Assembly (NCBI GenBank): GCA_016214285.1 | Contig: JACROV010000079.1 | Span: 6,855-70,854, forward strand | Direction: 5' to 3' | Length of the DNA: 64,000 nt | Source: Candidatus Omnitrophota bacterium | Lineage (GTDB): Bacteria; Omnitrophota; Gorgyraeia; Zapsychrales; Zapsychraceae | Made by a program: the position numbers and the translations under genes | Notes under the pieces: generated by a model | Told to the model about the DNA's origin: nothing | Databases searched by the model: none | Seen by the model: the letters and a program-made list of their open reading frames with translations, nothing else | Shown here: positions 1 to 64,000 of the stretch, in pieces | Layout of the letters: each line of letters opens with the position of its first letter | Numbering within the stretch: the stretch's first letter is position 1

Positions 1-1800
1 CTGCTGGGAGAAGCCGGCGTCGGGAAAACGGCTATCGTTGAGGGACTTGCCCAATTGATCGTTAACGGCGATGTCCCGGAAGTGTTGCGCGACAAGACGA
101 TCGTCGTCCTGGACCTGGCCCTGATGATCGCGGGGACCAAATACCGCGGGCAGTTCGAAGAGCGCATTAAAGCGGTGATGGATGAGATCAAGCGGTCCGG
201 AAAACTTATTTTGTTCATCGATGAGTTGCATACCTTGGTCGGCGCAGGTGCCGCCGAGGGCGCTATCGACGCGGCCAATATCCTCAAACCCGCTCTCTCG
301 CGCGGGGAGATCCAGTGCATCGGCGCGACGACCCTGGATGAATACCGTAAACACATCGAGAAAGATGCCGCGCTCGAGCGCCGCTTCCAGACGATCATGG
401 TCGAACCTCCTTCAGTGGAGGAGGCCATTCAGATCCTTAAGGGCCTGCGTGATAAATACGAGGCGCATCACCGCGTGAAATTTTCCGATGAATCCCTCGA
501 CGCGTCCGTGCGGCTTTCGGACCGTTATATCTCCGGCCGGGCGCTGCCTGATAAGGCCGTGGATATTCTCGATGAGGCCGGGGCACGGGCGCGCTTGAAC
601 GTGATGGTCGTTCCCGACGGGATGAAAGAACTGGAAGAGAAGATCGAGTCGCTTAAAAAGGAAAAAGAATCGTATATCAAAAGTCAGGATTTCGAAAAGG
701 CCGCGCACATGCGTGATGTGGAGCGCGAAACGCGCACCAAGCTTGAAGAGATCAAAAAGAAATGGTCGGAGGAACGCGACAATGCGACACTTGTTATAGG
801 TTATGAAGAGGTGGCCAGGGTCGTTTCCCAGTGGACGAAAATACCGCTGATCCAGCTGGAAGAGGAAGAAACCAAGAAGCTGCTGAAAATGGAAGATCAT
901 CTGCGCAAGGTCGTCGTCGGGCAGGAAGAGCCGATCAGCGCGATCGCCCGCGCGGTGCGGCGTTCCCGCGCGGGGATCAAGAATCCGCGCCGGCCTATTG
1001 GTTCGTTCATCTTCCTGGGACCGACGGGGGTCGGAAAGACATTGCTGGCGCAGGCCTTGGCGGAATTCATGTTCGGCAGCAAGGATTCCCTCGTGCAGAT
1101 CGATATGTCCGAGTACATGGACAAGTTCAACGTGTCGCGTCTGATCGGCGCTCCGCCGGGGTACGTGGGATATGAAGAAGGGGGACAACTGACCGAGAAA
1201 GTGCGGCGCAAACCTTATTCGGTGGTTTTGCTCGACGAGATCGAAAAAGCGCATCCGGACGTTTTTAACATCCTCCTGCAGGTTTTCGAGGAGGGGCGCT
1301 TGACGGACAGCCTCAGCAGGAAGGTAGATTTTCGCAATACGATCATCCTGATGACCTCCAACGTCGGCGCGGATATGTTGCGTAAACAAGGATCGCTGGG
1401 ATTTGTTGCCCAGAAAGAGGAAGTCACTTACGAACACATGAAAGACCGCCTTTTGGAAGAGGTCAAGAAAACGTTTAAACCTGAATTCTTGAACCGGGTC
1501 GATGACATTATCGTCTTTAAGTCGCTGACCAAGGAGAATCTTCATGATATCGTTGAGCTGGAGATCGCCGATGTGGTCAAGCGTCTAAAGGACAGGCAGA
1601 TCGAAATGGAATTGACCAAAGACGCCATCGAGCTTCTCGTTGAAAAAGGTTTCGATCCGGTTTACGGGGCCAGACCGCTCAAAAGGACGATCCAGCGGCT
1701 TCTCGAAGACCCTATGGCGGAAGAGCTCCTTGTCGGTCGTTTTAAGGAAGGAAGCAAGGTTAAGGTCAGCCGTAAAGATGAGCAGTTTGTTTTTGTGTGA
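1..1800 (+). CDS. clpC: ATP-dependent Clp protease ATPase subunit ClpC (5' end lies outside the window)
   Basis: First AAA+ module ([16 protein letters not shown]), UVR-like middle motif, second AAA+ module (GPTGVGKT). The reading frame is open from base 1. Confidence 0.9.
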
Positions 1801-1827
1801 TGTGCCCATAGGAGAGGCAGGAGCTTC

Positions 1828-2823
1828 ATGAGAGCAAAAGTTTTGGTGGCGGGGTGTGTCTTTGCCCTGCTTTTTGTTCCTTGTGCTTTTGCCAATGTCG
1901 TGGCCACCTTTTACGGACAGGTCGATTTTGCTCAAAAACAGTTTGACGTTACTTTGGATTTTTCCCATCTCCCGGGAAGCCCGCCTTTGGAAAACAAACA
2001 GTCATCGGTTGCCATCAGCGGCGCGAAAGTTTCCGATAAAGATTATCGTTTTTCCCTCAACATCGATCACCTCCGAACGCCCATCTGGAACCTTTTAAGC
2101 AAGATCGAAAGTTCCATTGAAGTTGACCCGCAAGCCGTTGGTAAAAGCGCGCCTATGGTGCGCGGCGAGATCTGGAGCCAAAATTCTCTTATCGACTATA
2201 AGCCTGTCCGCGAATTGACCGGTCATTTCGAGATCAAGGACAGTCAATTATTGCTGGAATCTTTGTCTTTCGGGAACCTGAGCTGCCAGGGATCGCTGGA
2301 TCTGGTCTATCCTTACAAGATGGACATGAAGGTTTTGCTGCATGACGTCGCGATGGAAGATTTCCTGAATTTTTGGGCCGGGAATAAAGGATATAAATCT
2401 TCTGGCACCGTTTCCGGCGAGATCGGCGTCTCAGGCACGTGGAGCCGGATCGGCCTAAAGGGCAGTCTGGAAAGTCACGACGGATATGTTGAACAGTTGG
2501 AGTATAACAGCCTCCATCTTAACGTCCAGGGCGTTTATCCGCAGTTGAGCATCGGGCAATCTACGATCTCCAAGGCGGATGGGGTGAGTTTTGCCTTCAG
2601 CGGGCCCGTCGATCTAAGCGATCAGGAGAATTTTACAAGGCAGATCGGCGCGCTGGTCCTTTCGCCGCTGGTGAGCGATTCGTCCTCCGAAAGGGAATGG
2701 ACGATCAAACGATTGAATCAGCCTAATTCGGGGGCGACGGAGATCAAATATCTTTTGCGCAAAGAGGACAAATCCGACGGCGCCTCCGGTATGTTGGGCG
2801 TTCAACGAACAATGAGTTTTTAA
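1828..2823 (+). CDS. Secreted hypothetical protein (signal peptide) directly upstream of mlaE
   Basis: N-terminal signal peptide MRAKVLVAGCVFALLFVPCAFA. No recognised domain. It is co-directional with the mla genes and tightly spaced. Confidence 0.55.
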   Translation: MRAKVLVAGCVFALLFVPCAFANVVATFYGQVDFAQKQFDVTLDFSHLPGSPPLENKQSSVAISGAKVSDKDYRFSLNIDHLRTPIWNLLSKIESSIEVDPQAVGKSAPMVRGEIWSQNSLIDYKPVRELTGHFEIKDSQLLLESLSFGNLSCQGSLDLVYPYKMDMKVLLHDVAMEDFLNFWAGNKGYKSSGTVSGEIGVSGTWSRIGLKGSLESHDGYVEQLEYNSLHLNVQGVYPQLSIGQSTISKADGVSFAFSGPVDLSDQENFTRQIGALVLSPLVSDSSSEREWTIKRLNQPNSGATEIKYLLRKEDKSDGASGMLGVQRTMSF

Positions 2824-2838
2824 CTTTGGCTCTTCATT

Positions 2839-3627
2839 ATGTGGAATTATTTTAAATCATTTCCAGGGGGCGCGGTTTCCCGGCTGGTTCTTTATATCGG
2901 GGAGATCGCGGTTCTTTTCGGACAAACCGTTTATTTGTGTTTCGTCCCGCCGTTTAAGGGTGAACGGGTCCTTATTCAATCCAAACAGATAGGCCCGGGC
3001 AGCTTTTTTATTTCAGCGCTGGTCGCGTTTTTTATCGGAATGATCATGGCCCTGCAGATGGCGTACCAGATGACCAAGCTGTCCGCGGAGATCTATATCC
3101 CCAACGTCATCGCGGTCTCATTGACCCGGGAACTCGCCCCCGTTTTGACGGCGCTCATCGTCGCCGGCCGCGTCGGGGCCGGCATTACGGCGGAATTAGG
3201 ATCCATGACGGTCACTGAACAAGTCGAGGCCCTCAAGGCGTTTGCCGTCAACCCGATCAAATATCTCGTCGTGCCGCGATTTTTGGCGCTTATTGTGATG
3301 CTGCCGATGTTGAGCATTTTCGCGGACTTGATCGGGATCATGGGCGGATTCGTCATCTGTGTGACCAAGCTTTATATCAGTCCGGCATTGTATTTTACGA
3401 TGATCGCCGAATCACTGGCGATCAAGGATGTCATGACGGGGTTGTTCAAGACGATCTTCTTCGGCGCTATTATCGCGCTGGTGGGGTGCCACCAGGGATT
3501 GAACGTCAGAAGCGGCGCGGAAGGGGTGGGAAGGGCGACCACGATCTCGGTCGTGGCTTCGTTTATTTTGATCATCGTGGTCGATTGTTTGTTCACAACT
3601 TTTTTTTATTTCGTATTGCACGTATAA
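2839..3627 (+). CDS. mlaE: ABC transporter permease MlaE
   Basis: MlaE/Ttg2B-like multi-TM sequence. Its stop overlaps the start of the next gene (ATAATGA). Confidence 0.85.
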   Translation: MWNYFKSFPGGAVSRLVLYIGEIAVLFGQTVYLCFVPPFKGERVLIQSKQIGPGSFFISALVAFFIGMIMALQMAYQMTKLSAEIYIPNVIAVSLTRELAPVLTALIVAGRVGAGITAELGSMTVTEQVEALKAFAVNPIKYLVVPRFLALIVMLPMLSIFADLIGIMGGFVICVTKLYISPALYFTMIAESLAIKDVMTGLFKTIFFGAIIALVGCHQGLNVRSGAEGVGRATTISVVASFILIIVVDCLFTTFFYFVLHV

Positions 3628-4400
3628 TGATCGAGATAGCGCATTTGCACAAATCGTTCGGCAACCACGTCATCCTCAATGACTTGAATCTCACGATCAA
3701 GGAAGGGGAGACGAAGGTCATCATCGGCCGTTCGGGAACCGGGAAAAGCGTTCTTTTGAAGAACATCATCGGGATCCTGCGCCCCGATTTTGGCTCGATC
3801 AAAATCAGCGGCACGGAAGTCACAACCCTTAATGAGCGCGATTACAATAAGATCCGCATGCAGATGGGGATGGTGTTTCAGGGCGGGGCCCTGTTCGATT
3901 CGATGAACGTCGCCGAGAACGTGGCGTTCGTCCTGGATGAATTCATGAGCGTGGACAAAAAAACGGTCCGGGCGAAGGTTGAGCGGTGCTTGGGGATGGT
4001 GGGCTTATCCGGTATCGAAGAAATGATGCCGTCGGAATTAAGCGGCGGGATGAAAAAGCGTGTGAGTCTGGCAAGAGTTTTGTGCATGGAACCGCGGATC
4101 ATTTTTTATGACGAACCGACGACCGGAGTTGACCCCATCACATCTGATGTCATCAACAACTTGATCGTTGATCTGCGCCATAAGCTTAAAGTGACCTCGA
4201 TCGTGGTCACGCATGACATGAATTCGGCGTATAAAGTGGCCGATAACATCGCGATGCTCTATCACGGGCAGGTGGTGGCCGAAGGGACGCCGCAAGAAAT
4301 TCAGAGCACGAAACATCCGGTCGTCAAGCAGTTCATCAACGGCGAGGCTAGGGGCCCTATTACGGAAAACGAAAACCTGATTTTTGGATACACAGACTAA
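3627..4400 (+). CDS. mlaF: ABC transporter ATP-binding protein MlaF
   Basis: Walker A GRSGTGKS, signature LSGGMKKR, Walker B IFYDEPT. The ATG at 3627 overlaps the mlaE stop. Confidence 0.85.
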   Translation: MIEIAHLHKSFGNHVILNDLNLTIKEGETKVIIGRSGTGKSVLLKNIIGILRPDFGSIKISGTEVTTLNERDYNKIRMQMGMVFQGGALFDSMNVAENVAFVLDEFMSVDKKTVRAKVERCLGMVGLSGIEEMMPSELSGGMKKRVSLARVLCMEPRIIFYDEPTTGVDPITSDVINNLIVDLRHKLKVTSIVVTHDMNSAYKVADNIAMLYHGQVVAEGTPQEIQSTKHPVVKQFINGEARGPITENENLIFGYTD

Positions 4401-4424
4401 CAAACGTAACAAACGGAGATCTAT

Positions 4425-5111
4425 ATGCCCAAAGAAAAGAGTCTCGAATTCAAAGTTGGTTTTTTTGTCCTGCTTGCGTTGATCGGTTTGGCAGTTTTTA
4501 TATTTTCCATCACAGACTCCCCGATTTTTGAGGGGGGCAAGACGCTCAAGGCGGTTTTTAATTTCGCCAACGGCTTGAAAAAAAGCGCGCCGGTGCGTAT
4601 CGCCGGGGTGGATCAGGGGATCGTTAAAGAGATCAAATTGTTTTTTGACCCGCATGTCCGCAAGGCCAAGGCCGAGATCGTGCTTTGGGTGAAAAAAGAC
4701 GTCCAGATCCCCCAAGATTCTACCATTATGATCAACCAACTGGGGTTGATGGGTGAAAAGTACATCGAGATCACGCCGGGAGCGGACACCCGGGAATTCC
4801 TTCAGGAGGGACAGGTGATGGTGGGCATCGACCCCATCGCCCAGGAAGCGATCGCCCAGAAGGTCATGGAAGTTGCTTCCGGTCTCGATAAAATGATCAG
4901 CGATGAGAAAACAAAGAATTCGATCAGCGCCACTCTGGAGAACTTGAGCCTGGTGACCGGGAATTTAAGAGATATTACCTCAAGCGTCAAGGACGGTAAA
5001 GGGACCTTGGGCAGGATCCTTTACGACGAGCGGTTGTATGATGATCTGCAGGGGCTCACCGCGGATTTGAAAACGAATCCCTGGAAACTTTTATACCGGC
5101 CGAAGAAATAG
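4425..5111 (+). CDS. mlaD: MCE-domain protein MlaD
   Basis: N-terminal TM helix followed by an MCE domain. Third gene of the mla operon. Confidence 0.8.
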   Translation: MPKEKSLEFKVGFFVLLALIGLAVFIFSITDSPIFEGGKTLKAVFNFANGLKKSAPVRIAGVDQGIVKEIKLFFDPHVRKAKAEIVLWVKKDVQIPQDSTIMINQLGLMGEKYIEITPGADTREFLQEGQVMVGIDPIAQEAIAQKVMEVASGLDKMISDEKTKNSISATLENLSLVTGNLRDITSSVKDGKGTLGRILYDERLYDDLQGLTADLKTNPWKLLYRPKK

Positions 5112-5125
5112 GATTTTTTCGAAAA

Positions 5126-6487
5126 ATGAAGACCAAAACACTTTTTGTCTGCCAGAACTGCGGTACCCAATCTCCCAAGTGGGTCGGACGATGTCCGGGC
5201 TGCCAGACCTGGAATACGTTCGTCGAGGAAACCGCGCCTTCGGCTATCGAAGAAAGAACGGGGATCGTTTTTAAGGACGAGCCGGTCCTTCTCAATGAAA
5301 TTTCCACGGAACAAAAAGAGCGCTGGACGACGGGCATCAGCGAGTTCGACCGTGTTGTCGGCGGCGGCATCGTGCAGGGTTCGGTGACGCTCATCGGCGG
5401 CGATCCGGGAATAGGCAAGTCGACCCTTTCTCTGCAGGTCGCCTCGGCATTAAGTCAAAAGGGCCTCAAGATCCTTTATGTCAGCGGTGAGGAATCCGTC
5501 CAGCAAACCCGTCTGCGCGCCCAGCGTCTGGGAGCCGGGGCCAACAAATCTTTATATATCGTCAACCAGGTCGATCTCGATACAATTGTGGGTTATATCG
5601 AGAAAATGGCGCCGGAGGTCGTGGTTGTTGACTCCATCCAGGTTTTGTACAGCGCAGAGATCTCATCTTCCCCGGGAAGTGTTAGTCAGGTGCGGGATTG
5701 CGCGGCCATCTTGACCCATTTGGTCAAGATCAAAGGCATTTCCCTGTTTATTATCGGCCACGTCACCAAAGATGGAATGCTCGCCGGCCCGCGGGTGCTG
5801 GAGCATATCGTTGATACGGTCCTGTATTTTGAGGGCGAGCGGTATTCGATGTACCGGGTGCTGCGCGCGACCAAGAACAGGTTCGGGTCGACCAACGAGA
5901 TCGGCGTTTTCGAAATGGCCTCGGCCGGCTTGATCGAGGTTTCCAACCCGTCGGAAATATTTTTGTCCGAACGCCCGCACGATAGTTCAGGGTCGGTCGT
6001 GGTGCCTATTATCGAAGGAACGCGTCCGTTCCTGGTGGAGATCCAGGGACTGATCAGCCGTTCGAACTTCGGCATGGTCCGCCAAAAGGCGCAAGGGTTC
6101 GACGCCAACCGTTTGGCCATGCTCGTTGCTGTTTTAGAGAAACGCTTGGATCTTAATTTGCAGGATAAGGATATTTTTTTGAACGTCGTTGGCGGTGTCA
6201 GGCTGATGGACCCGGCGGCGGATCTGGGGGTCGTGATCGCGGTAGCTTCCGCTTTGCTGGATAAACCGGTCGCGTTCGATACGGTCATTCTGGGAGAAGT
6301 CGGGCTTTCGGCGGAGGTGCGCAGCGTCCCGCAGATGGCCGTGCGTGTCCAGGAAGCCCAGAAGCTGGGGTTCAAGCGCTGCATTGTTCCGCAAAACAAT
6401 TTGAAGATGAACAAGGAATTGGACGTCCGCGCGATAAAGATCATCGGTGTGGAAACGGTCAGGCAGGCGCTGGAGGAGCTGACATAA
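5126..6487 (+). CDS. radA: DNA repair protein RadA/Sms
   Basis: N-terminal C4 zinc finger CQNCGTQSPKWVGRCPGCQTW, RecA-like ATPase GGDPGIGKST, Lon-like C-terminal domain. Confidence 0.95.
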   Translation: MKTKTLFVCQNCGTQSPKWVGRCPGCQTWNTFVEETAPSAIEERTGIVFKDEPVLLNEISTEQKERWTTGISEFDRVVGGGIVQGSVTLIGGDPGIGKSTLSLQVASALSQKGLKILYVSGEESVQQTRLRAQRLGAGANKSLYIVNQVDLDTIVGYIEKMAPEVVVVDSIQVLYSAEISSSPGSVSQVRDCAAILTHLVKIKGISLFIIGHVTKDGMLAGPRVLEHIVDTVLYFEGERYSMYRVLRATKNRFGSTNEIGVFEMASAGLIEVSNPSEIFLSERPHDSSGSVVVPIIEGTRPFLVEIQGLISRSNFGMVRQKAQGFDANRLAMLVAVLEKRLDLNLQDKDIFLNVVGGVRLMDPAADLGVVIAVASALLDKPVAFDTVILGEVGLSAEVRSVPQMAVRVQEAQKLGFKRCIVPQNNLKMNKELDVRAIKIIGVETVRQALEELT

Positions 6488-6591
6488 TAATAGTTCGTTG
6501 GGTTTGCAGGGTTGATTGAGTTTGTTGGGTTGGTAAAACACAACAAACCCAATGGACACAATAAACCCAATCAACTTACCTGGAGTTCTTT

Positions 6592-7635
6592 ATGACATTA
6601 CTGTTCATCCGCAGCCTGTTCGTGATTATGAGCGGGGTCGTCGGGTATTACATTGGCATGCTCGTCCAGTATCCGCTTTTGGGAACGGAGCTGGGCTGTT
6701 TGGGCGGTTTGACCATTATTTTCATTGAGCACCGGTTGCAGCGCGTTTCGGTGAAGGGTTTATCGAGCATGGTTTTCGGCCTGCTCTTAGGTATCTTCAT
6801 GGCCAAATTGCTCTCTGATATTATTGCCTTGCTGCCGCTGGGGGAATTTGTCCATTCCATTTTACGGGTCGTGTTGACGCTGGTCTTTTCTTATTTCGGG
6901 GCGGTCATGGCGCTGCGCGGCAAGGATGAATTCAACGTGATCATCCCTTACGTGCGCTTCAAGCGCCAGGATGTGCGCGGCGAGGACGTCTTGCTCGACA
7001 CCAGCGCCATCATCGACGGCAGGGTTGTCGATATTTGCAAAACGAACTTTCTGACGGGGCGGCTCGTCGTGCCCCGCTGTGTCCTTCAGGAATTGCAAAA
7101 GATCTCCGATTCCGCCGATGACATCAAACGCGAACGCGGCCGGCGCGGCATGGAATTGCTGCGTCATATGCAAAAAGATTCCAGGATCGAGATCCATGTC
7201 CACGAAGAGGATTTGCCGGATATCGACAATGTGGATGAGAAGCTGGTCAAGCTCGCCCGGATGATGGATGCGCGTATTTGCACGACGGATTTTAATTTGG
7301 GCCGCATCGCCGTATTGCAGGGGGTTGAAGTTTTAAACATCCATGAACTGGTCAACGCGGTGAAATCCGTTGTCCTGACCGGGGAGAGGCTGGAGGTGAG
7401 GCTGGTGCGGGAAGGCAAAGAACCCGGCCAGGCCGTCGCCTTTCTGGAGGACGGCACGATGATCGTGGTCGGCGACGCCCAGAAATTGATCGGCAAAAAA
7501 GTCACCGTCGCCGTGACCTCGGTTTTACAGACGCAGGCCGGTAAAATGATCTTCGCCAGGCTTCCGATAGGCTCCCTTCGGCCAAAGGCTCCTCCCCCTC
7601 GGGGGACCTCTGGCCGCGGGGAGGAGGAGAAATGA
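6592..7635 (+). CDS. yacL: YacL-like membrane protein with PIN and TRAM domains
   Basis: N-terminal TM helices, a PIN domain and a C-terminal TRAM-like beta domain. Its position between radA and ispD matches Firmicutes. Confidence 0.75.
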   Translation: MTLLFIRSLFVIMSGVVGYYIGMLVQYPLLGTELGCLGGLTIIFIEHRLQRVSVKGLSSMVFGLLLGIFMAKLLSDIIALLPLGEFVHSILRVVLTLVFSYFGAVMALRGKDEFNVIIPYVRFKRQDVRGEDVLLDTSAIIDGRVVDICKTNFLTGRLVVPRCVLQELQKISDSADDIKRERGRRGMELLRHMQKDSRIEIHVHEEDLPDIDNVDEKLVKLARMMDARICTTDFNLGRIAVLQGVEVLNIHELVNAVKSVVLTGERLEVRLVREGKEPGQAVAFLEDGTMIVVGDAQKLIGKKVTVAVTSVLQTQAGKMIFARLPIGSLRPKAPPPRGTSGRGEEEK

Positions 7636-8327
7636 CAACAAAAGCCATTATTGCCGCGGGCGGTTTGGGAACGCGTTTAAAGACGATCCACCCAAAGCCG
7701 CTGGTCATGCTCAACGGTAAACCGCTTCTTGCCTACAGCGTTGAGGTCTTCGACAAATTCCCCTTGATCGACGGTATTATTATCGTTACGCATGAATACC
7801 ATGTCCTGGACGTGGAGGACGTGGTCCGGCATTATAACCTTCAGAAAATAGAGCGTATCGTCATCGGCGGCGAAACGCGTTCGGCCTCCGTTTATAACGG
7901 CCTGCGCGAAGCCGGGGAGAAGACGGATATCGTGGTCATCCACGACGGGGCCAGACCGCTCATCAAGGCCCAGACGATCCAGAAGGCCATTGAGCAATGT
8001 AAAATTCACGGGGCGGCCGTCGTCGGTGTTAAGGTCAAGCCCACGATCAAGAGGGTCGATCCTCTGAGTTTATTTGTGCGCGAGACATTGAACCGCGGCG
8101 AACTTTGGGAGATCCAGACTCCGCAGGTATTTAACCGTGAGCTTCTTTTAAAAGCTTATGCCCAAAAGGGTGCTGAAGATCCCACCGATGACGCTGGCCT
8201 GGTCGAGCGTATGGGTGTTCCGGTCAAGGTCGTTGAGGGCGATTATGAGAATATCAAGATCACGACCAATGAAGACCTGGTTTTGGCCGAAGCGTTCTTG
8301 AGCGCCCGCGCGAATATCCTAGTATAG
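7632..8327 (+). CDS. ispD: 2-C-methyl-D-erythritol 4-phosphate cytidylyltransferase
   Basis: N-terminal AIIAAGGLGTRL motif and IspD family similarity throughout. Confidence 0.9.
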   Translation: MTTKAIIAAGGLGTRLKTIHPKPLVMLNGKPLLAYSVEVFDKFPLIDGIIIVTHEYHVLDVEDVVRHYNLQKIERIVIGGETRSASVYNGLREAGEKTDIVVIHDGARPLIKAQTIQKAIEQCKIHGAAVVGVKVKPTIKRVDPLSLFVRETLNRGELWEIQTPQVFNRELLLKAYAQKGAEDPTDDAGLVERMGVPVKVVEGDYENIKITTNEDLVLAEAFLSARANILV

Positions 8328-8329
8328 CC

Positions 8330-8806
8330 ATGCATAGCAGAATAGGAATAGGTTACGACATCCATCGCTTCGTGAAGGGACGCAAGCTCATCCTGGGCGG
8401 TGTGGCGATCCCGCATCCGAAGGGGCTGGACGGACATTCGGATGCCGATGTTGTGTTGCACGCCGTCAGCGACGCGCTTTTGGGGGCCGCGGGCAAAGGC
8501 GATATCGGAGAGCATTTCCCCAACACGGACAAAAAATATAAAAACATCTCGAGCTTGGTCTTGCTGGACCAGGTTTGCGAGCTGATTGCCAAAGAAGGAT
8601 ACAGGGTGGGCAACGTTGATGTGGTCATCCAGGCCGAGGAGCCGAACCTTAAAGACTATAAACCGCGGATGAAGGCTGCAATCGCGAAAGCATTGCATAT
8701 TGACGGGAGCTTTGTTAATATTAAGGCCACCACCAGCGAAGGTTTGGGGGCGATTGGACAAGGGCAGGGGATTGCCGCGTTTGCGGTAGTTTTGTTGACT
8801 AAGTGA
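8330..8806 (+). CDS. ispF: 2-C-methyl-D-erythritol 2,4-cyclodiphosphate synthase
   Basis: IGIGYDIHRF and HSDADVVLHA motifs. Confidence 0.95.
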   Translation: MHSRIGIGYDIHRFVKGRKLILGGVAIPHPKGLDGHSDADVVLHAVSDALLGAAGKGDIGEHFPNTDKKYKNISSLVLLDQVCELIAKEGYRVGNVDVVIQAEEPNLKDYKPRMKAAIAKALHIDGSFVNIKATTSEGLGAIGQGQGIAAFAVVLLTK

Positions 8807-8819
8807 AGTATTGAGGCTA

Positions 8820-8970
8820 GTGGATTTTGAAGTTCGAAATTCGAAGCACGAAATACGAAACAAATCAAAAATCCTAAATTCTATTGTCCTAAACCAACTG
8901 TTTAGAATTTTAGATATTCGAATTTAAGTATTGTTTCGAATTTCGATATTCGTGCTTCGGATTTTAACAG
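8820..8970. repeat. Intergenic MITE-like palindromic element, family A copy 1
   Basis: Terminal inverted repeats ttcgaagcacgaaatacgaaacaa / ttgtttcgaatttcgatattcgtgcttcgg around an AT-rich core. Homologous copies at 25481-25650 and 31455-31632. Confidence 0.7.
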
Positions 8971-8996
8971 GTCATATTTAAGAGCCAGGAGCAGGT

Positions 8997-9677
8997 ATGA
9001 CGTTTCTTTTTACGCTGGTTTTGATTTTCTTCGCGTGGGCGCTGATCATTTTTGTCTTTTTCAAGGCGGAGATCCAGTCCACCAAAGAGAGGGATCCGGC
9101 CGCCCGCGGGATCGCGGAGATCGTGCTTTTATACCCGGGGCTTCACGCGGTCGTGGCTCATCGGATCAATCATTTCCTCTGGAAAATGAAGATACCGCTT
9201 TTACCCAGGGCATTGTCCCAGTTGACGCGTTTTTTTACCGGTATCGAGATCCACCCTGGAGCAGAGATCGGCAAGGGACTTTTTATCGACCACGGCATGG
9301 GTGTCGTCGTCGGCGAAACGGCCATTGTCGGGGATAACGTTACGCTGTTTCAGGGGGTCACCCTGGGAGGCACGGGCAAGGAAACCGGCAAGCGGCATCC
9401 GACGATCGGCAATAATGTGGTCATCGGCGCCGGCGCCAAGGTCTTGGGCAATATTACCGTCGGCGGCAACAGTTACGTCGGTGCCAACGCGGTCATTATC
9501 CGGGACGTTCCCTCCAACGCCACGGTGGTCGGTGTCCCGGGCCATGTCACCAAACAAGAAGGTAAAAAGATGGATCTGCTGATGGACCATGTCCATACTT
9601 CGGATCCGGTGATGCAGCATATGAAAGATCTGGTCCGGCGGGTCAAGACGCTCGAAGATAAAACCCCGGGGCAATAG
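8997..9677 (+). CDS. cysE: Serine O-acetyltransferase
   Basis: SATase N-terminal region plus a hexapeptide-repeat left-handed beta-helix. Confidence 0.85.
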
Positions 9678-9699
9678 ATCTGTTCTTCATTGATCCCTC

Positions 9700-11106
9700 A
9701 TGACGATTCGCATTGTTAATTCTCTTACCAGGAGAAAAGAAGAGCTTGTGCCGTGTGACGGCAAGATCATCCGCATGTACTCCTGCGGGGTGACGGTCTA
9801 TGACCGCTGCCATATCGGGCACGCCCGCAGTCTGTATGTCTTTGATGTTATCCGGCGCTATCTTAAGTATCGCGGCTTTGATGTCAAGTTTGTCCGCAAC
9901 ATCACCGATGTCGACGATAAAATCATCAATAAAGCCCGGGAAACCGGGAGAAAGTTCGTGGATGTCGTCGCGGAAAATATCGCGGCCTATCAGGCGGACT
10001 TGAAAAGCCTCGGTATCCCGCCGGCGGATATCGAGCCGCGCGCCACCGAAAATATCCCGGAGATGATCAAGGACATCCAGGGCTTGATCCAGAAAGGATT
10101 TGCTTATACGGCCAATGGCGAGGTGTATTACGATGTGCGCAAATTCAAGGATTACGGAAAGCTCTCCGGTCAGAGTGTTGATAAAATGATGGAAGCGGTA
10201 CGCATCGAGCAGGATCAGAAAAAAAAGGACCCGCTCGATTTCGCCCTTTGGAAGAAATCCAAGGAGGATGAACCGTTCTGGGAAAGTCCGTGGGGCCGCG
10301 GAAGGCCGGGCTGGCACATCGAATGTTCCTGCATGAGCCTAAAGCATCTTAAGTGCGAGACTTTGGACATTCACGCCGGCGGGCGCGATCTGATCTTTCC
10401 CCATCATGAAAACGAGATCGCCCAGGCGCAGCCGCTGACGAACAAACCTTTCGCCAGATGCTGGATCCATCACGGGCTTTTGACCATCCAGGGACAGAAA
10501 ATGGCCAAGTCGCTGGGGAATTTCATCACTGTGCAGGACGCGCTTAAAAAATACAGCGTCGACCAGCTGAAGATGTTCTTTCTTTCCTCGCATTACGCCA
10601 GCCCCATTGATTTTTCCGGGGAAAAAATGCGGGAAACGCAAAAGGCGCTGGACCGGTTCGATGTCCTGTTCTGGAAAGCGTATCAGATGCTCGAAGGCAA
10701 AAAGCCGGTCGATCCCATCGAGGCCGAATTCATCACCAAACACCGCAATGAATTTATCGTTGCGATGGACGATGATTTTAATACGCCGATGGCACTGGGG
10801 TGTTTGTTTAATTTTATTAATGATACCAATAAATTCATCGATACGGCGCCCAAAGACGGCAATTATTTCGAAATTATTTTTCGGGCGGTCGACACGATCG
10901 AGAGTTTGTCCCGGAATATCCTGGGGTTGTTTCTTAAAGAGAAAGACAACGATCTGACGCAAGAGCAAAAGACGCTCCTGCAGCAGCGCCTGGATGCCCG
11001 AAGACAGAAGAATTTTAAACGCTCGGATGAGATCCGTGATCTGTTGAAGGAAAATGGAGTGATTGTCGAGGATACCAAAGACGGGCAGGTGTGGCGGTGG
11101 GCATGA
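9700..11106 (+). CDS. cysS: Cysteine--tRNA ligase
   Basis: HIGH motif CHIGHARS, KMSKS variant KMAKS and cysteine ligands. Confidence 0.95.
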   Translation: MTIRIVNSLTRRKEELVPCDGKIIRMYSCGVTVYDRCHIGHARSLYVFDVIRRYLKYRGFDVKFVRNITDVDDKIINKARETGRKFVDVVAENIAAYQADLKSLGIPPADIEPRATENIPEMIKDIQGLIQKGFAYTANGEVYYDVRKFKDYGKLSGQSVDKMMEAVRIEQDQKKKDPLDFALWKKSKEDEPFWESPWGRGRPGWHIECSCMSLKHLKCETLDIHAGGRDLIFPHHENEIAQAQPLTNKPFARCWIHHGLLTIQGQKMAKSLGNFITVQDALKKYSVDQLKMFFLSSHYASPIDFSGEKMRETQKALDRFDVLFWKAYQMLEGKKPVDPIEAEFITKHRNEFIVAMDDDFNTPMALGCLFNFINDTNKFIDTAPKDGNYFEIIFRAVDTIESLSRNILGLFLKEKDNDLTQEQKTLLQQRLDARRQKNFKRSDEIRDLLKENGVIVEDTKDGQVWRWA

Positions 11107-11720
11107 AAGGAAGATTTATCACGTTTGAAGGTTCCGAAGGCTCGGGGAAAAGCACCCAGATCGAGCTGGTTTGCCGCTATTTGAAAAGAAAAAGACGGAA
11201 AGTCCTGTTCCTGCGGGAGCCGGGCGCGACCAGGATCAGCGAGCAGATCCGCCGCATCCTTTTGGACGTCGGCAGCGCGGGCATGAGCGACGAATGCGAG
11301 ACGCTTTTGTACATGGCGGCGCGGGCGCAACTGGTACGCGAGAAGATCATCCCGGCGTTGCGTAAAGGGAGGGTCGTTCTTTGCGACCGTTTTCTGGATT
11401 CCACACTCGCTTATCAAGGGTACGGCAATGGCGTGGATATCGCTTGGATCAAACAGCTTGGCCGGTTCGCGACCGGCGGCGTCACTCCGGATCTGACGCT
11501 TTTTTTTGACATCGACGCGAAGAAAGGCTTGGGGCGGATCGTCCGTCCCAAAGACCGCATCGAGCGCCGCAGTGTTCTGTATCATAACCGTGTGCGCGCG
11601 GGATATCGGGCTCTGGCCCGGCAGGAACCGAAGCGGATCAAGTTGATCAAAGTCAACGGCGGTAAGGCAGAGATCCATTTGGTCGTGCGCGATCACATCG
11701 ATGGTTTATTGGGTTTATAG
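11103..11720 (+). CDS. tmk: Thymidylate kinase
   Basis: P-loop FEGSEGSGKST and LID region. The ATG at 11103 overlaps the cysS stop (ATGA); the listed ORF begins at 11091. Confidence 0.9.
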   Translation: MKGRFITFEGSEGSGKSTQIELVCRYLKRKRRKVLFLREPGATRISEQIRRILLDVGSAGMSDECETLLYMAARAQLVREKIIPALRKGRVVLCDRFLDSTLAYQGYGNGVDIAWIKQLGRFATGGVTPDLTLFFDIDAKKGLGRIVRPKDRIERRSVLYHNRVRAGYRALARQEPKRIKLIKVNGGKAEIHLVVRDHIDGLLGL

Positions 11721-11724
11721 TTTG

Positions 11725-12068
11725 ATTTCGGCTGAACCTTTCACCGGAACGCTTGTCCCGCCCTCCCGCAGGGAGCCTACTCGGCCACCGAGGCGGGACT
11801 ACGCTCGACAAAAGCCCCTCGCTCGCCAAGGTGGTTGAGCGAAGGGCTCCATGGCCGCTCGTGGCTTTTAACGTCCGGCTCAAGGTTCATCCTCAATCCT
11901 TTTGTCAAGAAGTTGAGTAATGATAAGTTGCCCGAATTAAAGGTCACCGGTCAATATCCAATCCGAAGTGAACTTTGATGTGAACGAAGGATTGGATATT
12001 GACAACGACGGCGAATCATGTCGTAAGGGTTTAATCGCCGGAATGTTTATCTGTCTAACTTGGGTTAA
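11725..12068 (+). repeat. ~340-nt structured intergenic element, family C copy 1 (candidate ncRNA or repeat)
   Basis: Homologous to 36040-36350 at about 70% identity, with conserved blocks and a compensatory change in one hairpin (atatccaatcc/ggattggatat versus ataccaatcc/ggattggtat). Confidence 0.55.
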
Positions 12069-12070
12069 TC

Positions 12071-13051
12071 ATGATTACAAGTGCAATTGAAATTAATCAG
12101 TCGGTTTTAAAACGTTTCGCCGCCCTTGAGAAGAAGGGGTTTTTGGCGCACGCGTATCTTTTCACGGGCCCGGCGCATATCGGCAAGGCCGCCACCGCGT
12201 TTGCCGTTGCCAAGTTCTTGAACTGTGAGAACAAAAAAGAGGGCGGTGAGGGGTGTTCTTGCGACCGCTGCCCGTCGTGCCTGAGGATCAATTCGGGCAA
12301 CCACCCGGATATCCATGTCCTTAAAGTGGCGCCCGGCGAGTCGATCAAGATTGACGCGGTCCGTGAACTATTGGCCCGGATCAGGCTGCGGCCTTTTATG
12401 GCGGCAAAAAAGATCTTTATCGTTCATAACATTGAAGACCTCACCACCGAAGGGGCCAACGCTTTGTTGAAGACCCTGGAAGAGCCGTCGGTCAACAGTC
12501 TGCTCATTCTGACAACGGCGGTCCCTGAACGGGTTTTGGAAACGGTCAAATCCCGTTGTCACGTTATGCCATTTGTCCCGGTCTCCCAAGCAGCGCTTGC
12601 GGCCCGGCTGGTTCAGTACTATGATGAGGACAAAGACCAGGCTCACTTTCTGGCCTATTTTGCCGAAGGGTGCCTGGGCAAGGCGCGCCGGCTTAAAGAA
12701 GACGGTCTGTGCGCGGCCAAGGATGAGATCATTGACCGGTATATTTTGGGGCGCGAACGTGAGGCGCTCGTCAAAACAATTGGAGCCGACAAGGCGAAAA
12801 CAAGAGAATTTTTGGATGTCCTCTTAAGCTGGGTCAGGGACTGCCTGCTGATCCAGTCGGGAGTAGAGGATGCCCGGCTGGTGCATGCCGGACGGATCCG
12901 GGAACTACAGAACTTTCAACGGCGGTTTTCTTTCGAAGAGCTGGCCGGCATTCACCGTGAAACGATCAACGCGTGCCGGTTACTCGTCGAAAATCTTAAC
13001 GTGAAAATACCGCTGTCGATCCTGGGAGAAATGCTATACCGCGTTCCATAA
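12071..13051 (+). CDS. holB: DNA polymerase III delta' subunit
   Basis: AAA+ P-loop GPAHIGKA and zinc module CSCDRCPSC. Synteny with tmk and yaaT. Confidence 0.9.
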   Translation: MITSAIEINQSVLKRFAALEKKGFLAHAYLFTGPAHIGKAATAFAVAKFLNCENKKEGGEGCSCDRCPSCLRINSGNHPDIHVLKVAPGESIKIDAVRELLARIRLRPFMAAKKIFIVHNIEDLTTEGANALLKTLEEPSVNSLLILTTAVPERVLETVKSRCHVMPFVPVSQAALAARLVQYYDEDKDQAHFLAYFAEGCLGKARRLKEDGLCAAKDEIIDRYILGREREALVKTIGADKAKTREFLDVLLSWVRDCLLIQSGVEDARLVHAGRIRELQNFQRRFSFEELAGIHRETINACRLLVENLNVKIPLSILGEMLYRVP

Positions 13052-13114
13052 ATTTCTAATCAGGGGAACGCGGTATTATCCCGAGACCCTTGATGTTCAA
13101 GATCGAGGAGGCGA

Positions 13115-13924
13115 GTGGATATGGGCCAAATAATACAAGTCCAGTTGGGCGAATACCGCGACGCGGATTATTATGACCTTAATGGTGTTGCCTGTGACCG
13201 CGGGGATTATGTGATCGTGGAAGTCGACCGCGGATCGGAGTTCGGCCTGGTCGTCTCCCAGGTGAGCGCCGTGTGTCCCCCGAAAACGGAAAGCAAGTCC
13301 CAGGGGCGTATCTTGCGCAAGGCGACTGAAGGCGATTTGAAGCAAATTGCCAACAACCGCACGAAGGTGCAGGACGCCATCGATAACTGCGTGAGCAAGA
13401 TCAGCGACCGCAAACTTCATATGAATATCGTCAAGGCCGAGTATACTTTTGATGCCAGCAAGATCATCTTTTTCTTTCTGGCCGACGGGCGCGTTGATTT
13501 TCGCAATCTGGTCAAAGACCTGGCGAAGGTGTTCCGCGTGCGCATCGAGCTTAAGCAGATCGGCGTGCGCGACAAGGCCAAGATCGTCGGCGGTTACGGG
13601 ATTTGCGGCCGCGAGCTGTGCTGTTCGTCTTATATGAATGGTTTCCATACGCTTTCCATCAAGATGGCCAAAGAGCAGGGGCTGCCTTTGAACCCGTCGC
13701 GTATCTCGGGGGTGTGCGGCCGCATCAAGTGCTGCATGGCTTACGAATTTCAGGTGTATAAAGAATTTTCCAAAGGCCTGCCGTCGGTCGGCGAGAAGAT
13801 CACCACCGAAGAAGGCAAGGGCAAAGTGGTCGACGTCAACATCCTCAAGCGCCTGGTCACCGTCGATGTCGGCGAAGGCAAGGTCATCAAAACTGCTTTC
13901 CCGAAAGAAGTTGGGGCCGGTTGA
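13115..13924 (+). CDS. ricT: PSP1 C-terminal domain protein YaaT/RicT
   Basis: PSP1 domain with cysteine cluster (ICGRELCC, CGRIKCC). Conserved neighbour of holB. Confidence 0.85.
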   Translation: MDMGQIIQVQLGEYRDADYYDLNGVACDRGDYVIVEVDRGSEFGLVVSQVSAVCPPKTESKSQGRILRKATEGDLKQIANNRTKVQDAIDNCVSKISDRKLHMNIVKAEYTFDASKIIFFFLADGRVDFRNLVKDLAKVFRVRIELKQIGVRDKAKIVGGYGICGRELCCSSYMNGFHTLSIKMAKEQGLPLNPSRISGVCGRIKCCMAYEFQVYKEFSKGLPSVGEKITTEEGKGKVVDVNILKRLVTVDVGEGKVIKTAFPKEVGAG

Positions 13925-13961
13925 ATTGGTTCTTAAACGACTTTTATAAAAAGCCACAGGG

Positions 13962-13990
13962 CCCGCTCCGTGGCTTTCTCTTATTCGCCG
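13962..13990 (+). terminator. Rho-independent terminator after yaaT
   Basis: Hairpin gccacagggcccgctccgtggc followed by a T-rich tract. Confidence 0.6.
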
Positions 13991-14075
13991 CAGAGGCGGC
14001 GAATAACTCCAGCGTTTGATTCATTCCGAAATATCAATATTCCCGGGATGAATCAGCTGGAGTGACCACCCTTGT
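13990..14075 (+). repeat. Post-terminator repeat element, family B copy 1
   Basis: ttattcgccgcagaggcggcgaataa hairpin followed by a conserved ...ccgaaatatcaa...cccgggatgaatcagctgg block. A near-identical unit lies at 28707-28795. Confidence 0.6.
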
Positions 14076-14087
14076 TACACTTGTAAC
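14074..14087. promoter_or_regulatory. Conserved palindromic operator-like motif gttacacttgtaac (copy 1)
   Basis: Perfect 14-bp palindrome repeated at 16842-16855, where it overlaps a TTGACA-N16-TACACT promoter. Here it lies about 30 nt upstream of a small ORF with a good ribosome-binding site. Confidence 0.45.
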
Positions 14088-14113
14088 AAATTTGCTACAT
14101 GTAAGGAAGGTTA

Positions 14114-14281
14114 ATGGAAATTCTGAAGTGGTTTAAGATGTTTTTCCGTGAAAATAATAGGCGTCGATTATTGCGGCAGCAGTTAGAGAAAGAATCCAAG
14201 GTAACTCGGGCAGCCTCGCTGGAAGTACTCCACGAGATGGAAGAACTGGATGACGATTTGAACTGCGAATTCGGTCATTAA
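14114..14281 (+). CDS. Small hypothetical protein (56 aa)
   Basis: ATG with ribosome-binding site taaggaagg. Its 3' end overlaps the first GAATT hairpin. Below the 60-aa cutoff of the ORF track. Confidence 0.3.
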   Translation: MEILKWFKMFFRENNRRRLLRQQLEKESKVTRAASLEVLHEMEELDDDLNCEFGH

Positions 14282-14472
14282 TGACCGAATTTGAATTGCC
14301 CGGGCGACAGGTGAATTCAGTCGGTGCCGACTGAATTTGGACTGCCCAAGCGACAGGCAAATTCAACCGACATCGGCTGAATTCGAATTGCCCGAGACGT
14401 GAGATGAATTCCGCAGACGTCTGCGGAATTGCCCGCGGCAGGGACGCGGGGAAAAGCGGCGGAGGGAAAAGG
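14267..14472. repeat. Array D1: four GAATT-flanked 25-nt palindromic hairpins separated by (t)gaattgcccgggcgacag units, ending in a G-rich tract
   Basis: Hairpins gaattcggtcattaatgaccgaatt, gaattcagtcggtgccgactgaatt, aattcaaccgacatcggctgaatt and gaattccgcagacgtctgcggaatt. The terminal gaattgcccgcggcagggacgcggggaaaagcggcggagggaaaagg recurs at 16578 and 18011. Confidence 0.75.
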
Positions 14473-14559
14473 TGTGCGTCGCCGGAGAAACTGGCGCGCG
14501 GCCCGGCGGGATTTGGAAGAATTGGCAGGGAAAAGCATTTTCCGGGAAAGGAGAAACTT

Positions 14560-14760
14560 GTGGGCAAATATAAATTAAACAAAAAAATTGTAGTCATATC
14601 GTCTTTGGACGAAACCGATGAAAAGGATTATTGGAAGTCACGGACACCAACAGATAGATTGAAGGCCATTGAAATAAACAGGAGGATTGTATATGGATAT
14701 GCCCATACTTCCCCAAGATTTCAGAGTTTTTTTGAAGTTGCTCAACTCCAAAAGAATTGA
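14560..14760 (+). CDS. Small hypothetical protein (66 aa, GTG start), possible partner of the downstream nucleotidyltransferase
   Basis: Ribosome-binding site aaaggagaaacttGTG. The upstream portion of the listed ORF 14404..14760 covers repeats and is spurious. The 74-nt overlap with the next gene makes this call uncertain. Confidence 0.3.
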   Translation: MGKYKLNKKIVVISSLDETDEKDYWKSRTPTDRLKAIEINRRIVYGYAHTSPRFQSFFEVAQLQKN

Positions 14761-15142
14761 GTATCTGCTCATCGGCGGTTATGCCGTCGGCTATTACGGT
14801 TATCCACGCGCAACAGCTGATATGGATATATGGATCGCTATCAGCAAAGAGAACGCGAAGAAGATGACAGAAGCAATTAAGGATTTCGGCATGAAGGCTC
14901 CCGCTTTAAACGAGGGTATTTTTCTTGAGCCCGGGAAAATAATCAGGATGGGATATCCGCCGATAAGAATAGAAGTGCTGACAGAAATATCAGGAGTAAA
15001 TTTTAAACAATGCTATGCCCGGCGCGAAGAAATAAAAATTGATGGAATAAAAGTAAAAATGATATCATTGGGGGATCTTTTGAAAAATAAAAAGGCGAGT
15101 GGCCGGCATAAAGATCTAAATGATCTGGAAAATTTAAGATAA
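14687..15142 (+). CDS. Pol-beta superfamily nucleotidyltransferase (MNT/DUF6036-like), candidate TA component
   Basis: hG[GS]x9-13DxD NTase motif in LLIGGYAVGYYGYPRATADMDIWI. AT-rich relative to the genome. Confidence 0.6.
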   Translation: MYMDMPILPQDFRVFLKLLNSKRIEYLLIGGYAVGYYGYPRATADMDIWIAISKENAKKMTEAIKDFGMKAPALNEGIFLEPGKIIRMGYPPIRIEVLTEISGVNFKQCYARREEIKIDGIKVKMISLGDLLKNKKASGRHKDLNDLENLR

Positions 15143-15204
15143 CAAGCGGGTTGAGCGCTCAATTCAGACCAGGACGCTTCCGGAGTGTCCTGCGGCATTA
15201 ACAA

Positions 15205-15297
15205 GTGACGAAACTAAATGAGAAATATGTCTTCGAAATTTTACGTGACAACCCCGATTTACTACGTCAACGATAACCCGCGCATCGGGCACGCGTA
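15205..15297 (+). pseudogene. Displaced, diverged 5' fragment of metG ([26 protein letters not shown])
   Basis: About 85% nucleotide identity to the true metG start at 18634 ([26 protein letters not shown]). It ends in a stop after 30 codons. Confidence 0.7.
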
Positions 15298-15372
15298 ATG
15301 ATACCTGCCATCATCCTGTTTCTGCAAAAGAATGTTTGAGTTTTTTAAAGTGATAGTTTATAATTCTCAATA

Positions 15373-16605
15373 TGCGATTCGTTCATCGTCTCATCGAAAA
15401 TGAACTTTTAAAGGCCGCCCGCAATTTCCCGGCGATTCTCTTTGACCGGCCCGCGCCGGGCCGGGAAAACAACGCTTTTAAAAAAGTTGTTCCCCAAGGC
15501 CTCGTATTATCTCCTGGAAGACCCCGACATTGTTGCCCGCGTCCGGACTGATCCGCGTTCTTTTCTTGAAGAGATCAGGCTGCCGGTCATTCTCGATGAA
15601 ATCCAGAACGTCCCCGAACTGTTCAATTACGTGCGCGCGCGGATTGATAACGCTCCACAGAAGTTCGGACAGTGGTTTCTGACCGGGTCCCAGGAAGCCG
15701 GGCTCATGAAGGGGGTGACGGAGTCCATGGCTGGCCGCGTGGCCGTGTTTGAGCTTTTGCCGTTTTCGATAGGTGAGACATCCGGAGTTTCCATTTTTCG
15801 CGGAGGATTCCCGGAGGTTCTGGCCAGACCCCGGGCGGGCGATATCTGGTTCCGGTCGTACCTTCAGACGTATCTGGAAAGAGACGTGCGCGCGGTCAGC
15901 TCGATCAAGAGCGTGACGACATTCCGGCGTTTTTTGTCTCTGTTGGCCAGCCAGTGCGGGCAGATCCTGAACAAGACCGATCTCGCGGCCCCTTTGGGGG
16001 TGAGCGTGCCCACGTTGAGCGAATGGATCCATATCCTTGAGACCACGGGTCAGATCATCCTCGTGCCGCCTTTTTATGAAAATTTCGGCAAACGGATCAT
16101 CAAATCCCCAAAACTCTATTTTGTGGACTCCGGGTTGGCGTGTCATCTTTTGAATATCTCTTCCGAGAAAATGCTTTTTTCTTCGCCGTTTCTGGGAGCT
16201 GTCTTTGAAGGGTTCATCGCCGCGGAAATCATCAAATTCCAGATAAATACCGGCAAGAGAAAAGAGCTGTATTATTTTCGGGACCAGCAGGGCCTGGAAG
16301 TTGATTTTTTGATTCCGCAGGGGGACCGCCGGCTCATCCTTCTGGAGGCGGAGGCAACCAGGACGCTTCGGCCGCAGATGGCGGAACCCCTCAAACGGCT
16401 GGCGCACAATATCGCGCGTTACGAGGTTGAGCAGTGGGTTGTCTGTCCTGATTCCCAAAAAGGAGAACCCCTGCGCGCCTTAAGCCCGGGCACAAAGGCC
16501 CTTTCCGTGAAGGGGCTGTTGAGTGCTTTGAAGGGGCAGCTTTCCGGAACACCCGGTGCTGTCAAGGGCCGGACGGCGAATTCCACCGGCGCCGGTGGAA
16601 TTTGA
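15373..16605 (+). pseudogene. AAA_14/DUF4143-family ATPase, frameshifted near 15440
   Basis: Frame 1 from the ATG at 15373 gives MRFVHRLIENELLKAARNFPAILFDRPAPG. The P-loop TGPRRAGKTTLL continues in another frame (the listed ORF starts at TTG 15442). One extra base at about 15437-15440 separates the two frames. The C-terminus runs into the hairpin array. Confidence 0.6.
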
Positions 16606-16716
16606 ATTGCCCGGGCGACAGACGAATTGAGTCGGTGCCGACTGAATTGTAGTGTAAATTTGAATTCGTCCCGACGTATCGTCGGGACGAATTGCCCGCG
16701 GCAGGGGGGGGGGGAT
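16578..16716. repeat. Array D2: three GAATT-flanked palindromic hairpins plus a gaattgcccgcggcagg(g)n tract
   Basis: gaattccaccggcgccggtggaatt, gaattgagtcggtgccgactgaatt and gaattcgtcccgacgtatcgtcgggacgaatt, then gcccgcggcagggggggggg. Confidence 0.75.
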
Positions 16717-16821
16717 CCGACCAGAGGACACTTTGGGAGTGTCCGGCGGCGGGTGTTAAGTTGTGGTTGCCCCGGAGTTTGGTACGTCCCCGGAATCCCC
16801 TCGTTTTTAGCAGAAAATGAA

Positions 16822-16862
16822 TTGACATATGGCTGTGCCATGTTACACTTGTAACAGAATTG
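16822..16862 (+). promoter_or_regulatory. Sigma70-like promoter (TTGACA-N16-TACACT) overlapping palindrome gttacacttgtaac, upstream of the wHTH-MNT gene
   Basis: -35 TTGACA at 16822-16827 and -10 TACACT at 16844-16849. The palindrome at 16842-16855 is identical to 14074-14087. Confidence 0.5.
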
Positions 16863-16947
16863 TTACAAAGGCCGCCCTTTAATATTTCAAAGGCGAGCCT
16901 CGCCATTTCACCAAGAAAGGAAATGGCGAAAATAGCGGGAGCTTCTT

Positions 16948-17556
16948 ATGCGTTTTCATGAATCTTTTCTGAGTGTTTTAAGATCGGACTTGAAGCTGAA
17001 GATCGTCAGATTTCTGCTCGATCATCAGGCCTCCATGAGCGAGCGCGAGATCGCCGCCGTCTTGAAGATCTCCCACATGAGCGTCAACCGCACCATGCAG
17101 GAACTGGCCCAGGCGAACCTTGTCCATTACCTGACCGTGGGCAAGGCGCATCTTTGGCAAGTGAACCGCCGCAGTTTTGCTTACAAGGCCTTGCGCCGAT
17201 TGTTCATTAGTTTGGAAAAGTCCCCGGATCCCCTGGAAGAATTAAAACAGGTCCTTTTAAAGCACTTGCCGCGAGGGTTGGTCAAGAGGATCGTCTTGTT
17301 CGGTTCAGTGGCGAAGGCTTCGGAGGGACCCCAGAGCGATATTGACGTCTTTATACTGGTCAATGATGCCCAAGGTCAACAGAGGCTTGAGGCGGCTATT
17401 GAAAAACTTTCTAATGAATGCCTGGAGGTTTTTGGGAACAGGCTGTCCCCGTATATTCTCACCGAAGGGCAATATAAACAAAGGCGGGATTCAGGTATTA
17501 TTGCCCAGGTCGAACAGGGGATTCAGATCTATCCCAACGGCAAGGCCGTGTCATGA
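16948..17556 (+). CDS. Winged-helix DNA-binding domain fused to a minimal nucleotidyltransferase (MNT antitoxin-like)
   Basis: MarR/ArsR-like N-terminal HTH. C-terminal NTase motif LFGSVAKASEGPQSDIDVFILV. Its stop overlaps the start of the HEPN gene. Confidence 0.7.
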   Translation: MRFHESFLSVLRSDLKLKIVRFLLDHQASMSEREIAAVLKISHMSVNRTMQELAQANLVHYLTVGKAHLWQVNRRSFAYKALRRLFISLEKSPDPLEELKQVLLKHLPRGLVKRIVLFGSVAKASEGPQSDIDVFILVNDAQGQQRLEAAIEKLSNECLEVFGNRLSPYILTEGQYKQRRDSGIIAQVEQGIQIYPNGKAVS

Positions 17557-17963
17557 CGTCTAAATTCAAAACAAGGGATGTGGGTAAGGCCCATTACGCC
17601 AATTTTTTGAAAAAGGCGGAAGAGTGTTTTCACGCGGCGCGGAATTCCTTCGCGGCTCAGGAATGGAACGCCGCGGCCATCAACGCCATTCATTGCGCTA
17701 TTGCCGCCTGCGACGCGATGTGCGTTTATTTTTTGGGCAAGCGCCACTCGGGTGAAGACCATAATGACGCGGCAGGGTTGTTCAAGGCCATCCGCCACGA
17801 TGAAGAGATCAATACCAACGCGAACCGGATTTTGAGGATTTTACGCATGAAAAGTATGGCGGAATATGAAGAGCGGCTGGTCTATAAATCCGAGGCCGAG
17901 AAGGTCCTGAAGGACTGCGAACGGTTTTGGGAGTTTGTGCAGGAACAGCTGCCTAAAGGCTGA
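17553..17963 (+). CDS. HEPN domain protein (toxin-like partner of the MNT)
   Basis: Rx4-6H motif GKRHSGEDH in a ~136-aa alpha-helical protein. It overlaps the MNT gene by 4 nt. Confidence 0.65.
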   Translation: MTSKFKTRDVGKAHYANFLKKAEECFHAARNSFAAQEWNAAAINAIHCAIAACDAMCVYFLGKRHSGEDHNDAAGLFKAIRHDEEINTNANRILRILRMKSMAEYEERLVYKSEAEKVLKDCERFWEFVQEQLPKG

Positions 17964-17972
17964 TGCTTAACC

Positions 17973-17997
17973 CCCGGCAACACCGGGTGTTGCCGGG
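17973..17997. repeat. GGCAACACCGGGTGTTGCC palindromic element, family E copy 1 (intergenic)
   Basis: Perfect 25-bp palindrome cccggcaacaccgggtgttgccggg. Other copies at 24383-24403 (inside alr) and 61947-61975 (inside lnt). Confidence 0.8.
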
Positions 17998-18010
17998 GCC
18001 GGGCGGACAG

Positions 18011-18122
18011 CGAATTCAGTCGACGTCGACTGAATTTGAATTCGTCAGATATCTGACGAATTCGCCAGCTAGCTGGCGAATTGCCCGCGGCAGGGGTGCT
18101 GGAAAGCGGCAGAGGGGAAAGG
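18011..18122. repeat. Array D3: two GAATT-flanked palindromic hairpins plus a gaattgcccgcggcagggg... G-rich tract
   Basis: cgaattcagtcgacgtcgactgaatt and gaattcgtcagatatctgacgaattc, then gccagctagctggcgaattgcccgcggcaggggtgctggaaagcggcagaggggaaagg. Confidence 0.75.
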
Positions 18123-18169
18123 TACACGTTTACGGGGAATATCGGTACAGAAATACATTGGATATCCAG

Positions 18170-18637
18170 ATGAAGAAGCCAGTAATTCAGTTAGAGCGTA
18201 CAGGTTGTGGTATCGCGAGCGTGGCTGCGATCGTCGGTTTCTCTTACCTGAAAATGAAGTCGATCGCGAATTCTTTGGGTGTCTTTGCGCATGACGAGAC
18301 TTTGTGGTCGAACCCGTCTCACGTGCGGAAGTTGTTGAGGCGTTTCGGCGTGAGAGCTGGCTCACGTGAAATACCTTTCCGCTCTTGGGAGACGCTTCCT
18401 GATCTTGCACTGTTGTCGATCAAGTGGCATCTTGAGAAAGGCCGTCCTTATTGGCATTGGGTAGTGTTCGTTCGAGAAAATGGGCGATCCTATGTGCTGG
18501 ATTCAAAAAAGCGTCTGCGTAGCAACGTCAGAACGGACTTTGGGCGTATGAAGCCAAAATGGTATATCCCGGTCATTGATGTCCAGCAATGCGTTCAATG
18601 CGATCGCGCCGGCAATAATAGACAGATAGAATCATGA
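18170..18637 (+). CDS. Peptidase C39-like (papain-fold) domain protein
   Basis: Catalytic-Cys context QLERTGCGIASVAAI and His context WHWVVFV. The real start MKKPV is about codon 70 of listed ORF 17963..18637, whose N-terminus is repeat DNA. The coordinate may be off by one. Confidence 0.55.
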   Translation: MKKPVIQLERTGCGIASVAAIVGFSYLKMKSIANSLGVFAHDETLWSNPSHVRKLLRRFGVRAGSREIPFRSWETLPDLALLSIKWHLEKGRPYWHWVVFVRENGRSYVLDSKKRLRSNVRTDFGRMKPKWYIPVIDVQQCVQCDRAGNNRQIES

Positions 18638-20154
18638 AGACTCCATTTTACGTCACAACTCCTATCTATTACGTCAACGATAATCCACACATCGGGCACG
18701 CGTACACGACGATCCTTGCTGATGTTTTGGCGCGTTACCACCGTAACGAGGGCGATGAAGTCTTTTTCCTGACGGGTCTGGATGAGCACGGGCAAAAGGT
18801 CCAGCAGGCGGCGCAGAAGCGTGGAGTTCCCGAGCAGCAGCATTGCGACGAGCTCGCGCCGCGGTTTTCCGACCTTTGGAAGAAGCTCGAGATCCAGAAC
18901 GACGATTTTATCCGCACCACCGAGCCGCGGCATATCAAGGCCGTCCAGGCCGCGCTGCAGAAAGTGTATGACGCGGGGGACGTTTATACGGATGAATACG
19001 AAGGCTGGTACTCGGTCGCTGAGGAACGGTTCATCACCGATACCGAGAAAGATTCCGGACATTTCCGCGACGTTAAAAAACTAAAGGAGCGCAATTATTT
19101 CTTCAAGATGAGCAAATATCAGCAAAAGCTCATCGACTATATCAACGCCCATCCGGAATTTATCCAGCCCGAACATCGCAAGAATGAGGTCTTGGGATTT
19201 TTACGCCAGCCGCTGGGGGACCTGTGCATCTCGCGTCCCAAATCGCGCATGGGCTGGGGCATCGAGATTCCTTTTGATAAAGAGTATGTCACCTATGTCT
19301 GGTTCGACGCGCTGATCAATTACATCACGGCATCGGGATATTTGGTAGATGAGAAAGAATTCAAGAAGTGGTGGCCGGCGTCGGTCCATTTGATCGGCAA
19401 AGACATTTTGACGACCCACGCGGTGTACTGGCCGACGATGCTTTTTTCATTGGGGCTGCCGCTGCCGAAAACCATCTTTGCCCACGGCTGGTGGCTCATC
19501 GGCGAAACGAAAATGAGCAAGTCGTTGGGGAATGTCGTTGATCCTTTAAGTTTGGTTGACCAATACGGCGTTGACCCGGTGCGCTATTACCTGATGCGCG
19601 AGATGGTCCTGGGGCAGGACGCCAATTTCACCATGGAATCGTTCATCAAACGCTACAACAGCGACCTGGCGAATGATTTCGGGAATCTTTTGAATCGTGT
19701 CAGTGGTCTTATTGGAAAATATTTTGACGGCTGCGTTCCCAAAGAAGGTCAGGCGTGGGCGCCGGATAAGGAGATCAGGAAGGTTGCCGACGGGCTGGCC
19801 AAGAATATCGAAGAGTTGATCAATGGCATGCGCGTCCACGAGGCCCTTGAACAGGTTTTGGTGTTGATCCGCAACACCAACGTGTATATGGAACACCAGG
19901 CGCCTTGGAAAGAGGCGAAAGAGAATTTGGAACGGGCGGGAACGATCCTTTATACAGCAACGGAGGCGCTGCGCGTCAGCGCGATTCTGCTTCTTCCGGT
20001 TATGCCCGCGAAGGCGAATACGGTTTTAGAGATTTTAGGAGCGGTGGGGACAGAGCCGTGCTGGGGGCAGCTCAAGGCCGGGGCAAAATTACAAAGCCAC
20101 GACGCGCTTTTCCCGCGATTAGACGCTGAAGGCAAGGTTATAACTAAGAGTTGA
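18634..20154 (+). CDS. metG: Methionine--tRNA ligase (short form)
   Basis: HIGH motif (PHIGHAYT), KMSKS, connective-peptide zinc-knuckle region and an anticodon-binding domain. No C-terminal EMAP domain. Confidence 0.95.
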   Translation: [506 protein letters not shown]

Positions 20155-20232
20155 GGTCACAAAGTCACCCGGTCACAACGTCACCAGTATTTTTTACCTG
20201 TGACTTTGTGTCTTTGTGACATGGTGACCACT
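20155..20232. promoter_or_regulatory. Long imperfect palindrome built from GTCAC half-sites downstream of metG
   Basis: ggtcacaaagtcacccggtcacaacgtcacc ... cctgtgactttgtgtctttgtgacatggtgacc. It may act as a bidirectional terminator and/or an operator upstream of mtnA. Confidence 0.45.
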
Positions 20233-20246
20233 TCGAAAGTATTATT

Positions 20247-21329
20247 ATGTCTATTCAAACGATCAGTTGGGTCAACGGTCACGTCAAGCTCATCGACCAG
20301 ACCAAACTTCCCGGGAAATTGGTTTACATCCATTGCCGCGACGTCAAGACACTGTGGCAGGCGATCCGGCGTTTGAGTGTCCGCGGCGCGCCGGCCCTTG
20401 GCGTGGCGGCGGCGTTCGGAGTTTTACTGGGGATCAAATCTTTTTCCGGTTCCGGTTCCCGTTCCAGGAACCGGAACGACCGGAAACATTTTAGCAAGCA
20501 TGTGGATCAGATAAGCGATTATATCGCCGCCTCGCGCCCGACGGCGGTGAATCTTTTTAATGCTCTGGCGAGGATGAAACAGGTTGTCCATCGTCACCCT
20601 GACGCAAGCGTTGGCGGACTGAGAAATCTTTTGAAAAAAGAGGCGCTGGCCATTTATGAGGAAGACCGCAAGCTTTGCCGGCGGATGGGAACCTTTGGCG
20701 CGCGCCTTATCCCGTCGGGTGCCAACCTTTTGACCATCTGCAATGCCGGCGCGCTGGCGGCCGTCGATTACGGCACCGCGTTAGGTGTCATGTACAGCGC
20801 CAAGGCGAAGGGCAAGAAATTCCAGGTTTACGCGTGCGAAACGCGGCCGCTTTTGCAGGGCGCGCGGCTGACGGTGTGGGAACTCTTGCGTTCGGGCATT
20901 GATACGACGTTGATTTGCGACAACATGGCCGCAACGTTGATGAAGCAGGGCAAGGTTGACGGGGTTTTTACCGGCGCTGACCGCATCGCCGCTAACGGAG
21001 ACACGGCAAACAAAATCGGGACGTACAACCTGGCCGTTTTGGCCAAACATCACCGGATCCCTTTTTACGTGGTCGCTCCCCGGTCGAGTTTTGATCTCTC
21101 CATCAAAAACGGCCGGCAGATCCCGATCGAACAAAGAAGCAAGGAAGAGGTCCTGGGTTTTGGCGGCTGCCCGACGGCGCCGCGGCAGGTGAAGGTGTAC
21201 AATCCCGCCTTTGATGTGACGGACAACAGGTTGATTGCGGCGATTGTGACGGAGAAAGGAATCATCCGCCAGCCGTTTGTGAAAAATATAAAGAGGGTCT
21301 TTGAACGGAGAAACCATTCCGGCGAATAA
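20247..21329 (+). CDS. mtnA: S-methyl-5-thioribose-1-phosphate isomerase
   Basis: eIF-2B/MtnA family motifs (ETRPLLQGARLTVWEL, DRIAANGDTANKIGTY). Contains a low-complexity insert SGSGSRSRNRNDRK encoded by a palindrome at 20443-20486. Confidence 0.85.
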   Translation: MSIQTISWVNGHVKLIDQTKLPGKLVYIHCRDVKTLWQAIRRLSVRGAPALGVAAAFGVLLGIKSFSGSGSRSRNRNDRKHFSKHVDQISDYIAASRPTAVNLFNALARMKQVVHRHPDASVGGLRNLLKKEALAIYEEDRKLCRRMGTFGARLIPSGANLLTICNAGALAAVDYGTALGVMYSAKAKGKKFQVYACETRPLLQGARLTVWELLRSGIDTTLICDNMAATLMKQGKVDGVFTGADRIAANGDTANKIGTYNLAVLAKHHRIPFYVVAPRSSFDLSIKNGRQIPIEQRSKEEVLGFGGCPTAPRQVKVYNPAFDVTDNRLIAAIVTEKGIIRQPFVKNIKRVFERRNHSGE

Positions 21330-21557
21330 GCCTTTCCGCCCAGATCCGCCATCGTTGTCATCCCGATCTCTCGTTCACTAAAACGTTCACTCAAGATTGG
21401 GATGACCGGTAACCTTTTGTTCGGGACAGTTTAGGCGTGTGGTATCAGGCGGGTGACCCGGAAGCGGGTTCCCTGCCGCCCGCAGCGATAAGCGAGGACG
21501 GGAGGGTGCCGCAGGGGCAGGACCCGCCGGTGGATTGAGAATAGTTTTATTAAAATT

Positions 21558-22451
21558 ATGTCTCTACGACTTTCCCAACTCGGCGAGTTCGGCCTCATTG
21601 ATCTTCTCAGGAAATATAAGGGAAGCGGCGCGGGCGTCATCAAGGGCATCGGCGATGACACGGCCGTCGTGCCGCTGGACGCTAAACGGTATCTCTTGCT
21701 GACGACGGACATGCTGATGGAAGGCGTGCATTTCGAACGCAAGACGCCACCACGCTTGATTGGGCGCAAGGCCTTGGCATGCAGTATCAGCGATATCGCG
21801 GCGATGGGAGGCAGGCCGCGCTACGCGCTTGTGTCTTTGGGCGTCCCGGGGAGTTTGTCCTGGGCGTTTGTCCGTGATCTGTATAAAGGCATGGACGCGC
21901 TGGCGCGCAAATTCGGCGTTGCCGTCGTCGGCGGGGACACCGTTAAAAGCGCCAGGCTCGTGATCAATGTCGCTCTTACGGGTGAGGTTAACAAGACTGA
22001 CGTAGTTTATCGAAGCGGCGCCCGGCCGGGTGATCTGATCTTTGTAACAGGGCCGGTGGGAAAATCTTTGTCCACGGGCTGGCATCTGAAATTCGCCCCG
22101 CGCGTAAAACAAGCGCGGTATTTGGTTGAGCATATCAAACCGACATCCATGACCGATATCTCCGACGGGCTGGCGGCGGATCTGGGGCACATTCTGGAAG
22201 AGAGTAAGGTCGGCGCTGTTCTGGATGAGAAGAAAATCCCGCGGCGCGCCGGTGCTAATTTGCGCCAGGCGCTTTATGACGGGGAAGATTTCGAGCTTTT
22301 GTTTACAGTTCCTCGTCGCAAGGCCGCCTTATTAAGAAGGAACAAATTTTATCTCATTGGCGAGATCGTCCCATGGTCTAAGGGATTGTTATTACGGGAT
22401 AAAAACCAGCGGTTAACGAAGATTAATATTCAGGGATATACACACTTTTAA
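21558..22451 (+). CDS. thiL: Thiamine-monophosphate kinase
   Basis: AIR-synthase-related N- and C-terminal domains (GDDTAV, LLTTDMLMEGVHF). Confidence 0.85.
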   Translation: MSLRLSQLGEFGLIDLLRKYKGSGAGVIKGIGDDTAVVPLDAKRYLLLTTDMLMEGVHFERKTPPRLIGRKALACSISDIAAMGGRPRYALVSLGVPGSLSWAFVRDLYKGMDALARKFGVAVVGGDTVKSARLVINVALTGEVNKTDVVYRSGARPGDLIFVTGPVGKSLSTGWHLKFAPRVKQARYLVEHIKPTSMTDISDGLAADLGHILEESKVGAVLDEKKIPRRAGANLRQALYDGEDFELLFTVPRRKAALLRRNKFYLIGEIVPWSKGLLLRDKNQRLTKINIQGYTHF

Positions 22452-22921
22452 TGAAAAGCGTCGCTATATTGTCGAAGAGTACGGATCAGACCATCAAGGT
22501 GGGCGAGCGGCTGGCCAAGCATTTGAAAAAAGGGGACATCGTGTGCCTTCAGGGCGATCTGGGCGCGGGCAAGACGACCTTCATTAAAGGCGTTGCTAAA
22601 GGCTTAAAGATCGCTCCGTCCAAGGTCAACAGCCCGACGTTCGTTCTGATGAACGCGTATCATGGGCGCCTGCCGCTTTACCATTTTGATCTTTACCGTC
22701 TCGAAGATACGGGAGAGATCGGGGCCATCGGATATGAGGAATTTTTGTATGGCGACGGAGTGTCGGTCATCGAATGGGCTGAACGTCTGGGGCCGCTGAC
22801 CCCGAAGGAATATTTGCGCGTTGAATTAAAACATAAAAGCGAAAATGAACGTTCGATCAAACTTGCGGCGGTTGGAGAAAAGTATTGTCGAATTACGAGA
22901 GGACTGGTTAATGGTAAATAG
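22451..22921 (+). CDS. tsaE: tRNA threonylcarbamoyladenosine biosynthesis ATPase TsaE
   Basis: YjeE family. P-loop GDLGAGKTTFIKG. Confidence 0.9.
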   Translation: MKSVAILSKSTDQTIKVGERLAKHLKKGDIVCLQGDLGAGKTTFIKGVAKGLKIAPSKVNSPTFVLMNAYHGRLPLYHFDLYRLEDTGEIGAIGYEEFLYGDGVSVIEWAERLGPLTPKEYLRVELKHKSENERSIKLAAVGEKYCRITRGLVNGK

Positions 22922-22969
22922 TGAATGGTAAATGGGGCCATTTACTATCCACCATTAACTATTAACCGT
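22906..22969. repeat. TGGTAAA(T)-repeat inverted-repeat hairpin
   Basis: ggttaatggtaaatagtgaatggtaaatggggccatttactatccaccattaactattaacc. A similar architecture lies at 54123-54225. Confidence 0.55.
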
Positions 22970-22972
22970 TTT

Positions 22973-23716
22973 ATGAATATCTTAGCCATTGATACGTCCA
23001 GCAAGCATTTCAGCCTCGCGGTCGCGAAGGATGGGAAGACGCTGTGTTACCGCGGCATCTTGCTCAAAAAGGTTCTCTCCGATTCGATTATGCCCGCGAT
23101 TCAGGGGATATTAAAAAAGGCGGGGCTGACACTTGCCAAACTTGATGGGTTTGCCGTCGGGCTTGGGCCGGGGTCGTTTACCAGCCTGCGCGTCGGGCTT
23201 TCGACCGTCAAGGGGTCGGCCTTCGCGCTTAAAAAGCCGGTTGTGGGCGTTCCCAGCCTGGATGTCCTGGCGCTCGACATTACGGGTGACGGACAGGTTT
23301 GTGTTGTGTGCGATGCCAAACGAAATATGGTCTACGCCTGCCTTTATCAAAAGAAAGTAGACGTATTAAAAAGAAAGAGCAAATATTTGTTAACGGATAT
23401 TCAAAATGTGTTAAAACAAATAAAAGGCGATGTCACCTTTATCGGTGACGGCGTGCCGCTTTTTCGTGAGACAATTGAAAAGGCCGCTGGGATAAAAGCG
23501 CGCTTTGCCGGCGAAAAACAAATGTACCCGCAGGCCAAGCATCTGGCAGCCTTGACCTTGAAACGGTTTGAATCGAAAGAATACGACGCGGCGGAGAGTT
23601 TGGTTCCGTTGTACCTGTATCCCGAAGATTGCCAAGTGCAGAAGAGAAGTCCTTCGACAAGCTCAGGATCCCTCGAGAAGGAGTCCCGAGCGAAGTCGAG
23701 GAAAAAGTGGGAGTAG
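22973..23716 (+). CDS. tsaB: tRNA threonylcarbamoyladenosine biosynthesis protein TsaB (YeaZ)
   Basis: Start MNILAIDTSS. Inactive Kae1/YgjD-like fold. The listed ORF begins at 22925 inside the hairpin. Confidence 0.85.
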   Translation: MNILAIDTSSKHFSLAVAKDGKTLCYRGILLKKVLSDSIMPAIQGILKKAGLTLAKLDGFAVGLGPGSFTSLRVGLSTVKGSAFALKKPVVGVPSLDVLALDITGDGQVCVVCDAKRNMVYACLYQKKVDVLKRKSKYLLTDIQNVLKQIKGDVTFIGDGVPLFRETIEKAAGIKARFAGEKQMYPQAKHLAALTLKRFESKEYDAAESLVPLYLYPEDCQVQKRSPSTSSGSLEKESRAKSRKKWE

Positions 23717-23770
23717 AGAGTGGATAGTTATGATATACTTTGCTTAAGCAATTAAGAGCAAGGAGGAGCC

Positions 23771-23971
23771 ATGATAAAAATTAGAGAGTTGGAGAAGGGC
23801 GTGTTAAGCCTGCCGGATAAATACTTTGCCCGGTTCAGGGCCTGGTTTCATAAACTTGAGGCGGAAAGATGGGACAAGCAGTTTGAACAAGATGCCGCCT
23901 CCGGCAAACTGGAGCATCTGGCCGTCAAAGCACGCCAGGATTTCGCAAAAGGAAAATGTAAAGAGTTATGA
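23771..23971 (+). CDS. Putative antitoxin (66 aa) of the RelE/ParE module
   Basis: Small gene whose stop overlaps the start of the toxin gene by 4 nt. Confidence 0.5.
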   Translation: MIKIRELEKGVLSLPDKYFARFRAWFHKLEAERWDKQFEQDAASGKLEHLAVKARQDFAKGKCKEL

Positions 23972-24222
23972 GGCATTTTGCCGATCCTTCTTTTTGGAAT
24001 TGTTATCGTAGACTCCCCAAGCATATACGGCAACTGGCCGACAAGAATTTTGTACTCCTCAAAGAAAATCCTCACCATACGTCCCTGCACTTGAAAAAAG
24101 TCCGTAAGTACTGGTCGGTCAGAATCGGCATCAAATATCGGGCTTTGGGCGTTGAAGTCGCGGGAGGAGTGGTGTGGTCCTGGATAGGCACGCATGCGGA
24201 GTATGGCAAGCTGGTGAAATAG
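23968..24222 (+). CDS. RelE/ParE-family type II toxin
   Basis: ParE/RelE fold signature ...WSVRIGIKYRALGVEV..VVWSWIGTHAEY. Confidence 0.7.
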   Translation: MRHFADPSFWNCYRRLPKHIRQLADKNFVLLKENPHHTSLHLKKVRKYWSVRIGIKYRALGVEVAGGVVWSWIGTHAEYGKLVK

Positions 24223-24294
24223 CAATTCCCGCCCGTGGGCGGGAATTCGAATTAACGCCGGCCGATACCAATTGACAGAGGGCAAATTAAGAAA

Positions 24295-25446
24295 ATGAAT
24301 AAACATTTAACTTGGGCACAGATTGATTTAAGCGCCATCCGGCATAATTTTCGGGTGCTACAACGGCTGGCGGGAATACCCACGGCAACACCCGGTGTTG
24401 CCGCGGGTTCGGGGAAAGTGAAAATCCTCGCCGTCATCAAGGCGGACGCGTACGGCCACGGGATGCTGGTCGCGAAGGTTCTCGTTAAAGAGAAGGTGGA
24501 TTTTATCGGGCTATCGAATCTGACCGAAGGGATCGCTTTACGCGAGGCAGGCATCAAAACGCCGGTCCTTTTGTTTGAAACGACCCTCGCTGAACAAGCC
24601 CAAAATATTATTGACTACGAGCTGACCCCGACGATATGCACGCATGAATTGGCCGCGGCGTTGAACCGCTACGCGCAGAAACGTAAGCGCGTGGTGGATA
24701 TCCACGTCAAGGTCGATACCGGCATGGGGCGCCTGGGCGTCTGGCATGAAGAGGCTTTGGATTTTATAAAGAAATTAAGCCGTCTGCGGAATTTGCGGGT
24801 CCAGGGGATCTGCACCCATTTCCCGTCGGCGGATACGGACCAGGCGTTCACGCGCCGTCAGATCAGAGATCTGGAGAATTTAGTTTCGCGGCTTAAAGCC
24901 GGAGGGCTTCATGCTCTTTACGTCCACGCGGCCAACAGCATGGGGCTGGTTGGATATCCGAACAAGATTTTGAATCTCGCGCGGCCGGGATTGATGCTCT
25001 ACGGCCTGTATCCGCGTCCGGGATTGGAAGAGAAAGTCAATTTGCGCCCGGCGATGAGTATCCATTCGAAGATCATCTTTTTAAAGCGCATTGAAAAGGG
25101 AAGAAGCATCAGTTACGGCCGGACGTTTATCGCCTCGCGGCCTATGACGGTCGCGACCTTGCCGATCGGTTACAGCGATGGATATCTGCGCGGACTCTCC
25201 GGCAAGGCGGACGTTCTTGTCGGCGGCCAGCGTTGTCCGGTTCTGGGCCGTGTCACCATGGACCAGATCGTTGTTGATGTTTCCAAGATTAAAAATCCTC
25301 GGCTGGGGATGCCGGTTGTCATTTTAGGAAAGCAAGGGAAAGAGGAAGTCTGCGCTTATGAGCTCGCCCAACTCGTCCGTACGATCAATTACGAGATCGT
25401 CTGCAGCCTCGGGAGCCGCTTGCCGAGGTTGTATAAAAAAGCTTGA
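24295..25446 (+). CDS. alr: Alanine racemase
   Basis: PLP-lysine motif VIKADAYGHG and a C-terminal beta domain. Carries an in-frame 21-bp palindrome insertion (TATPGVA) at 24383-24403. Confidence 0.9.
   Translation: MNKHLTWAQIDLSAIRHNFRVLQRLAGIPTATPGVAAGSGKVKILAVIKADAYGHGMLVAKVLVKEKVDFIGLSNLTEGIALREAGIKTPVLLFETTLAEQAQNIIDYELTPTICTHELAAALNRYAQKRKRVVDIHVKVDTGMGRLGVWHEEALDFIKKLSRLRNLRVQGICTHFPSADTDQAFTRRQIRDLENLVSRLKAGGLHALYVHAANSMGLVGYPNKILNLARPGLMLYGLYPRPGLEEKVNLRPAMSIHSKIIFLKRIEKGRSISYGRTFIASRPMTVATLPIGYSDGYLRGLSGKADVLVGGQRCPVLGRVTMDQIVVDVSKIKNPRLGMPVVILGKQGKEEVCAYELAQLVRTINYEIVCSLGSRLPRLYKKA
24383..24403. repeat. Family E palindrome copy 2, in-frame inside alr
   Basis: cggcaacacccggtgttgccg encodes ..TATPGVA.. 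. The alr N-terminal linker is about 8 aa longer than in E. coli Alr at this position. Confidence 0.75.
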
Positions 25447-25480
25447 TATTTCGATAGTATGCTATAATCTCTCCCGTCAA

Positions 25481-27307
<1,827 letters not shown>

Positions 27308-27315
27308 ATGGCCTT

Positions 27316-27380
27316 AAGGGCAGTAAGGGGCAGTAAGGGCAGTAAGGGAACGGTGTGTTAGGAACGGTGTGTTAGGAACG
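27316..27380 (+). repeat. Tandem direct repeats (gggcagtaag x3, then aacggtgtgttagg x2 plus a partial unit)
   Basis: aagggcagtaaggggcagtaagggcagtaaggg aacggtgtgttagg aacggtgtgttagg aacggtgttgaca. The last unit overlaps the -35 box. Confidence 0.7.
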
Positions 27381-27383
27381 GTG

Positions 27384-27412
27384 TTGACAACGGGTAGCAG
27401 AGCGTATATACT
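27384..27412 (+). promoter_or_regulatory. Near-consensus sigma70 promoter (TTGACA-N17-TATACT)
   Basis: TTGACA at 27384-27389, a 17-nt spacer, TATACT at 27407-27412. Confidence 0.6.
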
Positions 27413-27418
27413 TATATT

Positions 27419-27508
27419 GTTTTAGTAAATATTTGAAAGTGGCGGCGTAGCTACTACAATTCAAAAGGCAATGGAGCCCTGAACCGGAAACGGTTCAGGG
27501 CTTTTTCT
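27419..27508 (+). ncRNA. Candidate ~90-nt sRNA or transcription attenuator, promoter to intrinsic terminator
   Basis: Predicted transcription start about 7 nt after the -10 box. Terminator hairpin agccctgaaccggaaacggttcagggct plus TTTTTCT at 27476-27508. The PAS-LuxR CDS begins about 35 nt downstream. Confidence 0.4.
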
Positions 27509-27542
27509 GCGTCTTTTGGCGCAGGCAGATAACTTTCAACCC

Positions 27543-28391
27543 ATGACGATGAACACACGACAAGATCTTTTGATGGCCGATGAAGCGTTCTTGCGGGATT
27601 TCTTCGAGAACTCGCCGGTTGGGTTTCATGTCTTCGGGCCGGATAAGATCATCAGGGCGGTCAACCAGGCCGAGCTGGATATCCTGGGATACCGACGCGA
27701 GGAGATCATCGGACGCAAGAAATGGTCGGATTTGATCGTCCCCGAACAGCGCGCGCAGTTCGAGCGGCATTGGAAGGACATATCCACCATCGGCAGGGTG
27801 ACCAATTTGCGTTATACGTTGCAGACCAAGACAGGTGCCAAGGTCGATGTGATCCTCAATGCCTCGGCGCGTTTTAACCGCGCCGGTGAATTGCTCAATA
27901 CCCGTGGGACCATTTTGGATGTCCGGCATCTGAAGCAGGCGCGCCGTTCCGGGAAATCCGGCGTGCGCGAGAAAACGGTGCTGGAACAACACAATCAGGC
28001 GCTTAGCGTCCTGCTGGCCAATATTGAAGTCGAGAAGGAAACCCTGAAGAAAAATATCATGACCAATTTGGAACAGCTGATCCTGCCGGTTCTAAGAAAA
28101 CTTAAACGCCGCGGGAGCCAGCTGGACCAGCGCTATTTGGAACTTTTGGAGCGGAATTTCCTGGGGCTGACTTCCTCGCTCGGCATGAAATTGGTCAATC
28201 CGCGGTGGAAGTTGACTGCACGCGAGATCGAGGTCTGCGGCATGATCAAAAACGGCCTGGCCACCAAAACGATCGCCGACATGCTGTGCGTGTCGCAGCG
28301 CACCGTCGAGCACCACCGCAACCATATCCGTAAAAAACTTGGGGTAACCCGAATCGGGATCAATCTTAACAGCTATTTACAATCATTGTGA
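27543..28391 (+). CDS. PAS domain / LuxR-type HTH transcriptional regulator
   Basis: N-terminal PAS domain and C-terminal LuxR HTH (LTAREIEVCGMIKNGLATKTIADMLCVSQRTVEHHRNHIRKKLG). The start is uncertain; the listed ORF begins at TTG 27516. Confidence 0.75.
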   Translation: MTMNTRQDLLMADEAFLRDFFENSPVGFHVFGPDKIIRAVNQAELDILGYRREEIIGRKKWSDLIVPEQRAQFERHWKDISTIGRVTNLRYTLQTKTGAKVDVILNASARFNRAGELLNTRGTILDVRHLKQARRSGKSGVREKTVLEQHNQALSVLLANIEVEKETLKKNIMTNLEQLILPVLRKLKRRGSQLDQRYLELLERNFLGLTSSLGMKLVNPRWKLTAREIEVCGMIKNGLATKTIADMLCVSQRTVEHHRNHIRKKLGVTRIGINLNSYLQSL

Positions 28392-28674
28392 AGGGCTACC
28401 TATGGAACTAAGTATTTTATACGTGGTTAGCCGGAAACGTAAATTGCAGCGGATGATCATCCTCGTCGAGACCGCGAGCGATCACAGGCCCCCGGTGGGC
28501 GATTGGGGGCGCAGGATCGTATTCCTGTCGACGGAGAACGTGAGATTTGTCGGCATCGAGAAATAGGTATTGACGCTCACGCGGGATGGGGTAAACTTGA
28601 AACGTAAGATCTTTGAGGGACGGCAAGGAAGCTTTCCTTCAAGAGAAGTTCGCCGGAGAAACTTTAGGACACAG

Positions 28675-28708
28675 AAGCCCTGAACCAGAACATGGTCCAG
28701 GGTTTTTT
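28675..28708 (+). terminator. Rho-independent terminator
   Basis: gccctgaaccagaacatggtccaggg followed by TTTTTT. Confidence 0.65.
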
Positions 28709-28795
28709 ATTCGCCGCAGTGGCGGCGAATAACCCCCCAGCGCTTGATTTATCCCGAAATATCAAGATCTCCGGGATGAATCAGCTGGGGTGAGC
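28707..28795 (+). repeat. Post-terminator repeat element, family B copy 2
   Basis: ttattcgccgcagtggcggcgaataacccccc agcgcttgatttatcccgaaatatcaagatctccgggatgaatcagctgggg. Matches 13990-14075. Confidence 0.6.
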
Positions 28796-28887
28796 ATATA
28801 GGCGCAGAAGCCCAACATCTGTAATCAGATGTCGGGCTTTTTTTGATCCATTTACCTTCATATCGCATAAACAGAAAAATGGATCAA

Positions 28888-28930
28888 CCCCCCGCGTTTC
28901 GTTTTGTCCTATCGGACAAAACGGCGGGGG
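28888..28930 (+). promoter_or_regulatory. Strong palindrome in the nirB leader (cccccgc..TTTTGTCCtatcGGACAAAA..gcggggg)
   Basis: 8-4-8 perfect inner palindrome with GC-rich outer arms. It ends about 20 nt before the nirB ATG and has no T-run. Confidence 0.45.
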
Positions 28931-28949
28931 TGACCGAGGGGGAATAAAG

Positions 28950-31448
28950 ATGCAAAAAAGACTGGTTGTCATCGGAAACGGTATGGCCGGAGCGCGGGTG
29001 GTCGAAGAGATCCTCAAGCGCGCGCCGGGGGTCTTTGAGATCGTCATGTTCGGCGCCGAGCCTTACGGCAATTACAACCGGATCCTGTTAAGTAACGTGC
29101 TCAATCAATCCCAAAAGCCGGAAGAGATCTTTCTCAATTCCCTAACGTGGTATCAGGGAAATAACATCCGTCTTCATGCCGGGGTCAAGGCGGTCAAGAT
29201 CGATGCCGGGCGCCGCTGTATCATCGGGTATCCTCTGCCGGCGGATGTCAATGCCTATGATTTTAGCGACGGCCTTTTTGACAAAGACGCCACCGTCATA
29301 GAGCCCTATGATAACGTTATTATTGCCACCGGATCGCGCCCTTTTGTCCCGCCGATCGAAGGCCAGGGCCTGCCCGGGGTGTTTTTGTTCCGCACCATCG
29401 ACGATTGCCGGCGTATCGCCGAATTCGCTCATGGCTGCCGCAAGGCCGCGGTCATCGGAGGAGGCTTGCTGGGGCTGGAAGCCGCGCGCGGATTATTGAC
29501 GCATAATGTGGACGTGACCGTCGTGGAAGCGGGCGGGCAGTTGATGAATGTCCAGCTTGATGAAGAATCCGGACAGATGCTCAGGCGCACCATGGAGGCG
29601 ATGGGGATCACGGTTGTCGTTAATGGCCGGACAAAGCGTATCCGTGAAGAGAATGGCAAGATCACCGGACTGGAATTTCAGGATGGCACTTCAATCGATG
29701 CCGATATGGTCGTCATCAGCGCCGGCATCCGGCCGATCACCGAGATCGCGCAGGTTTCCGGGATCACCGTCAACAAAGGTATTGTCTGCGACGACCACAT
29801 GCGCACCAATGTCCCGGAGATCTTCGCTTTGGGGGAATGCGTGGAGCATCGCGGGAAGATTTATGGCCTGGTGGACCCGATCTGGGAACAGGCCAGGGTG
29901 CTGGCGGATGTCATCACGGGGACCAACTCCCAGGCGCGCTATGAAGGATCGAAAACCGCGACGAAGCTGAAGGTCATGGGCGTCGAACTTGTTTCCATTG
30001 GCGCCAAAGACGCGGAAAAGCCCTCCGATGAACTGGTCGTTTATCGCGAACTCAAGCGTAATATTTACAAAAAAGTGGTCATCCGCGATGAGAAGATCCT
30101 TGGCGCGATCCTTTTGGGCGACACTGAATACGCGGACACGCTCATGCGGATGTTCCTGGCGGAGCAAAAGATCCCCGGGAACCCTTCGGAACTTTTGTTC
30201 GGCACCGTGACGGGAAGCGCTCTGGTCAACGCCGCGGACCTGCCCGACAACGCGCAGATCTGCAATTGTAACGGCGTGTGCAAAAAAGAGATCGTCGATG
30301 CCATCGTAAACGACAATTGCCAAAGTGTTTCCGCGGTCGGCGCCAAAACAAAGGCGGGCAAAGGCTGCGGTTCCTGCCGCAGCATGATCGCCCAGATCAT
30401 CGAATCGTGCGTGGGGAAGGTCTCTTATGACGCGTCGGAGCATTATTACGTGCCGGGGATCCCTCTAGAAAAATCCCAGCTGGTCGCGCAGATCCTGACG
30501 AAGAAATTGAGATCGGTCAGCGCCGTGTTCGCGGCCCTGGCCGACGGCAAAGAGGACGCGGACAGCAAGGTCGGTCTAGCGTCACTTTTGAAAACCCTTT
30601 GGCCGGGCGAGTATGAAGACGAGCGCGACGCGCGGTTCATCAACGACCGCGTGCACGCCAATATCCAAAGAGACGGGACGTTCTCCGTCATCCCCCGCGT
30701 TTACGCCGGCGTAACCACACCGGATGAACTGATGCGCATTGCCCAAGCCGCCGTTAAATATCAGGTCAAAATGGTCAAGATCACCGGCGGCCAGCGGATC
30801 GATTTGTTGGGGATCCAAAAGGCGGACCTGCCGGCGATCTGGAAAGATCTGGGGATGCCCAGCGGCCACGCGTACACGAAAGCCTTTCGCACCTGCAAGA
30901 GTTGCGTGGGCACGGATTTCTGCCGTTTTGGCCTGGGGGATTCCATCCAGCTCGCGCAAAACATTGAACGCCGTTTTCAGGGGATCGAATCGCCGCACAA
31001 GATGAAGCTGGCCACCGCGGGCTGTCCGCGGAATTGTTCGGAGGCCTATGTCAAAGACATCGGCGCGGTCGCCGTCGGCGAAGATAAATGGGAAATTTAT
31101 ATCGGCGGCGCGGCCGGTGGAACGGTGCGTAAAGGCGACTTTCTTTACACGGCGCAAGGCCATGAGGAAACCGTCAAGGTCGTCGGGAGGTTCATGCAAT
31201 ATTACCGCGAACATGCCAAATATCTGGAGCGTACTTACGGGTTCGTGGAGCGCGTGGGCATCGATGTTTTAAAGAACATTTTGGTGGAGGATTCCCTGGG
31301 GATCTGCGCCCGGCTCGATGCCAGAATTCAGGAGGCCGTGGACGCCTACCGGGATCCCTGGAAGGAAGCGGAGGTGCAGGCATATGAGCGCCAGTTTGAG
31401 GGGCCGCGCTTGGTGGAAGTCTTGAGGGAAGCGGAGAATAATGGTTAA
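28950..31448 (+). CDS. nirB: NAD(P)H-dependent nitrite reductase large subunit
   Basis: N-terminal FAD/NAD Rossmann fold (VVIGNGMAG), a BFD-like [2Fe-2S] module and a sirohaem/[4Fe-4S] domain. 832 aa. Confidence 0.9.
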   Translation: MQKRLVVIGNGMAGARVVEEILKRAPGVFEIVMFGAEPYGNYNRILLSNVLNQSQKPEEIFLNSLTWYQGNNIRLHAGVKAVKIDAGRRCIIGYPLPADVNAYDFSDGLFDKDATVIEPYDNVIIATGSRPFVPPIEGQGLPGVFLFRTIDDCRRIAEFAHGCRKAAVIGGGLLGLEAARGLLTHNVDVTVVEAGGQLMNVQLDEESGQMLRRTMEAMGITVVVNGRTKRIREENGKITGLEFQDGTSIDADMVVISAGIRPITEIAQVSGITVNKGIVCDDHMRTNVPEIFALGECVEHRGKIYGLVDPIWEQARVLADVITGTNSQARYEGSKTATKLKVMGVELVSIGAKDAEKPSDELVVYRELKRNIYKKVVIRDEKILGAILLGDTEYADTLMRMFLAEQKIPGNPSELLFGTVTGSALVNAADLPDNAQICNCNGVCKKEIVDAIVNDNCQSVSAVGAKTKAGKGCGSCRSMIAQIIESCVGKVSYDASEHYYVPGIPLEKSQLVAQILTKKLRSVSAVFAALADGKEDADSKVGLASLLKTLWPGEYEDERDARFINDRVHANIQRDGTFSVIPRVYAGVTTPDELMRIAQAAVKYQVKMVKITGGQRIDLLGIQKADLPAIWKDLGMPSGHAYTKAFRTCKSCVGTDFCRFGLGDSIQLAQNIERRFQGIESPHKMKLATAGCPRNCSEAYVKDIGAVAVGEDKWEIYIGGAAGGTVRKGDFLYTAQGHEETVKVVGRFMQYYREHAKYLERTYGFVERVGIDVLKNILVEDSLGICARLDARIQEAVDAYRDPWKEAEVQAYERQFEGPRLVEVLREAENNG

Positions 31449-31454
31449 ATCGCT

Positions 31455-31632
31455 TCAAAATTCGAAGCACGAAATCCGAAATTCGAAACAATACCAAAAC
31501 CCGAATGATCTAAATCTGAAACAGAGGGTTTCAATCGTTGTTGGAATTTAGCATTTAGAATTTGTTTCGTGTTTTCCGCCAAAGGCGGATCGGCCTCTGG
31601 CTGACGAGCTTCGGATTTCGAATTTAATTAAA
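31455..31632. repeat. MITE-like element, family A copy 3
   Basis: ttcgaagcacgaaatccgaaattcgaaacaa ... ttgtttcgtgttttccgccaaaggcggatcggcctctggctgacgagcttcggatttcgaattt. Confidence 0.7.
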
Positions 31633-31642
31633 GGGGTGATTT

Positions 31643-32005
31643 ATGAGGACATCGTATTTAGTCAATCTGGGGAATGTTAATGATATCCCTTTGGGGCAGG
31701 GCGCCTGTTATATCGTCAAAGGAGAAGAGATCGCGGTCTTTCGCGCGCGCGACGGCAAAGTTTCCGCTATCGCGAACAGATGCCCTCACCGTCAAGGCCC
31801 GTTATCGGAAGGTGTGGTCGGTAACGGCAAAGTCGTTTGTCCGTTGCATGGTCATAAGTTCGATCTTGCCTCGGGACAGGGCAGTGAAAAACATGAATGC
31901 GTCCGGGCCTTCGAGGCCTGGGAACAGTATGGGGAAATCATTTTAAGCTTTCCCTGTGAACTATTTAATAAAAACAAAAACGAAAGGAGCTCAGCATGTT
32001 TTTAA
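31643..32005 (+). CDS. nirD: Nitrite reductase small subunit (Rieske-like)
   Basis: CPH..GPL...CPLHG Rieske-type motifs. 120 aa. Confidence 0.85.
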
Positions 32006-33330
32006 AGAAATTTTTTGGGGTGATCGTCATTTTTGTAATTTTTTTGGCATTGGTCAGTACACCGGGTTTTGCCGCGCAACTGGAAAAAGATGAATTGACC
32101 CTCGGCTTTATCAAATTAACGGACTGCGCGCCAATCATTATCGCCAAGGAAAAAGGGTTTTTCGAACAGGAAGGGTTGTTCGTGACGCTCAAGGCCCAGG
32201 CGAACTGGAAGGTCTTGCTGGACGGGGTCATCAGCGGAGAATTGGACGGCGCCCATATGCTGGCGGGCCAGCCATTGGGCGCGACCATCGGGTTCGGAAC
32301 CAAAGGGAATGTCGTGACGGCCTTCAGCATGGATCTAAACGGCAACGCGACGACCGTTTCCAATGAAGTCTGGGCGCTGATGAAACCCGGCATCGCGCAG
32401 GAGGACGGCAAGCCCGTGCATCCGATCTCGGCCGAGGCGTTGAAACCGGCCATCGAGAAATACAAAAGCGAAGGGAAAAAATTTCAGATGGCCATGGTCT
32501 TTCCGGTATCGACCCATAATTATGAACTGCGTTATTGGCTGGCGGCGGCCGGCATCCACCCGGGATTTTATACTCCCACCGACATCACCGGAACCACCGA
32601 CGCCGACATCCTGATCTCCGTGACGCCTCCGCCGCAAATGCCCGCGACGCTGGAGGCGGGGACGATCTCCGGATATTCCGTCGGTGAGCCGTGGAACCAG
32701 CAGGCCGTGTTCAAAGGGATCGGCGTCCCGGTCATTACCGACTATGAGATCTGGAAAAACAACCCGGAGAAAGTGTTCGGGGTGACCAGGCAATGGGCCG
32801 AAAAGTATCCCAATACGCATGTGGCTGTCGTCAAGGCGCTCATCCGCGCCGGGCAATGGCTGGACGCGGACAACGGCAAAAACCGGGCGGAGGCGGCCAG
32901 GATCCTTTCAAAGCCCGAATATGTGGGGGCTGATTATGAAGTCATCGCCAATAGTATGACGGGCACGTTTGAATATGAAAAAGGTGACAAACGCTCCCTG
33001 CCGGATTTTAATGTCTTTTTCCGTTATTACGCGACGTACCCTTATTACAGCGACGCCATCTGGTACTTGACGCAGATGCGCCGCTGGGGGCAGATCCCGG
33101 AACCGAAGCCGGACAGCTGGTACACAGAAACGGCCAGGAAGGTTTATCTGCCGGAGGTTTGGCTTAAAGCGGCCAAGGCGCTCGTCGCGGAGGGCAAGAT
33201 GTCCGAATCGGATATCCCGCAGACCGATGGGTATAAGCCGGCGACCGGGGATTTTATCGACGGGGTCGTTTATGACGGGCGAAAACCGAACGAGTATTTG
33301 GCGAAATTTCCGATCGGCAACAAGAATTGA
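31996..33330 (+). CDS. nrtA: Nitrate/nitrite ABC transporter substrate-binding protein (NrtA/CmpA family)
   Basis: Signal peptide and NMT1/NrtA-like periplasmic-binding-protein fold. Its position after nirBD supports the call. Confidence 0.8.
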
Positions 33331-33347
33331 AAAGACGAGAGAAAATC

Positions 33348-34355
33348 ATGAGCGATAGAATGATCAAGAATAAAAAAGGACAGGTGTCCCTGGGCGCGAC
33401 GGCGTTTCCCCCAAACGGACTCAGCTTAAAAGCGGGAGATATCCTTTTGAAACTTTGGGTCTCGCTGGGGATCCCGGTCGCGGCTTTTAGCATTTTTATC
33501 TGGCTGTGGTCGGCCGGCGCCGCCAGTGTCCAGACGAGCTTGGGGACACTCCCTGGGCCTCAAGCGGTATTTGCGCAGGCCGGAACATTATGGCAGGAAC
33601 ATTGGGAAGAAAAAGGAAAAGAAAAAGAATTCTATTTTAAGCAGCGGGAACAGAACGCACAAAAGCTGGCGCAGGATCCAGCTTATCAGGTGAAGGCACG
33701 CAAATATACCGGCAAACCGACGTATCTTGACCAGATCATCACCAGTCTTATTACGGTCTTTACCGGTTTTGTCATCGCGTCCCTGGTCGCCATCCCCATC
33801 GGTATTCTTTGCGGATTGAATCGCATCATCATGATCGCGTTTAATCCTTTCATTCAGATCTTCAAACCTGTTTCCCCGCTGGCTTGGCTGCCTTTGGTCA
33901 CGATGATCGTCAGTGCGGTTTATACGACGCAAAACGGCGGCATCGAGAAATGTTTTATCATCTCGGCGATCACGGTTTCGTTATGTTCTTTATGGCCGAC
34001 GCTGATCAACACGGCGCAGGGGGTATCTTCCATTGATAAGGATATCATCAACGTTTCCCGCGTCTTGAACCTCGGGTGGTTCACCCATGTTTTCAAGATC
34101 GTTTTGCCGTCATCATTGCCGCTGATATTTACCGGCTTAAGGATCTCTTTGGGTGTCGGGTGGATGGTCCTGATCGCGTCCGAAATGCTGGCCCAGAATC
34201 CGGGGCTGGGAAAATTTGTCTGGGACGAATTCCAGAACGGGAGCAGTAATTCGCTGGCCCGAATTATGGTGGCGGTCTTGACGATCGGGGTCCTCGGTTT
34301 TATTTTAGACCGCCTGATGGTCTTATTGCAGAAAACGGTCAACTTTCAAAAATAG
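33348..34355 (+). CDS. nrtB: Nitrate ABC transporter permease
   Basis: BPD_transp_1 permease with an EAA-like loop. The ATG at 33348 is preferred over the listed TTG at 33327. Confidence 0.8.
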
Positions 34356-34366
34356 GATATAGCTTT

Positions 34367-35230
34367 ATGGCTTTTCTGGAATTAAATAATGTTTCGAAAT
34401 CGTACGTGAGCGGCCCTGGGGGCAAGCGGCTTCCGGTCCTTGAGAACATCAACCTCAAGGTCGAGGAAGGGGAATTCATCGCTATCGTTGGATTTTCCGG
34501 GAGCGGAAAGACGACGCTGATCTCTTTGATCGCCGGGCTGCTGAACCCTGATGAGGGGGAGATCCTTTTGCGTGGTCAACCCGTTTTAAGCCCAGGTCCT
34601 GACCGTGGGGTTGTTTTTCAGAATTACTCTCTTCTGCCGTGGCTGTCGGTCTACGGCAATGTCCGTTTGGCCGTCGGGAAGGCTTTTCCCTCGTGGTTGC
34701 CGCGGCAAAAAGACCGGCAGACGCACAAGTTCATTGATCTGGTCAAATTGACCCCGGCCGTCGCCAAATATCCGCGTGAATTGTCCGGAGGGATGCGTCA
34801 GCGCGTTGCCGTGGCCCGCGCTTTGGCGATGAATCCGCAAATGCTTTTGCTGGATGAGCCGCTAAGCGCGCTCGATGCCCTGACGCGCGCGACCCTGCAG
34901 GATGAGATCGAAAAGATCTGGGAAAAAGAACGCAAGACGGTCATCCTGATCACCAATGACGTTGATGAAGGTATCCTTTTGGCGGACCGGATTATTCCGC
35001 TCAACCCTGGCCCATCCGCGACGCTGGGGCCGGAATTTCCCATAACCCTGCCCCGGCCGCGCAACCGTCAGCAGTTGAACCATGACGCGCGTTACAAAAT
35101 GATCCGCAACCAGATCATCGAATATCTGATGGACGTGCGCGGGGATGTCGCCGGGTTCCGTGTCCCTGAAGATCTGGTTTTGCCTGATCTGGAGCCGCGA
35201 TATGTCAGCTCCGACTCGCTGAAAGGATGA
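34367..35230 (+). CDS. nrtC: Nitrate ABC transporter ATP-binding protein
   Basis: Walker [10 protein letters not shown], signature [14 protein letters not shown], Walker B LLLDEP. Confidence 0.85.
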
Positions 35231-36036
35231 TCTTGATGGAATCGTCGGTATTGCAGTTTGAACGGATCTCCAAGGTTTACCCGGTTCCTAAAGGCGGGGA
35301 ATACGTTGTGCTGGAGCAATTCGATCTGAACATTGCCAAGGGAGAATTCGTCGCGGTCATCGGGCATTCGGGCTGCGGGAAATCGACGGCGTTGATGATC
35401 GCCGCGGGGCTTCTTCCCATGAGTGGTGGATATGTCTTTTTGAAAAGCCGCGAGATCGTCGGGCCGGGGCCGGACCGGGGGGTCGTGTTCCAAGGGCCGA
35501 GTCTTCTGCCATGGTTAAGCGCCCTGGAGAACGTGATGCTGGGCGTGAATCAGGTCTTTCCCAACGCGCCCGGGAAGCAAAAGGAAGATGTCGCGCGATA
35601 CTATCTTCACCGCGTCGGGTTATCCGAGAGCATGAAGAAAAAGGCCGCGGACCTCTCCAGCTGGATGAAATAGCGGGTGGCCATCGCCCGGGCGTTCGCT
35701 TTAAAGCCGAAAGTTTTGCTGCTCGATGAGCCTTTCGGCATGCTGGATTCCATGACGCGCTTCGAACTGCAGGAAGTTTTGATGGAGGTCTGGTCGCGGG
35801 AACAGATCACCGCCATGCTGGTCACGCACGATATTGACGAAGCGTTATTTTTGTCCGACCGTGTCGTGATGATGACCAACGGCCCCCGCGCCAAAGTCGG
35901 CGATATTCTGGAAGTGCCCTTCGCCCGGCCGCGGCTGCGCAAGGACGTCATCGAGCACCCGGATTATTACCGGTACCGGGGATATTTGACGGATTTTTTG
36001 GAGAATGCGGATAAAAATGTTACAAACACAAAATAA
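35227..36036 (+). pseudogene. nrtD: Second nitrate ABC ATPase (nrtD-like), interrupted by an in-frame TAG at 35671-35673 within a degenerate signature motif
   Basis: Walker A GHSGCGKST is intact. The signature reads LSSWMK*RVAIARA where LSGGMKQR is expected. The downstream frame (Walker [13 protein letters not shown]-loop TH) continues as listed ORF 35677..36036. Confidence 0.6.
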
Positions 36037-36039
36037 TAA

Positions 36040-36350
36040 TATGTTTGCCTCTCTGCTCGCATGGACGTTTATTTTTCCCTCCCGAAGGGAGCCTATCGGC
36101 CAGCGAGGAAAAATAAACTCGACATTCGGCCTCGCTCTCCCGGGGAGTCAGAGCGCGGGGGAACCATGCCCGCTCGGCCTCATGACGCCATGCTCACAGA
36201 GAGTCAAACATGTCCCGAACAAAAGGTCACTGGTCGATACCAATCCGCAGTGAGCGTGCTAGCGAACGGAGGATTGGTATCGACAACGATGGCGAATCTG
36301 GGCGCAAAGGTTTAATCGCCGGAATGGTTATCCGTTAACTATCATAAAAG
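36040..36350 (+). repeat. Structured intergenic element, family C copy 2
   Basis: Collinear with 11725-12068. Shared blocks: ccctcccg.agggagccta, aaaggtcac.ggtc.ata.ccaatccg, ggattgg.at.gacaacga.ggcgaatc, ggtttaatcgccggaatg.ttatc. Confidence 0.55.
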
Positions 36351-36363
36351 AGGAGAGAGGAAT

Positions 36364-37698
36364 ATGAAAAAACACGTTCTGGTATGTCTTTCATTAATGT
36401 TGGCTGGTTTTGCTCAACCCGCCCACGCGGGGGAATTGTTGAACAAGCATCTGCCGTCGTATCTGAAGGCGGACATCGAGTTTCGCCACCGGATGGAGTA
36501 CCGGCAGAATTTCGATTTTAACGACAACGCGGACGACGAGGACGCGTTCGATCTTCTGCGCAGCCGCCTGACCCTGCAATGGATCCCGGTCAAAACGGTC
36601 AAATTGTTCACGCAATGGCAGGATTCGCGCATCGCCAATGATGAATTCGCCAACAAAACGACCTTCGAGAATTTCATGGACCTGCGCCAGCTCTATGTCG
36701 ATTACGAGGACGCCATTTTGATCGACGCGATCAATATGAATAAATTATCCCTGCGCGCCGGGCGTCAGGAATTTTCTTACGGGGCGCAGCGGTTGTTGGG
36801 CGGGTTCAACTGGTCGAACATTGCCCAGACCTTCGACGGCGGGAAGCTGGGCGCGCATTTTTCCACGTTTCATACGCAATTGGACATTTTCGCCGGAGAG
36901 AAGACCAACAATAAAAGTCCCCGGCAGGCCGACGATCTTTTCGACGGTTCCAACAAGGACAGGATCTGGGCGTATTACGCGACGGCCAAGGCCTTTGGTG
37001 AAACGTTGATCGAGAACTATCTTATCCGGCGTGCCACGTATAAAAACATCTCTTTCGGTCCCGGCGGTTCCAGCGAGATCGATGATTATACTTTCGGCGG
37101 CCGGCTGAAGAAGTCTTTCTCCAATGGCGTTGATTATGAGTTGGAGGCGGCTGGCCAGTGGGGGGATTTTCGCGACCAAGACGTCGCCGCCATGATGGCG
37201 GTTGGCATCCTGGGGTATACTTTCCAGGCGCCCTGGCAGCCGCGTGTCGCTTTTGAGTTTGATTACGGCTCGGGCGATTCGGATCCCACGGACGGCAAAC
37301 TGACAACTTTCGATAACTTGTATCCGACCAATCATCTTTTTTACGGATTCATGGATTTTATCAGTTTGCAGAACCTCAATGATTATCGTTTTCAGGTCAG
37401 CGCCAAGCCTCACAAGAAACTGAAATTGCAGGCGGATCTTCACCTGATCTCCCTGGACACCCCGAAGGATTCCTTTTATTCGGCGGGCCGCGCGGTGACC
37501 CGCACGGCGGCGGCGAGCCTTTCGGGCGTCAGTCCGCACGTGGGCAACGAGATCGATCTGACGGCCGATTATAAGATAAATAATTACGTGAATGTGCACG
37601 CGGGGTATTCGCGCTTTTTCGCCGGAAAATATCTCCAGGAAACGGGAGCCAACGATGACGCTGATTTTGCCTATGTCCAGACGACGCTTTCGTTATGA
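36364..37698 (+). CDS. Outer-membrane beta-barrel porin (alginate-export/AlgE-like family)
   Basis: Signal peptide. Alginate_exp-like sequence with alternating amphipathic beta-strands. It directly follows the nitrate-uptake operon. Confidence 0.65.
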   Translation: MKKHVLVCLSLMLAGFAQPAHAGELLNKHLPSYLKADIEFRHRMEYRQNFDFNDNADDEDAFDLLRSRLTLQWIPVKTVKLFTQWQDSRIANDEFANKTTFENFMDLRQLYVDYEDAILIDAINMNKLSLRAGRQEFSYGAQRLLGGFNWSNIAQTFDGGKLGAHFSTFHTQLDIFAGEKTNNKSPRQADDLFDGSNKDRIWAYYATAKAFGETLIENYLIRRATYKNISFGPGGSSEIDDYTFGGRLKKSFSNGVDYELEAAGQWGDFRDQDVAAMMAVGILGYTFQAPWQPRVAFEFDYGSGDSDPTDGKLTTFDNLYPTNHLFYGFMDFISLQNLNDYRFQVSAKPHKKLKLQADLHLISLDTPKDSFYSAGRAVTRTAAASLSGVSPHVGNEIDLTADYKINNYVNVHAGYSRFFAGKYLQETGANDDADFAYVQTTLSL

Positions 37699-37747
37699 CC
37701 GCCGAAGGTATTAGAGATAAACGGAAGTAAACGAGGAGATAAACGTT

Positions 37748-38860
37748 TTAGTTTAGCGAGCGGGTTTCGATAATGGTCATGGCCATGGCCGCGAAGATGA
37801 CCGGCGTTATCCAGGCCGCCAGGATCGGCGGGAAAAATCCACCCTTGCCGAAGGCAAGGCTCACCGCGTTGACCACGTAGTACAAAAATCCCACGCATAC
37901 CGCCAGCCCCAGCGCCGTGAAGGTCGCCCCTTTGCGGCTTTTGAACATGAGGGCGAAGGGAAGTCCCGCCAGAACGATCACCACATTTCCGACAGGGAAA
38001 GCGATGCGCTGATGCATATCCACGCGCAGGCTCTGCAGGGCTTTGTGCGCGCCGCTGGAGGCGAATTTGGCGATGTATTCGTTTAACTGCCGGATGTTCA
38101 TCGACGAGACATTGAGCCGCTGCTTAAGAAAATCCTCCGGTGTTTCCTTGATATCCATCAGCTTTTCCTTGTAGACCTTGATCTTGACCGGGCTGGTGAG
38201 ATTAACGGGATTAAATATCGTAATCTGGCACTGGTAGAATTTCCAGGCGATCCCCGTCCAGGCGCCTTTGAGGGCGACGATCTTTTGCTGGATGTTCTGG
38301 TCCTGGTCATGCTCGATGATGGTGATCCCTTCGAGCGTTTGTTCGCGCGGGTTGTAGCGATCGATGAAATAGAGCCGGTTCTTGAGCCCGTAAAAGGTCA
38401 GGTTGCGGATGACTTCGGTGTTTTTGCGCATTTTGTCGGCCTGCAGGATGATGTTTTCATCGCGGATCTTCTCGGTCGTAGCGGCGGCGCCGGGGACGAT
38501 CCGTTCATTGACGAAAAAGACCGCGGCCGCGACCAAAAGGCTGAAAACAATGGCGGGGCGGGTGATCTGCCAGAAATTTAACCCGCTGGAGCGCATGGCG
38601 ATGATCTCGTTATGGTTGTTGAGAGTGCTGAAGGTCAGCAGGACCCCGATCAAACAGGCGATGGAAGAAGTCTGCACCAGGATGACGGGGAAAAAGGACA
38701 TGTAATACTTGCTCAGAATGTCCATGGAAAGCTTGCGGTTGATGATCTCATCAAGGTTGCTCGTAATATCGATGAGGATATACAAGAAGCAAAAGATCAG
38801 GACCGTCAGGCAGAAGATCTTGACGATGGATCTGGTGATATGGCGTTCTAGGATACGCAT
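37748..38860 (-). CDS. lptG: LPS export permease LptG/LptF family (YjgP/YjgQ)
   Basis: Six-TM YjgP/YjgQ family with a periplasmic beta-jellyroll insert. Start MRILERH; the listed ORF runs to 38920. Confidence 0.8.
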   Translation of the reverse strand: MRILERHITRSIVKIFCLTVLIFCFLYILIDITSNLDEIINRKLSMDILSKYYMSFFPVILVQTSSIACLIGVLLTFSTLNNHNEIIAMRSSGLNFWQITRPAIVFSLLVAAAVFFVNERIVPGAAATTEKIRDENIILQADKMRKNTEVIRNLTFYGLKNRLYFIDRYNPREQTLEGITIIEHDQDQNIQQKIVALKGAWTGIAWKFYQCQITIFNPVNLTSPVKIKVYKEKLMDIKETPEDFLKQRLNVSSMNIRQLNEYIAKFASSGAHKALQSLRVDMHQRIAFPVGNVVIVLAGLPFALMFKSRKGATFTALGLAVCVGFLYYVVNAVSLAFGKGGFFPPILAAWITPVIFAAMAMTIIETRSLN

Positions 38861-39933
38861 TTTTGATTCAGGATAAAGGCCCCGATCCCGGCCAGGACAT
38901 TGGGTGTCCACATGACCCATGCCGCGGGGGCGATATTCTGGATGCTCAACGCCTCACAGCCCAGCGACAACAGATAATACAGCGCGGCGAACGCGACCGC
39001 GATGACGATGTTGGCGGATTTTTCCCGCCGGTGGGTGATCACGGCGGCCGGAAATCCCAGCAGGATAAAGATCAGCGAGGCGAACGACCAGGTGATCTTG
39101 CGGTGATACTCCGTGCGCAGCTGGACGGTATCGATCAGCAGCCGTTCATGTTCTTCGATCTGCGCGCGCAGTTCCTTGAGCGTCATCCCTCTGGGTTTTT
39201 TTTCGACTTCTTTCTTTTCTTTGGACAGGTCCAGGGTGATGAAATAATTCTTAAAATTCAGTTTATAGAAATTTTCCGGGTTCTCCAGGTTCGGCTCGTC
39301 GGAGGTGCCATCCATGAGCTTGAGTTTGACCTGGTCTTTGCCCGGCACGGCGGTAAATTCCCCGCGTTTGGCGATGATGGTACGCGTCGGCCGGTCGGGC
39401 TGCGGCTGGTAAATGGTGACGTTGTACATTTTATTGTCTTCGATCTTGTGGATGAAGAGGATCTGGTTTTCGAAGGCGTGGATAAAAAGCCCCGGCTCTA
39501 AAAGCGCGGCCGGGTTTTCGGTGCCGAGATTTTTCAGGAGCTTGCGTTGCTCGTAATAGGCGTAGGGAATGATGCGTTCGTTCAAGACGACCGCCAGAAG
39601 GCTGATCACGATTCCGACGACGCATAGCGATATCAGGATCCCTCCCAAATGGACGCCGCTGGAGCGTATGGCCAGGATCTCATTATCGACCGATAACCGG
39701 CTGAAGGTGAAGATGACGCTCACCAGGCACGCGATGGGAAGCGTGTAGCCTAAAAGGACGGGAATATAAAGTAAAAATACGTGCCCGATGGTCGCCGGGT
39801 TTATTCCTTTATTGATCACGAGGTTAGCCATCTGGATAAGATTGCCCAGAAGAAAAACGCAGGTCAAGACGACCAGAGACAGGAGGAAGGGGATGATGCA
39901 TTCTTTCAAGATGTAGGAGCGGAGGATTTTCAT
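38848..39933 (-). CDS. lptF: LPS export permease LptF/LptG family (YjgP/YjgQ)
   Basis: Paralogue of the downstream gene. Start MKILRSY; the listed ORF runs to 40035. Confidence 0.8.
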   Translation of the reverse strand: MKILRSYILKECIIPFLLSLVVLTCVFLLGNLIQMANLVINKGINPATIGHVFLLYIPVLLGYTLPIACLVSVIFTFSRLSVDNEILAIRSSGVHLGGILISLCVVGIVISLLAVVLNERIIPYAYYEQRKLLKNLGTENPAALLEPGLFIHAFENQILFIHKIEDNKMYNVTIYQPQPDRPTRTIIAKRGEFTAVPGKDQVKLKLMDGTSDEPNLENPENFYKLNFKNYFITLDLSKEKKEVEKKPRGMTLKELRAQIEEHERLLIDTVQLRTEYHRKITWSFASLIFILLGFPAAVITHRREKSANIVIAVAFAALYYLLSLGCEALSIQNIAPAAWVMWTPNVLAGIGAFILNQKCVS

Positions 39934-39939
39934 AAAAGA

Positions 39940-40045
39940 AAATTGGGAATGGTTATCCGGAAATCCGGTTATCCGTAACTTGGAGATCCGGCTACCCGGA
40001 TATCCGGATGCCCCAGTCCCGGATTCCCGGATCATCGGATATCCC
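39940..40045. promoter_or_regulatory. Cluster of GGTTATCCGG / CCGGATATCCGG-type repeats in the lptF upstream region
   Basis: gggaatggttatccggaaatccggttatccgtaacttggagatccggctacccggatatccggatgccccagtcccggattcccggatcatcggatatcccg. A related perfect palindrome ccggttatccggataaccgg lies at 52971-52990. Confidence 0.5.
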
Positions 40046-40054
40046 GACTTTTTA

Positions 40055-40867
40055 TTACGTCCGTTCAGCGGTAATGGCCAGTGTCAGCACACCCACGGTC
40101 CCCGCCCCGGCGTCTTTGAGCACGCGTGCCGCTTCGGAGGCGGTCGCCCCGGTCGTCAACAGATCGTCGATGAGCAGTATGTTCTTGTGCTTGAGGTTGT
40201 TAAGTTTTCTTATTGTAAAAGCGCCCTTTATATTTGTCCAGCGTTGTTTTTCGTCCAGAAAGCTCTGGGGACCGGTATGGCGGACGCGCCGCAAATGATT
40301 CCCCTCCGGGGCCAGAGGAATCGAGAATTCCCTGGCGAGCTCTTGCGCCAGCAACTGGGCCTGGTTGTAGCCGCGTTCACGCGATCGGGTTGAAGATAAA
40401 GGGATAGGGACGATTGCGTCAAACTGCCCCGTATCGAGGCCGTATTCCTTAATAAAAGAGATCATCACTTCCGCGAAAAGGCGGCGCAATTGTGTTTTTT
40501 GGCCGTATTTGAACCGGTGGAGGAGGTCTTTAATCGGGTCTTCATAGAGACACGCGCTCCAGGCGAAATCGAACGAGGGTCCGGCTTTGCGGCATTCTTT
40601 GCAGATGTTTGTGGCAGATATTCCAAGATGCCGGGAACATTTGCGGCAAAATGGCGGGCGGTTGAACACGATTGCGGCGCGGCACGGCGGACAGACTCCG
40701 GACCCAGGGGGATGCGCGGTATAGTGGGTCGAACAGACAAGACAGTGCGGGGGATAGACCAGATGACCCAGACCTTGTACGAGGTCCTTGAACACGGGCG
40801 TATCGTAACATCTCAAGCCACAAGTGTCAAACCGGATTTTTTGTTGGCCATAGGTTATGGCCAACAA
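40055..40867 (-). CDS. comF: ComF-family phosphoribosyltransferase (competence protein ComFC-like)
   Basis: N-terminal Cys4 zinc finger and a C-terminal PRTase motif LLIDDLLTTGATA. Confidence 0.8.
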   Translation of the reverse strand: MLAITYGQQKIRFDTCGLRCYDTPVFKDLVQGLGHLVYPPHCLVCSTHYTAHPPGSGVCPPCRAAIVFNRPPFCRKCSRHLGISATNICKECRKAGPSFDFAWSACLYEDPIKDLLHRFKYGQKTQLRRLFAEVMISFIKEYGLDTGQFDAIVPIPLSSTRSRERGYNQAQLLAQELAREFSIPLAPEGNHLRRVRHTGPQSFLDEKQRWTNIKGAFTIRKLNNLKHKNILLIDDLLTTGATASEAARVLKDAGAGTVGVLTLAITAERT

Positions 40868-41085
40868 CCCTCACGTTTGTTTCGTTTTGTTCATCAAAAA
40901 CTCAAAACGAAACAGTGAGGGTAGTCATCCCCCGATCGATGTTCTATAAAAGTTGAAAGGGGGATTTCTTAAGGGGTATTTTTTAGGGTATTTTTTATGA
41001 TTTGAACAAAATTGTTTTTCGTGTAGAATATGGGCAAGAATTTATCCTCCCCCGCCGATTCCCCCTCCAGCAGAAAGGGAAGACT

Positions 41086-41793
41086 ATGCATCCGCCGCAA
41101 AAATATCCGACGGCCATTTGCCATTGGCCAAAAGAAGACCGCCCGCGGGAAAAAATGATGCAATATGGAGAGCAGGCCTTAAGCAATTCCGAACTCCTCG
41201 CCATCTTGCTCCGCACCGGCACCAAAGGCCAAAGCGCGCTGGACCTCGCCCGAAAAGTCATACACAAATTTCAAACCTTCCGGAACATGAGCCACACCGA
41301 CACGCGCGATTGGCTGGAGTTTAAGGGCGTCGGAACCGCCAAAATCGCCCAGATCAAAGCCGCGCTTGAAATCGGCCGCCGTTTTCGTGAAGACGAAACC
41401 CGTCTCGAGCGCCCGCAAATCAAATCCGCGAAAGACGTCGTTGAAATCCTGATGCCCCAGATGCGAGATCTTAAAAAGGAAGTCTTCAAAGTCGCATTCC
41501 TCAATTCCCAAAACCGTATCATTGCCATCGAAGATATGGAGGAAGGCACCGTCAACCACGCCGCGCCCATCATCCGCGAAATCTTCCAGCACGCCCTGCA
41601 GCATTTTGCGGTGTCGATTATCTGTGTTCACAATCATCCTTCCGGAGACACGAAGCCAAGCCCAGAGGATCAAATGTTCACCCAGAAATTAATGGAATCT
41701 GGCCAAGCATTAGATGTCAAAATTACGGACCACATTATCCTCGGCAATGGTCGATACTTTGCTTTTGTGGACGATCTGAACGCCATAGTATAG
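41086..41793 (+). CDS. radC: RadC-family JAB/MPN domain protein
   Basis: UPF0758 N-terminal helix-hairpin-helix and JAMM motif HNHPSG. Confidence 0.85.
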   Translation: MHPPQKYPTAICHWPKEDRPREKMMQYGEQALSNSELLAILLRTGTKGQSALDLARKVIHKFQTFRNMSHTDTRDWLEFKGVGTAKIAQIKAALEIGRRFREDETRLERPQIKSAKDVVEILMPQMRDLKKEVFKVAFLNSQNRIIAIEDMEEGTVNHAAPIIREIFQHALQHFAVSIICVHNHPSGDTKPSPEDQMFTQKLMESGQALDVKITDHIILGNGRYFAFVDDLNAIV

Positions 41794-41842
41794 TAGGTAA
41801 AATATTGACTCTTTACCTACTTTATGATATATTTTACCCACT

Positions 41843-44623
41843 ATGAATGAATCGCAAACCCGTAAAGAATATATTAACAAAGCCTTGGCCAGGGCCCAAT
41901 GGACCCCCAATGGGTCCTGCCGGTACACCGAAGAATTTGAAATGGACAAGGTTTGGAGTTCCGGCATTGCCGAACCAACGACACCCTATGGCGCAAGCCA
42001 TGAATATGCCGATTATTTATTGCTTGGACGTGATGAACAACCGCTCGCCATTGTTGAAGCTAAAAGAACCACTAAAAATGCGCGCATAGGCCAGCAGCAA
42101 GCCAAGGGCTACGCCGAAAATATCAAAGCCAAATTCGGCATCGAACCATTTATATTTCTGACCAACGGAGAAGATATTTTATTTTGGGACCGCCAGCGAT
42201 ATCCTCCCCGCCTTGTTTACGGATTTTTTGAACGAAGGGATTTAGAGCGGCTCTATTTCCAACGACAGGAAGCCGCCCAAAATTTTTCCGGCATCAAAAT
42301 CAATCCCGAGATCGCTGATCGCGATTATCAAGCTGAAGCCATCCGTACCGTATTAACGGGAATACAAAACGGCCGCCGCAAGTTTCTATTAGTCATGGCC
42401 ACGGGTACCGGAAAAACGCGTACGACCATGGCCATCATCGATTGTCTTTTAAGAGCCAAGCGCATTAATACCGTTTTATTCTTAACAGACCGTAAAGTCC
42501 TTCGTGATCAGGCCTACGGTAAAAAAGGATATCAGGGATTTTTCAGCGAAAGTTGCGGTAGAATTACATCCGGAAAATTTAACGCGGAAAAGCGTCTTTA
42601 CGCGGCCACCATCCAGACGATGATGGAGTGTTACAAAGACATTTCGCCGGGTTTCTTTGATCTGGTGATTGCGGATGAGTGCCATCGCTCCATTTACAAC
42701 AAATGGAAAGATGTTTTATCCTATTTTGATGCCCTTCAGATTGGCCTGACCGCCACACCTGCCCAGTTTATTGAAAGAGATACCTTCCGTTATTTTGAAG
42801 TGGACTTAAAAAATCCTAAAGACAACCTTTTTAATTATTCGTATGAAAAGGCTGTTGATGAAAAACATTTACTTCCCTTTGTTCCCTACCACGCCAAAAC
42901 GTCTTTTCAGATCAAGGGGCTGCGAGAAGACGAAATCCCTCTGGCAGTTAAAAAGAAATTAGTAGAAGAGGGCAAAACCCTCGATGAATTAAACTTCGAA
43001 GGAACCGAGTTTGAAAAACGCTTTACCAATACCGGCACCCACGAGGCCATGGTCCGGGAATTTATGGAGGTTTGTTATAAAGACGATACCGGAACGTTGC
43101 CCGGTAAAACCATCATCTTTGCGATGACGAAGAATCACGCTTACCGCTTATTGGATGCCTTTGATCAGCTCTATCCCCAGTATAAGGGAAGACTCGCCGA
43201 GGTTATCGTTTCCGAAGATTCGCGGGCGGATAATTTTCTTGGGCGTTTTGAAAATGACAGCTATCCCAGGATCGCTATCTCGGTGGACATGCTCGACACG
43301 GGTATCGATATCAGAGAAGTTACCAATTTGGTCTTTGCCAAACCGGTCTTCAGCAAGATCAAATTCTGGCAGATGATCGGCCGCGGGACACGCACCCTCG
43401 ACAAGAACAATATGAAGCTCTGGTGCCCGCAGAAAGAGAATTTTTTGATCATCGATCACTGGAATAATTTCGAATATTTCGGCGAGAAACCGGAAGGAGA
43501 AGTCCCTCCCATGGAGGACGCCGTTACCTCGCGCGTGTTTAAAGTCAAAGTTAACCGTTTACGGTTTTACCTTCATCGCTTGGATCAGAAAGAAATCGAA
43601 GGCGTCAAAAAAGAGCTGCGAGATATGATCGCAAAACTCCCCCAGGATTCCATCAGCGTTAAAGAAAGAAAAGATGTCCTACAAAGACTGGCGAGTCCTC
43701 AATTCTGGACCAATGTGGATACCGACTATTTGTATGATCACGTGGCCCCTTTGATGCGTTTTTTGGAAGATATCAATTACAACGAATATTCCTTTATTCT
43801 GAAGTGTGAACAGCTTGAACTGGCATTTCTTAATAAAGATGAGCGCAGAATTCTTGATCTCAAAGACGCTGTTAAAGACGATTTGCAATTGTTGCCCATG
43901 ACGCTTCAAGTCGTCAAGCGTGAACAAGAAACGGTCTTCAAGACCGCCTCTGACGCCTTTTGGAGTGGTCTTTCGATCGAAGGCATCCGTGAGGCCAAAC
44001 AAAAATTGTCGCCAATTATGAAATATAAACGCCAGAATCCGCGTGAAATCATTCAATTCGATCTGGATGACCAGATCATTGAGCGCAAATGGATCGAGTT
44101 CGGGCCCAACGGCGAAGGGGCGTATGTCCACATTTATAAAGAAAAGGTCGAAAGGCGGGTCAAAGAATTGGCGGATAAAGAGTCGGCCATTATTAAGATC
44201 TGTAATGATGAACCGGTCAATGACCATGACCTGGAGGCCCTCGAAAATACTTTGAACGGGCCGGAGCTGTATATCACGGAAGATAAATTACGTGAGGCCT
44301 ACAGCCAGCCGTCGGGGACTTTGGTTCAATTTATTAAATCAATTTTCGGCAAATACAAATTTAAAAGTCAGGAAGACCAGATCGCCGAAAGCTTTGACGC
44401 GTTTATCATTGCGCACAATTACAATACCGACCAGACGCGTTTTTTGCGCGTCATCAAAAGTGTATTCCTGGCCAAGATCCGCCGCCATGAATTGCTGGAA
44501 ATCGACGATTTCTACGAAGGGCCGGTGAAGGAATTAGGCGGAGACATCGCCGACCACCTTTTTTCGAAGCAACAAATGGATGAAGTTATTGAATTCTGCA
44601 ATGAGCGGGTACTGGTGAAATGA
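41843..44623 (+). CDS. hsdR: Type I restriction enzyme R subunit
   Basis: HSDR_N nuclease domain, SF2 helicase motifs (MATGTGKT, DECHRS) and a C-terminal domain. AT-rich. Confidence 0.85.
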   Translation: MNESQTRKEYINKALARAQWTPNGSCRYTEEFEMDKVWSSGIAEPTTPYGASHEYADYLLLGRDEQPLAIVEAKRTTKNARIGQQQAKGYAENIKAKFGIEPFIFLTNGEDILFWDRQRYPPRLVYGFFERRDLERLYFQRQEAAQNFSGIKINPEIADRDYQAEAIRTVLTGIQNGRRKFLLVMATGTGKTRTTMAIIDCLLRAKRINTVLFLTDRKVLRDQAYGKKGYQGFFSESCGRITSGKFNAEKRLYAATIQTMMECYKDISPGFFDLVIADECHRSIYNKWKDVLSYFDALQIGLTATPAQFIERDTFRYFEVDLKNPKDNLFNYSYEKAVDEKHLLPFVPYHAKTSFQIKGLREDEIPLAVKKKLVEEGKTLDELNFEGTEFEKRFTNTGTHEAMVREFMEVCYKDDTGTLPGKTIIFAMTKNHAYRLLDAFDQLYPQYKGRLAEVIVSEDSRADNFLGRFENDSYPRIAISVDMLDTGIDIREVTNLVFAKPVFSKIKFWQMIGRGTRTLDKNNMKLWCPQKENFLIIDHWNNFEYFGEKPEGEVPPMEDAVTSRVFKVKVNRLRFYLHRLDQKEIEGVKKELRDMIAKLPQDSISVKERKDVLQRLASPQFWTNVDTDYLYDHVAPLMRFLEDINYNEYSFILKCEQLELAFLNKDERRILDLKDAVKDDLQLLPMTLQVVKREQETVFKTASDAFWSGLSIEGIREAKQKLSPIMKYKRQNPREIIQFDLDDQIIERKWIEFGPNGEGAYVHIYKEKVERRVKELADKESAIIKICNDEPVNDHDLEALENTLNGPELYITEDKLREAYSQPSGTLVQFIKSIFGKYKFKSQEDQIAESFDAFIIAHNYNTDQTRFLRVIKSVFLAKIRRHELLEIDDFYEGPVKELGGDIADHLFSKQQMDEVIEFCNERVLVK

Positions 44624-45660
44624 AATCTTTTTCCGATCAATATTTAAACAGAATACGTATCACGCCGCAATTGTTGAGCCTCACGAACGCCTTGTCAGAG
44701 TATAAGGGGAAGGAGGTGTTATATACGCGGCAATCTCCCGATGTCTTGGAGAAGCTCGTCGAGCGGGCTAAAGTGGAAAGCGTCGAATCATCCAATCGTA
44801 TAGAGGGAATTAACGTGAAACACGATCGTGTCGTTGATATCGTCGAACAGCAATCAACGCCGCGCAATCGTCCTGAAGAAGAGGTGGCTGGTTATCGGGA
44901 CGCCCTGGAGTACATTCATGAGAATCACAAGGCCATCCCGGTTGCGCTCAATACGGTATCTTTGTTTCACCAGTTTTTATACAAGAACACCAATCAGACC
45001 GGAGGTGAGTTTAAGTGGGAGGATAATTTGATTATCGACCGGCTCAAGGATGGAACCGAGCGGGTACGTTTCCGTCCGCCTCCGGCCAGCCAAACATATC
45101 TTTATGTACATGAGCTGATGAACGCCTACAAATTTGTATCCAGCCAGCGTAATCTTTCGCCCTTGATATCGATTCCGCTTTTTATCCTGGATTATTTATG
45201 CATCCACCCTTTTAAGGACGGCAATGGGCGCACGGCGCGTTTGTGGGCGCTTTTGCTTTTGTATCACGCCGGTTACAGTGTCGGCAAGTACATCAGTCTG
45301 GAAAGGATTATTGAGCAAAGCAAGGAAACGTACTATGAGTCATTGGAGCGATCATCGCAAGGCTGGCATGACGAGAAGCATAATGTTGAGCCGTGGCTGC
45401 ATTATTTTTGCGGGGTATTGATCGCGGCGTACAAGGAGTTTGAGTCGCGGGTTGGGGTATTCCGCGAAGAGAGCACAAAAACCGGCCAGATTAAAACATA
45501 CGTCAATAAAGCGGTCATTCCTTTTTCTATTTCTGATGTTGAGCAGGCATGCCCCAATATCAGCCGGGATATGATCCGTTTGGTGTTGCGTGAGTTGCGC
45601 AATTCAGGAACAATTTATACTACGGGAAAAGGTCGTGGGGCAAAATGGGTAAAGAAATAG
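44620..45660 (+). CDS. Fic/DOC family protein embedded in the type I RM operon
   Basis: Fic motif HPFKDGNGRTARL and a C-terminal wHTH. 4-nt overlap with hsdR. Confidence 0.8.
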   Translation: MKSFSDQYLNRIRITPQLLSLTNALSEYKGKEVLYTRQSPDVLEKLVERAKVESVESSNRIEGINVKHDRVVDIVEQQSTPRNRPEEEVAGYRDALEYIHENHKAIPVALNTVSLFHQFLYKNTNQTGGEFKWEDNLIIDRLKDGTERVRFRPPPASQTYLYVHELMNAYKFVSSQRNLSPLISIPLFILDYLCIHPFKDGNGRTARLWALLLLYHAGYSVGKYISLERIIEQSKETYYESLERSSQGWHDEKHNVEPWLHYFCGVLIAAYKEFESRVGVFREESTKTGQIKTYVNKAVIPFSISDVEQACPNISRDMIRLVLRELRNSGTIYTTGKGRGAKWVKK

Positions 45661-45723
45661 GGTAAAAAGCCTATTAAGTAGGTAATTTTATATATAAATA
45701 CCCTATTTTTATGGAGGATATTC

Positions 45724-47223
45724 ATGTTAAATCCTGAACTCAAGTCACAAATCCGCCGTTTATGGAACAAATTCTGGGAAGGGGGAATTGCCAATCCCCT
45801 GACCGCCATCGAGCAGATGTCCTATCTGATATTTATGAAGCGCTTGGAAGACATGGACTTCCAGCACAAAAAGGCGGCCGATCGGCGCAATGAAAAATAT
45901 GTTTCCATTTATAAAGGGCAGGAAAACTGCCGCTGGTCTTACTGGATCAATATGCCGGCCGAAGAAATGATCGCCCACGTGCGCGACAAGGTATTTCCCT
46001 TTATCAAGACATTAAAAGACGACGATCATCATTTCAGTCAGTCTATGAAAGACGCGGTCTTTATGATTCCCCGGCCTTCCCTGTTGCAGGAATCCGTGCG
46101 CATCATTGATGAGCTCAATATTACCCAGCAAAATCAGGATACCCAGGGAGATCTTTATGAATATCTTTTAAGCGAACTGAAAACCTCCGGCAAGAACGGC
46201 CAATTCCGCACGCCGCGGCATATTATCCGGATGATCGTGGAATTGGTCAATCCCGTCTTGGGTGACCGGATCTGTGACCCGGCCTGTGGCACCGCCGGAT
46301 TTTTGATCAACGCCTACCAGCATATCCTCAAAGAAAATACCTCGCCCGATGTTCTGGAAGTGGATGAAGACGGCGTACCGCACCATCTGGTGGGGGATAA
46401 GATCACGGATAAGAAACAGCGCGCGTTCTTGAAGGAAAAAGCCCTGCACGGGTTTGATTTTGACACGACCATGGTGCGGATCGCCTTGATGAACGCCGTC
46501 TTGCACGGCATCGACAAACCCAATATCCGCTACACGGATACGCTGTCTAAGACTTACGAAGAAAAAGAAAAATATGAGATCGTGCTGGCCAATCCGCCGT
46601 TTAAAGGCAGTATCGACAAAAGCGATATCTCCGATCGGCTGAAGCTCAAGACCACCAAGACCGAGCTTTTGTTCATGAATCTTTTTGTGGAATTGCTGGT
46701 TACCGGCGGCAAATGCGGGGTCATTGTCCCGGACGGTGTTTTGTTCGGCTCCTCCAACGCGCACAAAGAGGCCCGTACAATGCTGGTCGAGGAAAACGAA
46801 CTGCAGGGCATCATCAAAATGCCCTCCGGCGTCTTCAAACCTTACGCCGGTGTTTCGACCGCGGTGGTGATCTTCGCCAAAGGCGGCACAACTGATAAGG
46901 TCTGGTTCTACGACATGCAGGCCGACGGCTTTTCGCTGGATGACAAACGTACCAAAACCCCGGACAAAAACGACATCCCCGACATCATTGCCCAGTGGAA
47001 CGCCCGTGACAAAAAGAAATCACCCTGCAAAGGCGAGAAGTGGTTCTGGGTGGATGCGAAAGAAATCCGTGAAAACAAATATGACCTCTCCATCTCCCGC
47101 TACAAACCGGTGGAGTATGAGGAAGTGCAGTATGACTCGCCCCAAGCGATCCTAGCCAAAACCACAGCCCTCGAGGCTGAAATCGCGGGGGAAATTAAAG
47201 AAATTGAGGCATTGTTGAAATGA
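45724..47223 (+). CDS. hsdM: Type I restriction-modification N6-adenine DNA methyltransferase M subunit
   Basis: HsdM N-terminal domain, AdoMet site (DPACGTAGFL) and catalytic NPPF motif. Confidence 0.9.
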   Translation: MLNPELKSQIRRLWNKFWEGGIANPLTAIEQMSYLIFMKRLEDMDFQHKKAADRRNEKYVSIYKGQENCRWSYWINMPAEEMIAHVRDKVFPFIKTLKDDDHHFSQSMKDAVFMIPRPSLLQESVRIIDELNITQQNQDTQGDLYEYLLSELKTSGKNGQFRTPRHIIRMIVELVNPVLGDRICDPACGTAGFLINAYQHILKENTSPDVLEVDEDGVPHHLVGDKITDKKQRAFLKEKALHGFDFDTTMVRIALMNAVLHGIDKPNIRYTDTLSKTYEEKEKYEIVLANPPFKGSIDKSDISDRLKLKTTKTELLFMNLFVELLVTGGKCGVIVPDGVLFGSSNAHKEARTMLVEENELQGIIKMPSGVFKPYAGVSTAVVIFAKGGTTDKVWFYDMQADGFSLDDKRTKTPDKNDIPDIIAQWNARDKKKSPCKGEKWFWVDAKEIRENKYDLSISRYKPVEYEEVQYDSPQAILAKTTALEAEIAGEIKEIEALLK

Positions 47224-47302
47224 AGCTGACTTCATGAAAAAAGAATGAGAATGCGAGATCGGTTCAGGGAGCAGATGAGAAGATAAATGTCTTATATTTT
47301 AC

Positions 47303-48619
47303 CAGTACTGTCCGGTTATAAGTTGAACATTGTCAATTGTTTATCGTTCTCAACGTTCTGGCCGTCGATATTAGTTTCTGTAAGTGCTTGCAATATAGGC
47401 GTTTTGTCGAAAATGGTCACGCTCAAAATTTGTAAAATTGTGTAAAGACTCGGTTTGAGGTTGAGACGTTTTTTGATAATGGCTACGAGCACGTAAACCG
47501 AGATTGCGATCCAGACCTGCGTCTTGACGGCGTTTTGCGATGTCCCGAAGAAAGCCTTGATGCGCAAATGCTGTTTGATCCAACGGAAAAAGAGTTCGAC
47601 TTTCCAACGGCATTTGTAAAGTTGTGCTACGGTAATCGCGTCGACATCGAAATTGTTGGTCAGGAAGGTAAAACGTTTTTTGGTCTCGGAATCGAAAAAT
47701 TTGATCAGACGAAGCTGTTCCGGATAATCTTTGGCTGATTGCACACCGGTTAAAAGAATTGTTTGATCGCACCGTAATCCTGTTGCTTTGTTGACTGGGC
47801 GCGAATAAAGACGCCGGTATTGTGTGTTGGATTTGATCCGGGTAATAAATGTCGCGCGCGCCTGATGTATAGTATACAAACGCGCAAAGTCGAGATACCC
47901 GCGGTCCATGATGTAGAACGATCCGGCTTCGAGGAACAGGATGTCCAGAACGTTTACATCCGCGACTTTTCCGTCGGTGATATTGATAAATGACGGGATT
48001 GGCCCGCGTAGATCCAAAAGCGTGTGAAGCTTGATCGCGCCCTTGCTCTTTCGAAAATGCGCCCATGGAAAAAGCGACAGACACAGGTCGATGGTTGTTG
48101 AGTCCAGCGCATAAACTGTATTTTCCAAATCGACCCCGAACGAATCTTCGCGATAAAGTTCGCGGGCTTGATGGATCAGAACCTGCGCGAAGTCTGCGTA
48201 AATGTGCCAGTCGCGATTCTCGTTGGCATCGGCCAATGTGCTTTTGGATATTGAGCCGCGAATGCCCATGTGATAAAGTTTCGGCTGCATGAATCGCAAG
48301 CACGCGGTGATGTCGCGCAAACTCTCGCGATAAGTCAATTGCGCAAAGCTCATGCACAAAAATTGATCCATGCACGAAAAATTCTTGATCCTGTAGTCGC
48401 CTTGATGCCGCGCAACACATTTGCGGAATTCGTGCAGTGGCAAGAATTCCATGACTTGAGAAAAGATTGTTTTTCCCGTGTTCATTGGACGCTCCTTTGT
48501 TGGTAGGAGCGCCAAAATAACACGCATTTGAATTCAAATCGATTAAAAGGTTTTTATGCATAACATAATAAAAATTATAGAGTTACAAAATTCAATTAAA
48601 AGTTAACCGGACACTACTG
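47303..48619 (-). mobile_element. Intact IS4-family insertion sequence (~1.32 kb) with imperfect terminal IRs and a 9-bp target-site duplication ATATTTTAC
   Basis: Left end CAGTACTGTCCGGTTA.., right end ..TAACCGGACACTACTG. Direct repeats atattttac at 47294-47302 and 48620-48628. Single DDE transposase ORF. Confidence 0.85.
47316..48527 (-). CDS. IS4-family DDE transposase
   Basis: IS4-type N-terminus (MNTGKTIFSQVMEFLP..FSCMDQFLCMSFAQLTYRESLRDI) and DDE residues (LDSTTID, IMDRGY, KVELFFRWIKQ). The alternative start M15 gives a 48485 end. Confidence 0.85.
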   Translation of the reverse strand: MRVILALLPTKERPMNTGKTIFSQVMEFLPLHEFRKCVARHQGDYRIKNFSCMDQFLCMSFAQLTYRESLRDITACLRFMQPKLYHMGIRGSISKSTLADANENRDWHIYADFAQVLIHQARELYREDSFGVDLENTVYALDSTTIDLCLSLFPWAHFRKSKGAIKLHTLLDLRGPIPSFINITDGKVADVNVLDILFLEAGSFYIMDRGYLDFARLYTIHQARATFITRIKSNTQYRRLYSRPVNKATGLRCDQTILLTGVQSAKDYPEQLRLIKFFDSETKKRFTFLTNNFDVDAITVAQLYKCRWKVELFFRWIKQHLRIKAFFGTSQNAVKTQVWIAISVYVLVAIIKKRLNLKPSLYTILQILSVTIFDKTPILQALTETNIDGQNVENDKQLTMFNL

Positions 48620-49276
48620 ATATTTTACTGGATGAATCTGGAGACTTGGGCTTCGATTTTAGTCGAAAAGGGACGACAAATTATTTTCTTGTCACTTTCC
48701 TTAAATTATGTGACAAATATTCTGCTGGACAGGATATTTACCAGAAAGCTGGTCCCGGTCGATCAAGAAATTGTGTTTATTGCTTCCAAGAGGGAGACAA
48801 ACGCGTTCTTAAACGAGAATTTTAGAAACTACCTCAAAGGTCAAGCGCTCAATACCCATAAGGTTAGATTGCACATTGAGATTAAGACGCCTTCAGAGGA
48901 GAAGGCGTTACAGGCGGTAGATTTTATTAGTTGGGCGGTTTTTAGAAAACACGAGTATCAGGACGGGTCTTATTACGACATGGTAAAAAAGAAAATCGTT
49001 GAAGAAAATCCTTTGTTCCCTTAGAAATGGTAAAGCCTCATTCGCTATTTACGAGGTGCCATTCCGGTACCCCACGAATGAGGACTTACTTACCACAGTA
49101 ACAATCAAAATTTTTGACCGCCCCGACTACTCTTGCGAGAGGGCCCCATGGGCCCTTGTCATTAAGGCGGAACCTTTAAATTTGCGACCGGGGAAACCCC
49201 GATCCACCTCCAATTGCTTGAATTGCTTTAAGTATAGTTTATGTGTGTGTATGTGTCAAGGTTTCATTCAAAGAAG

Positions 49277-49310
49277 AGCCCTCGAGGCTGAAATCGCGGG
49301 GAAATTAAGG
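49277..49310 (+). repeat. Duplicate of the hsdM 3'-end sequence (agccctcgaggctgaaatcgcgggg.aaattaa) immediately upstream of hsdS
   Basis: 34/36 identity with 47166-47201 (hsdM codons ...ALEAEIAGEIKE). Both hsdM and hsdS junctions also share ttgaaATGAAG. Confidence 0.6.
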
Positions 49311-49419
49311 AATAGGGTTATGCCTTTGATGAACAGTGCAACAGGATTTCGTGCCCATCGTATGCTGGAAGTGGTAGTCAAGGGCATAACCCTATTAAGG
49401 AAAATGAGAAATTATTGAA

Positions 49420-50607
49420 ATGAAGAATCGGACCGTGGCCATTAGTGACCTTTGTCAACAAATTCGAGGAGTCTCCTATAAAGGAGGGGAAGCAATCGAT
49501 ACTCCCCGAGATGGTTATTTGCCAATTTTAAGAGCGAATAATATTTGCGATGGAGAAATCTCTTATGATGATTTAGTGTTCGTGCCTCAAAAGTATGTTA
49601 GCAAGACGCAGGTTTTACAGAAGAACGATGTTGTTATCGCGGCATCGAGCGGAAGTCTCGAAATTGTCGGTAAAGCTGCTCAAATTAAAGGTGAATTCAA
49701 AGGAAGTTTTGGGGCTTTCTGTAAAGTTTTAAGGCCCAATTCAGATGTTGACTCTGCGTATTTCTCCTATTTTTTCAAAACGCCGTTTTATAGACATACA
49801 ATTTCACATCTTGCGGCAGGGGCAAATATTAATAATCTTAGGAATGAACATCTTGATAATTTGAAGATTCCTTTACCTTCTTTTGAAATTCAAAGAAAGA
49901 ATGTGGCATTTTTGTCGAAGGCTGAATCCGCTCTCGAAAAACGCCGCCAGACCCTGCGCCTGGCCGACGAATTCCTCAAATCCGTGTTTTTGGAGATGTT
50001 CGGGGAGCCGGGAGCCAATTTAAAGGATTTTAAAACCAGTCCCATTAGAGATTTGGTTAAAAAAGTTATTAACGAGGACCCCCCGCGATACCCGGCCAAG
50101 AGTTATTCTTACGTGGATATTTCATCTATAGATAATCAATTAAAGAAGATAACTGAAACTAAGCAGATTCTAGGGGAGGATGCGCCTGGCAGGGCAAGAC
50201 AACTTTTACAAGCACAAGATATTCTGGTTTCAACAGTGCGCCCGAATCTAAATGCTGTTGGCGTTTTACCAGATGGGTTAAGCAACCCTATAGGATCAAC
50301 GGGGTTCTGCGTATTGCGGGCCAATAGGGAGCTTGTCCTGCCAGAGTATTTATTTGAAATTTGTAAGACGTCTTTTTTTATTAAATCTTTAGTCAATGTT
50401 GCAAAAGGAGCCAGTTATCCGGCTGTCAGCGATAATGATATTTTAAGACTATCAATACCAGTGCCGTCTTTGCCTGAACAGCAAAAATTCGCCGAGCTTG
50501 TCCAGAAAGTCGAGAAACTCAAAGAAAAACAAAAACAATCCGAAACCCAACTCCAAAACCTCTTTAACTCCCTCATGCAAAGGGCGTTTAGGGGGGACAT
50601 ATTATGA
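49420..50607 (+). CDS. hsdS: Type I restriction-modification specificity subunit
   Basis: Two target-recognition domains separated and followed by conserved coiled-coil repeats (TLRLADEFLKSVFLEMFG; LPEQQKFAELVQKVEKLKEKQ). Confidence 0.85.
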   Translation: MKNRTVAISDLCQQIRGVSYKGGEAIDTPRDGYLPILRANNICDGEISYDDLVFVPQKYVSKTQVLQKNDVVIAASSGSLEIVGKAAQIKGEFKGSFGAFCKVLRPNSDVDSAYFSYFFKTPFYRHTISHLAAGANINNLRNEHLDNLKIPLPSFEIQRKNVAFLSKAESALEKRRQTLRLADEFLKSVFLEMFGEPGANLKDFKTSPIRDLVKKVINEDPPRYPAKSYSYVDISSIDNQLKKITETKQILGEDAPGRARQLLQAQDILVSTVRPNLNAVGVLPDGLSNPIGSTGFCVLRANRELVLPEYLFEICKTSFFIKSLVNVAKGASYPAVSDNDILRLSIPVPSLPEQQKFAELVQKVEKLKEKQKQSETQLQNLFNSLMQRAFRGDIL

Positions 50608-51614
50608 AAAAAGTGTTTGTATTGGGGGCTGGTACAAGTCGTGATTTTGGGTTCCCATCGGGCATTGAGTTGATGAAGGAAATACATTCGTCCTGGGAGC
50701 ATCCCGATGAGATTGCTATTAATAATTATGTAAATATTATGGAGAAGTTAAAAAAAGAATTTCGATCTCATCCGAATCGAATCGCTGTGGAGAAAATCAA
50801 GAAATTATCGTATAGGTTTTATTTATCGGGTGCCGATTCTGACTTTTTAAGTCAATGCAAAGATGAGGTTGACCTTCAATTTGGAAGACTGACCATTTTG
50901 AATGCAATTCTTAAAAAGGAACAAAAGACGAAACAGTTTGGCGATGGTACACTTTTCAAGTGGGAAGAGAACTGGTTGAGGGTTTTGTTTGGAGAGGAGT
51001 TTCGTTTCGAAAATGTTGAACAATTAAAAAAGAAGTTAGAAACAGAGCAATTTTATTTTGTGATATTCAATTACGATCGCTGTGTGGAACATTTTTTATA
51101 TACGGCCATTCAAAATTATTACGATTTAAAAGGTGAAGACACAAAAGACATTATTAATAAAATGCGCTTTTATCATGTGTATGGACAGCTGGCTCCTTTG
51201 GAGTGGCAGCCAGAAGGCAATCCTATTAGATTCGGGGATGCTTTTGAAGGTGTATTCGATGACTTGTATCGTTTCGTTCCCAATATTAAGATTGTCAATG
51301 AAGACAGAGGTGACGTCGAGGACATCAGACATAAAATTGGCGCGCAAATCAGAGATGCCGGGAAAGTATATATTTTGGGGTTTGGTTTTCAGGATCCAAA
51401 TTGGAAGCTGCTCGGGATTGATGAATATAAAAAACATCGTGCCAATGGATTGCCTTGGTCAGCCGGCAAGTTTCACTACACGAATTTTGGTTTAAGCAAA
51501 CGACGTAGGGAACATATTCGGGGAAAACTATTTGGTCTCATATCCAATGGCACCGATTCGGCGAGATCATACGATTCGACGGTTTATGAATTCATGCATC
51601 ACGATTATACGTGA
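50604..51614 (+). CDS. SIR2-like (SIR2_2 family) protein, candidate NAD+-depleting defence effector or sensor
   Basis: N-terminal VLGAGTSRDFGFPSGIEL (GAGxS...GxP), catalytic-region FNYDRCVEH (T/NYD motif), FYHVYGQL (lHG-like). Overlaps the hsdS stop by 4 nt. Confidence 0.65.
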   Translation: MKKVFVLGAGTSRDFGFPSGIELMKEIHSSWEHPDEIAINNYVNIMEKLKKEFRSHPNRIAVEKIKKLSYRFYLSGADSDFLSQCKDEVDLQFGRLTILNAILKKEQKTKQFGDGTLFKWEENWLRVLFGEEFRFENVEQLKKKLETEQFYFVIFNYDRCVEHFLYTAIQNYYDLKGEDTKDIINKMRFYHVYGQLAPLEWQPEGNPIRFGDAFEGVFDDLYRFVPNIKIVNEDRGDVEDIRHKIGAQIRDAGKVYILGFGFQDPNWKLLGIDEYKKHRANGLPWSAGKFHYTNFGLSKRRREHIRGKLFGLISNGTDSARSYDSTVYEFMHHDYT

Positions 51615-51662
51615 TATTCAGGTCAGACCTCATACAAAGGGCGTTTAGGGGAGAAATATAAG

Positions 51663-52430
51663 ATGACTCTTCTGATTAGCCGAATCATTTTAACGCTGGT
51701 AATAGTCTATGTTACATATTTAATATGGACTTCGAATGTCGATCTGGTTTTGTGGTCTAAGAATGCGATTCGCGGGTGGTTGCCAATCAATAAGGAATTC
51801 CCAGAGAGTGTAAAAACAGAGCAAAGCCCCGAGATGATTAAAACATTAAGGGATAATGCAATGTGGTCTGTGGAAGGGTTTCAACAAGGGGATCGAAGGA
51901 GTTACCTAACATTGTTATCATGGGCAAGTAACCCAAAGGATACTGTAACAAAGAATTTGATTATATCTGCAATAGAAGAAATTAAAGACGTTTACGGGCA
52001 AACTGATGTTATGAGACAGCATATTGAACCAGTCCGCAACCCCCATCGTTGGTGGATTTGTAAAGAAAGCATCCCTTCTTGCCATGATGGATTTGAAGAA
52101 CCAACAGGTTACAAAGCACAAAATATAATTAACCACCTTGCAAGAAAGTTGTGGCAAGAACGCGGAAGGGCCGCCAGTATTTTAAGAAATATCAAGACGG
52201 CTTCGGATAAAGATCGGATTAATGAGGATGCCACTATTAAAGAACAACTTTTCGATAAGCTTATAGAGCGTCTGAATCTCGAGAAGGAAAATAGCCTGTT
52301 TGTTGCTAAAATGGCGTTTGAGACATATAAAGATTTGACCGGATTTTCGTCGGACGGCGTTTTTGATTTCGCGGGCGCGATCAAAGACTGGGAAACGCGA
52401 AAAGAGAAAATTTTAAGAATGAATTTTTGA
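51663..52430 (+). CDS. Hypothetical protein with a single N-terminal TM helix (255 aa)
   Basis: TM helix at residues ~4-22, then a ~230-aa soluble domain with no recognised motif. About 48 nt after the SIR2 gene. Confidence 0.55.
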   Translation: MTLLISRIILTLVIVYVTYLIWTSNVDLVLWSKNAIRGWLPINKEFPESVKTEQSPEMIKTLRDNAMWSVEGFQQGDRRSYLTLLSWASNPKDTVTKNLIISAIEEIKDVYGQTDVMRQHIEPVRNPHRWWICKESIPSCHDGFEEPTGYKAQNIINHLARKLWQERGRAASILRNIKTASDKDRINEDATIKEQLFDKLIERLNLEKENSLFVAKMAFETYKDLTGFSSDGVFDFAGAIKDWETRKEKILRMNF

Positions 52431-52897
52431 AAATATTTATTATGGAAGATAAATCTGGGAAAATCATCATCACGCGCAGGATGTGGCAGCTTTTGGCCGC
52501 CGCGGGGGTTGTCCTGTTGACCATTTTGGTCACGTATTATCCCTTGAACCCGCGTTACGGGCTGTGGGTGGGCGGGCAAATCTTCTTTATAGTTTTTGCC
52601 CTGGCCTATTTGCGAGAAGAAAGGAGGGCGACGCGATCGCCGGATTCCAACGCGGTCATCAACTGGAATCTGATCGAAGCGGGTTTGCTTTTAGCGAGCA
52701 TCTTAGGATATTCTGTTCTGGCTTATGTCTGTCACTTTAGCAGGGAAGTTTTTTATGCCTATTTTTATACCGGCGCGTTGGGATTGCTGGGCGGAGTGGC
52801 GCTGGGCGAATGGTTGTGGCAGAATACCAGGTTAAAGGAACTTGATGAGACTTGCCGCCAACGGTATTGGGCAAATTATAAGGATTCAATTCTTTGA
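52427..52897 (+). CDS. Small integral membrane protein (4 predicted TM helices, 156 aa)
   Basis: Four hydrophobic segments. The start overlaps the stop of the upstream gene (ATGA). Confidence 0.55.
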   Translation: MKIFIMEDKSGKIIITRRMWQLLAAAGVVLLTILVTYYPLNPRYGLWVGGQIFFIVFALAYLREERRATRSPDSNAVINWNLIEAGLLLASILGYSVLAYVCHFSREVFYAYFYTGALGLLGGVALGEWLWQNTRLKELDETCRQRYWANYKDSIL

Positions 52898-52970
52898 TCG
52901 TCCACGATAGTGTTCCATTATTGCAATTGTATCGACGTATGATACAATGAGAAACATTTAAGAGGAGTTT

Positions 52971-52990
52971 CCGGTTATCCGGATAACCGG
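52971..52990. promoter_or_regulatory. Perfect 20-bp palindrome ccggttatccggataaccgg upstream of prfB
   Basis: About 50 nt upstream of the prfB ATG. Related to the GGTTATCCGG repeats at 39940-40045 and to the family C 3' ends. Confidence 0.5.
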
Positions 52991-53041
52991 TTACCCGGAT
53001 CTCCGGAGCGGGTGGGAAAACAGTCACTATGTCCGACGATA

Positions 53042-54124
53042 TTACCAGAAGAATTGACGCGATAGATGCGCAGCTCAAGCATCTGAGGGGGTTTCTTTGA
53101 CCTGCCGCAGAAGGAGGAGTCCATCCGTTCCATCCAGGAGCGGATGTCGGAGGCGAATTTTTGGGACAATCCCGGCCAGGCCAACAAGATCATGCGCGAG
53201 TTGAAGTACCTGAAAAGCTGCGTTGAACCCTTCGATCAGAGCACCAAACGGCTGGAAGATATCCGTGAATTAACCGTTCTTTCCAAGGATGACCCGGAAT
53301 TTTTGAATCATGTGCAGGAAGAATTGGCCCAGCTAGAATCCGAGGTCAACAAGCTTGAACTTCAGAGTATCCTTTCGGGACAGTTCGACGCCAATAACGC
53401 GATCCTGAGCATCAACGCGGGCGCGGGCGGGACCGAATCCTGTGACTGGGCGAATATGCTGCTGCGCATGTACACCCGCTGGGCGGAAGACAACAACTGC
53501 AAGGTCAAAGTGCTGGATATCCTCGCCGGTGAAGGGGCAGGGATCAAAAACGCGACGTTGAGCATCGAAGGCGAGATGGTCTATGGTTATTTAAAGGGTG
53601 AAAAAGGCGTGCACCGTCTGGTGCGTATTTCGCCTTTTGATGCCAACAAAAGACGGCATACCTCGTTCGCTTCCGTGGATGTCATTCCTGAGATCGAAGA
53701 AGACATTGACATCGAAATAAACCCGGGCGACCTGCGCATTGATATCTTTCGTTCCTCCGGACCCGGCGGGCAAAGTGTCAACACGACCGACTCCGCGGTG
53801 CGCATGACGCATTTACCGACGGGAATTGTCGTCCAATGCCAGAATGAACGCTCGCAGTTGCAAAACCGGCAAGTGGCCATGAAAATTTTGCGGGCCAGAT
53901 TGTATGAATTAAAGCGCCGCGAGCAGGACGAGCGCATGGCCCAGGAATACGGCGAGAAACAAAAGATCGAATGGGGCAGCCAGATCCGTTCCTACGTCAT
54001 GCATCCCTACACGATGGTCAAAGACCACCGCACCGACGTGGAAACCGGGAACGTCACCAAAGTGATGGATGGGGATTTGAGGATTTTTATAGAGGCGTAT
54101 TTGAAGGTGAAACCGGAGAAATAG
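53042..54124 (+). CDS. prfB: Peptide chain release factor 2, with a programmed +1 ribosomal frameshift at CUU UGA C (53108-53114)
   Basis: ORF0 MSDDITRRIDAIDAQLKHLRGFL stops at TGA 53111-53113. It is preceded by the SD-like AGGGGG and continues in the +1 frame from 53112 (DLPQKEESIRSIQERMSEANFWDNPG...). GGQ and SPF motifs lie downstream. Confidence 0.9.
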
Positions 54125-54225
54125 TGGTAATAGTGGTAAAGTGATAAAGTGGTAAATGGTAAAAAAATAATTGGCTGAATTTTTTCCGTACTTTTTACCA
54201 CACTACCACTTTTACCACTTTACCG
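54123..54225. repeat. TGGTAAA-repeat long inverted-repeat hairpin between prfB and secA
   Basis: agtggtaatagtggtaaagtgataaagtggtaaatggtaaaaaaa ... ttttaccacactaccacttttaccactttaccgc. Confidence 0.6.
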
Positions 54226-54237
54226 CTGAGCAATGTT

Positions 54238-57200
54238 ATGTTTGATTTCTTAATCCGCAAACAAGTTATCCCCAGCGCCCAGCGGTTTATCGACCGTCTG
54301 GAGCCGAAGGTCGCGGTCCACGTGCCCATCGACCTGCCTTTGCCCTCCCTTAAAGTTCTCAAAACATTTTCCGCCACAGTTGCCAAAATAAACGCGCTGG
54401 AGAATCAGATGGCCGCGCTCACTTCCGAACAGTTGCGCGCCAAAACGGATGAATTCCGCGGCCGGTATCAGCAGATGATCACAAAGGAAAAAGAGGATCT
54501 GCGGCGGCTTGAAGATCTTTACTGGAAAGCTGTCACACCTGAAGAGAAAAATGATCTGCAGAATCAGGTCGACGCCGCCCGCAAGGGATTCCGTACCGCC
54601 AGAAAGAAAGTCCTGGATGGTATTTTGCCGGAAGCCTTCGCCGTGGCGCGCGAGACCGGCAAGCGCGTCTTGAACATGCGGCATTTTGACGTTCAGCTCA
54701 TCGGGGGGATGGTCCTCAACGAAGGCAATATCGCGGAAATGGCGACCGGTGAAGGGAAAACTCTGGTGGCAACGCTCCCCGCGTATTTGAACGCCTTGAC
54801 CGGCGACGGCGTCCACGTGGTGACGGTCAATGATTATCTGGCCGGCCGCGACCGCGCCTGGATGGGGCCGATCTACGAATTTTTGGGACTGACCGTCGGG
54901 GTCATTGAGCATGATATGGACCCCGCCAGCCGCCAGCAGGCCTACGGCTGTGATATCACTTACGGTACCAACAACGAATTCGGGTTCGATTATTTGCGCG
55001 ACAACATGGTCATCAGCCGCCAGGCCATGGTCCAGCGCGGGCATTATTTCGCTATCGTTGACGAGGTCGACAGCATCCTCATCGATGAGGCGCGCACGCC
55101 GCTTATCATCTCCGGCCCCGCGGAGGAATCCACGGACAAATATTACCGCGCCCATGAGATCAGCCGCCAGCTCCAGGGCAAACGCATCGCGGATGAAAGC
55201 CAGGAAAAGCTCAACGCGAAATACCGCGGCGAGGAAGAGGACCTGACCAAAGGGGTCGATTATGTGGCCGACGAGAAAACAAAAGCGGTCTCTCTTTCCG
55301 AAGCCGGTGAGGAAAAAGTGGCCAAACTTTTCGGCATCGCGAATATCCATGATATGGAAACCATCGAATACCGCCACCATATCCTGCAAGCGTTAAAGGC
55401 CAAAGAATTCTTTGCCAAGGACGTCGAATACGTCGTGCGCGACGGTGAGGTCCTCATCGTCGATGAATTTACCGGACGATTGATGCCCGGACGCCGCTGG
55501 TCCGACGGGCTGCACCAGGCCGTTGAGGCCAAGGAAGGCATCAAAATCGAGCGCGAGAACCAGACGCTGGCGACGATCACCTTCCAGAATTATTTTCGCA
55601 TGTATGAGAAACTCTCCGGCATGACCGGTACCGCGTACACCGAGGCCAACGAGTTCAAGCAGATCTATAGCCTCGATGTGGTGGCCATGCCCGCCAACCG
55701 TAAATTGCAGCGCGTCAATCACGCCGATTGCATCTATAAAACGATCAAGGAAAAGTTCAATGCCGTTGTCACCGAGATCGAAGAATTCCATAGGCGCGGC
55801 CAGCCGGTTCTGGTGGGTACCATCTCCATCGAGAAATCCGAAATGCTTTCGAAAATGCTCAAGCAAAAGGGGATCGCCCATCAGGTCTTGAACGCCAAAT
55901 ATCATGAGCGTGAAGCGCACATCATCGCGCAGGCCGGGCGGTACCAGGCCGTGACGATTGCCACCAATATGGCCGGACGCGGAACGGACATCATGCTCGG
56001 CGGCAATGCCGAACATCTGGCGAAAAGTCTGGCGGAAGAAAAGCTTGAAGATAAAGATGATCACGCGCAAAGGGACGAATTGACGCGCAAATTCATCGAG
56101 CAATTCCGTCAGCAGGTCAAGGACGAACATGAAAAGGTGGTGGCGACAGGAGGACTGCACGTCCTGGGCACCGAACGCCATGAGTCGCGCCGCATCGACA
56201 ACCAGCTGCGCGGCCGCCAGGGCCGCCAGGGCGATCCGGGTTCCTCACGATTTTATGTTTCCCTTGAAGATGATCTGATGCGGCTTTTTGCTTCAGACAA
56301 GATCATGGGGATCATGGATAAATTGGGCATGGAGGAAGGCCAGGTGCTCGAGCATCCGTGGCTGACCATGGCCATCGAGAACGCGCAAAAAAGGGTGGAG
56401 GCGCACAACTTCGAGATCCGCAAGCACCTGCTGGAATTCGACGATGTCATGAACCGTCAGCGCGAAGCGATCTACTCGATCCGCCGTTACGTCCTGGAAA
56501 GCAATGACGTCAAGCACCTGATGCTCGAATCCATCGAACAGATGGCCGCCGGTGTCGTCGCCGGCTATGTGGTCGCCGGAGAAGATGCCGGCTTCGACGC
56601 GGAAGGGTTGGATATTTATCTTAAAACGAAATTCCATTATGACCTGGGCGAACAAAAGAGCGCTCTGGCCGGGATGCCCCAGGAACAGATCCGGGGGTCG
56701 ATCTCCGAGGGTTTGCTGGCGTTGTATGAAACAAAAGAGAAAGACATCGGCGCGGAACAATTGCGCCAGATGGAACGGATGCTGTTGTTGCAGACCATCG
56801 ATACCAAATGGAAGGACCATCTCTACGCGATGGACCAGTTAAAGGAAGGCATCGGACTGCGTTCTTTCGCCCAGCGCGACCCGATCATTGAATATAAGCG
56901 CGAAGGCTTCGAGATGTTCCAGACGATGTATGATTCCATCCATCAGGAAGTCACGGAGATGATCTTCAGGATCCAGAAGGTCGATCCATCGGCGCGGATG
57001 AGAAGTGTTTTTGGTTCCGTCCCTCAAAAATTAGTCCACGATGAGGTTTCCAGCCTGTCTGCCGGGCAGGTCCTGTCAAAGGCGAAGCCTTATACGGGAC
57101 AGGCAGGTCTCCCGGGACAACGGCCGCCTGTTCCCTTCTCGATGCCGACGGGTCAGAATATTCCGGGAGAAAGACCTCCGCGGCCCCCGGCCCCGGCGCC

Positions 57201-57294
57201 CATCCATAAAACCGGGCCGAAGGTCGGGCGCAACGACCCGTGCCCTTGCGGCAGCGGCAAGAAATACAAAAAATGCTGCGGGCAGTCCGTCTAA
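54238..57294 (+). CDS. secA: Preprotein translocase ATPase SecA
   Basis: DEAD-like motor domains, preprotein cross-linking domain and C-terminal zinc finger [14 protein letters not shown]. The N-terminus is about 30 aa longer than usual; an internal start (e.g. GTG near 54320) is possible. Confidence 0.9.
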
Positions 57295-57392
57295 ATTTTT
57301 CGAAGTATAAAAATTTTTCTTGACATATTTATTATTTTATGTAAATTAAATATAAAAGCTAATTTTATATCAATTCATAAATAGTACTAAAA

Positions 57393-58628
57393 ATGAATTC
57401 CCAGCAAATCAATCGTAAATTCGCCAATCCGTTCCGTCCAGGCGCAGGCCATATGCCGCCACATTTAGCTGGACGCGAAAAGGAAAAAGAAGAGTTTTTA
57501 AGGCTTATCGCACAAAGTACAATACTTGAAAATATGGTACTTACCGGATTGCGAGGTGTCGGTAAAACGGTACTACTTGATGAATTTAAACCAATGGCCA
57601 TTAACCAAGGTTGGTTTTGGGTTGGGACCGATCTTTCAGAGTCAGCCAGTATTAGTGAAGCTAATCTTGCTACACGGGTTCTGGCTGATTTGTCCGTTCT
57701 GACATCAAATATTATTATAGGCAAGAAACAGATTCCTCAGATGGGTTTTTCAAATCTTTCTACAGAGGTTGATACCAGAATGGGGTTCGATTTTTTATCC
57801 GCCCTATTTAACAGTACTCCGGGATTGATATCGGATAAATTAAAAAATGTTTTAGAAACAGTATGGAGTGTTTTAAAACAGACAAGCACAAAAGGATTAA
57901 TTTTCGCTTATGATGAGGCCCAAAATTTATCCGACCAACCCGCGAAAGATCAATATCCTCTTGGGATATTGCTGGATGTTTTTCAGTCTATACAAAAAAA
58001 GGATATCCCGTTTTTACTGGTTTTAACAGGTTTGCCAACATTATTTCCTAAGCTTGTGGAGTCCAGAACTTTTACGGAACGGATGTTTAGAGTGGTAGTC
58101 CTGAAACGTTTAAATGAAAAAGACAGCAAGGATGCTATATTAAAACCTGTCCAGAGCGCCCAATGTCCGATTAAATTGAGTGATGAATCTGTCAATTTAA
58201 TTGTGAAGCATTCGGGGGGGTATCCTTATTTTATACAGTTTATCTGCCGGGAAACATATGATGTTTTTCTCTCCAAAATTGCTTCGGGTGAGACACCCAC
58301 AGTTCCTGTTAATGAGATCACCCGAAAATTAGATACGGATTTTTTTGCTGGAAGGTGGGCGCGCGTAACTGATCGACAAAAAGAACTTCTATTCATTATT
58401 GCAAAACTTCCCAATAGCGAGGAGGAATTCTCTGTTCAGGATGTAGCTGAGAAGTCCAAAGAGATGATGGAACATCCATTTAGTCCAAGCCATGTTAACC
58501 AAATGCTTAGTTCCCTGAGCGACAATGGTTTAGTATATAAAAATCGTCATGGTAAATACTCATTAGCTGTTCCTCTTCTTAGTCAGTTTATATTACGGCA
58601 ACATGAACAGTCAGGAAGCGTAATATAG
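57393..58628 (+). CDS. AAA ATPase (PF01637/Arch_ATPase-like), AT-rich and probably horizontally acquired
   Basis: Conserved N-terminus NPFRPGAGHMPPHLAGREKE..., P-loop LTGLRGVGKTVLL, Walker B FAYDEAQ. The gene is roughly 40% GC against a ~55% genome. Confidence 0.65.
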   Translation: MNSQQINRKFANPFRPGAGHMPPHLAGREKEKEEFLRLIAQSTILENMVLTGLRGVGKTVLLDEFKPMAINQGWFWVGTDLSESASISEANLATRVLADLSVLTSNIIIGKKQIPQMGFSNLSTEVDTRMGFDFLSALFNSTPGLISDKLKNVLETVWSVLKQTSTKGLIFAYDEAQNLSDQPAKDQYPLGILLDVFQSIQKKDIPFLLVLTGLPTLFPKLVESRTFTERMFRVVVLKRLNEKDSKDAILKPVQSAQCPIKLSDESVNLIVKHSGGYPYFIQFICRETYDVFLSKIASGETPTVPVNEITRKLDTDFFAGRWARVTDRQKELLFIIAKLPNSEEEFSVQDVAEKSKEMMEHPFSPSHVNQMLSSLSDNGLVYKNRHGKYSLAVPLLSQFILRQHEQSGSVI

Positions 58629-58686
58629 TTTTTGAATGATTCCATACCCGTTGTTACGAATTTTAAAAGACAGCCGAGGTTTTTGA

Positions 58687-59013
58687 ATGGTTAGAAAATT
58701 CTCTGAAATAAAACGGATTCTGCGCGATTATAAAGCCGAACTCCGGGCGCATGGGATCCGCGTCAGGAAAATGGTCCTGTACGGTTCTTGCGCCAGAGGC
58801 AATCCCAGGTCTTATAGCGATATTGACGTGGTTGTTATTTCGCCGGATCTCGCCAAATTTTCCGCATTAAAACGTCAGGAATTCCTGGCGAAACATACCA
58901 TCCCGGTGGACGCGCCCCTTGAGGTCATCGGCTATACGCCCGCGGAACTCAATAAAGCAAAAGACAGCATATTCGGTCAAATTATCCGCGAGACGGGGAT
59001 TGTTTTCAATTAG
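58687..59013 (+). CDS. Minimal nucleotidyltransferase (MNT antitoxin-like), with no HEPN partner in the window
   Basis: LYGSCARGNPRSYSDIDVVVIS NTase motif. 108 aa. Confidence 0.7.
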   Translation: MVRKFSEIKRILRDYKAELRAHGIRVRKMVLYGSCARGNPRSYSDIDVVVISPDLAKFSALKRQEFLAKHTIPVDAPLEVIGYTPAELNKAKDSIFGQIIRETGIVFN

Positions 59014-59058
59014 TAGTACGCTCAATCCTTCAATGTGTTGCATCCTTAACCTCTGAAT

Positions 59059-61287
59059 TTGAACCTTCTTAAATACAAAGTTTTGGCTTTCCCAATGATC
59101 GACCTCTGGCTTCTGAGGGCCGTTACCGGCATCAGCGCCTTTTTGTTATTTCAGATAGAATTGATCATCGCCAAAATATTTTTGCCGTATTATGGGGGCA
59201 GTTATCTGGTGTGGGGGGCCTGTGTCGTGTTCTTCCAGGCGGCGTTGTTGGCCGGGTATCTTTTCGCCCATGGGCTTATTCAAAAATATGGCATGCGGCG
59301 GTACCGTTGGGTGCATCTTTTTTTGATCTTTTTACCGTTGTTATTTTTCCCGGGGCGGCCGCTGGCCGCGGGGCCCTCGGGATATTCTCTGCCGCTGGCC
59401 CTGGATGTTTTTTTGCGGCTGTGCGCGACGATCGGCCCGGTCTTTTTCGTCCTCTCGACGGTCAGCATCACCTCTCAAATGTGGCTTTCCTCGTCCTCGC
59501 TTTCTTCAAAGTTTAATCCTTATGCGCTGTATTCGGTATCCAACTTCGGGTCCTTCGCGGCCTTATTGAGTTATCCCTTTGTCTTCGAGGCATATTGGGA
59601 CATTTCCCAGCAACTGCAGTTCTGGTCCGTCCTTTATCTTGTGTTCGCTGGATTGAGTGTCTGGGCAGGGCAAAAAATAAGAATAAAAGAAAAGGTGGTT
59701 GCTCCAGACCAAGCTGATGGAGAGACAGGACCATCCCGGAAAGTCCAATGGTTCTTGCTGGGGTTAGCGGGGGTGATGGTGTTCCTTTCCGTTAACAACA
59801 TCATCACCAACGAGATCGTCCCTGTGCCGTTGTTATGGATCATGCCGCTGGGGTTATATTTGTTGTCCTTTGTCCTTAATTTCCGCGAAAGGGCCTGGTG
59901 CCCGGCGTGGATCGTCCGGTATATCCCGTTCTGGCTGGGCATCGCGGCGGTCATGTTTTTTCTTGTGGAAGAAAAAATATTCCCCATACCCGTCTCTTTA
60001 ATTTTGTTGTGCGGTATCCAGTTCATTTTGTGCATGTATTGCCAGAACCGGCTGATTTCGTTAAGGCCGCGCGACGACCGGCACCTGACATTCTTTTATG
60101 TCATGTTCTCTTTCGGAGGGTTTGTCGGCGGGGTATTGACTGCCTGGTTCATCCCGGTAGTCTCTTATTCGATTATCGAATATCTGATCGGGCTTGTGGT
60201 CATAGCCGCGACGCTGGTATTCGAGGAGAGAAGGTTTTCGTTGCGCTGGCGGCACATCCTGTGGACCGTCGCTTTGGTCGCCGCCGTCATAACGTGGCCG
60301 ACATGGTATCCCCGGTATAACTTTTGGTGTTTGTTGATGGTGTTGATGTTGTTCCGGCTTGTGTTCTGTTCTGCCTTTAAAGGCGCTCCCGCGGCGGTGG
60401 TTTTGAGCCTGGTCCTCTTGGGGGGAATCGCGTATTATCCGCTGGACCAGTTCAACACATCCAGGATCGTGCAGATCAAAAGAAATTACTATGGCATAAG
60501 CAAGGTCCTTGACTCCAATGGCATCCGCAGCCTGGTTCACGGCGAGACCCTGCACGGCGCCCAGTATCTCGCGCCAGACGAGAGGAATCATCCGCTCACA
60601 TATTACAGTCTCCCGATGCCGATAGGAGAGATCCTCTCTTCAGATGTTTTTTTCTTCTCGCGCATCGGTCTTGTCGGGTTAGGGACGGGGGCGTTATCCG
60701 CGTACGGGAAGCCGCACCAAACCCTGGATTTTTACGAGCTGGACCCGGACATATATATCATTGCCAACCAGTACTTCACGTATTTACGGGATTCCGCGGC
60801 CAAGATCAATTTTATTATCGGAGACGCCCGTCTCTCGCTGGAAAAAGATAAAATGGCGCGTTATGACCTGCTGATCGTGGATGCTTTCGGGGGCGACAGC
60901 ATCCCTTTTCATCTTCTGACGAAGGAAGCGATATCCCTTTACCGCGAGCGCCTTAGCAGCGCCGGGATTTTGATGTTCCATGTCAGTAATCGTTATTTGG
61001 AGCTAAGGAGCGTCCTGGCGAATGCAGGCGCTTCGCTGGACGCTCATGTCGGGTTTAAGGTCGGCAAAGACTCATCTTTGATCGACATCGTGTCCACCTG
61101 GGTCGTGATCACCTGGGATGACGCTTCGTTCGCGACCTTGCGCTCCGGGTTCGGTTGGAAAGAACTGACCCCGGGCGCCTTTGGCAAGACGCGCCTTTGG
61201 ACCGACCGTTATATCAATATCCTCCCCACGATAAAACTTCAGCAGTTTTTGGAATCCATTAAATCTTTTACGCCGTTTAGCTGGTAG
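59059..61287 (+). CDS. Fused polytopic membrane domain / spermidine-synthase-like (AdoMet MTase fold) protein
   Basis: About 450 aa of TM helices, then GLGTGAL...DLLIVDAF (spermidine synthase family). Confidence 0.7.
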   Translation: MNLLKYKVLAFPMIDLWLLRAVTGISAFLLFQIELIIAKIFLPYYGGSYLVWGACVVFFQAALLAGYLFAHGLIQKYGMRRYRWVHLFLIFLPLLFFPGRPLAAGPSGYSLPLALDVFLRLCATIGPVFFVLSTVSITSQMWLSSSSLSSKFNPYALYSVSNFGSFAALLSYPFVFEAYWDISQQLQFWSVLYLVFAGLSVWAGQKIRIKEKVVAPDQADGETGPSRKVQWFLLGLAGVMVFLSVNNIITNEIVPVPLLWIMPLGLYLLSFVLNFRERAWCPAWIVRYIPFWLGIAAVMFFLVEEKIFPIPVSLILLCGIQFILCMYCQNRLISLRPRDDRHLTFFYVMFSFGGFVGGVLTAWFIPVVSYSIIEYLIGLVVIAATLVFEERRFSLRWRHILWTVALVAAVITWPTWYPRYNFWCLLMVLMLFRLVFCSAFKGAPAAVVLSLVLLGGIAYYPLDQFNTSRIVQIKRNYYGISKVLDSNGIRSLVHGETLHGAQYLAPDERNHPLTYYSLPMPIGEILSSDVFFFSRIGLVGLGTGALSAYGKPHQTLDFYELDPDIYIIANQYFTYLRDSAAKINFIIGDARLSLEKDKMARYDLLIVDAFGGDSIPFHLLTKEAISLYRERLSSAGILMFHVSNRYLELRSVLANAGASLDAHVGFKVGKDSSLIDIVSTWVVITWDDASFATLRSGFGWKELTPGAFGKTRLWTDRYINILPTIKLQQFLESIKSFTPFSW

Positions 61288-61301
61288 GCAGGAGTGATCT
61301 G

Positions 61302-62870
61302 TTGTTCTCTGGAAAATATCCATTGGTACGAATACTTTTCTTGAACGCTTTGTCCGCGGGGCTGCTCATTTTGGCGTTCCCCCAAACGGATATCTGGCCC
61401 TTGGCCTGGATCGGGCTTGTTCCTTTGTTGCGCGGTCTGGACGGGCAAACGCCGGCGCGCGCGTTCGCTCGCGCGTATTTGTGCGGCATCCTTTTTTTTG
61501 CCGGGACGCTTTACTGGCTGATCCATGTGACGTTACCGGGAATGGTTTTGCTGGCCGCGTACCTTGCCGTCTATTTCGGCCTCTTCGGGGCTGGATATAA
61601 TTTTCTTGCCGGATCAAAAACAGCCTGGAAACCCTTCGGTATCGCCGGCCTGTGGACGCTTTTGGAATTCACCCGGGCGCATTTCTTGACCGGGTTTGGG
61701 TGGGCCAGCCTGGGGTATTCGCAATACAAAAATCTTTTGTTCATTCAGATCGCGGACTTGACGGGCGTTTACGGGGTGTCGTTTTTGGTCGTGCTGATCA
61801 ATTGTTTCTTGAAAGAAATTCTTGAACTTGTTCTTGCTCAAAAACGTTTCGGCAAAAGCGTGTTAGTTTTATCGTTGCGCGTTCCTGTCATCGTGCTGGT
61901 GCTGGTGTCGGGATACGGTATATCGCGGTTAACGCAGTTGCGTCAGACCACGGCAACACCGGGTGTTGCCGTGGTTCCCCAGGCCTCGATCGCGGTCATC
62001 CAGGCGAACATCCCGCAGTCGATGAAATGGTATGAACCCGCCTGGCCGGACATCATGGCGCGTTACAAGATCCTTACCGGGGCCGCGGCAAAAGAGAAGC
62101 CGGATCTGATCATCTGGCCGGAAACATCTTATCCCGGGATATTATGGGAAGATAAGAAATTATTTGACGAGCTGCGGGGTTTCGTCGCGCGGCTGGGTGT
62201 CCCGCTTTTGGTCGGCTCGATCGTGCGCGAGAACGGCCATTACTATAATACCGCCATTTTGTTATCAAAAGACGGGGAGATCCTTCAGCAATATAAAAAG
62301 ATCCATCTGGTGCCCTTCGGAGAATATATTCCGTTACGTCCTTTATTTCCCTTTTTAGAACATATTGTGCCCATCGCGGATTTTACGGCCGGCGGAGAGT
62401 ACACCGTTTTTGATTTTCCGCAAAAGGAGGGCGCCAAAGCCAAGGGTGGCGGGAGATCTTTTTCCGTTCTGATCTGTTTTGAGGATACGCTCGCGGGGCT
62501 CACGCGGCAATTCGTCCGGCAGGGGGCGGGACTTTTGGTCAACATGACCAACGACGCCTGGTTTAAGGATACCAAAGAGCCGTTCATGCACGCGCAGGCG
62601 TCGGTTTTCCGAAGCGTAGAGAACCGGCGGTCGCTGGTACGCGCCGCCAACACGGGGGTGAGCTGTTCTATCGACGCCTCCGGGCGTGTGGTCCAGGCCG
62701 TAGCGGATGAGCGCGGCAAGAAAACCTATGTGGCGGGATACGCGATCATGAAGGTCCGGTTTGACCGGCAAAAAACTTTTTATACGCGCTACGGAGATGT
62801 TTTTATAATGGGTTGTTGCGCGTGTCTGTTATGGGCGGCCGTCCGCAGGAGAAGGATCTTCAAACGGTAA
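61302..62870 (+). CDS. lnt: Apolipoprotein N-acyltransferase
   Basis: N-terminal TM domain and C-terminal CN-hydrolase domain (WPETS.., VLICFED). Contains an in-frame family E palindrome (TTATPGVAVV) at 61947-61975. Confidence 0.85.
   Translation: MFSGKYPLVRILFLNALSAGLLILAFPQTDIWPLAWIGLVPLLRGLDGQTPARAFARAYLCGILFFAGTLYWLIHVTLPGMVLLAAYLAVYFGLFGAGYNFLAGSKTAWKPFGIAGLWTLLEFTRAHFLTGFGWASLGYSQYKNLLFIQIADLTGVYGVSFLVVLINCFLKEILELVLAQKRFGKSVLVLSLRVPVIVLVLVSGYGISRLTQLRQTTATPGVAVVPQASIAVIQANIPQSMKWYEPAWPDIMARYKILTGAAAKEKPDLIIWPETSYPGILWEDKKLFDELRGFVARLGVPLLVGSIVRENGHYYNTAILLSKDGEILQQYKKIHLVPFGEYIPLRPLFPFLEHIVPIADFTAGGEYTVFDFPQKEGAKAKGGGRSFSVLICFEDTLAGLTRQFVRQGAGLLVNMTNDAWFKDTKEPFMHAQASVFRSVENRRSLVRAANTGVSCSIDASGRVVQAVADERGKKTYVAGYAIMKVRFDRQKTFYTRYGDVFIMGCCACLLWAAVRRRRIFKR
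61947..61975. repeat. Family E palindrome copy 3, in-frame inside lnt
   Basis: accacggcaacaccgggtgttgccgtggt is a perfect 29-bp palindrome. It encodes TATPGVA in the same frame as the alr copy. Confidence 0.75.
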
Positions 62871-63115
62871 AGAATCCGGCAGTGTTTTTGTTGTTCCTCA
62901 AGATGGCTGATGAGCAGAGGCTGGCCGCCGATCAAAAAGCCTTCGTTAATTCCGACTTCGACAGGCTATTTTGAAACGTGCTTTTGAAGGAAATTGAGCT
63001 ATATGAGGACTAATTTGGAATAATATTGCAGTTAGTGTAAATATAAATTAGCACTATTTATAATAAAATGTGAACTGCTATTGACATAATTAAATTATCC
63101 TGTTATTCTTAAATC

Positions 63116-64000
63116 ATGAAGAAAGACTCAATTCTCCCAACCGAGGCCGAGATATTACATGCTCTGCGAGACATCAATCCTTTTTGGATCAATAAGGATT
63201 GGCCAGATCTTCCTGCAATTCGTCGATATCCATTTTACAGTGCCATTAGCTATCTACAGGAACTTGGCTCGCAGAGAGCTATATTTTTTAGAGGATTTAG
63301 AGGCGTTGGAAAATCAACGTTGTTGCGACAGATGGGAGTTTGGCTTAGAAATGAACAAGAAATTAAAGCCTGGAATATTGTTTATGTCGATTTTGAAAAA
63401 CGGCCTTTGCGGCAGATCCCGTGGAACGTTTGGTTTAATACTTGGGAAAAGGAACTCAAGCCTTCTGAAGGCTTGGTTTATTTTCTTCTGGACGAAATTC
63501 AATACGCGGATGGCTGGGTCCAGGAAGTGCGGTCGTTGCTCGTTAACCCTCGATATCGAATTGTTGCCACCGGGAGCGCGGCGGCGGAAATCCAGACCGC
63601 GCTGGATCAGGAAGTCCGTCGCTGGATATCCCTTCATGTGCCGGCTCTGCTTTTTCATGAGTACCTGCTTATTTTTCATCCTCAAGAATACGCAAAAATC
63701 GAAAATGATATCCTTAAAGGACAGGTGTTTTTTGAGAAAGGGATTTTTGACGCGGCAGAGATGGGCCGTGTTTTTGATACATTAAAGGACCTTTTTAAAA
63801 ACTATCTTTTGCGCGGAGGTTTTCCAGAAGTTGCAAAAACAAAATTGAGCCTTCCGGAGGTCCAGCGAGTTCTCACCGATGTCGTCGACAAAGCGCTTTA
63901 CCAGGATATGAGAACCCAGTTCTCCCGGCAGGACATTGAAAATCTTGAGCGACTTCTTGAGTATGTTTGTCGGAACCCCGGCGTTTTACTGGATAAATCC
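63116..64000 (+). CDS. AAA_14/DUF4143-family ATPase (3' end beyond the window). Missed by the ORF track, which lists a spurious ORF in another frame.
   Basis: Manual translation from the ATG at 63116: MKKDSILPTEAEILHALRDINPFW...FRGFRGVGKSTLL...YFLLDEIQY...YLLRGGFPE..., open to the window end. Paralogous to the frameshifted ATPase at 15373. AT-rich. Confidence 0.7.
   Translation, partial: MKKDSILPTEAEILHALRDINPFWINKDWPDLPAIRRYPFYSAISYLQELGSQRAIFFRGFRGVGKSTLLRQMGVWLRNEQEIKAWNIVYVDFEKRPLRQIPWNVWFNTWEKELKPSEGLVYFLLDEIQYADGWVQEVRSLLVNPRYRIVATGSAAAEIQTALDQEVRRWISLHVPALLFHEYLLIFHPQEYAKIENDILKGQVFFEKGIFDAAEMGRVFDTLKDLFKNYLLRGGFPEVAKTKLSLPEVQRVLTDVVDKALYQDMRTQFSRQDIENLERLLEYVCRNPGVLLDKS

What the first reader, a model, noticed from the sequence alone, without database searches (positions are those of the whole stretch)
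8820..31632. MITE-like intergenic palindromic element present three times in 64 kb (family A)
The copies at 8820-8970, 25481-25650 and 31455-31632 share ~30-bp terminal inverted repeats (ttcgaagcacgaaat.cgaaa.. / ..ttgtttcgtg.tt) around an AT-rich core. Copies 2 and 3 share an extra internal hairpin block ccgccaaaggcggatc.gcctctggctgacgag. All three sit in short spacers between well-conserved housekeeping genes (ispF/cysE, alr/ABC-F, nirB/nirD). This density suggests a highly proliferated non-autonomous element, or a REP-like family acting as terminators or mRNA stabilisers.
Basis: seen in the sequence. Interest (0 to 1): 0.6.

Follow-up and report, generated by a model that had tools for sequence, protein, structure and literature searches.

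The report
Miniature heptad-repeat hairpin (IVS-type) elements
The three intergenic palindromes are real, recently inserted, gene-less copies of a hairpin cassette built from 7-base repeats; its full-length form carries the small "23S rRNA intervening-sequence" (Avd-like, four-helix-bundle) protein gene, and this cassette family occurs with almost the same sequence in about a dozen bacterial phyla.

Summary
Three 137-168-nt imperfect palindromes lie in gene spacers of an Omnitrophota genome. Copies 2 and 3 carry an extra 30-nt block. Close relatives (85-97% protein identity) have empty spacers of 2, 51 and 10 nt at these sites, so the elements are insertions. No target-site duplication is visible.

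The arms are tandem 7-nt repeats (AAATYCG). One 19-mer from the arm hit at least 119 genome loci in about 11 phyla, nearly all with the same architecture. In full-length relatives the same arms flank a roughly 121-aa PF05635/TIGR02436 gene, the ORF typical of 23S rRNA intervening sequences and a homologue of DGR Avd. Mini forms align to both ends of that cassette. One sits inside a Saccharibacteria 23S rRNA gene at a helix tip.

On plasmids of cultured bacteria, most PF05635 genes examined are also flanked by inverted heptamer arrays. The heptad sequence tracks the protein lineage, not the host.

The elements are therefore ORF-less IVS-type cassettes, not transposase-driven MITEs or REPs. Processing of the transcribed hairpin by RNase III is inferred, not shown. 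How the elements move is unknown. The 30-nt block is a separate twin-hairpin module nested inside copies 2 and 3.

The parts
8829..8965 (-). Copy 1. ORF-less heptad hairpin in the ispF | hexapeptide-acyltransferase (cysE-like) spacer, inverted relative to copies 2 and 3. Both arms carry the GAAGCAC/GTGCTTC heptad.
   Evidence: Sequence. Hairpin fold -39.8 kcal/mol, z = -3.8. 80% reverse-complement match to copy 2 over 110 nt (I1). Absent from relative L121, where the spacer is 2 nt. Aligns to both ends of PF05635 cassettes.
25479..25643 (+). Copy 2. ORF-less heptad hairpin in the alr | ABC-F spacer. Upstream lies a TGnTATAAT-like motif that I read by eye in the relatives as well; downstream lies the ABC-F ribosome-binding site.
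   Evidence: Sequence. Fold -62.8 kcal/mol, z = -6.4. Absent from relatives L149 (97% ABC-F identity), L152 (96%) and L150 (93%), where the spacer is 51 nt. Aligned to cassettes.
31458..31625 (+). Copy 3. ORF-less heptad hairpin in the nirB | nirD spacer. It keeps a degenerate 'CGAATGATC' remnant at the position of the cassette start codon.
   Evidence: Sequence. Fold -56.1 kcal/mol, z = -3.7. Absent from L149, where the nirB-nirD spacer is 10 nt. Aligned.
25593..25622 (+). Nested 30-nt twin-hairpin module (TCCGCCaaaGGCGGA + TCAGCCtctGGCTGA), inserted between two heptads of the right arm of copy 2.
   Evidence: The same module occurs in unrelated contexts in L146/L147, L148 and L061.
31575..31604 (+). 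The same 30-nt twin-hairpin module at the same arm position in copy 3. It is 29/30 identical to the module in copy 2; the single A-to-G change keeps the pair as G-U.
   Evidence: The rest of copies 2 and 3 is only about 76% identical.

Best explanation
The three elements are miniature, ORF-less members of a hairpin cassette family. The arms of this family are inverted arrays of 7-nt repeats (here AAATYCG, with a marker heptad AAGCACG or AATATCG). The full-length form carries, in the loop, a roughly 121-aa four-helix-bundle gene (PF05635 '23S rRNA intervening-sequence protein', TIGR02436, Avd-like).

This is the same kind of element as the classical intervening sequences (IVS) of 23S rRNA, but here it sits in spacers between protein-coding genes.

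Shown:
- The copies are insertions that close relatives lack.
- They align to both ends of the ORF-bearing cassette.
- The same mini form occurs at a helix tip inside a 23S rRNA gene.
- Arms and ORF are inherited together as one unit that crosses phyla.

Inferred:
- The element is transcribed with its host genes, and the roughly 55-65-bp imperfect RNA stem is cut by host RNase III, as shown experimentally for rRNA IVSs. That would make insertions into rRNA or operons tolerable and would separate the flanking cistrons.
- Copies lacking the ORF depend on functions supplied in trans.

Unknown: how the DNA is inserted. The junctions show no target duplication and are untidy, which argues against DDE-type transposition.
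For: (1) Insertion status. Relatives have empty sites at all three positions: 2 nt (L121), 51 nt (L149, L152, L150) and 10 nt (L149).

(2) Family breadth. The loci come from Planctomycetota, Desulfobacterota, Patescibacteria, Omnitrophota, Aminicenantes, Chloroflexota, Armatimonadota, the Verrucomicrobia/Kiritimatiellia/Victivallales group, Binatia, Ignavibacteria and Proteobacteria. 101 elements with a matching right arm (a few counted on both strands) measure 85-330 nt between arm ends, mostly 100-200 nt.

(3) Link to the ORF. In L113, L056 and L067 the same arms flank an ORF that matches PF05635 (E = 6.6e-13 for L113). Three further independent cassette sites, fetched by protein alone in five loci (leuC|leuD in L129 and L130, groEL|dnaJ in L137, and L144/L145), all have the same arms. 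The mini forms and the window copies align to both cassette ends, with the ORF missing. 36 of 97 minis keep 'AATGAYY' where the cassette has its ATG.

(4) rRNA link. In L041 an element replaces the loop of a hairpin at LSU model positions about 152-179, and a second element lies near positions 300-400. The Coxiella IVS is an RNase III-excised stem-loop with a PF05635-family (S23p) ORF preceded by tandem heptameric repeats whose number varies between strains (PMC4990558).

(5) Generality. At least 8 of 12 PF05635 genes on plasmids of cultured Nostoc, Aulosira, Planktothrix and Chlorohelix have tandem heptamers upstream and their complement downstream. Proteins whose cassettes share a heptad are 59-92% identical (mean 73%). 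Proteins with different heptads average 40%, even within one host.

(6) 7-nt periodicity of the window copies.
Against: - No RNA data exist, so RNase III cleavage and co-transcription are inferences.
- There is no strand asymmetry in fold energy or in G-U versus C-A mismatches, whether elements are oriented by their own marker heptad or by host transcription. Nothing therefore shows selection acting specifically on the RNA.
- No PF05635 gene is present in the 64-kb window. No cassette with AAATYCG arms from an Omnitrophota genome was retrieved.
- The window copies keep little ORF remnant: only copy 3 has a degenerate ATG motif.
- The three copies are no more similar to each other (75-76%) than to copies in other phyla (76-77%). 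This is unlike a recent intragenomic burst, and low sequence complexity inflates these identities.
- The insertion mechanism is unknown.
Confidence: 0.72

Rival explanations
1. A classical MITE: a deletion derivative of an insertion sequence, mobilised in trans by a DDE or HUH (IS200/IS605) transposase that recognises the terminal inverted repeats.
For: The element is small and non-coding, has terminal inverted repeats, occurs in many copies and shows presence/absence polymorphism.
Against: There is no target-site duplication at three sites compared with empty sites, and the junction bases are altered. The longer relatives with the same ends encode PF05635, not a transposase. The only transposase in the window is IS4/IS5-like, with TACCAGTACTGTCCGGTTA terminal repeats, which are unrelated. 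The whole length, not only the termini, is palindromic and 7-nt periodic.
Confidence: 0.07
2. A REP/BIME-like family maintained by a REP-associated tyrosine transposase (RAYT).
For: The elements are intergenic palindromes in either orientation relative to their neighbouring genes.
Against: REPs are 20-40 nt, GC-rich and species-specific (established knowledge). These elements are 137-168 nt, AT-rich and shared across phyla. No RAYT-like ORF was found next to any examined element or in the annotated parts of the window. The 30-nt GC-rich twin hairpin nested in copies 2 and 3 looks more REP-like, but it is a separate module.
Confidence: 0.03
3. A host cis-regulatory RNA element (terminator, attenuator or mRNA stabiliser) kept for its effect on the neighbouring genes. 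This is compatible with an IVS-type origin; it claims that function, not selfish spread, explains the copies.
For: The copies sit close to stop codons and ribosome-binding sites. Copy 2 lies between a promoter-like motif, which I read by eye and which the tool did not call, and the ABC-F ribosome-binding site. The hairpins are stable.
Against: Close relatives run the same operons without the element. There is no orientation bias relative to transcription (24 same, 19 opposite) and no sense-strand folding advantage. There is no free U-tract, and the scan called no terminator on copy 2. The flanking genes are unrelated across loci.
Confidence: 0.13
4. Heptamer microsatellites that arose in place by polymerase slippage and hairpin formation, not a mobile or homologous family.
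For: Heptameric repeats are over-represented in bacteria, and slippage has been proposed as the cause (PMC4692102). The number of heptads varies between copies, and between Coxiella strains.
Against: Non-repetitive markers are shared across phyla: GAAGCAC, CGAAACAA and the ATGACC start remnant. The element is present or absent as a whole unit in relatives. It is linked to one protein clade. Slippage probably changes arm length but does not explain the origin.
Confidence: 0.05

Closest known systems
23S rRNA intervening sequences (IVS), with or without the S23p/PF05635 ORF (Leptospira, Coxiella, Salmonella, alpha-proteobacteria)
   Same: Complementary termini form a long stem. The optional ORF is of the same protein family. 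Tandem heptamers lie next to the ORF start in Coxiella. ORF-less short forms exist. A member of this very family sits at a 23S helix tip in L041.
   Different: The window copies lie in spacers between protein-coding genes, not in rRNA. The arms are a specific AAATYCG heptad array conserved across about 11 phyla. RNase III excision is untested here.
Avd, the accessory protein of diversity-generating retroelements (PF05635-like)
   Same: The cassette ORF belongs to the family said to resemble Avd, and PF05635 is the commonest DGR-associated Pfam (PMC10053308). The closest solved structure found by sequence is 2RLD.
   Different: The called genes next to the cassettes included no reverse transcriptase. 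Template/variable repeats were not looked for. The window copies carry no ORF at all.
Bacterial MITEs (e.g. Correia/NEMIS, RUP, Nezha)
   Same: Short, non-coding, inverted-repeat, intergenic, non-autonomous relatives of a longer coding element. They can be co-transcribed with neighbouring genes.
   Different: No target-site duplication, no cognate transposase, and the same consensus sequence across phyla rather than within one species.
Heptameric intergenic repeats: cyanobacterial STRR and the GGGGATT/GGGAATC repeats of Nostoc and Xanthomonas (PMC4692102)
   Same: Tandem 7-nt units, often in inverted arrays, in operon spacers. AATCCCC arrays, the complement of GGGGATT, flank a PF05635 gene in Planktothrix.
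   Different: The heptad sequence differs. That paper does not mention a four-helix-bundle gene (0 occurrences of 'helix bundle' or '23S').
Small dispersed repeats nested in other repeats in Nostoc (Elhai et al. 2008; recalled from memory, not read here)
   Same: An analogy for the 30-nt twin hairpin: a tiny hairpin-forming module inserted inside a larger repeat and found in unrelated contexts.
   Different: No sequence relationship was tested.

Membership tests
MITE | Short non-coding element with terminal inverted repeats, present in multiple copies | tested here: met
MITE | Target-site duplication flanking each insertion | tested here: not met
   Filled-versus-empty site alignments at all three window sites show no direct duplication, and the junction bases are changed. 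Visual inspection of roughly 90 boundaries in other genomes showed none either.
MITE | A cognate autonomous element with the same termini that encodes a transposase | tested here: not met
   Longer elements with the same arms encode PF05635. The window's only transposase has unrelated terminal repeats.
REP/BIME (RAYT-associated) | 20-40-nt GC-rich imperfect palindromes, species-specific, with a RAYT gene in the genome | tested here: not met
   The elements are 137-168 nt, AT-rich and cross-phylum. A RAYT gene could not be sought genome-wide; only 64 kb is available.
IVS-type PF05635 cassette | Complementary termini forming a long stem that encloses the rest of the element | tested here: met
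IVS-type PF05635 cassette | Full-length members carry a PF05635 (S23p/IVP) ORF in the loop | tested here: met
   Family level: L113, L056, L067, L129, L130, L137, L144/L145. The window copies are ORF-less and align to both cassette ends.
IVS-type PF05635 cassette | Tandem heptameric repeats next to the ORF start, as in the Coxiella IVS | tested here: met
IVS-type PF05635 cassette | Located at a helix tip inside a 23S (or 16S) rRNA gene | tested here: not met
   The window copies lie between protein-coding genes. A family member does occupy an LSU rRNA helix tip in L041. For this reason I call it an IVS-type element rather than an rRNA IVS.
IVS-type PF05635 cassette | Excision from the transcript by RNase III | not testable with these tools
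   Shown only for rRNA IVSs in the literature (PMC4990558).
Intrinsic terminator | Short GC-rich stem followed by a U-tract | tested here: not met
   The scan of 25300-25800 places no terminator-like site on copy 2. The stems are long and AU-rich, and the terminal U's are paired. Copies 1 and 3 were not scanned.
Hammerhead or other self-cleaving ribozyme (considered because of CUGACGAG in the 30-nt block) | CUGANGA, GAAA and UH core elements placed around three helices, or a match to an Rfam model | tested here: not met
   Rfam gave no match at gathering thresholds, and only spurious microRNA-like hits at E up to 10. My manual threading of the core failed. CUGACGAG spans the end of hairpin 2 and the next native heptad, CGAGATT.
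Diversity-generating retroelement | Reverse transcriptase with template/variable repeat pair next to the Avd-like gene | not tested
   The called genes flanking the cassettes included no reverse transcriptase, but no systematic search was made.

The most novel reading that the evidence does not exclude
The heptad hairpin together with the Avd-like four-helix-bundle protein may be a pan-bacterial mobile cassette system. In this reading the protein recognises its own lineage-specific heptad arms and, possibly with a reverse transcriptase or another host enzyme supplied in trans, mobilises both full cassettes and ORF-less minis into hairpin loops or intergenic sites. RNase III excision at the RNA level would make the insertions harmless. 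If so, many of the long-noticed but unexplained bacterial heptameric intergenic repeats (STRR, GGGGATT and similar) and the rRNA intervening sequences would be footprints of a single system.
Probability: 0.25. Interest if true: 0.85.

Novelty: new variant of a known kind. Interest (0 to 1): 0.66.

Why it matters
rRNA intervening sequences and their S23p/PF05635 ORF have been known since about 1990, yet their origin, mobility and function remain unexplained (PMC4990558). This finding places an ordinary-looking 'MITE' in that family and adds three points:

1. The same cassette, with almost the same nucleotide consensus, colonises mRNA spacers and rRNA in about 11 phyla, including CPR bacteria.
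2. ORF-less minis are inserted as such: relatives at 96-97% protein identity lack them.
3. Heptamer arrays flanking PF05635 genes are common, and the heptad sequence co-varies with the protein lineage.

Together these give a concrete, testable handle on what the Avd-like protein binds, on where bacterial heptamer repeats come from, and on a possible transposition-independent way in which small hairpin elements spread. In practice, these elements are also likely to break metagenome assemblies: many PF05635 hits sit on very short contigs.

Tried and rejected
- **Hammerhead or other ribozyme in the internal block.** Rfam gave nothing at gathering thresholds and only spurious microRNA-like hits at E up to 10. 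My manual threading of the hammerhead core onto helices failed. The alignment shows that 'CGAG' belongs to a native heptad.
- **Strand-specific RNA selection.** There is no bias in fold energy or G-U content, whether elements are oriented by their marker heptad (53 versus 40) or by host transcription (24 versus 19, p = 0.35). At the variable heptad position C-A mismatches (32) are about as common as T-G (21).
- **Target-site duplications.** None at three empty-versus-filled sites or at roughly 90 boundaries elsewhere. The fold-based boundary calls were noisy.
- **Phage carriage.** Only 7 viral contigs hold the arm 19-mer and none holds the 30-nt block. A single-protein search for the ORF in viral contigs found no relative.
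- **Promoter or terminator function.** The scan found one weak promoter-like site inside copy 2, at chance level, and no terminator on the element.
- **In-place decay at the leuC|leuD cassette site.** No minis were found at that site in my sample.
- **Recent intragenomic burst.** The copies are no closer to each other than to copies in other phyla.
- **Literature by sequence string and by keywords.** No open-access paper describes the AAATYCG element or links heptamer repeats with four-helix-bundle genes, apart from the Coxiella IVS paper. Subscription literature was not searchable.
Full report
**1. The observation**

The three copies are present as described. My boundaries are 8829-8965, 25479-25643 and 31458-31625.

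- The repeat finder groups them into one family. Copies 2 and 3 match directly (78% over the left 83 nt, 90% over the right 91 nt). Copy 1 matches copy 2 best as a reverse complement (80% over 110 nt), so it is inverted.
- The 33-nt internal block occurs twice against 0 expected.
- Each copy folds into a long hairpin well beyond its shuffles (z = -6.4, -3.7 and -3.8).
- The elements are palindromic over their whole length, not only at the ends. They are built from 7-nt units: autocorrelation is 0.42-0.51 at lag 7, with echoes at 14 and 21, against 0.25 background.
- A motif-cluster scan found no other copy in the window; a weak three-motif cluster at 50929-51009 was not followed up.

**2. Host and insertion status**

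The best CysRS and ABC-F hits are from Omnitrophota. Syntenic contigs of close relatives were fetched.

| Site | Window spacer | Relatives |
|---|---|---|
| ispF \| hexapeptide acyltransferase | 190 nt | L121 (GCA_040960315.1, 85% CysRS identity): 2 nt |
| alr \| ABC-F | about 220 nt | L149 (97% ABC-F identity), L152 (96%), L150 (93%): 51 nt |
| nirB \| nirD | 194 nt | L149: 10 nt |

All three copies are therefore gains in the window's lineage, and they arrived as ORF-less elements. None of the three junctions shows a direct duplication, and a few bases at each junction differ from the empty site.

**3. The family is very widespread**

- The loci come from Planctomycetota, Desulfobacterota, many Patescibacteria/CPR lineages, Omnitrophota, Aminicenantes, Chloroflexota, Armatimonadota, Verrucomicrobia/Kiritimatiellia/Victivallales, Binatia, Ignavibacteria and Proteobacteria. 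Several are on megabase chromosomes.
- About 17 chance hits would be expected for 18 specified bases in this much DNA (my estimate). Nearly all hits nevertheless show the same architecture:
  - left arm [AAATYCG]n-AAGCACG-AAATYCG-AAACAAN...CAAAAY;
  - a variable centre;
  - right arm ...GTTTTG...ATTTGTTTCG-RATTTCG-ATATTCG (or TGCTTCG)-RATTTCG-RATTT.
- 101 elements with a matching right arm (a few counted on both strands) measure 85-330 nt between arm ends, mostly 100-200 nt.
- They lie in tandem, convergent and divergent gene contexts without orientation bias: 24 same and 19 opposite in tandem contexts, 16 convergent, 6 divergent. They often sit within a few bases of a stop codon or just upstream of a start codon.

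**4. What the family is**

*Arms flank a PF05635 gene.* In three loci (L113 Patescibacteria, L056 Ignavibacteria, L067 Pirellulales) the two arms are separated by, or lead directly into, a roughly 120-aa ORF. The L113 ORF matches Pfam PF05635 '23S rRNA-intervening sequence protein' (E = 6.6e-13), and the other two are close homologues of it. The L067 ORF matches NCBIfam TIGR02436 'four helix bundle protein'. By sequence it is closest to PDB 2RLD.

*The association holds when sampled by protein.* This protein has at least 7990 homologues at E ≤ 1e-10, most of about 121 aa and many at 70-98% identity. Three further independent cassette sites were fetched by protein alone, in five loci:
- leuC|leuD in L129 and L130 (the same site in two genomes);
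- groEL|dnaJ in L137;
- downstream of a PHP-domain gene in L144/L145, attributed to a Zixibacteria MAG.

All show the same arms. Upstream reads '...CGAATATCGAAAYCGAAATCCGAAACAAnnnnnATGACC'. After the stop codon comes 'nGTTTTG...ATTTGTTTCGRATTTCGATATTCGRATTTCGRATTT'. The ORFs run in the same direction as the flanking operon genes.

*Minis are the cassette without its ORF.* A multiple alignment of three cassettes, two minis from other phyla and the three window copies shows that the minis align to both cassette ends, with the ORF absent. The frequent inner motif 'CGAATGACCAAAAYTCAAAAC' of the minis corresponds to the cassette's start codon and first codons. 36 of 97 minis keep AATGAYY there. Window copy 3 keeps a degenerate 'CGAATGATC'.

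**5. The rRNA link**

- In L041 (Saccharibacteria) Rfam places the LSU rRNA at 3425-6545.
- A 179-nt heptad element replaces the 8-nt loop of the hairpin at model positions about 152-179. From memory this corresponds to helix 9, a known IVS site. A second heptad element lies near model positions 300-400.
- The literature on the Coxiella IVS describes an RNase III-excised stem-loop. It carries an S23p ORF, which the authors place in the family of IVS-encoded proteins, and tandem heptameric repeats (GACAGAT) whose number varies just upstream of the start codon. The paper notes that IVS origin and mobility are unresolved (PMC4990558).
- PF05635 ORFs are also reported inside insertions in CPR 16S and 23S rRNA genes (PMC11270868).
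- The family is said to resemble DGR Avd and is reported as the commonest DGR-associated Pfam (PMC10053308).

**6. Generality and co-variation**

tblastn of the ORF against PLSDB plasmids found 20 records, mostly cyanobacteria. I fetched 12 of them.

- At least 8 of the 12 have clear tandem heptamer arrays upstream of the gene and their complement downstream. The other 4 are weaker.
- The heptad differs by cassette: GTCGGAR, GCAATTC, AAATTCA, AAAAGTA, ATGAAGG, AATCGTA/AATCCCC.
- Proteins whose cassettes share a heptad are 59-92% identical (mean 73%, n = 9 pairs). Proteins with different heptads average 40% (n = 111 pairs).
- Nostoc flagelliforme carries both a GCAATTC cassette and an AAATTCA cassette. 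Their proteins are 55% identical to each other, but 92% and 77% identical to same-heptad cassettes in other species.
- The AAATYCG clade joins Planctomycetota, Zixibacteria and Patescibacteria proteins at 59-75% identity.

Arms and ORF therefore travel together as one unit, across hosts. AATCCCC is the complement of the GGGGATT heptamer repeats described in Nostoc, in a paper that does not mention this gene (PMC4692102).

**7. How it most likely works**

*Shown:* the identity as an IVS-type cassette, the ORF-less state, the recent insertion and the absence of target-site duplications.

*Inferred:*
- The element depends on host transcription. The ORF-bearing forms fetched from metagenomes and MAGs sit in operons in the host's orientation.
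- The transcribed stem of about 55-65 imperfect base pairs is an RNase III substrate, as in rRNA IVSs.
- This would explain why insertions are tolerated at rRNA helix tips and between tightly packed operon genes.

*Not supported by positive evidence:* selection on the RNA. There is no strand asymmetry.

*Unknown:* the insertion chemistry. Untidy junctions without duplications, and some elements that appear to be clamped by GC-rich flanking inverted repeats (e.g. L038, L009; my reading of the sequences), hint at insertion into hairpin loops. I did not test this.

**8. The internal block**

- The alignment shows that it is exactly 30 nt: two tandem 15-nt hairpins, TCCGCCnnnGGCGGA and TCAGCCnnnGGCTGA. 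It is inserted between the native heptads CGTGCTT and CGAGATT of the right arm.
- It is 29/30 identical between copies 2 and 3, and the one change keeps a G-U pair. The surrounding element is only about 76% identical.
- The module also occurs outside any such palindrome: downstream of a tRNA gene (L146/L147), in an AT-rich intergenic region (L148), and in a Binatia MAG next to heptad-like sequence (L061). The stems are conserved and the loops vary.
- It is best read as a separate tiny dispersed module nested in the arm. Either it was inherited from a shared mini ancestor and has been conserved, or it was inserted twice at the same arm position.

**9. Rivals**

- A transposase-driven MITE and a RAYT-driven REP fail their defining tests: no target-site duplication, no cognate enzyme, wrong size and composition. 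The window's only transposase, an IS4/IS5-like gene at 47316-48527 inside a type I restriction-modification locus, has unrelated terminal repeats.
- A purely regulatory host element is unlikely as the origin, because close relatives lack it and orientation is random. Secondary effects on neighbouring genes remain possible.
- In-place slippage may explain variation in arm length, but not the shared non-repetitive markers.

**10. Novelty**

IVSs, their PF05635 ORF and the Coxiella heptamers are known. In the searchable literature I could not find:
- the AAATYCG cassette and its ORF-less minis as a cross-phylum intergenic repeat family;
- the general flanking of PF05635 genes by inverted heptamer arrays;
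- the co-variation of heptad sequence with protein lineage.

I therefore rate the finding as a new variant of a known kind. One caveat: subscription literature and older papers (for example Ralph and McClelland 1993) were not searched.

Noticed in passing
L153-L164 (plasmids of Nostoc, Aulosira, Anabaena, Planktothrix, Pseudanabaena, Chlorohelix, Bernardetia, Chondrinema): At least 8 of 12 PF05635 'four helix bundle' genes are flanked by tandem heptamer arrays upstream and their complement downstream. The heptad sequence differs by cassette and tracks the protein lineage rather than the host. Several of these genes sit between defence genes (cas2|cas1, DrmD|MmeI, helicase|methylase).
   Followed up: partly
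L041:3425-6545 (Saccharibacteria LSU rRNA): The 23S rRNA gene carries two heptad-hairpin insertions. One is 179 nt and replaces a hairpin loop at model positions about 152-179. The other lies near model positions 300-400. A third element lies upstream of the gene.
   Followed up: partly
window:25593-25622 and 31575-31604; L146:2477, L148:4077, L061:7144: A 30-nt twin-hairpin module (TCCGCCnnnGGCGGA + TCAGCCnnnGGCTGA) recurs in unrelated genomes and contexts, with conserved stems and variable loops. My metagenome pattern also required the following CGAG, so the copy number is underestimated.
   Followed up: partly
L150:7903-8000 and 15007-15135 (93% relative of the window organism): The same two spacers (alr|ABC-F and nirB|nirD) hold different insertions in this relative. 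One is a palindrome built of CAAGGGT-type heptads. These spacers therefore seem to be repeatedly colonised by heptad elements of other flavours.
   Followed up: no
L036:4300-4950 (another Omnitrophota MAG): A roughly 650-nt spacer upstream of a cysE-like gene is filled with successive heptamer arrays of several flavours (CAAGCTG, CAGAAAA, GATACAA, TAGGACA). It begins with an AAATTCGAAGCACG arm.
   Followed up: no
window:47300-48622: An IS4/IS5-like insertion sequence (DUF4372 + DDE_Tnp_1 transposase on the minus strand, 19-nt terminal inverted repeats) sits inside a type I restriction-modification locus, between hsdM (45724-47223) and hsdS (49420-50607). A Fic-domain gene lies between hsdR and hsdM.
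   Followed up: partly
window:14262-14453, 16573-16715, 17972-18105: A second repeat family, made of short GAATT-bounded GC-rich palindromes in clusters (D2, D4, D5, D11, D16). It lies in a variable island holding DUF4143 ATPase, nucleotidyltransferase and HEPN genes.
   Followed up: no
window:15238-15297 versus 18645-18704: A 60-nt stretch at the 5' end of the ORF at 18634-20154 (metG-like, judging by synteny with L149) is duplicated at 87% identity about 3.4 kb upstream. It brackets the island above, which may be the trace of an insertion.
   Followed up: no
window:11997-12054, 21312-21360 (-), 36278-36335: A 48-58-nt sequence (TATYGACAACGAYGGCGAATC...GGTTTAATCGCCGGAATG) is repeated three times at 80-92% identity in intergenic positions next to gene starts. 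There is no Rfam match at gathering thresholds. It could be a regulatory site or a small RNA motif.
   Followed up: no
window:13981-14068 and 28707-28796: A 26-nt perfect-stem palindrome (TTATTCGCCGCAGnGGCGGCGAATAA) followed by a 60-nt repeat (87% identity) occurs twice. The second copy lies about 150 nt upstream of nirB.
   Followed up: no
window:17972-17998, 24380-24406, 61948-61974: A 27-nt GC-rich palindrome (CCACGGCAACACCGGGTGTTGCCGTGG) is present three times (D10/I9).
   Followed up: no
L146:2277-2480 (and the identical L147): The 3' end of a tRNA gene (GAGTCCCTCCTTGCCCACAAGAGAA) is repeated about 110 nt downstream. This looks like the attachment-site duplication of a very small integrated element. 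The 30-nt twin hairpin follows directly.
   Followed up: no

What the first reader, a model, noticed from the sequence alone, without database searches (positions are those of the whole stretch)
11725..36350. Two diverged copies of a ~330-nt intergenic element with conserved blocks and a compensatory hairpin change: candidate structured RNA family
The tmk-holB spacer (11725-12068) and the nrtD-porin spacer (36040-36350) are collinear at roughly 70% identity, with conserved blocks ccctcccg(c/a)agggagccta, aaaggtcac(c/t)ggtc.ata(t)ccaatccg, ggattgg(a)tat(t/c)gacaacga(c/t)ggcgaatc and ggtttaatcgccggaatg(t/g)ttatc. One hairpin changes on both arms in concert: atatccaatcc...ggattggatat versus ataccaatcc...ggattggtat. 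This pattern marks a selected secondary structure rather than a recent duplication. Both copies sit on the + strand immediately 5' of a gene start. No RNase P, tmRNA, SRP or 6S signature motifs are present. This could be a novel large leader or ncRNA, or an old structured repeat.
Basis: seen in the sequence. Interest (0 to 1): 0.75.

Follow-up and report, generated by a model that had tools for sequence, protein, structure and literature searches.

The report
Hairpin-forming intergenic repeat family in Omnitrophota
The two similar spacers are real, but they are copies (three in this window) of a dispersed, hairpin-forming, non-coding repeat that sits between housekeeping genes in some groundwater Omnitrophota genomes and is missing from the same sites in close relatives; this makes it a new example of a known kind of bacterial repeat, not a gene leader or a riboswitch.

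Summary
The interpretation needs revision.

- A third copy lies on the minus strand at 21293-21433, antisense to the mtnA-thiL operon.
- The unit shared by all copies is a ~140-nt core: a 54-nt hairpin with invariant purine-rich internal loops, flanked by conserved sequence blocks. The 5' ~175 nt shared by copies A and B is a separate module.
- I found 13 distinct core copies, in this window and in metagenomic contigs that are, or are taken to be, from related Omnitrophota.
- The hairpin is strongly supported by covariation: 7 compensated pairs, 0 of 500 shuffles as good. No other helix in the core is supported.
- Close relatives (about 85-91% protein identity) lack the element at the same gene junctions. 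Their nrtD and porin genes overlap, and so do tmk and holB in one relative. A relative also carries a copy where this window has none.
- Orientation is 6 sense and 6 antisense or convergent. Downstream genes are unrelated. No shared promoter or terminator was found. Rfam, phage and plasmid searches gave nothing, and no transposase, nuclease or reverse transcriptase gene recurs beside the copies (one copy adjoins an rve-type transposase).

Best reading: an insertion-polymorphic, modular structured intergenic repeat like ERIC, BOX or REPIN elements. How it spreads and any role at the RNA level are unproven. Interest is modest.

The parts
11721..12066 (+). Copy A, composite element filling the tmk|holB spacer (5' module, ~25-nt linker, core)
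   Evidence: Relatives have 0-121 nt at this junction and no core.
11724..11898 (+). 5' module of copy A: a multi-hairpin domain closed by a ~25-bp outer helix (arms 11724-11748 and 11874-11898)
   Evidence: z = -3.7. Homologous to 36041-36211.
11763..11784 (+). 22-nt mini-hairpin insert CTCCCGCAGGGAGCCTACTCGG inside the 5' module
   Evidence: It is the only difference from the otherwise identical contig L001 (GCA_016201705.1). The same 21-mer sits at the same place in copy B. A similar sequence also occurs on its own in L066.
11923..12066 (+). Core of copy A
   Evidence: Covariance models R1 and R2: 138 and 134 bits.
11950..12003 (+). Hairpin P2 of copy A (15-bp lower stem, GAA/GAA internal loop, tandem G.A, 6-nt apical loop)
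21293..21433 (-). Core of copy C, antisense in the mtnA|thiL spacer. Its 3' tail overlaps the last 12 codons and the stop of mtnA (ORF ends at 21329).
21357..21406 (-). Hairpin P2 of copy C
21434..21557 (-). A different GC-rich repeat module upstream of core C (not the A/B 5' module)
   Evidence: It matches L078 2134-2212 at 78% over 83 nt, with no core there.
36037..36347 (+). Copy B, composite element inserted at the nrtD|porin junction
   Evidence: Absent in four assemblies of relatives with 91% porin identity, where nrtD and the porin gene overlap.
36041..36211 (+). 5' module of copy B, closed by a 24-bp outer helix (arms 36041-36064 and 36188-36211)
   Evidence: z = -4.05.
36206..36347 (+). 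Core of copy B
   Evidence: Covariance models R1 and R2: 157 and 159 bits.
36233..36284 (+). Hairpin P2 of copy B

Best explanation
The feature is a family of non-coding, modular, hairpin-forming intergenic repeats. It is restricted, as far as I sampled, to a clade of groundwater Candidatus Omnitrophota.

Anatomy. The recurrent unit is a ~140-nt core. It has a 27-nt conserved 5' block (CCCGAAC.AAAGGTYAC.GG). Next comes a 54-nt hairpin whose stem sequence drifts by compensatory change while its purine internal loops (GNA/GAA and tandem G.A) stay nearly invariant. Then follow the conserved blocks ACAACGAUGGCGAAUC and AAAGGUUUAWUCGCCGGAAUGG. Copies A and B carry, in addition, a separate ~175-nt multi-hairpin module 5' of the core.

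Shown. Copies have been gained or lost independently at junctions between housekeeping genes, in either orientation. They sometimes rewrite the last codons of the neighbouring gene. Other small palindromic repeats interrupt some copies.

Inferred. Spread depends on a factor acting in trans that recognises the hairpin and its invariant loops in single-stranded nucleic acid, as HUH/RAYT-type enzymes do for REP and REPIN elements. Once inserted, the element is co-transcribed with the operon, where the hairpin can act as an RNA structure such as a processing site or exonuclease barrier. It is not a leader dedicated to the downstream gene.
For: 1. Three copies lie in the window, two on the plus strand and one on the minus strand.

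2. There are 13 distinct copies in all. Ten more came from the relative contig L059 and from metagenome contigs recovered by a motif scan and confirmed with the covariance model.

3. Presence and absence differ at orthologous sites.
- The nrtD|porin junction has no spacer (overlapping ATGA) in L074-L077, whose porin is 91% identical. The window has a ~310-nt insertion there.
- The tmk|holB junction is overlapping, 59, 112 or 121 nt long in relatives, and none has a core.
- The metG|mtnA junction holds a copy in L059, a different palindrome in the window, and nothing in L052 and L056.

4. Orientation relative to neighbours is 6 sense and 6 antisense or convergent. Downstream genes are functionally unrelated.

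5. The hairpin is 97-100% paired, with 7 compensated pairs in 21 cells. No shuffle out of 500 reached this, and slid controls paired only 24-45%.

6. The structure is a mosaic. The 5' module is present in only 3-4 copies. The 60-nt and 20-nt inserts inside copies D, L067 and E also occur elsewhere on their own. There is a 22-nt mini-hairpin indel between otherwise identical strains.

7. Several metagenome contigs begin or end inside or just beside the element (L070, L065, L071), as expected where repeats break assemblies.

8. Rfam, plasmid, phage and viral-contig searches gave no match. No promoter or terminator is shared between copies.
Against: - No terminal inverted repeats, target-site duplication or autonomous parent element were found.
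- No transposase, nuclease or reverse transcriptase gene recurs next to copies. The one exception is an rve-type transposase beside the L070 copy.
- No near-identical copies exist at different loci. Core identity is 66-92%, so recent transposition is not demonstrated. Gain or loss by recombination is equally possible.
- Unpaired blocks and loop purines are strongly conserved across 10-30% divergence. Every copy keeps an intact hairpin. This looks more like purifying selection on a function than neutral decay of selfish copies.
- Density is modest: 3 copies in 64 kb here, 2 in a 24-kb contig, and none in about 150 kb from other relatives.
Confidence: 0.6

Rival explanations
1. A family of independently transcribed structured small RNA genes. 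A trans-acting or protein-binding RNA would be built around the hairpin with its tandem G.A loops, and the paralogues would be scattered in intergenic regions.
For: - The hairpin shows strong covariation.
- The purine loops and single-stranded blocks are invariant across copies that differ by 10-30%.
- Extra hairpins occur at one fixed junction, between ACAACGAU and GGCG, in copies D, E and L067. This resembles optional stems in true structured RNAs.
- Both orientations are compatible with a self-contained gene.
Against: - No promoter-like or terminator-like signal recurs at homologous positions.
- Sequence upstream of the core is unrelated in core-only copies.
- RNAalifold on 13 sequences supports only one helix.
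- G.U versus A.C counts in that helix are 4 to 4, so no strand is preferred.
- Copies are absent at orthologous sites in close relatives and sit inside operons, even between genes that overlap in relatives.
- The 'optional stems' are independent repeats that also occur elsewhere.
- Truncated copies exist (E, L067).
Confidence: 0.15
2. A cis-regulatory 5' leader (riboswitch, attenuator or translational operator) controlling the gene immediately downstream.
For: Copies A, B, L072, L063 and L066 lie 20-40 nt upstream of a start codon in the same orientation. In copy B, an 11-nt stretch of the element (36048-36058) is complementary to the porin Shine-Dalgarno region at 36350-36360.
Against: - The downstream genes are unrelated: holB, an Alginate_exp porin, a DoxX-like protein, a redoxin-like protein and a polyprenyl synthase (the last three named from the translations only).
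- Six copies have no gene downstream on the same strand (C, D, E, L068b, L070, L071).
- Orthologous holB and porin genes in relatives lack the element.
- The Shine-Dalgarno sequence downstream of copy B is native DNA, not part of the element.
- There is no Rfam match.
Confidence: 0.05
3. The conserved blocks are double-stranded DNA sites for a host or mobile-element protein. The tandem GTGAAC-N6-GTGAAC and the repeated AAAGGT blocks could bind, for example, a nucleoid-associated protein or a recombinase. The hairpin would then be an incidental palindrome.
For: The loop sequences are invariant, the element works in either orientation, neither strand is favoured in G.U versus A.C counts, and all copies are intergenic.
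Against: Stem positions covary instead of being conserved, which implies selection on intramolecular pairing rather than on a duplex sequence. The invariant loop is a direct repeat, not a palindromic site. No candidate protein is known.
Confidence: 0.1

Closest known systems
ERIC / IRU elements of Enterobacteria (about 127-nt imperfect palindromes)
   Same: About 130-140 nt, non-coding and strictly intergenic within transcribed regions. They occur in either orientation. Presence or absence differs at orthologous sites between close relatives. Pairing is maintained, and enlarged forms carry extra internal segments. No transposase or target duplication is known. (These ERIC properties come from my own knowledge of the literature, not from tests here.)
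   Different: There is no sequence similarity. Here only the central 54 nt is palindromic, and the flanks are conserved single-copy blocks. The host phylum is different (Omnitrophota).
BOX elements of Streptococcus pneumoniae (modular boxA-boxB-boxC)
   Same: Modular build from separable hairpin-forming units that occur in different combinations. They lie in intergenic positions next to housekeeping genes. Their mode of spread is unknown. (From my own knowledge.)
   Different: The modules here are unrelated in sequence. The order is 5' module then core, and the core often stands alone. No tandem multiplication of a middle module was seen.
REP / REPIN elements mobilised by RAYT (HUH Y1) transposases
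   Same: The hairpin is maintained by compensatory change. Conserved nucleotides flank the stem. Copies are intergenic and in either orientation. Other small palindromes nest into them.
   Different: REPs are 20-40 nt with a conserved GTAG foot, and REPINs are inverted REP doublets. Here the unit is one long hairpin plus about 85 nt of non-palindromic conserved sequence. No RAYT gene was seen, although only 64 kb plus fragments were available.
Classical MITEs (for example Correia/NEMIS elements, RUP)
   Same: Small, non-coding and dispersed, with insertion polymorphism. They can rewrite gene ends and be co-transcribed.
   Different: The core has no terminal inverted repeats and no detectable target-site duplication. 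No related autonomous IS was found. The inverted arms closing the 5' module differ in sequence between A and B, which is not expected for transposase-recognised termini.

Membership tests
Classical MITE | Terminal inverted repeats conserved in sequence among copies | tested here: not met
   The core has no terminal inverted repeats. The inverted arms that close the 5' module are complementary within A and within B but differ in sequence between them.
Classical MITE | Target-site duplication flanking the insertion | tested here: inconclusive
   Filled versus empty comparison at nrtD|porin shows about 310 nt replacing about 9-29 nt, with no recognisable duplication. Flank divergence limits resolution.
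Classical MITE | A related autonomous IS with matching ends | tested here: not met
   The IS4-like transposase gene at 47316-48527 has no core-like sequence near it. Neighbours of all copies are housekeeping genes, except an rve transposase beside L070. The whole genome was not available.
Dispersed intergenic repeat (ERIC/BOX-like) | Multiple non-coding intergenic copies, in either orientation, with presence or absence differing at orthologous sites | tested here: met
   13 copies, 6 sense and 6 antisense or convergent. Orthologous junctions are empty in relatives.
Dispersed intergenic repeat (ERIC/BOX-like) | Conserved potential to form a stable stem-loop | tested here: met
   (97-100% paired, 7 compensated pairs). 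Searches give z-scores from -3.7 to -4.3.
REP/REPIN-RAYT | 20-40-nt palindromes with a conserved 5' GTAG, often as inverted doublets | tested here: not met
   There is a single 54-nt hairpin, no GTAG foot, and about 85 nt of non-palindromic conserved flanks.
REP/REPIN-RAYT | A cognate RAYT / Y1 transposase gene in the same genome | not testable with these tools
   Only 64 kb of the genome is available. No Y1_Tnp domain was found among the 30 window ORFs scanned.
Riboswitch / cis-regulatory leader | Constant position 5' of functionally related genes, on the same strand | tested here: not met
Riboswitch / cis-regulatory leader | Conservation at orthologous loci | tested here: not met
   Absent upstream of holB and of the porin gene in relatives with 64-91% identity that were sampled.
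Any Rfam family (including RNase P, tmRNA, SRP, 6S, HEARO, ribozymes) | Covariance-model score at or above the gathering threshold | tested here: not met
   No hit in the whole window. At E<=10 in spacers A and B only noise appears, at 8.8-16.5 bits against thresholds of 35-66.
Independent sRNA gene | Its own promoter and intrinsic terminator at homologous positions in the copies | tested here: not met
   The caveat is that only sigma-70-type consensus was scanned and Omnitrophota promoters are not characterised.
IS200/IS605 PATE or TnpB/IscB omega-RNA | Association with tnpA/tnpB/iscB, and left-end and right-end hairpins that resemble each other | tested here: not met
   No such gene lies near any copy. 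The hairpins of the 5' module and the core are unrelated. There is no HEARO hit. Genome-wide absence could not be tested.
Integron attC site | R''/R' core sites (RYYYAAC ... GTTRRRY) bracketing the hairpin, downstream of cassettes | tested here: not met
   By inspection of A5 no GTTRRRY or RYYYAAC sits at the foot of the stem. The copies lie between housekeeping genes.

The most novel reading that the evidence does not exclude
The core is a functional structured RNA that travels as a small mobile module. One possibility is a scaffold or guide RNA, or a protein-binding RNA, for a nuclease, recombinase or RNA-binding protein encoded elsewhere in these genomes. Another is a host-domesticated operon-punctuation element whose invariant G.A loops are a specific protein-recognition site. 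Either would make it a new class rather than one more selfish repeat.
Probability: 0.15. Interest if true: 0.65.

Novelty: new member of a known kind. Interest (0 to 1): 0.3.

Why it matters
To my knowledge no interspersed repeat family has been described for Omnitrophota, an uncultivated phylum, and two literature searches found none.

This clade seems to fill almost every operon junction with some hairpin element, and the family differs from lineage to lineage. That bears on three things:
- how MAGs of these organisms fragment during assembly;
- how gene ends are called, because several C-termini here are encoded by repeat DNA;
- how operon expression may be tuned.

The core is an unusually clean case of a repeat whose stem drifts by compensation while its loops stay fixed, which points to a specific partner still to be found. 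It does not, on present evidence, open a new category of RNA.

Tried and rejected
- Rfam, in gathering mode on the whole window and E-value mode on spacers A and B: nothing.
- ARAGORN: nothing.
- Genome-contig scan with GACAACGAYGGCGN{15,30}TCGCCGGAA: 50 loci, all chance matches in GC-rich genomes. The covariance model rejects all of them.
- Viral-contig scan: 0 hits.
- Plasmid and phage blastn: no match.
- A second, broader covariance model (R2): no additional copies in 362 kb.
- Helices P1, P3 and P4 proposed from three sequences did not survive 13 sequences. P3 shows only one-sided changes and frequent mismatches. P4 shifts register between copies. RNAalifold keeps only P2.
- A strand test using G.U versus A.C counts was uninformative: 4 to 4 in P2.
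- Hammerhead-like reading of AGUGAGC...GCGAAC: rejected. The core motifs differ and no Rfam ribozyme model scored.
- Readings as a sigma-70 promoter (TTGACA at the 3' foot of the stem), a DnaA box (TTATCCAC in one copy), parS and attC were each checked by inspection and rejected, because the motif is not conserved across copies.
- Small-ORF reading: rejected because of frame-breaking indels and non-conserved start codons.
- Literature searches for Omnitrophota repeats or ncRNA motifs: nothing relevant.


Full report
**1. The observation**

The tmk-holB spacer (11721-12070) and the spacer between the last nitrate ABC-transporter gene and an Alginate_exp porin gene (36037-36363) are collinear homologues. 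Aligned columns are 80% identical, with one 31-nt indel. The conserved 18-19-mers are expected 0.02-0.15 times in shuffles of the window. Both spacers fold about 4 SD better than dinucleotide shuffles. Rfam finds nothing at gathering thresholds in the whole window and only noise at E<=10 in the two spacers. ARAGORN finds no tRNA or tmRNA.

**2.

The same pattern searches uncovered a third copy, C, on the minus strand at about 21293-21433. It lies between mtnA (IF-2B family, 20247-21329) and thiL (AIRS, 21558-22451), both plus-strand genes. It is therefore antisense to the operon, and its 3' tail overlaps the last 12 codons and the stop of mtnA.

A three-way alignment shows that only the 3' ~140 nt is shared by all three copies. 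I call this the core. A covariance model of the core (R1), run with filters off, finds exactly these three copies in the window at 138-157 bits.

The 5' ~175 nt shared by A and B is a separate module. It is closed by an outer helix of about 24 bp (A: 11724-11748 with 11874-11898; B: 36041-36064 with 36188-36211). The sequence of this helix differs between A and B, but the arms stay complementary. C carries a different GC-rich module in that position, and that module recurs without any core in a relative (L078).

**3. Organism and further copies**

The holB protein is identical to one in GCA_016201705.1 (a 6.2-kb contig, L001). Its homologues are labelled Candidatus Omnitrophica or Omnitrophota.

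My first collection scan (genome contigs) used a pattern that was too GC-rich and returned only chance matches. The model rejected all 50, and the inspected example is coding sequence. A metagenome scan with the invariant hairpin-loop pattern CCAATCNNNAGTGARCNNNNNNGYGAACG gave 11 loci, 9 of which the model confirmed. Two more copies lie in L059, a Hainich groundwater contig whose holB is 90% identical. Counting distinct sequences, there are 13 copies. Viral contigs, plasmids and phages gave nothing. A broader second model, R2, found no further copies in 362 kb of fetched loci.

**4. Structure**

I built a curated 13-sequence alignment (A5), removing nested insertions and a scaffold artefact.

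- The central hairpin P2 is 97-100% paired (lower stem and apical stem). Seven pairs show compensatory double changes, in 21 cells. None of 500 column shuffles reaches this, and sliding the partner by 1-3 columns gives only 24-45% pairing.
- Inside the hairpin, a tandem G.A/A.G (columns 48-61 and 49-60) and A45.G64 are invariant. The pair next to the tandem G.A switches between G-C and A-U.
- RNAalifold on the 13 sequences keeps only this hairpin.
- The helix P3 (GGCGAAUC/GAUUCGCC) that looked plausible with three sequences shows only one-sided changes and frequent mismatches. P1 and P4 are not consistent between copies.
- G.U versus A.C counts in P2 are 4 to 4, so they do not show which strand matters.

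The core is therefore one selected hairpin with sequence-constrained loops, flanked by about 85 nt of conserved sequence that is not demonstrably structured.

**5. Context: the decisive evidence**

The neighbourhood is syntenic in relatives, so orthologous junctions can be compared.

- *nrtD|porin.* Four assemblies whose porin is 91% identical have nrtD and the porin gene overlapping (ATGA) with no spacer. One of them is the same contig as L059. The window has about 310 nt inserted there and a shortened nrtD C-terminus. The Shine-Dalgarno sequence in front of the porin gene is native DNA, not part of the element.
- *tmk|holB.* The junction is overlapping, 59 nt, 112 nt or 121 nt in relatives with 85-90% identical holB, and none has a core. 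The L059 spacer keeps short stretches resembling the element's two ends around other repeats, which suggests internal loss there.
- *metG|mtnA.* L059 has a copy (D). The window has a different GGTCAC-rich palindrome. Two other relatives have TAAATG with no spacer.
- *mtnA|thiL.* This is the only junction occupied in both the window (C) and L059 (E). These two copies are only 77% identical, and E is truncated by yet another repeat.

Across all copies, orientation relative to neighbours is 6 sense (A, B, L072, L063, L066, L067) and 6 antisense or convergent (C, D, E, L068b, L070, L071). Same-strand downstream genes are holB, a porin, a DoxX-like membrane protein, a redoxin-like protein and a polyprenyl synthase; the last three are named from the translations only. 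The other neighbours scanned are housekeeping genes or have no Pfam match, apart from one rve-type transposase beside L070. No promoter-like or terminator-like site recurs at homologous positions.

**6. Mosaic nature**

- A 60-nt two-hairpin insert sits at the same point (after ACAACGAU) in copies D and L067, and also occurs alone in L071.
- The 20-nt palindrome inside E occurs identically in L060-L062.
- A 60-nt repeat that truncates E also sits in the L059 tmk|holB spacer.
- L001 is otherwise 100% identical to the window over copy A, yet lacks exactly the 22-nt mini-hairpin 11763-11784.
- The window holds several further repeat families.
- Nearly every operon junction compared carries some lineage-specific palindrome.

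**7. Interpretation**

The leader or riboswitch reading fails on orientation, on gene association and on orthologous conservation. An independent sRNA gene is not excluded. What speaks for it is the conservation of the loops and single-stranded blocks over 10-30% divergence, together with the intact hairpin in every copy. Against it, there are no transcription signals, only one supported helix, copies inside operons, and truncated copies.

The best-supported description is an insertion-polymorphic, modular, structured intergenic repeat of the ERIC, BOX or REPIN kind. Three things are shown: copies are gained or lost at gene junctions, pairing in the hairpin is under selection, and the element is modular and non-coding. 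Two things are inferred: that a trans-acting factor recognises the single-stranded hairpin and its invariant loops, and that the co-transcribed hairpin affects the mRNA.

Against a simple selfish-MITE model, there are no terminal inverted repeats, no target duplication, no parent IS, and no near-identical copies at different loci. I therefore do not file it as a MITE or a REPIN, only as working like that class.

**8. Verdict**

This is a real feature and a previously undescribed family, and a new member of a known kind. Interest is 0.3. The most novel reading still open is that the core is a functional, mobile structured RNA or a specific protein-binding module. I give that about 0.15.

Noticed in passing
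window 35674-35676 (within nrtD, 35227-36036): The ABC ATPase gene upstream of copy B has an in-frame TAG, and its signature motif is altered (LSSWMK* here, LSSGMKQ in the 91%-identity relative). It looks like a pseudogene or a sequencing error, and its C-terminus is shortened next to the insertion.
   Followed up: partly
window 13950-18630: A variable region lies between the PSP1 gene and metG. It carries an AAA_14/DUF4143 ATPase and an NTase gene followed by a HEPN gene (HEPN named from the syntenic relatives), a toxin-antitoxin-like pair. Each is bounded by copies of another repeat family (14262-14453, 16573-16715, 17986-18105; palindromes such as GAATTCAGTCGGTGCCGACTGAATT). Relatives carry different cassettes at this spot (a PemK pair, or none).
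   Followed up: partly
window 8830-8965, 25479-25645, 31458-31627: A further AT-rich repeat family (AAATTCGAAGCACGAAAT...GAAACAA...), about 110-170 nt long, is present in both orientations between genes.
   Followed up: no
window 13981-14068 and 28707-28796: An 87%-identical repeat pair, each beginning with the hairpin TTATTCGCCGCAGAGGCGGCGAATAA.
   Followed up: no
window 17972-17998, 24380-24406, 61948-61974: A 27-nt perfect or near-perfect palindrome CCACGGCAACACCGGGTGTTGCCGTGG occurs three times. It looks like a REP-like mini-element.
   Followed up: no
window 20155-20246: The metG|mtnA spacer is filled by a GGTCAC/GTGAC-rich palindrome. This palindrome is absent in relatives, which have TAAATG or a core copy there.
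   Followed up: partly
window 11763-11784 versus L001: A 22-nt mini-hairpin (CTCCCGCAGGGAGCCTACTCGG) is the only difference between the window and an otherwise identical MAG contig. A similar sequence also occurs on its own in L066 6432-6465. It may be a tiny mobile palindrome, or a slippage or assembly difference.
   Followed up: partly
window 36048-36058 and 36350-36360: An 11-nt stretch at the 5' end of copy B (CCTCTCTGCTC) is complementary to the porin Shine-Dalgarno region (GAGGAGAGAGG). This may be chance, or an anti-SD pairing created by the insertion.
   Followed up: no
window 47316-48527 (-) and 49420-62870: An IS4-like DDE transposase gene (DUF4372 + DDE_Tnp_1) lies next to a type I restriction-modification specificity gene (Methylase_S, 49420-50607) and an AAA ATPase gene, in a stretch whose other scanned ORFs have no Pfam match. 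This may be a mobile or defence island unrelated to the repeat.
   Followed up: no
L068 1801-2734: Two core copies in direct orientation, about 630 nt apart, flank a small ORF on the opposite strand. I took it for a BrnT-like toxin by eye, but the Pfam scan of the 90-aa ORF in this interval gave no match.
   Followed up: no

What the first reader, a model, noticed from the sequence alone, without database searches (positions are those of the whole stretch)
14267..18122. Arrays of GAATT-flanked perfect hairpins separated by a conserved 20-nt unit and ending in a G-rich tract (three loci)
At 14267-14472, 16578-16716 and 18011-18122 there are 2-4 consecutive ~25-nt perfect or near-perfect palindromes. 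Each has a different stem sequence but identical GAATT...AATTC termini. They are separated by a (t)gaattgcccgggcgacag-type unit, and each array ends with gaattgcccgcggcaggg plus a G-rich run (ggggaaaagcggcggagggaaaagg / gggggggggg / ggaaagcggcagaggggaaagg). The layout looks CRISPR-like at first glance, but the variable units are themselves palindromes with constant ends. The arrays sit at the boundaries between the gene modules of the metG-associated island. One possibility is that they are cassette recombination sites. They could also be insulating terminators, or binding arrays for a hairpin-recognising protein. I do not recognise this repeat class.
Basis: seen in the sequence. Interest (0 to 1): 0.75.

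Follow-up and report, generated by a model that had tools for sequence, protein, structure and literature searches.

The report
Palindrome arrays at gene-cassette junctions
In a small group of uncultivated groundwater bacteria (Omnitrophota), strings of 24-base DNA palindromes with fixed AATT ends and an invariant 18-base end-piece sit at the joints between swapped-in toxin-antitoxin gene cassettes upstream of the essential gene metG. This repeat class is undescribed; it looks like the seams of a cassette-shuffling hot spot, and no enzyme that acts on it is known.

Summary
The window has three arrays (14267-14480, 16566-16714, 17999-18129) plus a lone unit at 24224-24247.

The basic unit is a 24-nt AATT(C)-N14-(G)AATT palindrome. 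Seven of eleven are perfect, against about 0.004 expected in 64 kb. Units are phased in 20-, 26- and 46-nt steps. Each array ends in GAATTGCCCGCGGCAGGG followed by a G-rich tail.

The same architecture occurs in at least 8 related Omnitrophota assemblies. It always lies at junctions of toxin-antitoxin or accessory cassettes in two hot spots, yaaT|metG and tsaB|alr. More distant relatives with empty sites lack it.

Cassettes are more similar between species than the flanking core genes, and homology breaks fall inside the arrays. Stems vary with compensatory changes, and complementarity runs through the very centre, which points to a DNA-level process.

There is no match to Rfam, and the arrays do not fit intrinsic terminators, CRISPR, attC or REP definitions. 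No recombinase lies nearby.

Best reading (confidence about 0.45): a BIME-like palindrome mosaic that forms the recombinogenic 3' boundary of horizontally exchanged cassettes, with its palindromes kept perfect by replication template switching. An integron-like dedicated site remains possible (about 0.15).

The parts
14267..14480 (+). Array 1. Four 24-nt palindromes (14268-14291, 14314-14337, 14360-14383, 14407-14430) alternate with three 24/25-nt AATT-framed linkers (14294-14317, 14340-14363, 14386-14410). Then come the terminal unit GAATTGCCCGCGGCAGGG (14426-14443) and a G-rich tail ending GGTGTGCGT (14444-14480).
16566..16714 (+). Array 2. In order: lead-in GGGCCGGACGGC (16566-16577); palindrome 16579-16602; linker 16605-16628; palindrome 16625-16648 (1 mismatch); linker GTAGTGTAAATTTG; 31-nt palindrome 16663-16693; terminal unit 16689-16706; G11 run to 16714.
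16726..16744 (+). Hairpin GGACACT-TTGGG-AGTGTCC. This is a copy of the metG leader hairpin left behind downstream of array 2. It is followed by a decayed metG-5'-like stretch ending GGTACGTCCCCGGAAT.
17972..18129 (+). Array 3. In order: GGCAACACC hairpin (17972-17998); lead-in GCCGGGCGGACAGC; three palindromes 18013-18036, 18039-18062 and 18059-18082 (the last two share AATT); terminal unit 18078-18095; G-rich tail ending GGTACACGT (18096-18129).
24224..24247 (+). Lone 24-nt palindrome AATTCCCGCCCGTGGGCGGGAATT followed by CGAATT. It lies directly after a two-gene toxin-antitoxin-like cassette (23771-24222) inserted between tsaB and alr, which is the second hot spot.
   Evidence: the same hot spot carries hairpins in L040 and L055
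15172..15298 (+). Displaced metG leader hairpin (15172-15190) and 26-codon metG 5' fragment (15218-15298, ending GGGCACGCGTA|a). This is the left copy of a target duplication made when the block 15299-18633, which carries a new metG 5' end, was inserted.
14114..14281 (+). 55-aa remnant ORF similar to the C-terminus of the RHH antitoxin of L011/L019. Its stop codon lies in the first palindrome. The operator-like palindrome TTGTTACACTTGTAACAAATTTGCTACA lies just upstream (14073-14100).
14561..15142 (+). Cassette B: a small ORF plus a DUF2204/DUF6036 nucleotidyltransferase (14687-15142). It is 95.3% identical to L031, against about 85% for core genes.
15336..16605 (+). Cassette C: own promoter (15336-15364) and a frameshifted AAA_14/DUF4143 ATPase (15372-16605) whose reading frame runs into the first palindrome of array 2.
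16822..17963 (+). Cassette D: promoter and operator (16822-16870), HTH-MNT nucleotidyltransferase (16948-17556) and HEPN (17553-17963).
18170..18637 (+). Cassette E: a 155-aa protein with no Pfam hit. It has no promoter of its own and overlaps the start of metG (18634-20154).

Best explanation
The arrays are a lineage-restricted mosaic of DNA palindromes, similar in layout to BIMEs (bacterial interspersed mosaic elements). They form the 3' boundary module of horizontally exchanged toxin-antitoxin and accessory gene cassettes. These cassettes pile up in two chromosomal hot spots (yaaT|metG and tsaB|alr) in a roughly genus-level clade of groundwater Omnitrophota.

**Shown**
- The architecture is: lead-in GCCGGaCGGC, first palindrome, optional palindromes or linkers in a 24-nt AATT frame, last palindrome, invariant GAATTGCCCGCGGCAGGG, then a G-rich tail.
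- The arrays are confined to cassette junctions.
- Stems are hypervariable yet self-complementary.
- Homology between species breaks inside the arrays.
- Cassettes entered the 5' end of metG with duplication of array, leader and metG 5' end.

**Inferred mechanism**
1. The invariant pieces and the repeated GAATT junctions act as short portable crossover points. Cassettes and single palindromes are joined, swapped, duplicated and deleted there, by ordinary recombination or slippage rather than by a linked dedicated enzyme.
2. Each serial insertion at metG leaves one more array plus a decaying leader upstream. This is why arrays separate the modules.
3. The palindromes extrude as hairpins during replication. 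Intra-strand template switching homogenises the arms and inverts the centres, so they stay perfect while drifting in sequence.
4. On the polycistronic RNA they would be 10-bp stem-loops without U-tracts. These would permit read-through into promoterless cassettes and metG, and may act as stability or processing barriers.
For: **Architecture and significance.**

**Family in other genomes.**
- Members occur in L011/L040, L017/L027/L034, L019/L028/L035, L022, L031, L055, L060 and L061.
- Every member lies next to a cassette in the yaaT|metG or tsaB|alr gap.
- The empty yaaT|metG gaps of L057 and L058 have no array.
- HEPN cassettes in other lineages have none.
- In the window, all 11 units lie at two accessory junctions and none in the other ~50 kb, which includes a type I R-M island.

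**Horizontal exchange of cassettes.**
- Cassette B is 95.3% identical between the window and L031, against 85% for core genes.
- The MazF cassette is 84.8% identical between L040 and L019, against 74.7% for yaaT.

**Breakpoints inside arrays.**
- The same HEPN cassette keeps the GGCAACACC hairpin, the lead-in and the first palindrome, but carries different later palindromes in the window, L040, L055 and L061.
- The same downstream cassette B keeps the same tail but has different palindromes before the terminal unit in the window and in L061.

**Target duplication at metG.** Seen in L031 (metG' at 8981-9047, real metG at 9927) and in the window (15218-15298).

**Constraint on the terminal unit.** The 18-mer is identical in 6 species whose core genes are 75-91% identical.

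**Palindromy.**
- Across 30 distinct units, 95.8% of cells are paired.
- There are 88 double-change cells, against 22.6 in shuffles.
- The central pairs 11:14 (28 of 30 paired) and 12:13 (27 of 30: 19 Watson-Crick plus 7 G-U) are complementary, although they were not used to select the units.

**Compensatory and flipped orthologues.**
- AGTCGACGTCGACT versus AGGCGGCGCCGCCT.
- GTCAGATATCTGAC versus ATCAGATTTCTGAT.
- GTGC versus GCAC centres.

**Literature.** Template switching is documented to homogenise inverted-repeat arms and invert spacers (PMC8604942 and PMC7202029, abstracts seen).
Against: - No experiment or transcript data are available.
- The recombination role rests on mosaic patterns in about 9 related assemblies, all centred on the same two loci. 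Whole genomes were not available, so genome-wide distribution is unknown.
- An 18-nt unit that stays invariant across 15-25% core divergence is stronger conservation than passive 'portable homology' obviously needs. It hints at a specific protein or RNA partner.
- The fixed 24-nt size and constant AATTC/GAATT feet also suggest recognition by some factor.
- Homologous recombination on 18-46 nt of identity is inefficient.
- Template switching explains how palindromes are maintained but not why they exist.
- Another accessory region in the window (57.3-59 kb, ATPase plus MNT-like gene) and the R-M island have no arrays.
Confidence: 0.45

Rival explanations
1. RNA-level element only. The arrays are intercistronic stem-loop clusters on a long yaaT-cassette-metG transcript. 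They would stabilise upstream mRNA segments, buffer translation or processing between cassettes, or attenuate transcription. Their link to cassette junctions would simply reflect being 3' UTRs.
For: - The arrays are co-oriented with all genes and lie at the 3' ends of cassettes.
- Downstream cassettes (18170, 14561) and metG lack recognisable promoters, so the arrays are probably transcribed.
- Predicted folds are strong.
- The adjacent metG leader hairpin shows G-U-type substitutions typical of an RNA structure.
Against: - Complementarity extends through the two central pairs, which cannot pair in a hairpin.
- Stem mismatches show no G-U bias: by my reading of the units listed there are 3 T-G, about 5 A-C, 3 G-G and 1 A-G.
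- There are no U-tracts and no terminator calls.
- There is no Rfam match.
- RNA function does not explain the invariant 18-mer, the AATT phasing or the mosaic breakpoints.
Confidence: 0.2
2. Dedicated site-specific recombination site, working like an integron attC. An unlinked recombinase would recognise the constant AATTC/GAATT feet and the 18-nt terminal core, on folded single strands or cruciforms, and would excise and insert cassettes. metG and the tsaB|alr gap would serve as attachment sites.
For: - Cassette plus 3' structured site, co-oriented arrays, toxin-antitoxin cassettes with their own promoters and other cassettes without, as in sedentary chromosomal integrons.
- The core is invariant across species.
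- The stem sequence is variable but the structure and ends are constant.
- The same cassettes occur in different contexts and species.
- Insertion into the 5' end of metG restores the gene.
Against: - No tyrosine, serine or HUH recombinase lies within 8-13 kb in any of about 10 loci, nor anywhere in the 64-kb window. The only transposase is an unrelated IS4-family gene.
- There are several palindromes per junction instead of one site.
- Cassette left edges are not fixed. For example, homology of the MazF cassette starts inside its promoter.
- Perfect palindromes give no strand or orientation cue.
- There is no R/L-box or GTTRRRY architecture.
Confidence: 0.15
3. Ordinary REP-type elements spread by a RAYT-like (Y1 HUH) transposase encoded elsewhere. 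On this view they were seen here only because hot spots offer permissive intergenic space.
For: - The units are extragenic palindromes clustered with conserved linkers, like BIMEs.
- The genome also has classical fixed-sequence hairpin families: GGCAACACC-GGTGTTGCC three times and TTATTCGCCGC...GCGGCGAATAA twice.
Against: - There are 30 distinct stem sequences rather than one consensus.
- The units have no GTAG-type 5' tetranucleotide.
- All units in 64 kb lie at two cassette junctions.
- No RAYT gene is present in the window.
- Perfect symmetry is atypical for HUH substrates (established knowledge of IS200/IS605 and RAYT sites).
Confidence: 0.1
4. Binding array for a sequence- and shape-specific DNA-binding protein. 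Candidates include a nucleoid, partition or arm-type factor, or an orphan GAATTC methyltransferase. It would read GAATT feet spaced about two helical turns apart.
For: - GAATT occurs 9 times in the 206 nt of array 1, against 164 in the whole 64 kb.
- Spacing is regular at 20, 24 and 26 nt.
- The centre is symmetric at the DNA level.
Against: - A dimeric binder that reads only the feet does not need the inner 14 nt to be self-complementary.
- No candidate protein is conserved next to the arrays.
- GAATTC is not depleted or otherwise unusual elsewhere in the window.
Confidence: 0.05

Closest known systems
REP / BIME (bacterial interspersed mosaic elements) of Enterobacteria and Pseudomonas
   Same: Extragenic palindromic units of 20-40 nt, clustered head to tail with short conserved linkers, located after genes, and able to form hairpins or cruciforms. 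They are known hot spots for rearrangement and insertion.
   Different: - REP families have one conserved sequence in hundreds of dispersed copies, a GTAG-type foot and a cognate RAYT.
- Here the stems differ from unit to unit and only the 5-nt feet are constant.
- Most units are perfect through the centre.
- The size is fixed at 24 nt.
- The units are confined to cassette junctions.
Integron attC sites (including Vibrio VCRs and integrase-less CALIN clusters)
   Same: - A structured site with conserved ends and a variable middle at the 3' end of each co-oriented cassette.
- Cassette content is rich in toxin-antitoxin genes that carry their own promoters.
- The site sequence is variable but the structure is conserved.
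   Different: - attC is a single imperfect palindrome of 57-141 nt with R''/L''-L'/R' boxes, a GTTRRRY core and extrahelical bases that set strand and orientation. It is recombined by an adjacent IntI at exact positions.
- Here each junction has 1-4 short, mostly perfect 24-nt palindromes plus an 18-nt terminal unit.
- No integrase is linked.
- Cassette edges are not exact.
pdif / Xer-dependent modules of Acinetobacter plasmids
   Same: Small modules, often toxin-antitoxin genes, bounded by short inverted-repeat sites of about 28 bp and moved by an unlinked housekeeping recombinase.
   Different: - dif-like sites have conserved 11-bp arms and a 6-bp spacer, with the inner arm bases most conserved.
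- Here the inner bases vary and only the outer AATTC is fixed.
- The sites occur in tandem.
Elements that integrate into the 5' end of an essential gene and replace it (for example SXT/R391 in prfC)
   Same: Insertion into the first ~65-78 nt of metG with a duplicated, element-borne leader and 5' coding end. This leaves a dead 5' fragment upstream (window 15218-15298; L031 8981-9047).
   Different: Those elements are large and encode their own integrase. Here the inserted units are 0.7-3.4 kb with no recombinase.
Neisseria minimal mobile elements and hairpin-forming uptake-sequence pairs
   Same: Accessory cassettes exchanged between conserved core genes without their own mobility genes. Short inverted-repeat hairpins lie at the gene ends.
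   Different: Uptake sequences are one fixed 10-12-mer. No uptake-sequence-like constant motif longer than GAATTC is present in the palindromes.

Membership tests
REP/BIME | Extragenic palindromic units of about 20-40 nt able to form stem-loops | tested here: met
   24- and 31-nt units, all intergenic or at ORF ends
REP/BIME | Units clustered as mosaics with conserved linker motifs | tested here: met
   46-nt period made of palindrome plus linker GAATTGCCCGGGCGACAG; period 20 in array 3
REP/BIME | One or a few conserved unit sequences in many dispersed copies per genome | tested here: not met
   30 distinct units among 38 found. All 11 units in the 64-kb window lie at two cassette junctions. 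The whole genome could not be examined.
REP/BIME | Conserved GTAG-type tetranucleotide at the hairpin foot and a cognate RAYT (Y1) transposase | tested here: not met
   The foot is (G)AATTC. No Y1/HUH gene is in the window or in the flanks of about 10 loci. A RAYT elsewhere in the genome is not testable here.
Integron attC / CALIN | Single 57-141-nt imperfect palindrome with R''-L''...L'-R' boxes, GTTRRRY core and extrahelical bases | tested here: not met
   Each junction has several independent 24-nt, mostly perfect palindromes. No R/L boxes were seen on direct reading. The IntegronFinder attC model was not available.
Integron attC / CALIN | Adjacent intI, attI and Pc platform (complete integron) | tested here: not met
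   The neighbours are holB, yaaT, metG, mtnA, thiL, tsaE, tsaB and alr. No integrase is present.
Integron attC / CALIN | One structured site at the 3' end of each co-oriented cassette, with exact cassette boundaries | tested here: inconclusive
   Position and co-orientation fit. Cassette left edges vary between contexts.
CRISPR array | Identical direct repeats of 23-55 nt separated by unique spacers of similar length, with a leader and cas genes | tested here: not met
   The constant part is only AATT or the degenerate linker. The variable parts are self-complementary. No cas genes are present.
Intrinsic (Rho-independent) terminator | G+C-rich stem followed directly by a U-tract | tested here: not met
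   No terminator-like call falls inside any array. The yaaT terminator at 13958 was called.
Xer/dif-like site (pdif modules, IMEX) | 28-bp site made of an 11-bp XerC arm, a 6-bp spacer and an 11-bp XerD arm, with conserved inner arm bases | tested here: not met
   The units are 24 bp with no spacer. Inner bases vary and outer bases are constant.
Type III toxin-antitoxin RNA repeats (ToxI-like) | Near-identical tandem direct repeats of about 34-45 nt immediately upstream of the toxin gene | tested here: not met
   The units differ in sequence and follow the toxin genes rather than precede them. There is no Rfam hit.

The most novel reading that the evidence does not exclude
The arrays may be the recombination sites of a previously unknown cassette-capture platform that works like an integron but is built differently. 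It would be anchored at the 5' end of the essential gene metG, with a second anchor at tsaB|alr. An unlinked enzyme would recognise tandem 24-bp DNA palindromes by their AATTC/GAATT feet together with an invariant 18-bp core. The variable self-complementary stems would act as structure-only or address elements.
Probability: 0.15. Interest if true: 0.8.

Novelty: new variant of a known kind. Interest (0 to 1): 0.55.

Why it matters
**For mobile-element biology.** If the arrays are where cassettes are joined and exchanged, Omnitrophota have a way of stockpiling toxin-antitoxin and defence cassettes next to essential genes that does not use the integron machinery. The phylum is uncultivated and ultra-small-celled, and its mobile-element biology is little known.

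**As a natural example of palindrome evolution.** The palindromes evolve about three times faster than the adjacent genes yet remain perfect through their centres. This fits self-correcting evolution by template switching. It also shows that 'compensatory' changes need not mean selection on an RNA fold.

**Practical use.** The invariant 18-mer and the 24-nt AATT frame give a simple signature for finding such hot spots in metagenomes.

Tried and rejected
- **Rfam.** The gathering-threshold search of the whole window and the permissive search of 13.9-18.7 kb gave nothing meaningful. The best E-values were 0.06-0.1, to unrelated families and far below gathering scores.
- **Other sequence collections.** blastn of arrays against plasmids and phages gave no match. 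Two viral-contig pattern scans gave only 3 chance hits or none. The genome-collection scan for the 18-mer returned 26 loci, of which 22 look like chance coding-sequence matches, about the number expected for an 18-mer in 596 Gb.
- **Source contig.** Exact-protein look-ups of the window's yaaT and metG failed, probably because of start-codon differences.
- **Do the hairpins travel with the MNT-HEPN cassette family?** Rejected. Homologues at 73-77% identity in other lineages have none.
- **Are the arrays a native metG leader?** Rejected. Empty yaaT|metG gaps in L057 and L058 lack them, and L019 has an array with no metG downstream.
- **Are the arrays coding?** ORFs run through arrays 1 and 3 in frame with downstream genes. 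Rejected, because the two tails differ by a 2-nt indel.
- **IS4-family transposase at 47319-48527.** Its terminal repeats (TACCAGTACTGTCCGGTTA) are unrelated to the arrays.
- **Target-site-duplication model** (20-nt inserts at AATT). The indels are compatible with it but equally with slippage between GAATT repeats, so it is undecided.
- **Literature.** Searches for Omnitrophota with integron, and for palindrome, toxin-antitoxin and cassette terms, found no description of this repeat class.

Full report
**1. Observation.**

The three arrays are present at the stated coordinates. My own scan found 24-nt palindromes bounded by AATT at these positions:
- Array 1: 14268, 14314, 14360 and 14407.
- Array 2: 16579 and 16625, plus a 31-nt unit at 16663-16693.
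- Array 3: 18013, 18039 and 18059.

Seven units are perfect 24-mers, where about 0.004 would be expected in 64 kb. Shuffled windows gave only 0-4 loose, imperfect hits. GAATTGCCCGCGGCAGGG occurs exactly three times, once at the end of each array. As single strands the arrays fold 5.7-7.2 standard deviations better than shuffles.

**2. Anatomy.**

- The whole array is written in a 24-nt AATT...AATT frame.
- The 'conserved 20-nt unit' is itself such a frame (AATTGCCCGGGCGACAGGTGAATT). It shares its last AATT with the next palindrome.
- This gives a 46-nt period in array 1. Where palindromes directly share AATT the period is 20 nt, as in array 3.
- A full array reads, in order: an optional GGCAACACC-GGTGTTGCC hairpin; a lead-in GCCGGaCGGC; a first palindrome, very often GAATTC-AGTCG-NNNN-CGACT-GAATT; optional palindromes or linkers; a last palindrome; the terminal unit; and a G-rich tail that usually ends GGTAYRCGT.

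**3. Context in the window.**

- The flanks are housekeeping genes: holB, yaaT/PSP1 (13115-13924), then the island, then metG (18634-20154), mtnA, thiL, tsaE, tsaB and alr.
- The island consists of five parts:
  - a 55-aa antitoxin remnant;
  - a DUF2204 nucleotidyltransferase cassette;
  - a frameshifted AAA/DUF4143 ATPase with its own promoter;
  - an HTH-MNT/HEPN pair with promoter and operator;
  - a 155-aa protein with no Pfam hit that overlaps the metG start.
- A 26-codon copy of the metG 5' end, preceded by a copy of the metG leader hairpin, lies at 15172-15298.
- The lone palindrome at 24224 follows a two-gene toxin-antitoxin-like cassette inserted between tsaB and alr.
- The 64-kb window has no tyrosine, serine or HUH recombinase. 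Its only transposase is an IS4-family gene inside a type I R-M island, with unrelated terminal repeats.

**4. Relatives.**

*Where the family was found.* The 18-mer scan of one genome per species returned 26 loci. Four are true family members, all Omnitrophota-type MAGs (L011, L017, L019, L022). The other 22 are the number of chance hits expected. A stricter pattern in metagenomes added L027/L034, L028/L035 and L031. Look-ups through yaaT and HEPN homologues added L039-L046, L055, L060 and L061.

*Taxonomic range.* Species with arrays are 83-91% identical to the window in yaaT and metG DNA. One further species, L019, is 75% identical.

*Position.* In every case the arrays sit at junctions of MNT-HEPN, RHH-MazF, MNT-HepT, nucleotidyltransferase or small membrane-protein cassettes. 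These lie in the yaaT|metG gap or the tsaB|alr gap.

*Where the family is absent.*
- More distant relatives with empty yaaT|metG gaps (L057, L058) have no arrays.
- HEPN cassettes of the same family in other lineages have none.
- Nothing similar is in the plasmid, phage or viral-contig collections.

**5. Cassette mobility and mosaicism.**

- Cassettes are more similar between species than the core genes that flank them:
  - 95.3% against about 85% for cassette B (window and L031);
  - 84.8% against 74.7% for the MazF cassette (L040 and L019).
- In L031, cassette B lies inside a duplication of array, leader and the first 65 nt of metG. The window carries an independent duplication with a different junction...GGGCACGCGTA|. 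So blocks entered the 5' end of metG and brought a replacement 5' end with them.
- Several G-rich tails look like decayed copies of that leader. This fits serial insertion that leaves one array per event.
- Homology breaks fall inside the arrays:
  - the HEPN cassette keeps its hairpin, lead-in and first palindrome in four species, but is followed by different sets of palindromes;
  - cassette B keeps the same tail in the window and in L061, but has different palindromes before the terminal unit.
- Cassette left edges are not exact. For example, MazF cassette homology begins inside the promoter.

**6. Nature of the palindromes.**

- Thirty distinct 24-mers align without gaps.
- 95.8% of cells are paired. 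There are 88 double-sided changes, against 22.6 in shuffles. Up to four Watson-Crick pair types occur at each of positions 6-12.
- Orthologous units show compensated changes:
  - AGTCGACGTCGACT versus AGGCGGCGCCGCCT, after HEPN genes that are 90% identical;
  - GTCAGATATCTGAC versus ATCAGATTTCTGAT;
  - CGCAGACGTCTGCG versus AGCAGACGTCTGCT.
- Orthologous units also show inverted centres: GTGC versus GCAC, and AACCGACATCGGCT versus AGCCGATGTCGGTT.
- The two central pairs were not used to select the units and cannot pair in a hairpin. They are nevertheless complementary in 28 of 30 units (pair 11:14) and 27 of 30 units (pair 12:13: 19 Watson-Crick plus 7 G-U).
- Stem mismatches show no G-U bias (my reading).
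- In contrast, the metG leader hairpin changes only to G-U-type pairs.
- Together this points to a DNA-level process. Replication template switching is documented to homogenise inverted-repeat arms and invert their spacers (PMC8604942 and PMC7202029, abstracts), and it explains all three features. This step is inference.

**7. What it is not.**

- There is no Rfam family match.
- There is no terminator signature.
- The arrays lack CRISPR repeats and cas genes.
- They lack attC boxes and an integrase platform.
- They are not a fixed-sequence REP with a GTAG foot.
- They lack dif-like arms.

Details are in the membership table.

**8. Best explanation and rivals.**

I commit, at about 0.45, to a BIME-like mosaic of DNA palindromes that forms the recombinogenic 3' boundary of horizontally exchanged cassettes.
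- The invariant lead-in module and the 18-nt terminal unit, plus the reiterated GAATT junctions, are the crossover points.
- Serial insertion at metG multiplies the arrays.
- Template switching keeps the palindromes perfect while they drift.
- On RNA they are read-through stem-loops.

Shown:
- the architecture;
- the distribution of the arrays;
- cassette exchange between species;
- breakpoints inside the arrays;
- the target duplication at metG;
- the symmetric pattern of change in the palindromes.

Inferred:
- the recombination mechanism;
- the maintenance mechanism;
- any RNA effect.

The main weakness is that the invariant 18-mer and the fixed 24-nt size look like recognition by a specific factor. 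I therefore keep several rivals alive:
- a dedicated, unlinked recombinase site: about 0.15;
- an RNA-only role: about 0.2;
- RAYT-type REPs: about 0.1;
- a protein-binding array: about 0.05.

**9. Novelty and interest.**

I found no description of this repeat class. It is best filed as a new variant of extragenic palindromic mosaics with integron-like placement. It is moderately interesting as it stands. It would be highly interesting if a cognate enzyme exists.

Noticed in passing
window 15218-15298 (and L031 8981-9047): A 26-codon dead copy of the metG 5' end with its leader hairpin lies upstream of the real metG. L031 has an independent duplication with a different junction. Blocks insert into the first ~65-78 nt of metG, at the HIGH-motif codons, and supply a new 5' end.
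   Followed up: partly
window 24378-24408 and 61947-61975 (also 17972-17998): The hairpin family (A)CCNCGGCAACACC(C/G)GGTGTTGCCG... lies in frame inside alr and inside lnt (apolipoprotein N-acyltransferase). It encodes the same peptide TATPGVA in both. This is reminiscent of Rickettsia palindromic elements inserted into coding genes. A third copy starts array 3.
   Followed up: partly
window 13981-14006 and 28707-28732: There are two near-identical copies of another hairpin, TTATTCGCCGCAG(A/T)GGCGGCGAATAA. One lies just after the yaaT terminator. It is a fixed-sequence, REP-like family distinct from the variable 24-mers.
   Followed up: no
window 15372-15551 / 15442-16605: The AAA_14/DUF4143 ATPase gene is frameshifted near 15440 (extra T in ATTCTCTTTGACC). 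The P-loop is in a different frame from the ATG start. This is either a pseudogene or an assembly error.
   Followed up: partly
window 14073-14100 and 16843-16870; L022 7226-7243; L049 4351-4368: An operator-like palindrome, TGTTACACTTGTAACA...TTGTTACA, overlaps the cassette promoters. A related TGTAACATATATGTTACA precedes an MNT-HEPN pair in an unrelated lineage, so it travels with the cassette, unlike the arrays.
   Followed up: partly
window 41843-52900: A low-GC (0.39-0.46) type I restriction-modification island (HsdR, Fic, HsdM, HsdS) carries an IS4-family DDE transposase (47319-48527, minus strand; terminal repeats 47300-47318 and 48604-48622) between hsdM and hsdS. It has no palindrome arrays.
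   Followed up: partly
L061 about 6960-7120: The HEPN gene of the same cassette is interrupted by an insert of about 150 nt. The insert is rich in short inverted repeats and looks MITE-like.
   Followed up: no
L058 9880-9970: The empty yaaT|metG gap of a distant relative holds a different element with long inverted repeats (GATTCCCGCTTTCGCGGGAA ... TTCCCGCGAAAGCGGGAATC). The gap seems to attract small elements in other lineages too.
   Followed up: no
L055 7791-7822: A 32-nt perfect palindrome, ATGTAGGGGCACAAAATTTTGTGCCCCTACAT, lies between mtnA and thiL.
   Followed up: no
L007 3826-3900 (Elusimicrobia MAG): An exact copy of the 18-mer lies between two direct repeats GGCGAGCAAGGGG and about 35 nt downstream of a 25-nt palindrome, ATGGTGTCACAAATTGTGACACCAT. 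It may be chance, since about 17 chance hits were expected in the scan, or it may be a distant relative.
   Followed up: no
window 17963-18637 and 14404-14760: Open reading frames run through the terminal unit and tail of arrays 3 and 1, in frame with the downstream genes. Both translate ...IARGR.AGK.... A 2-nt indel between the two tails argues that this is not coding.
   Followed up: yes
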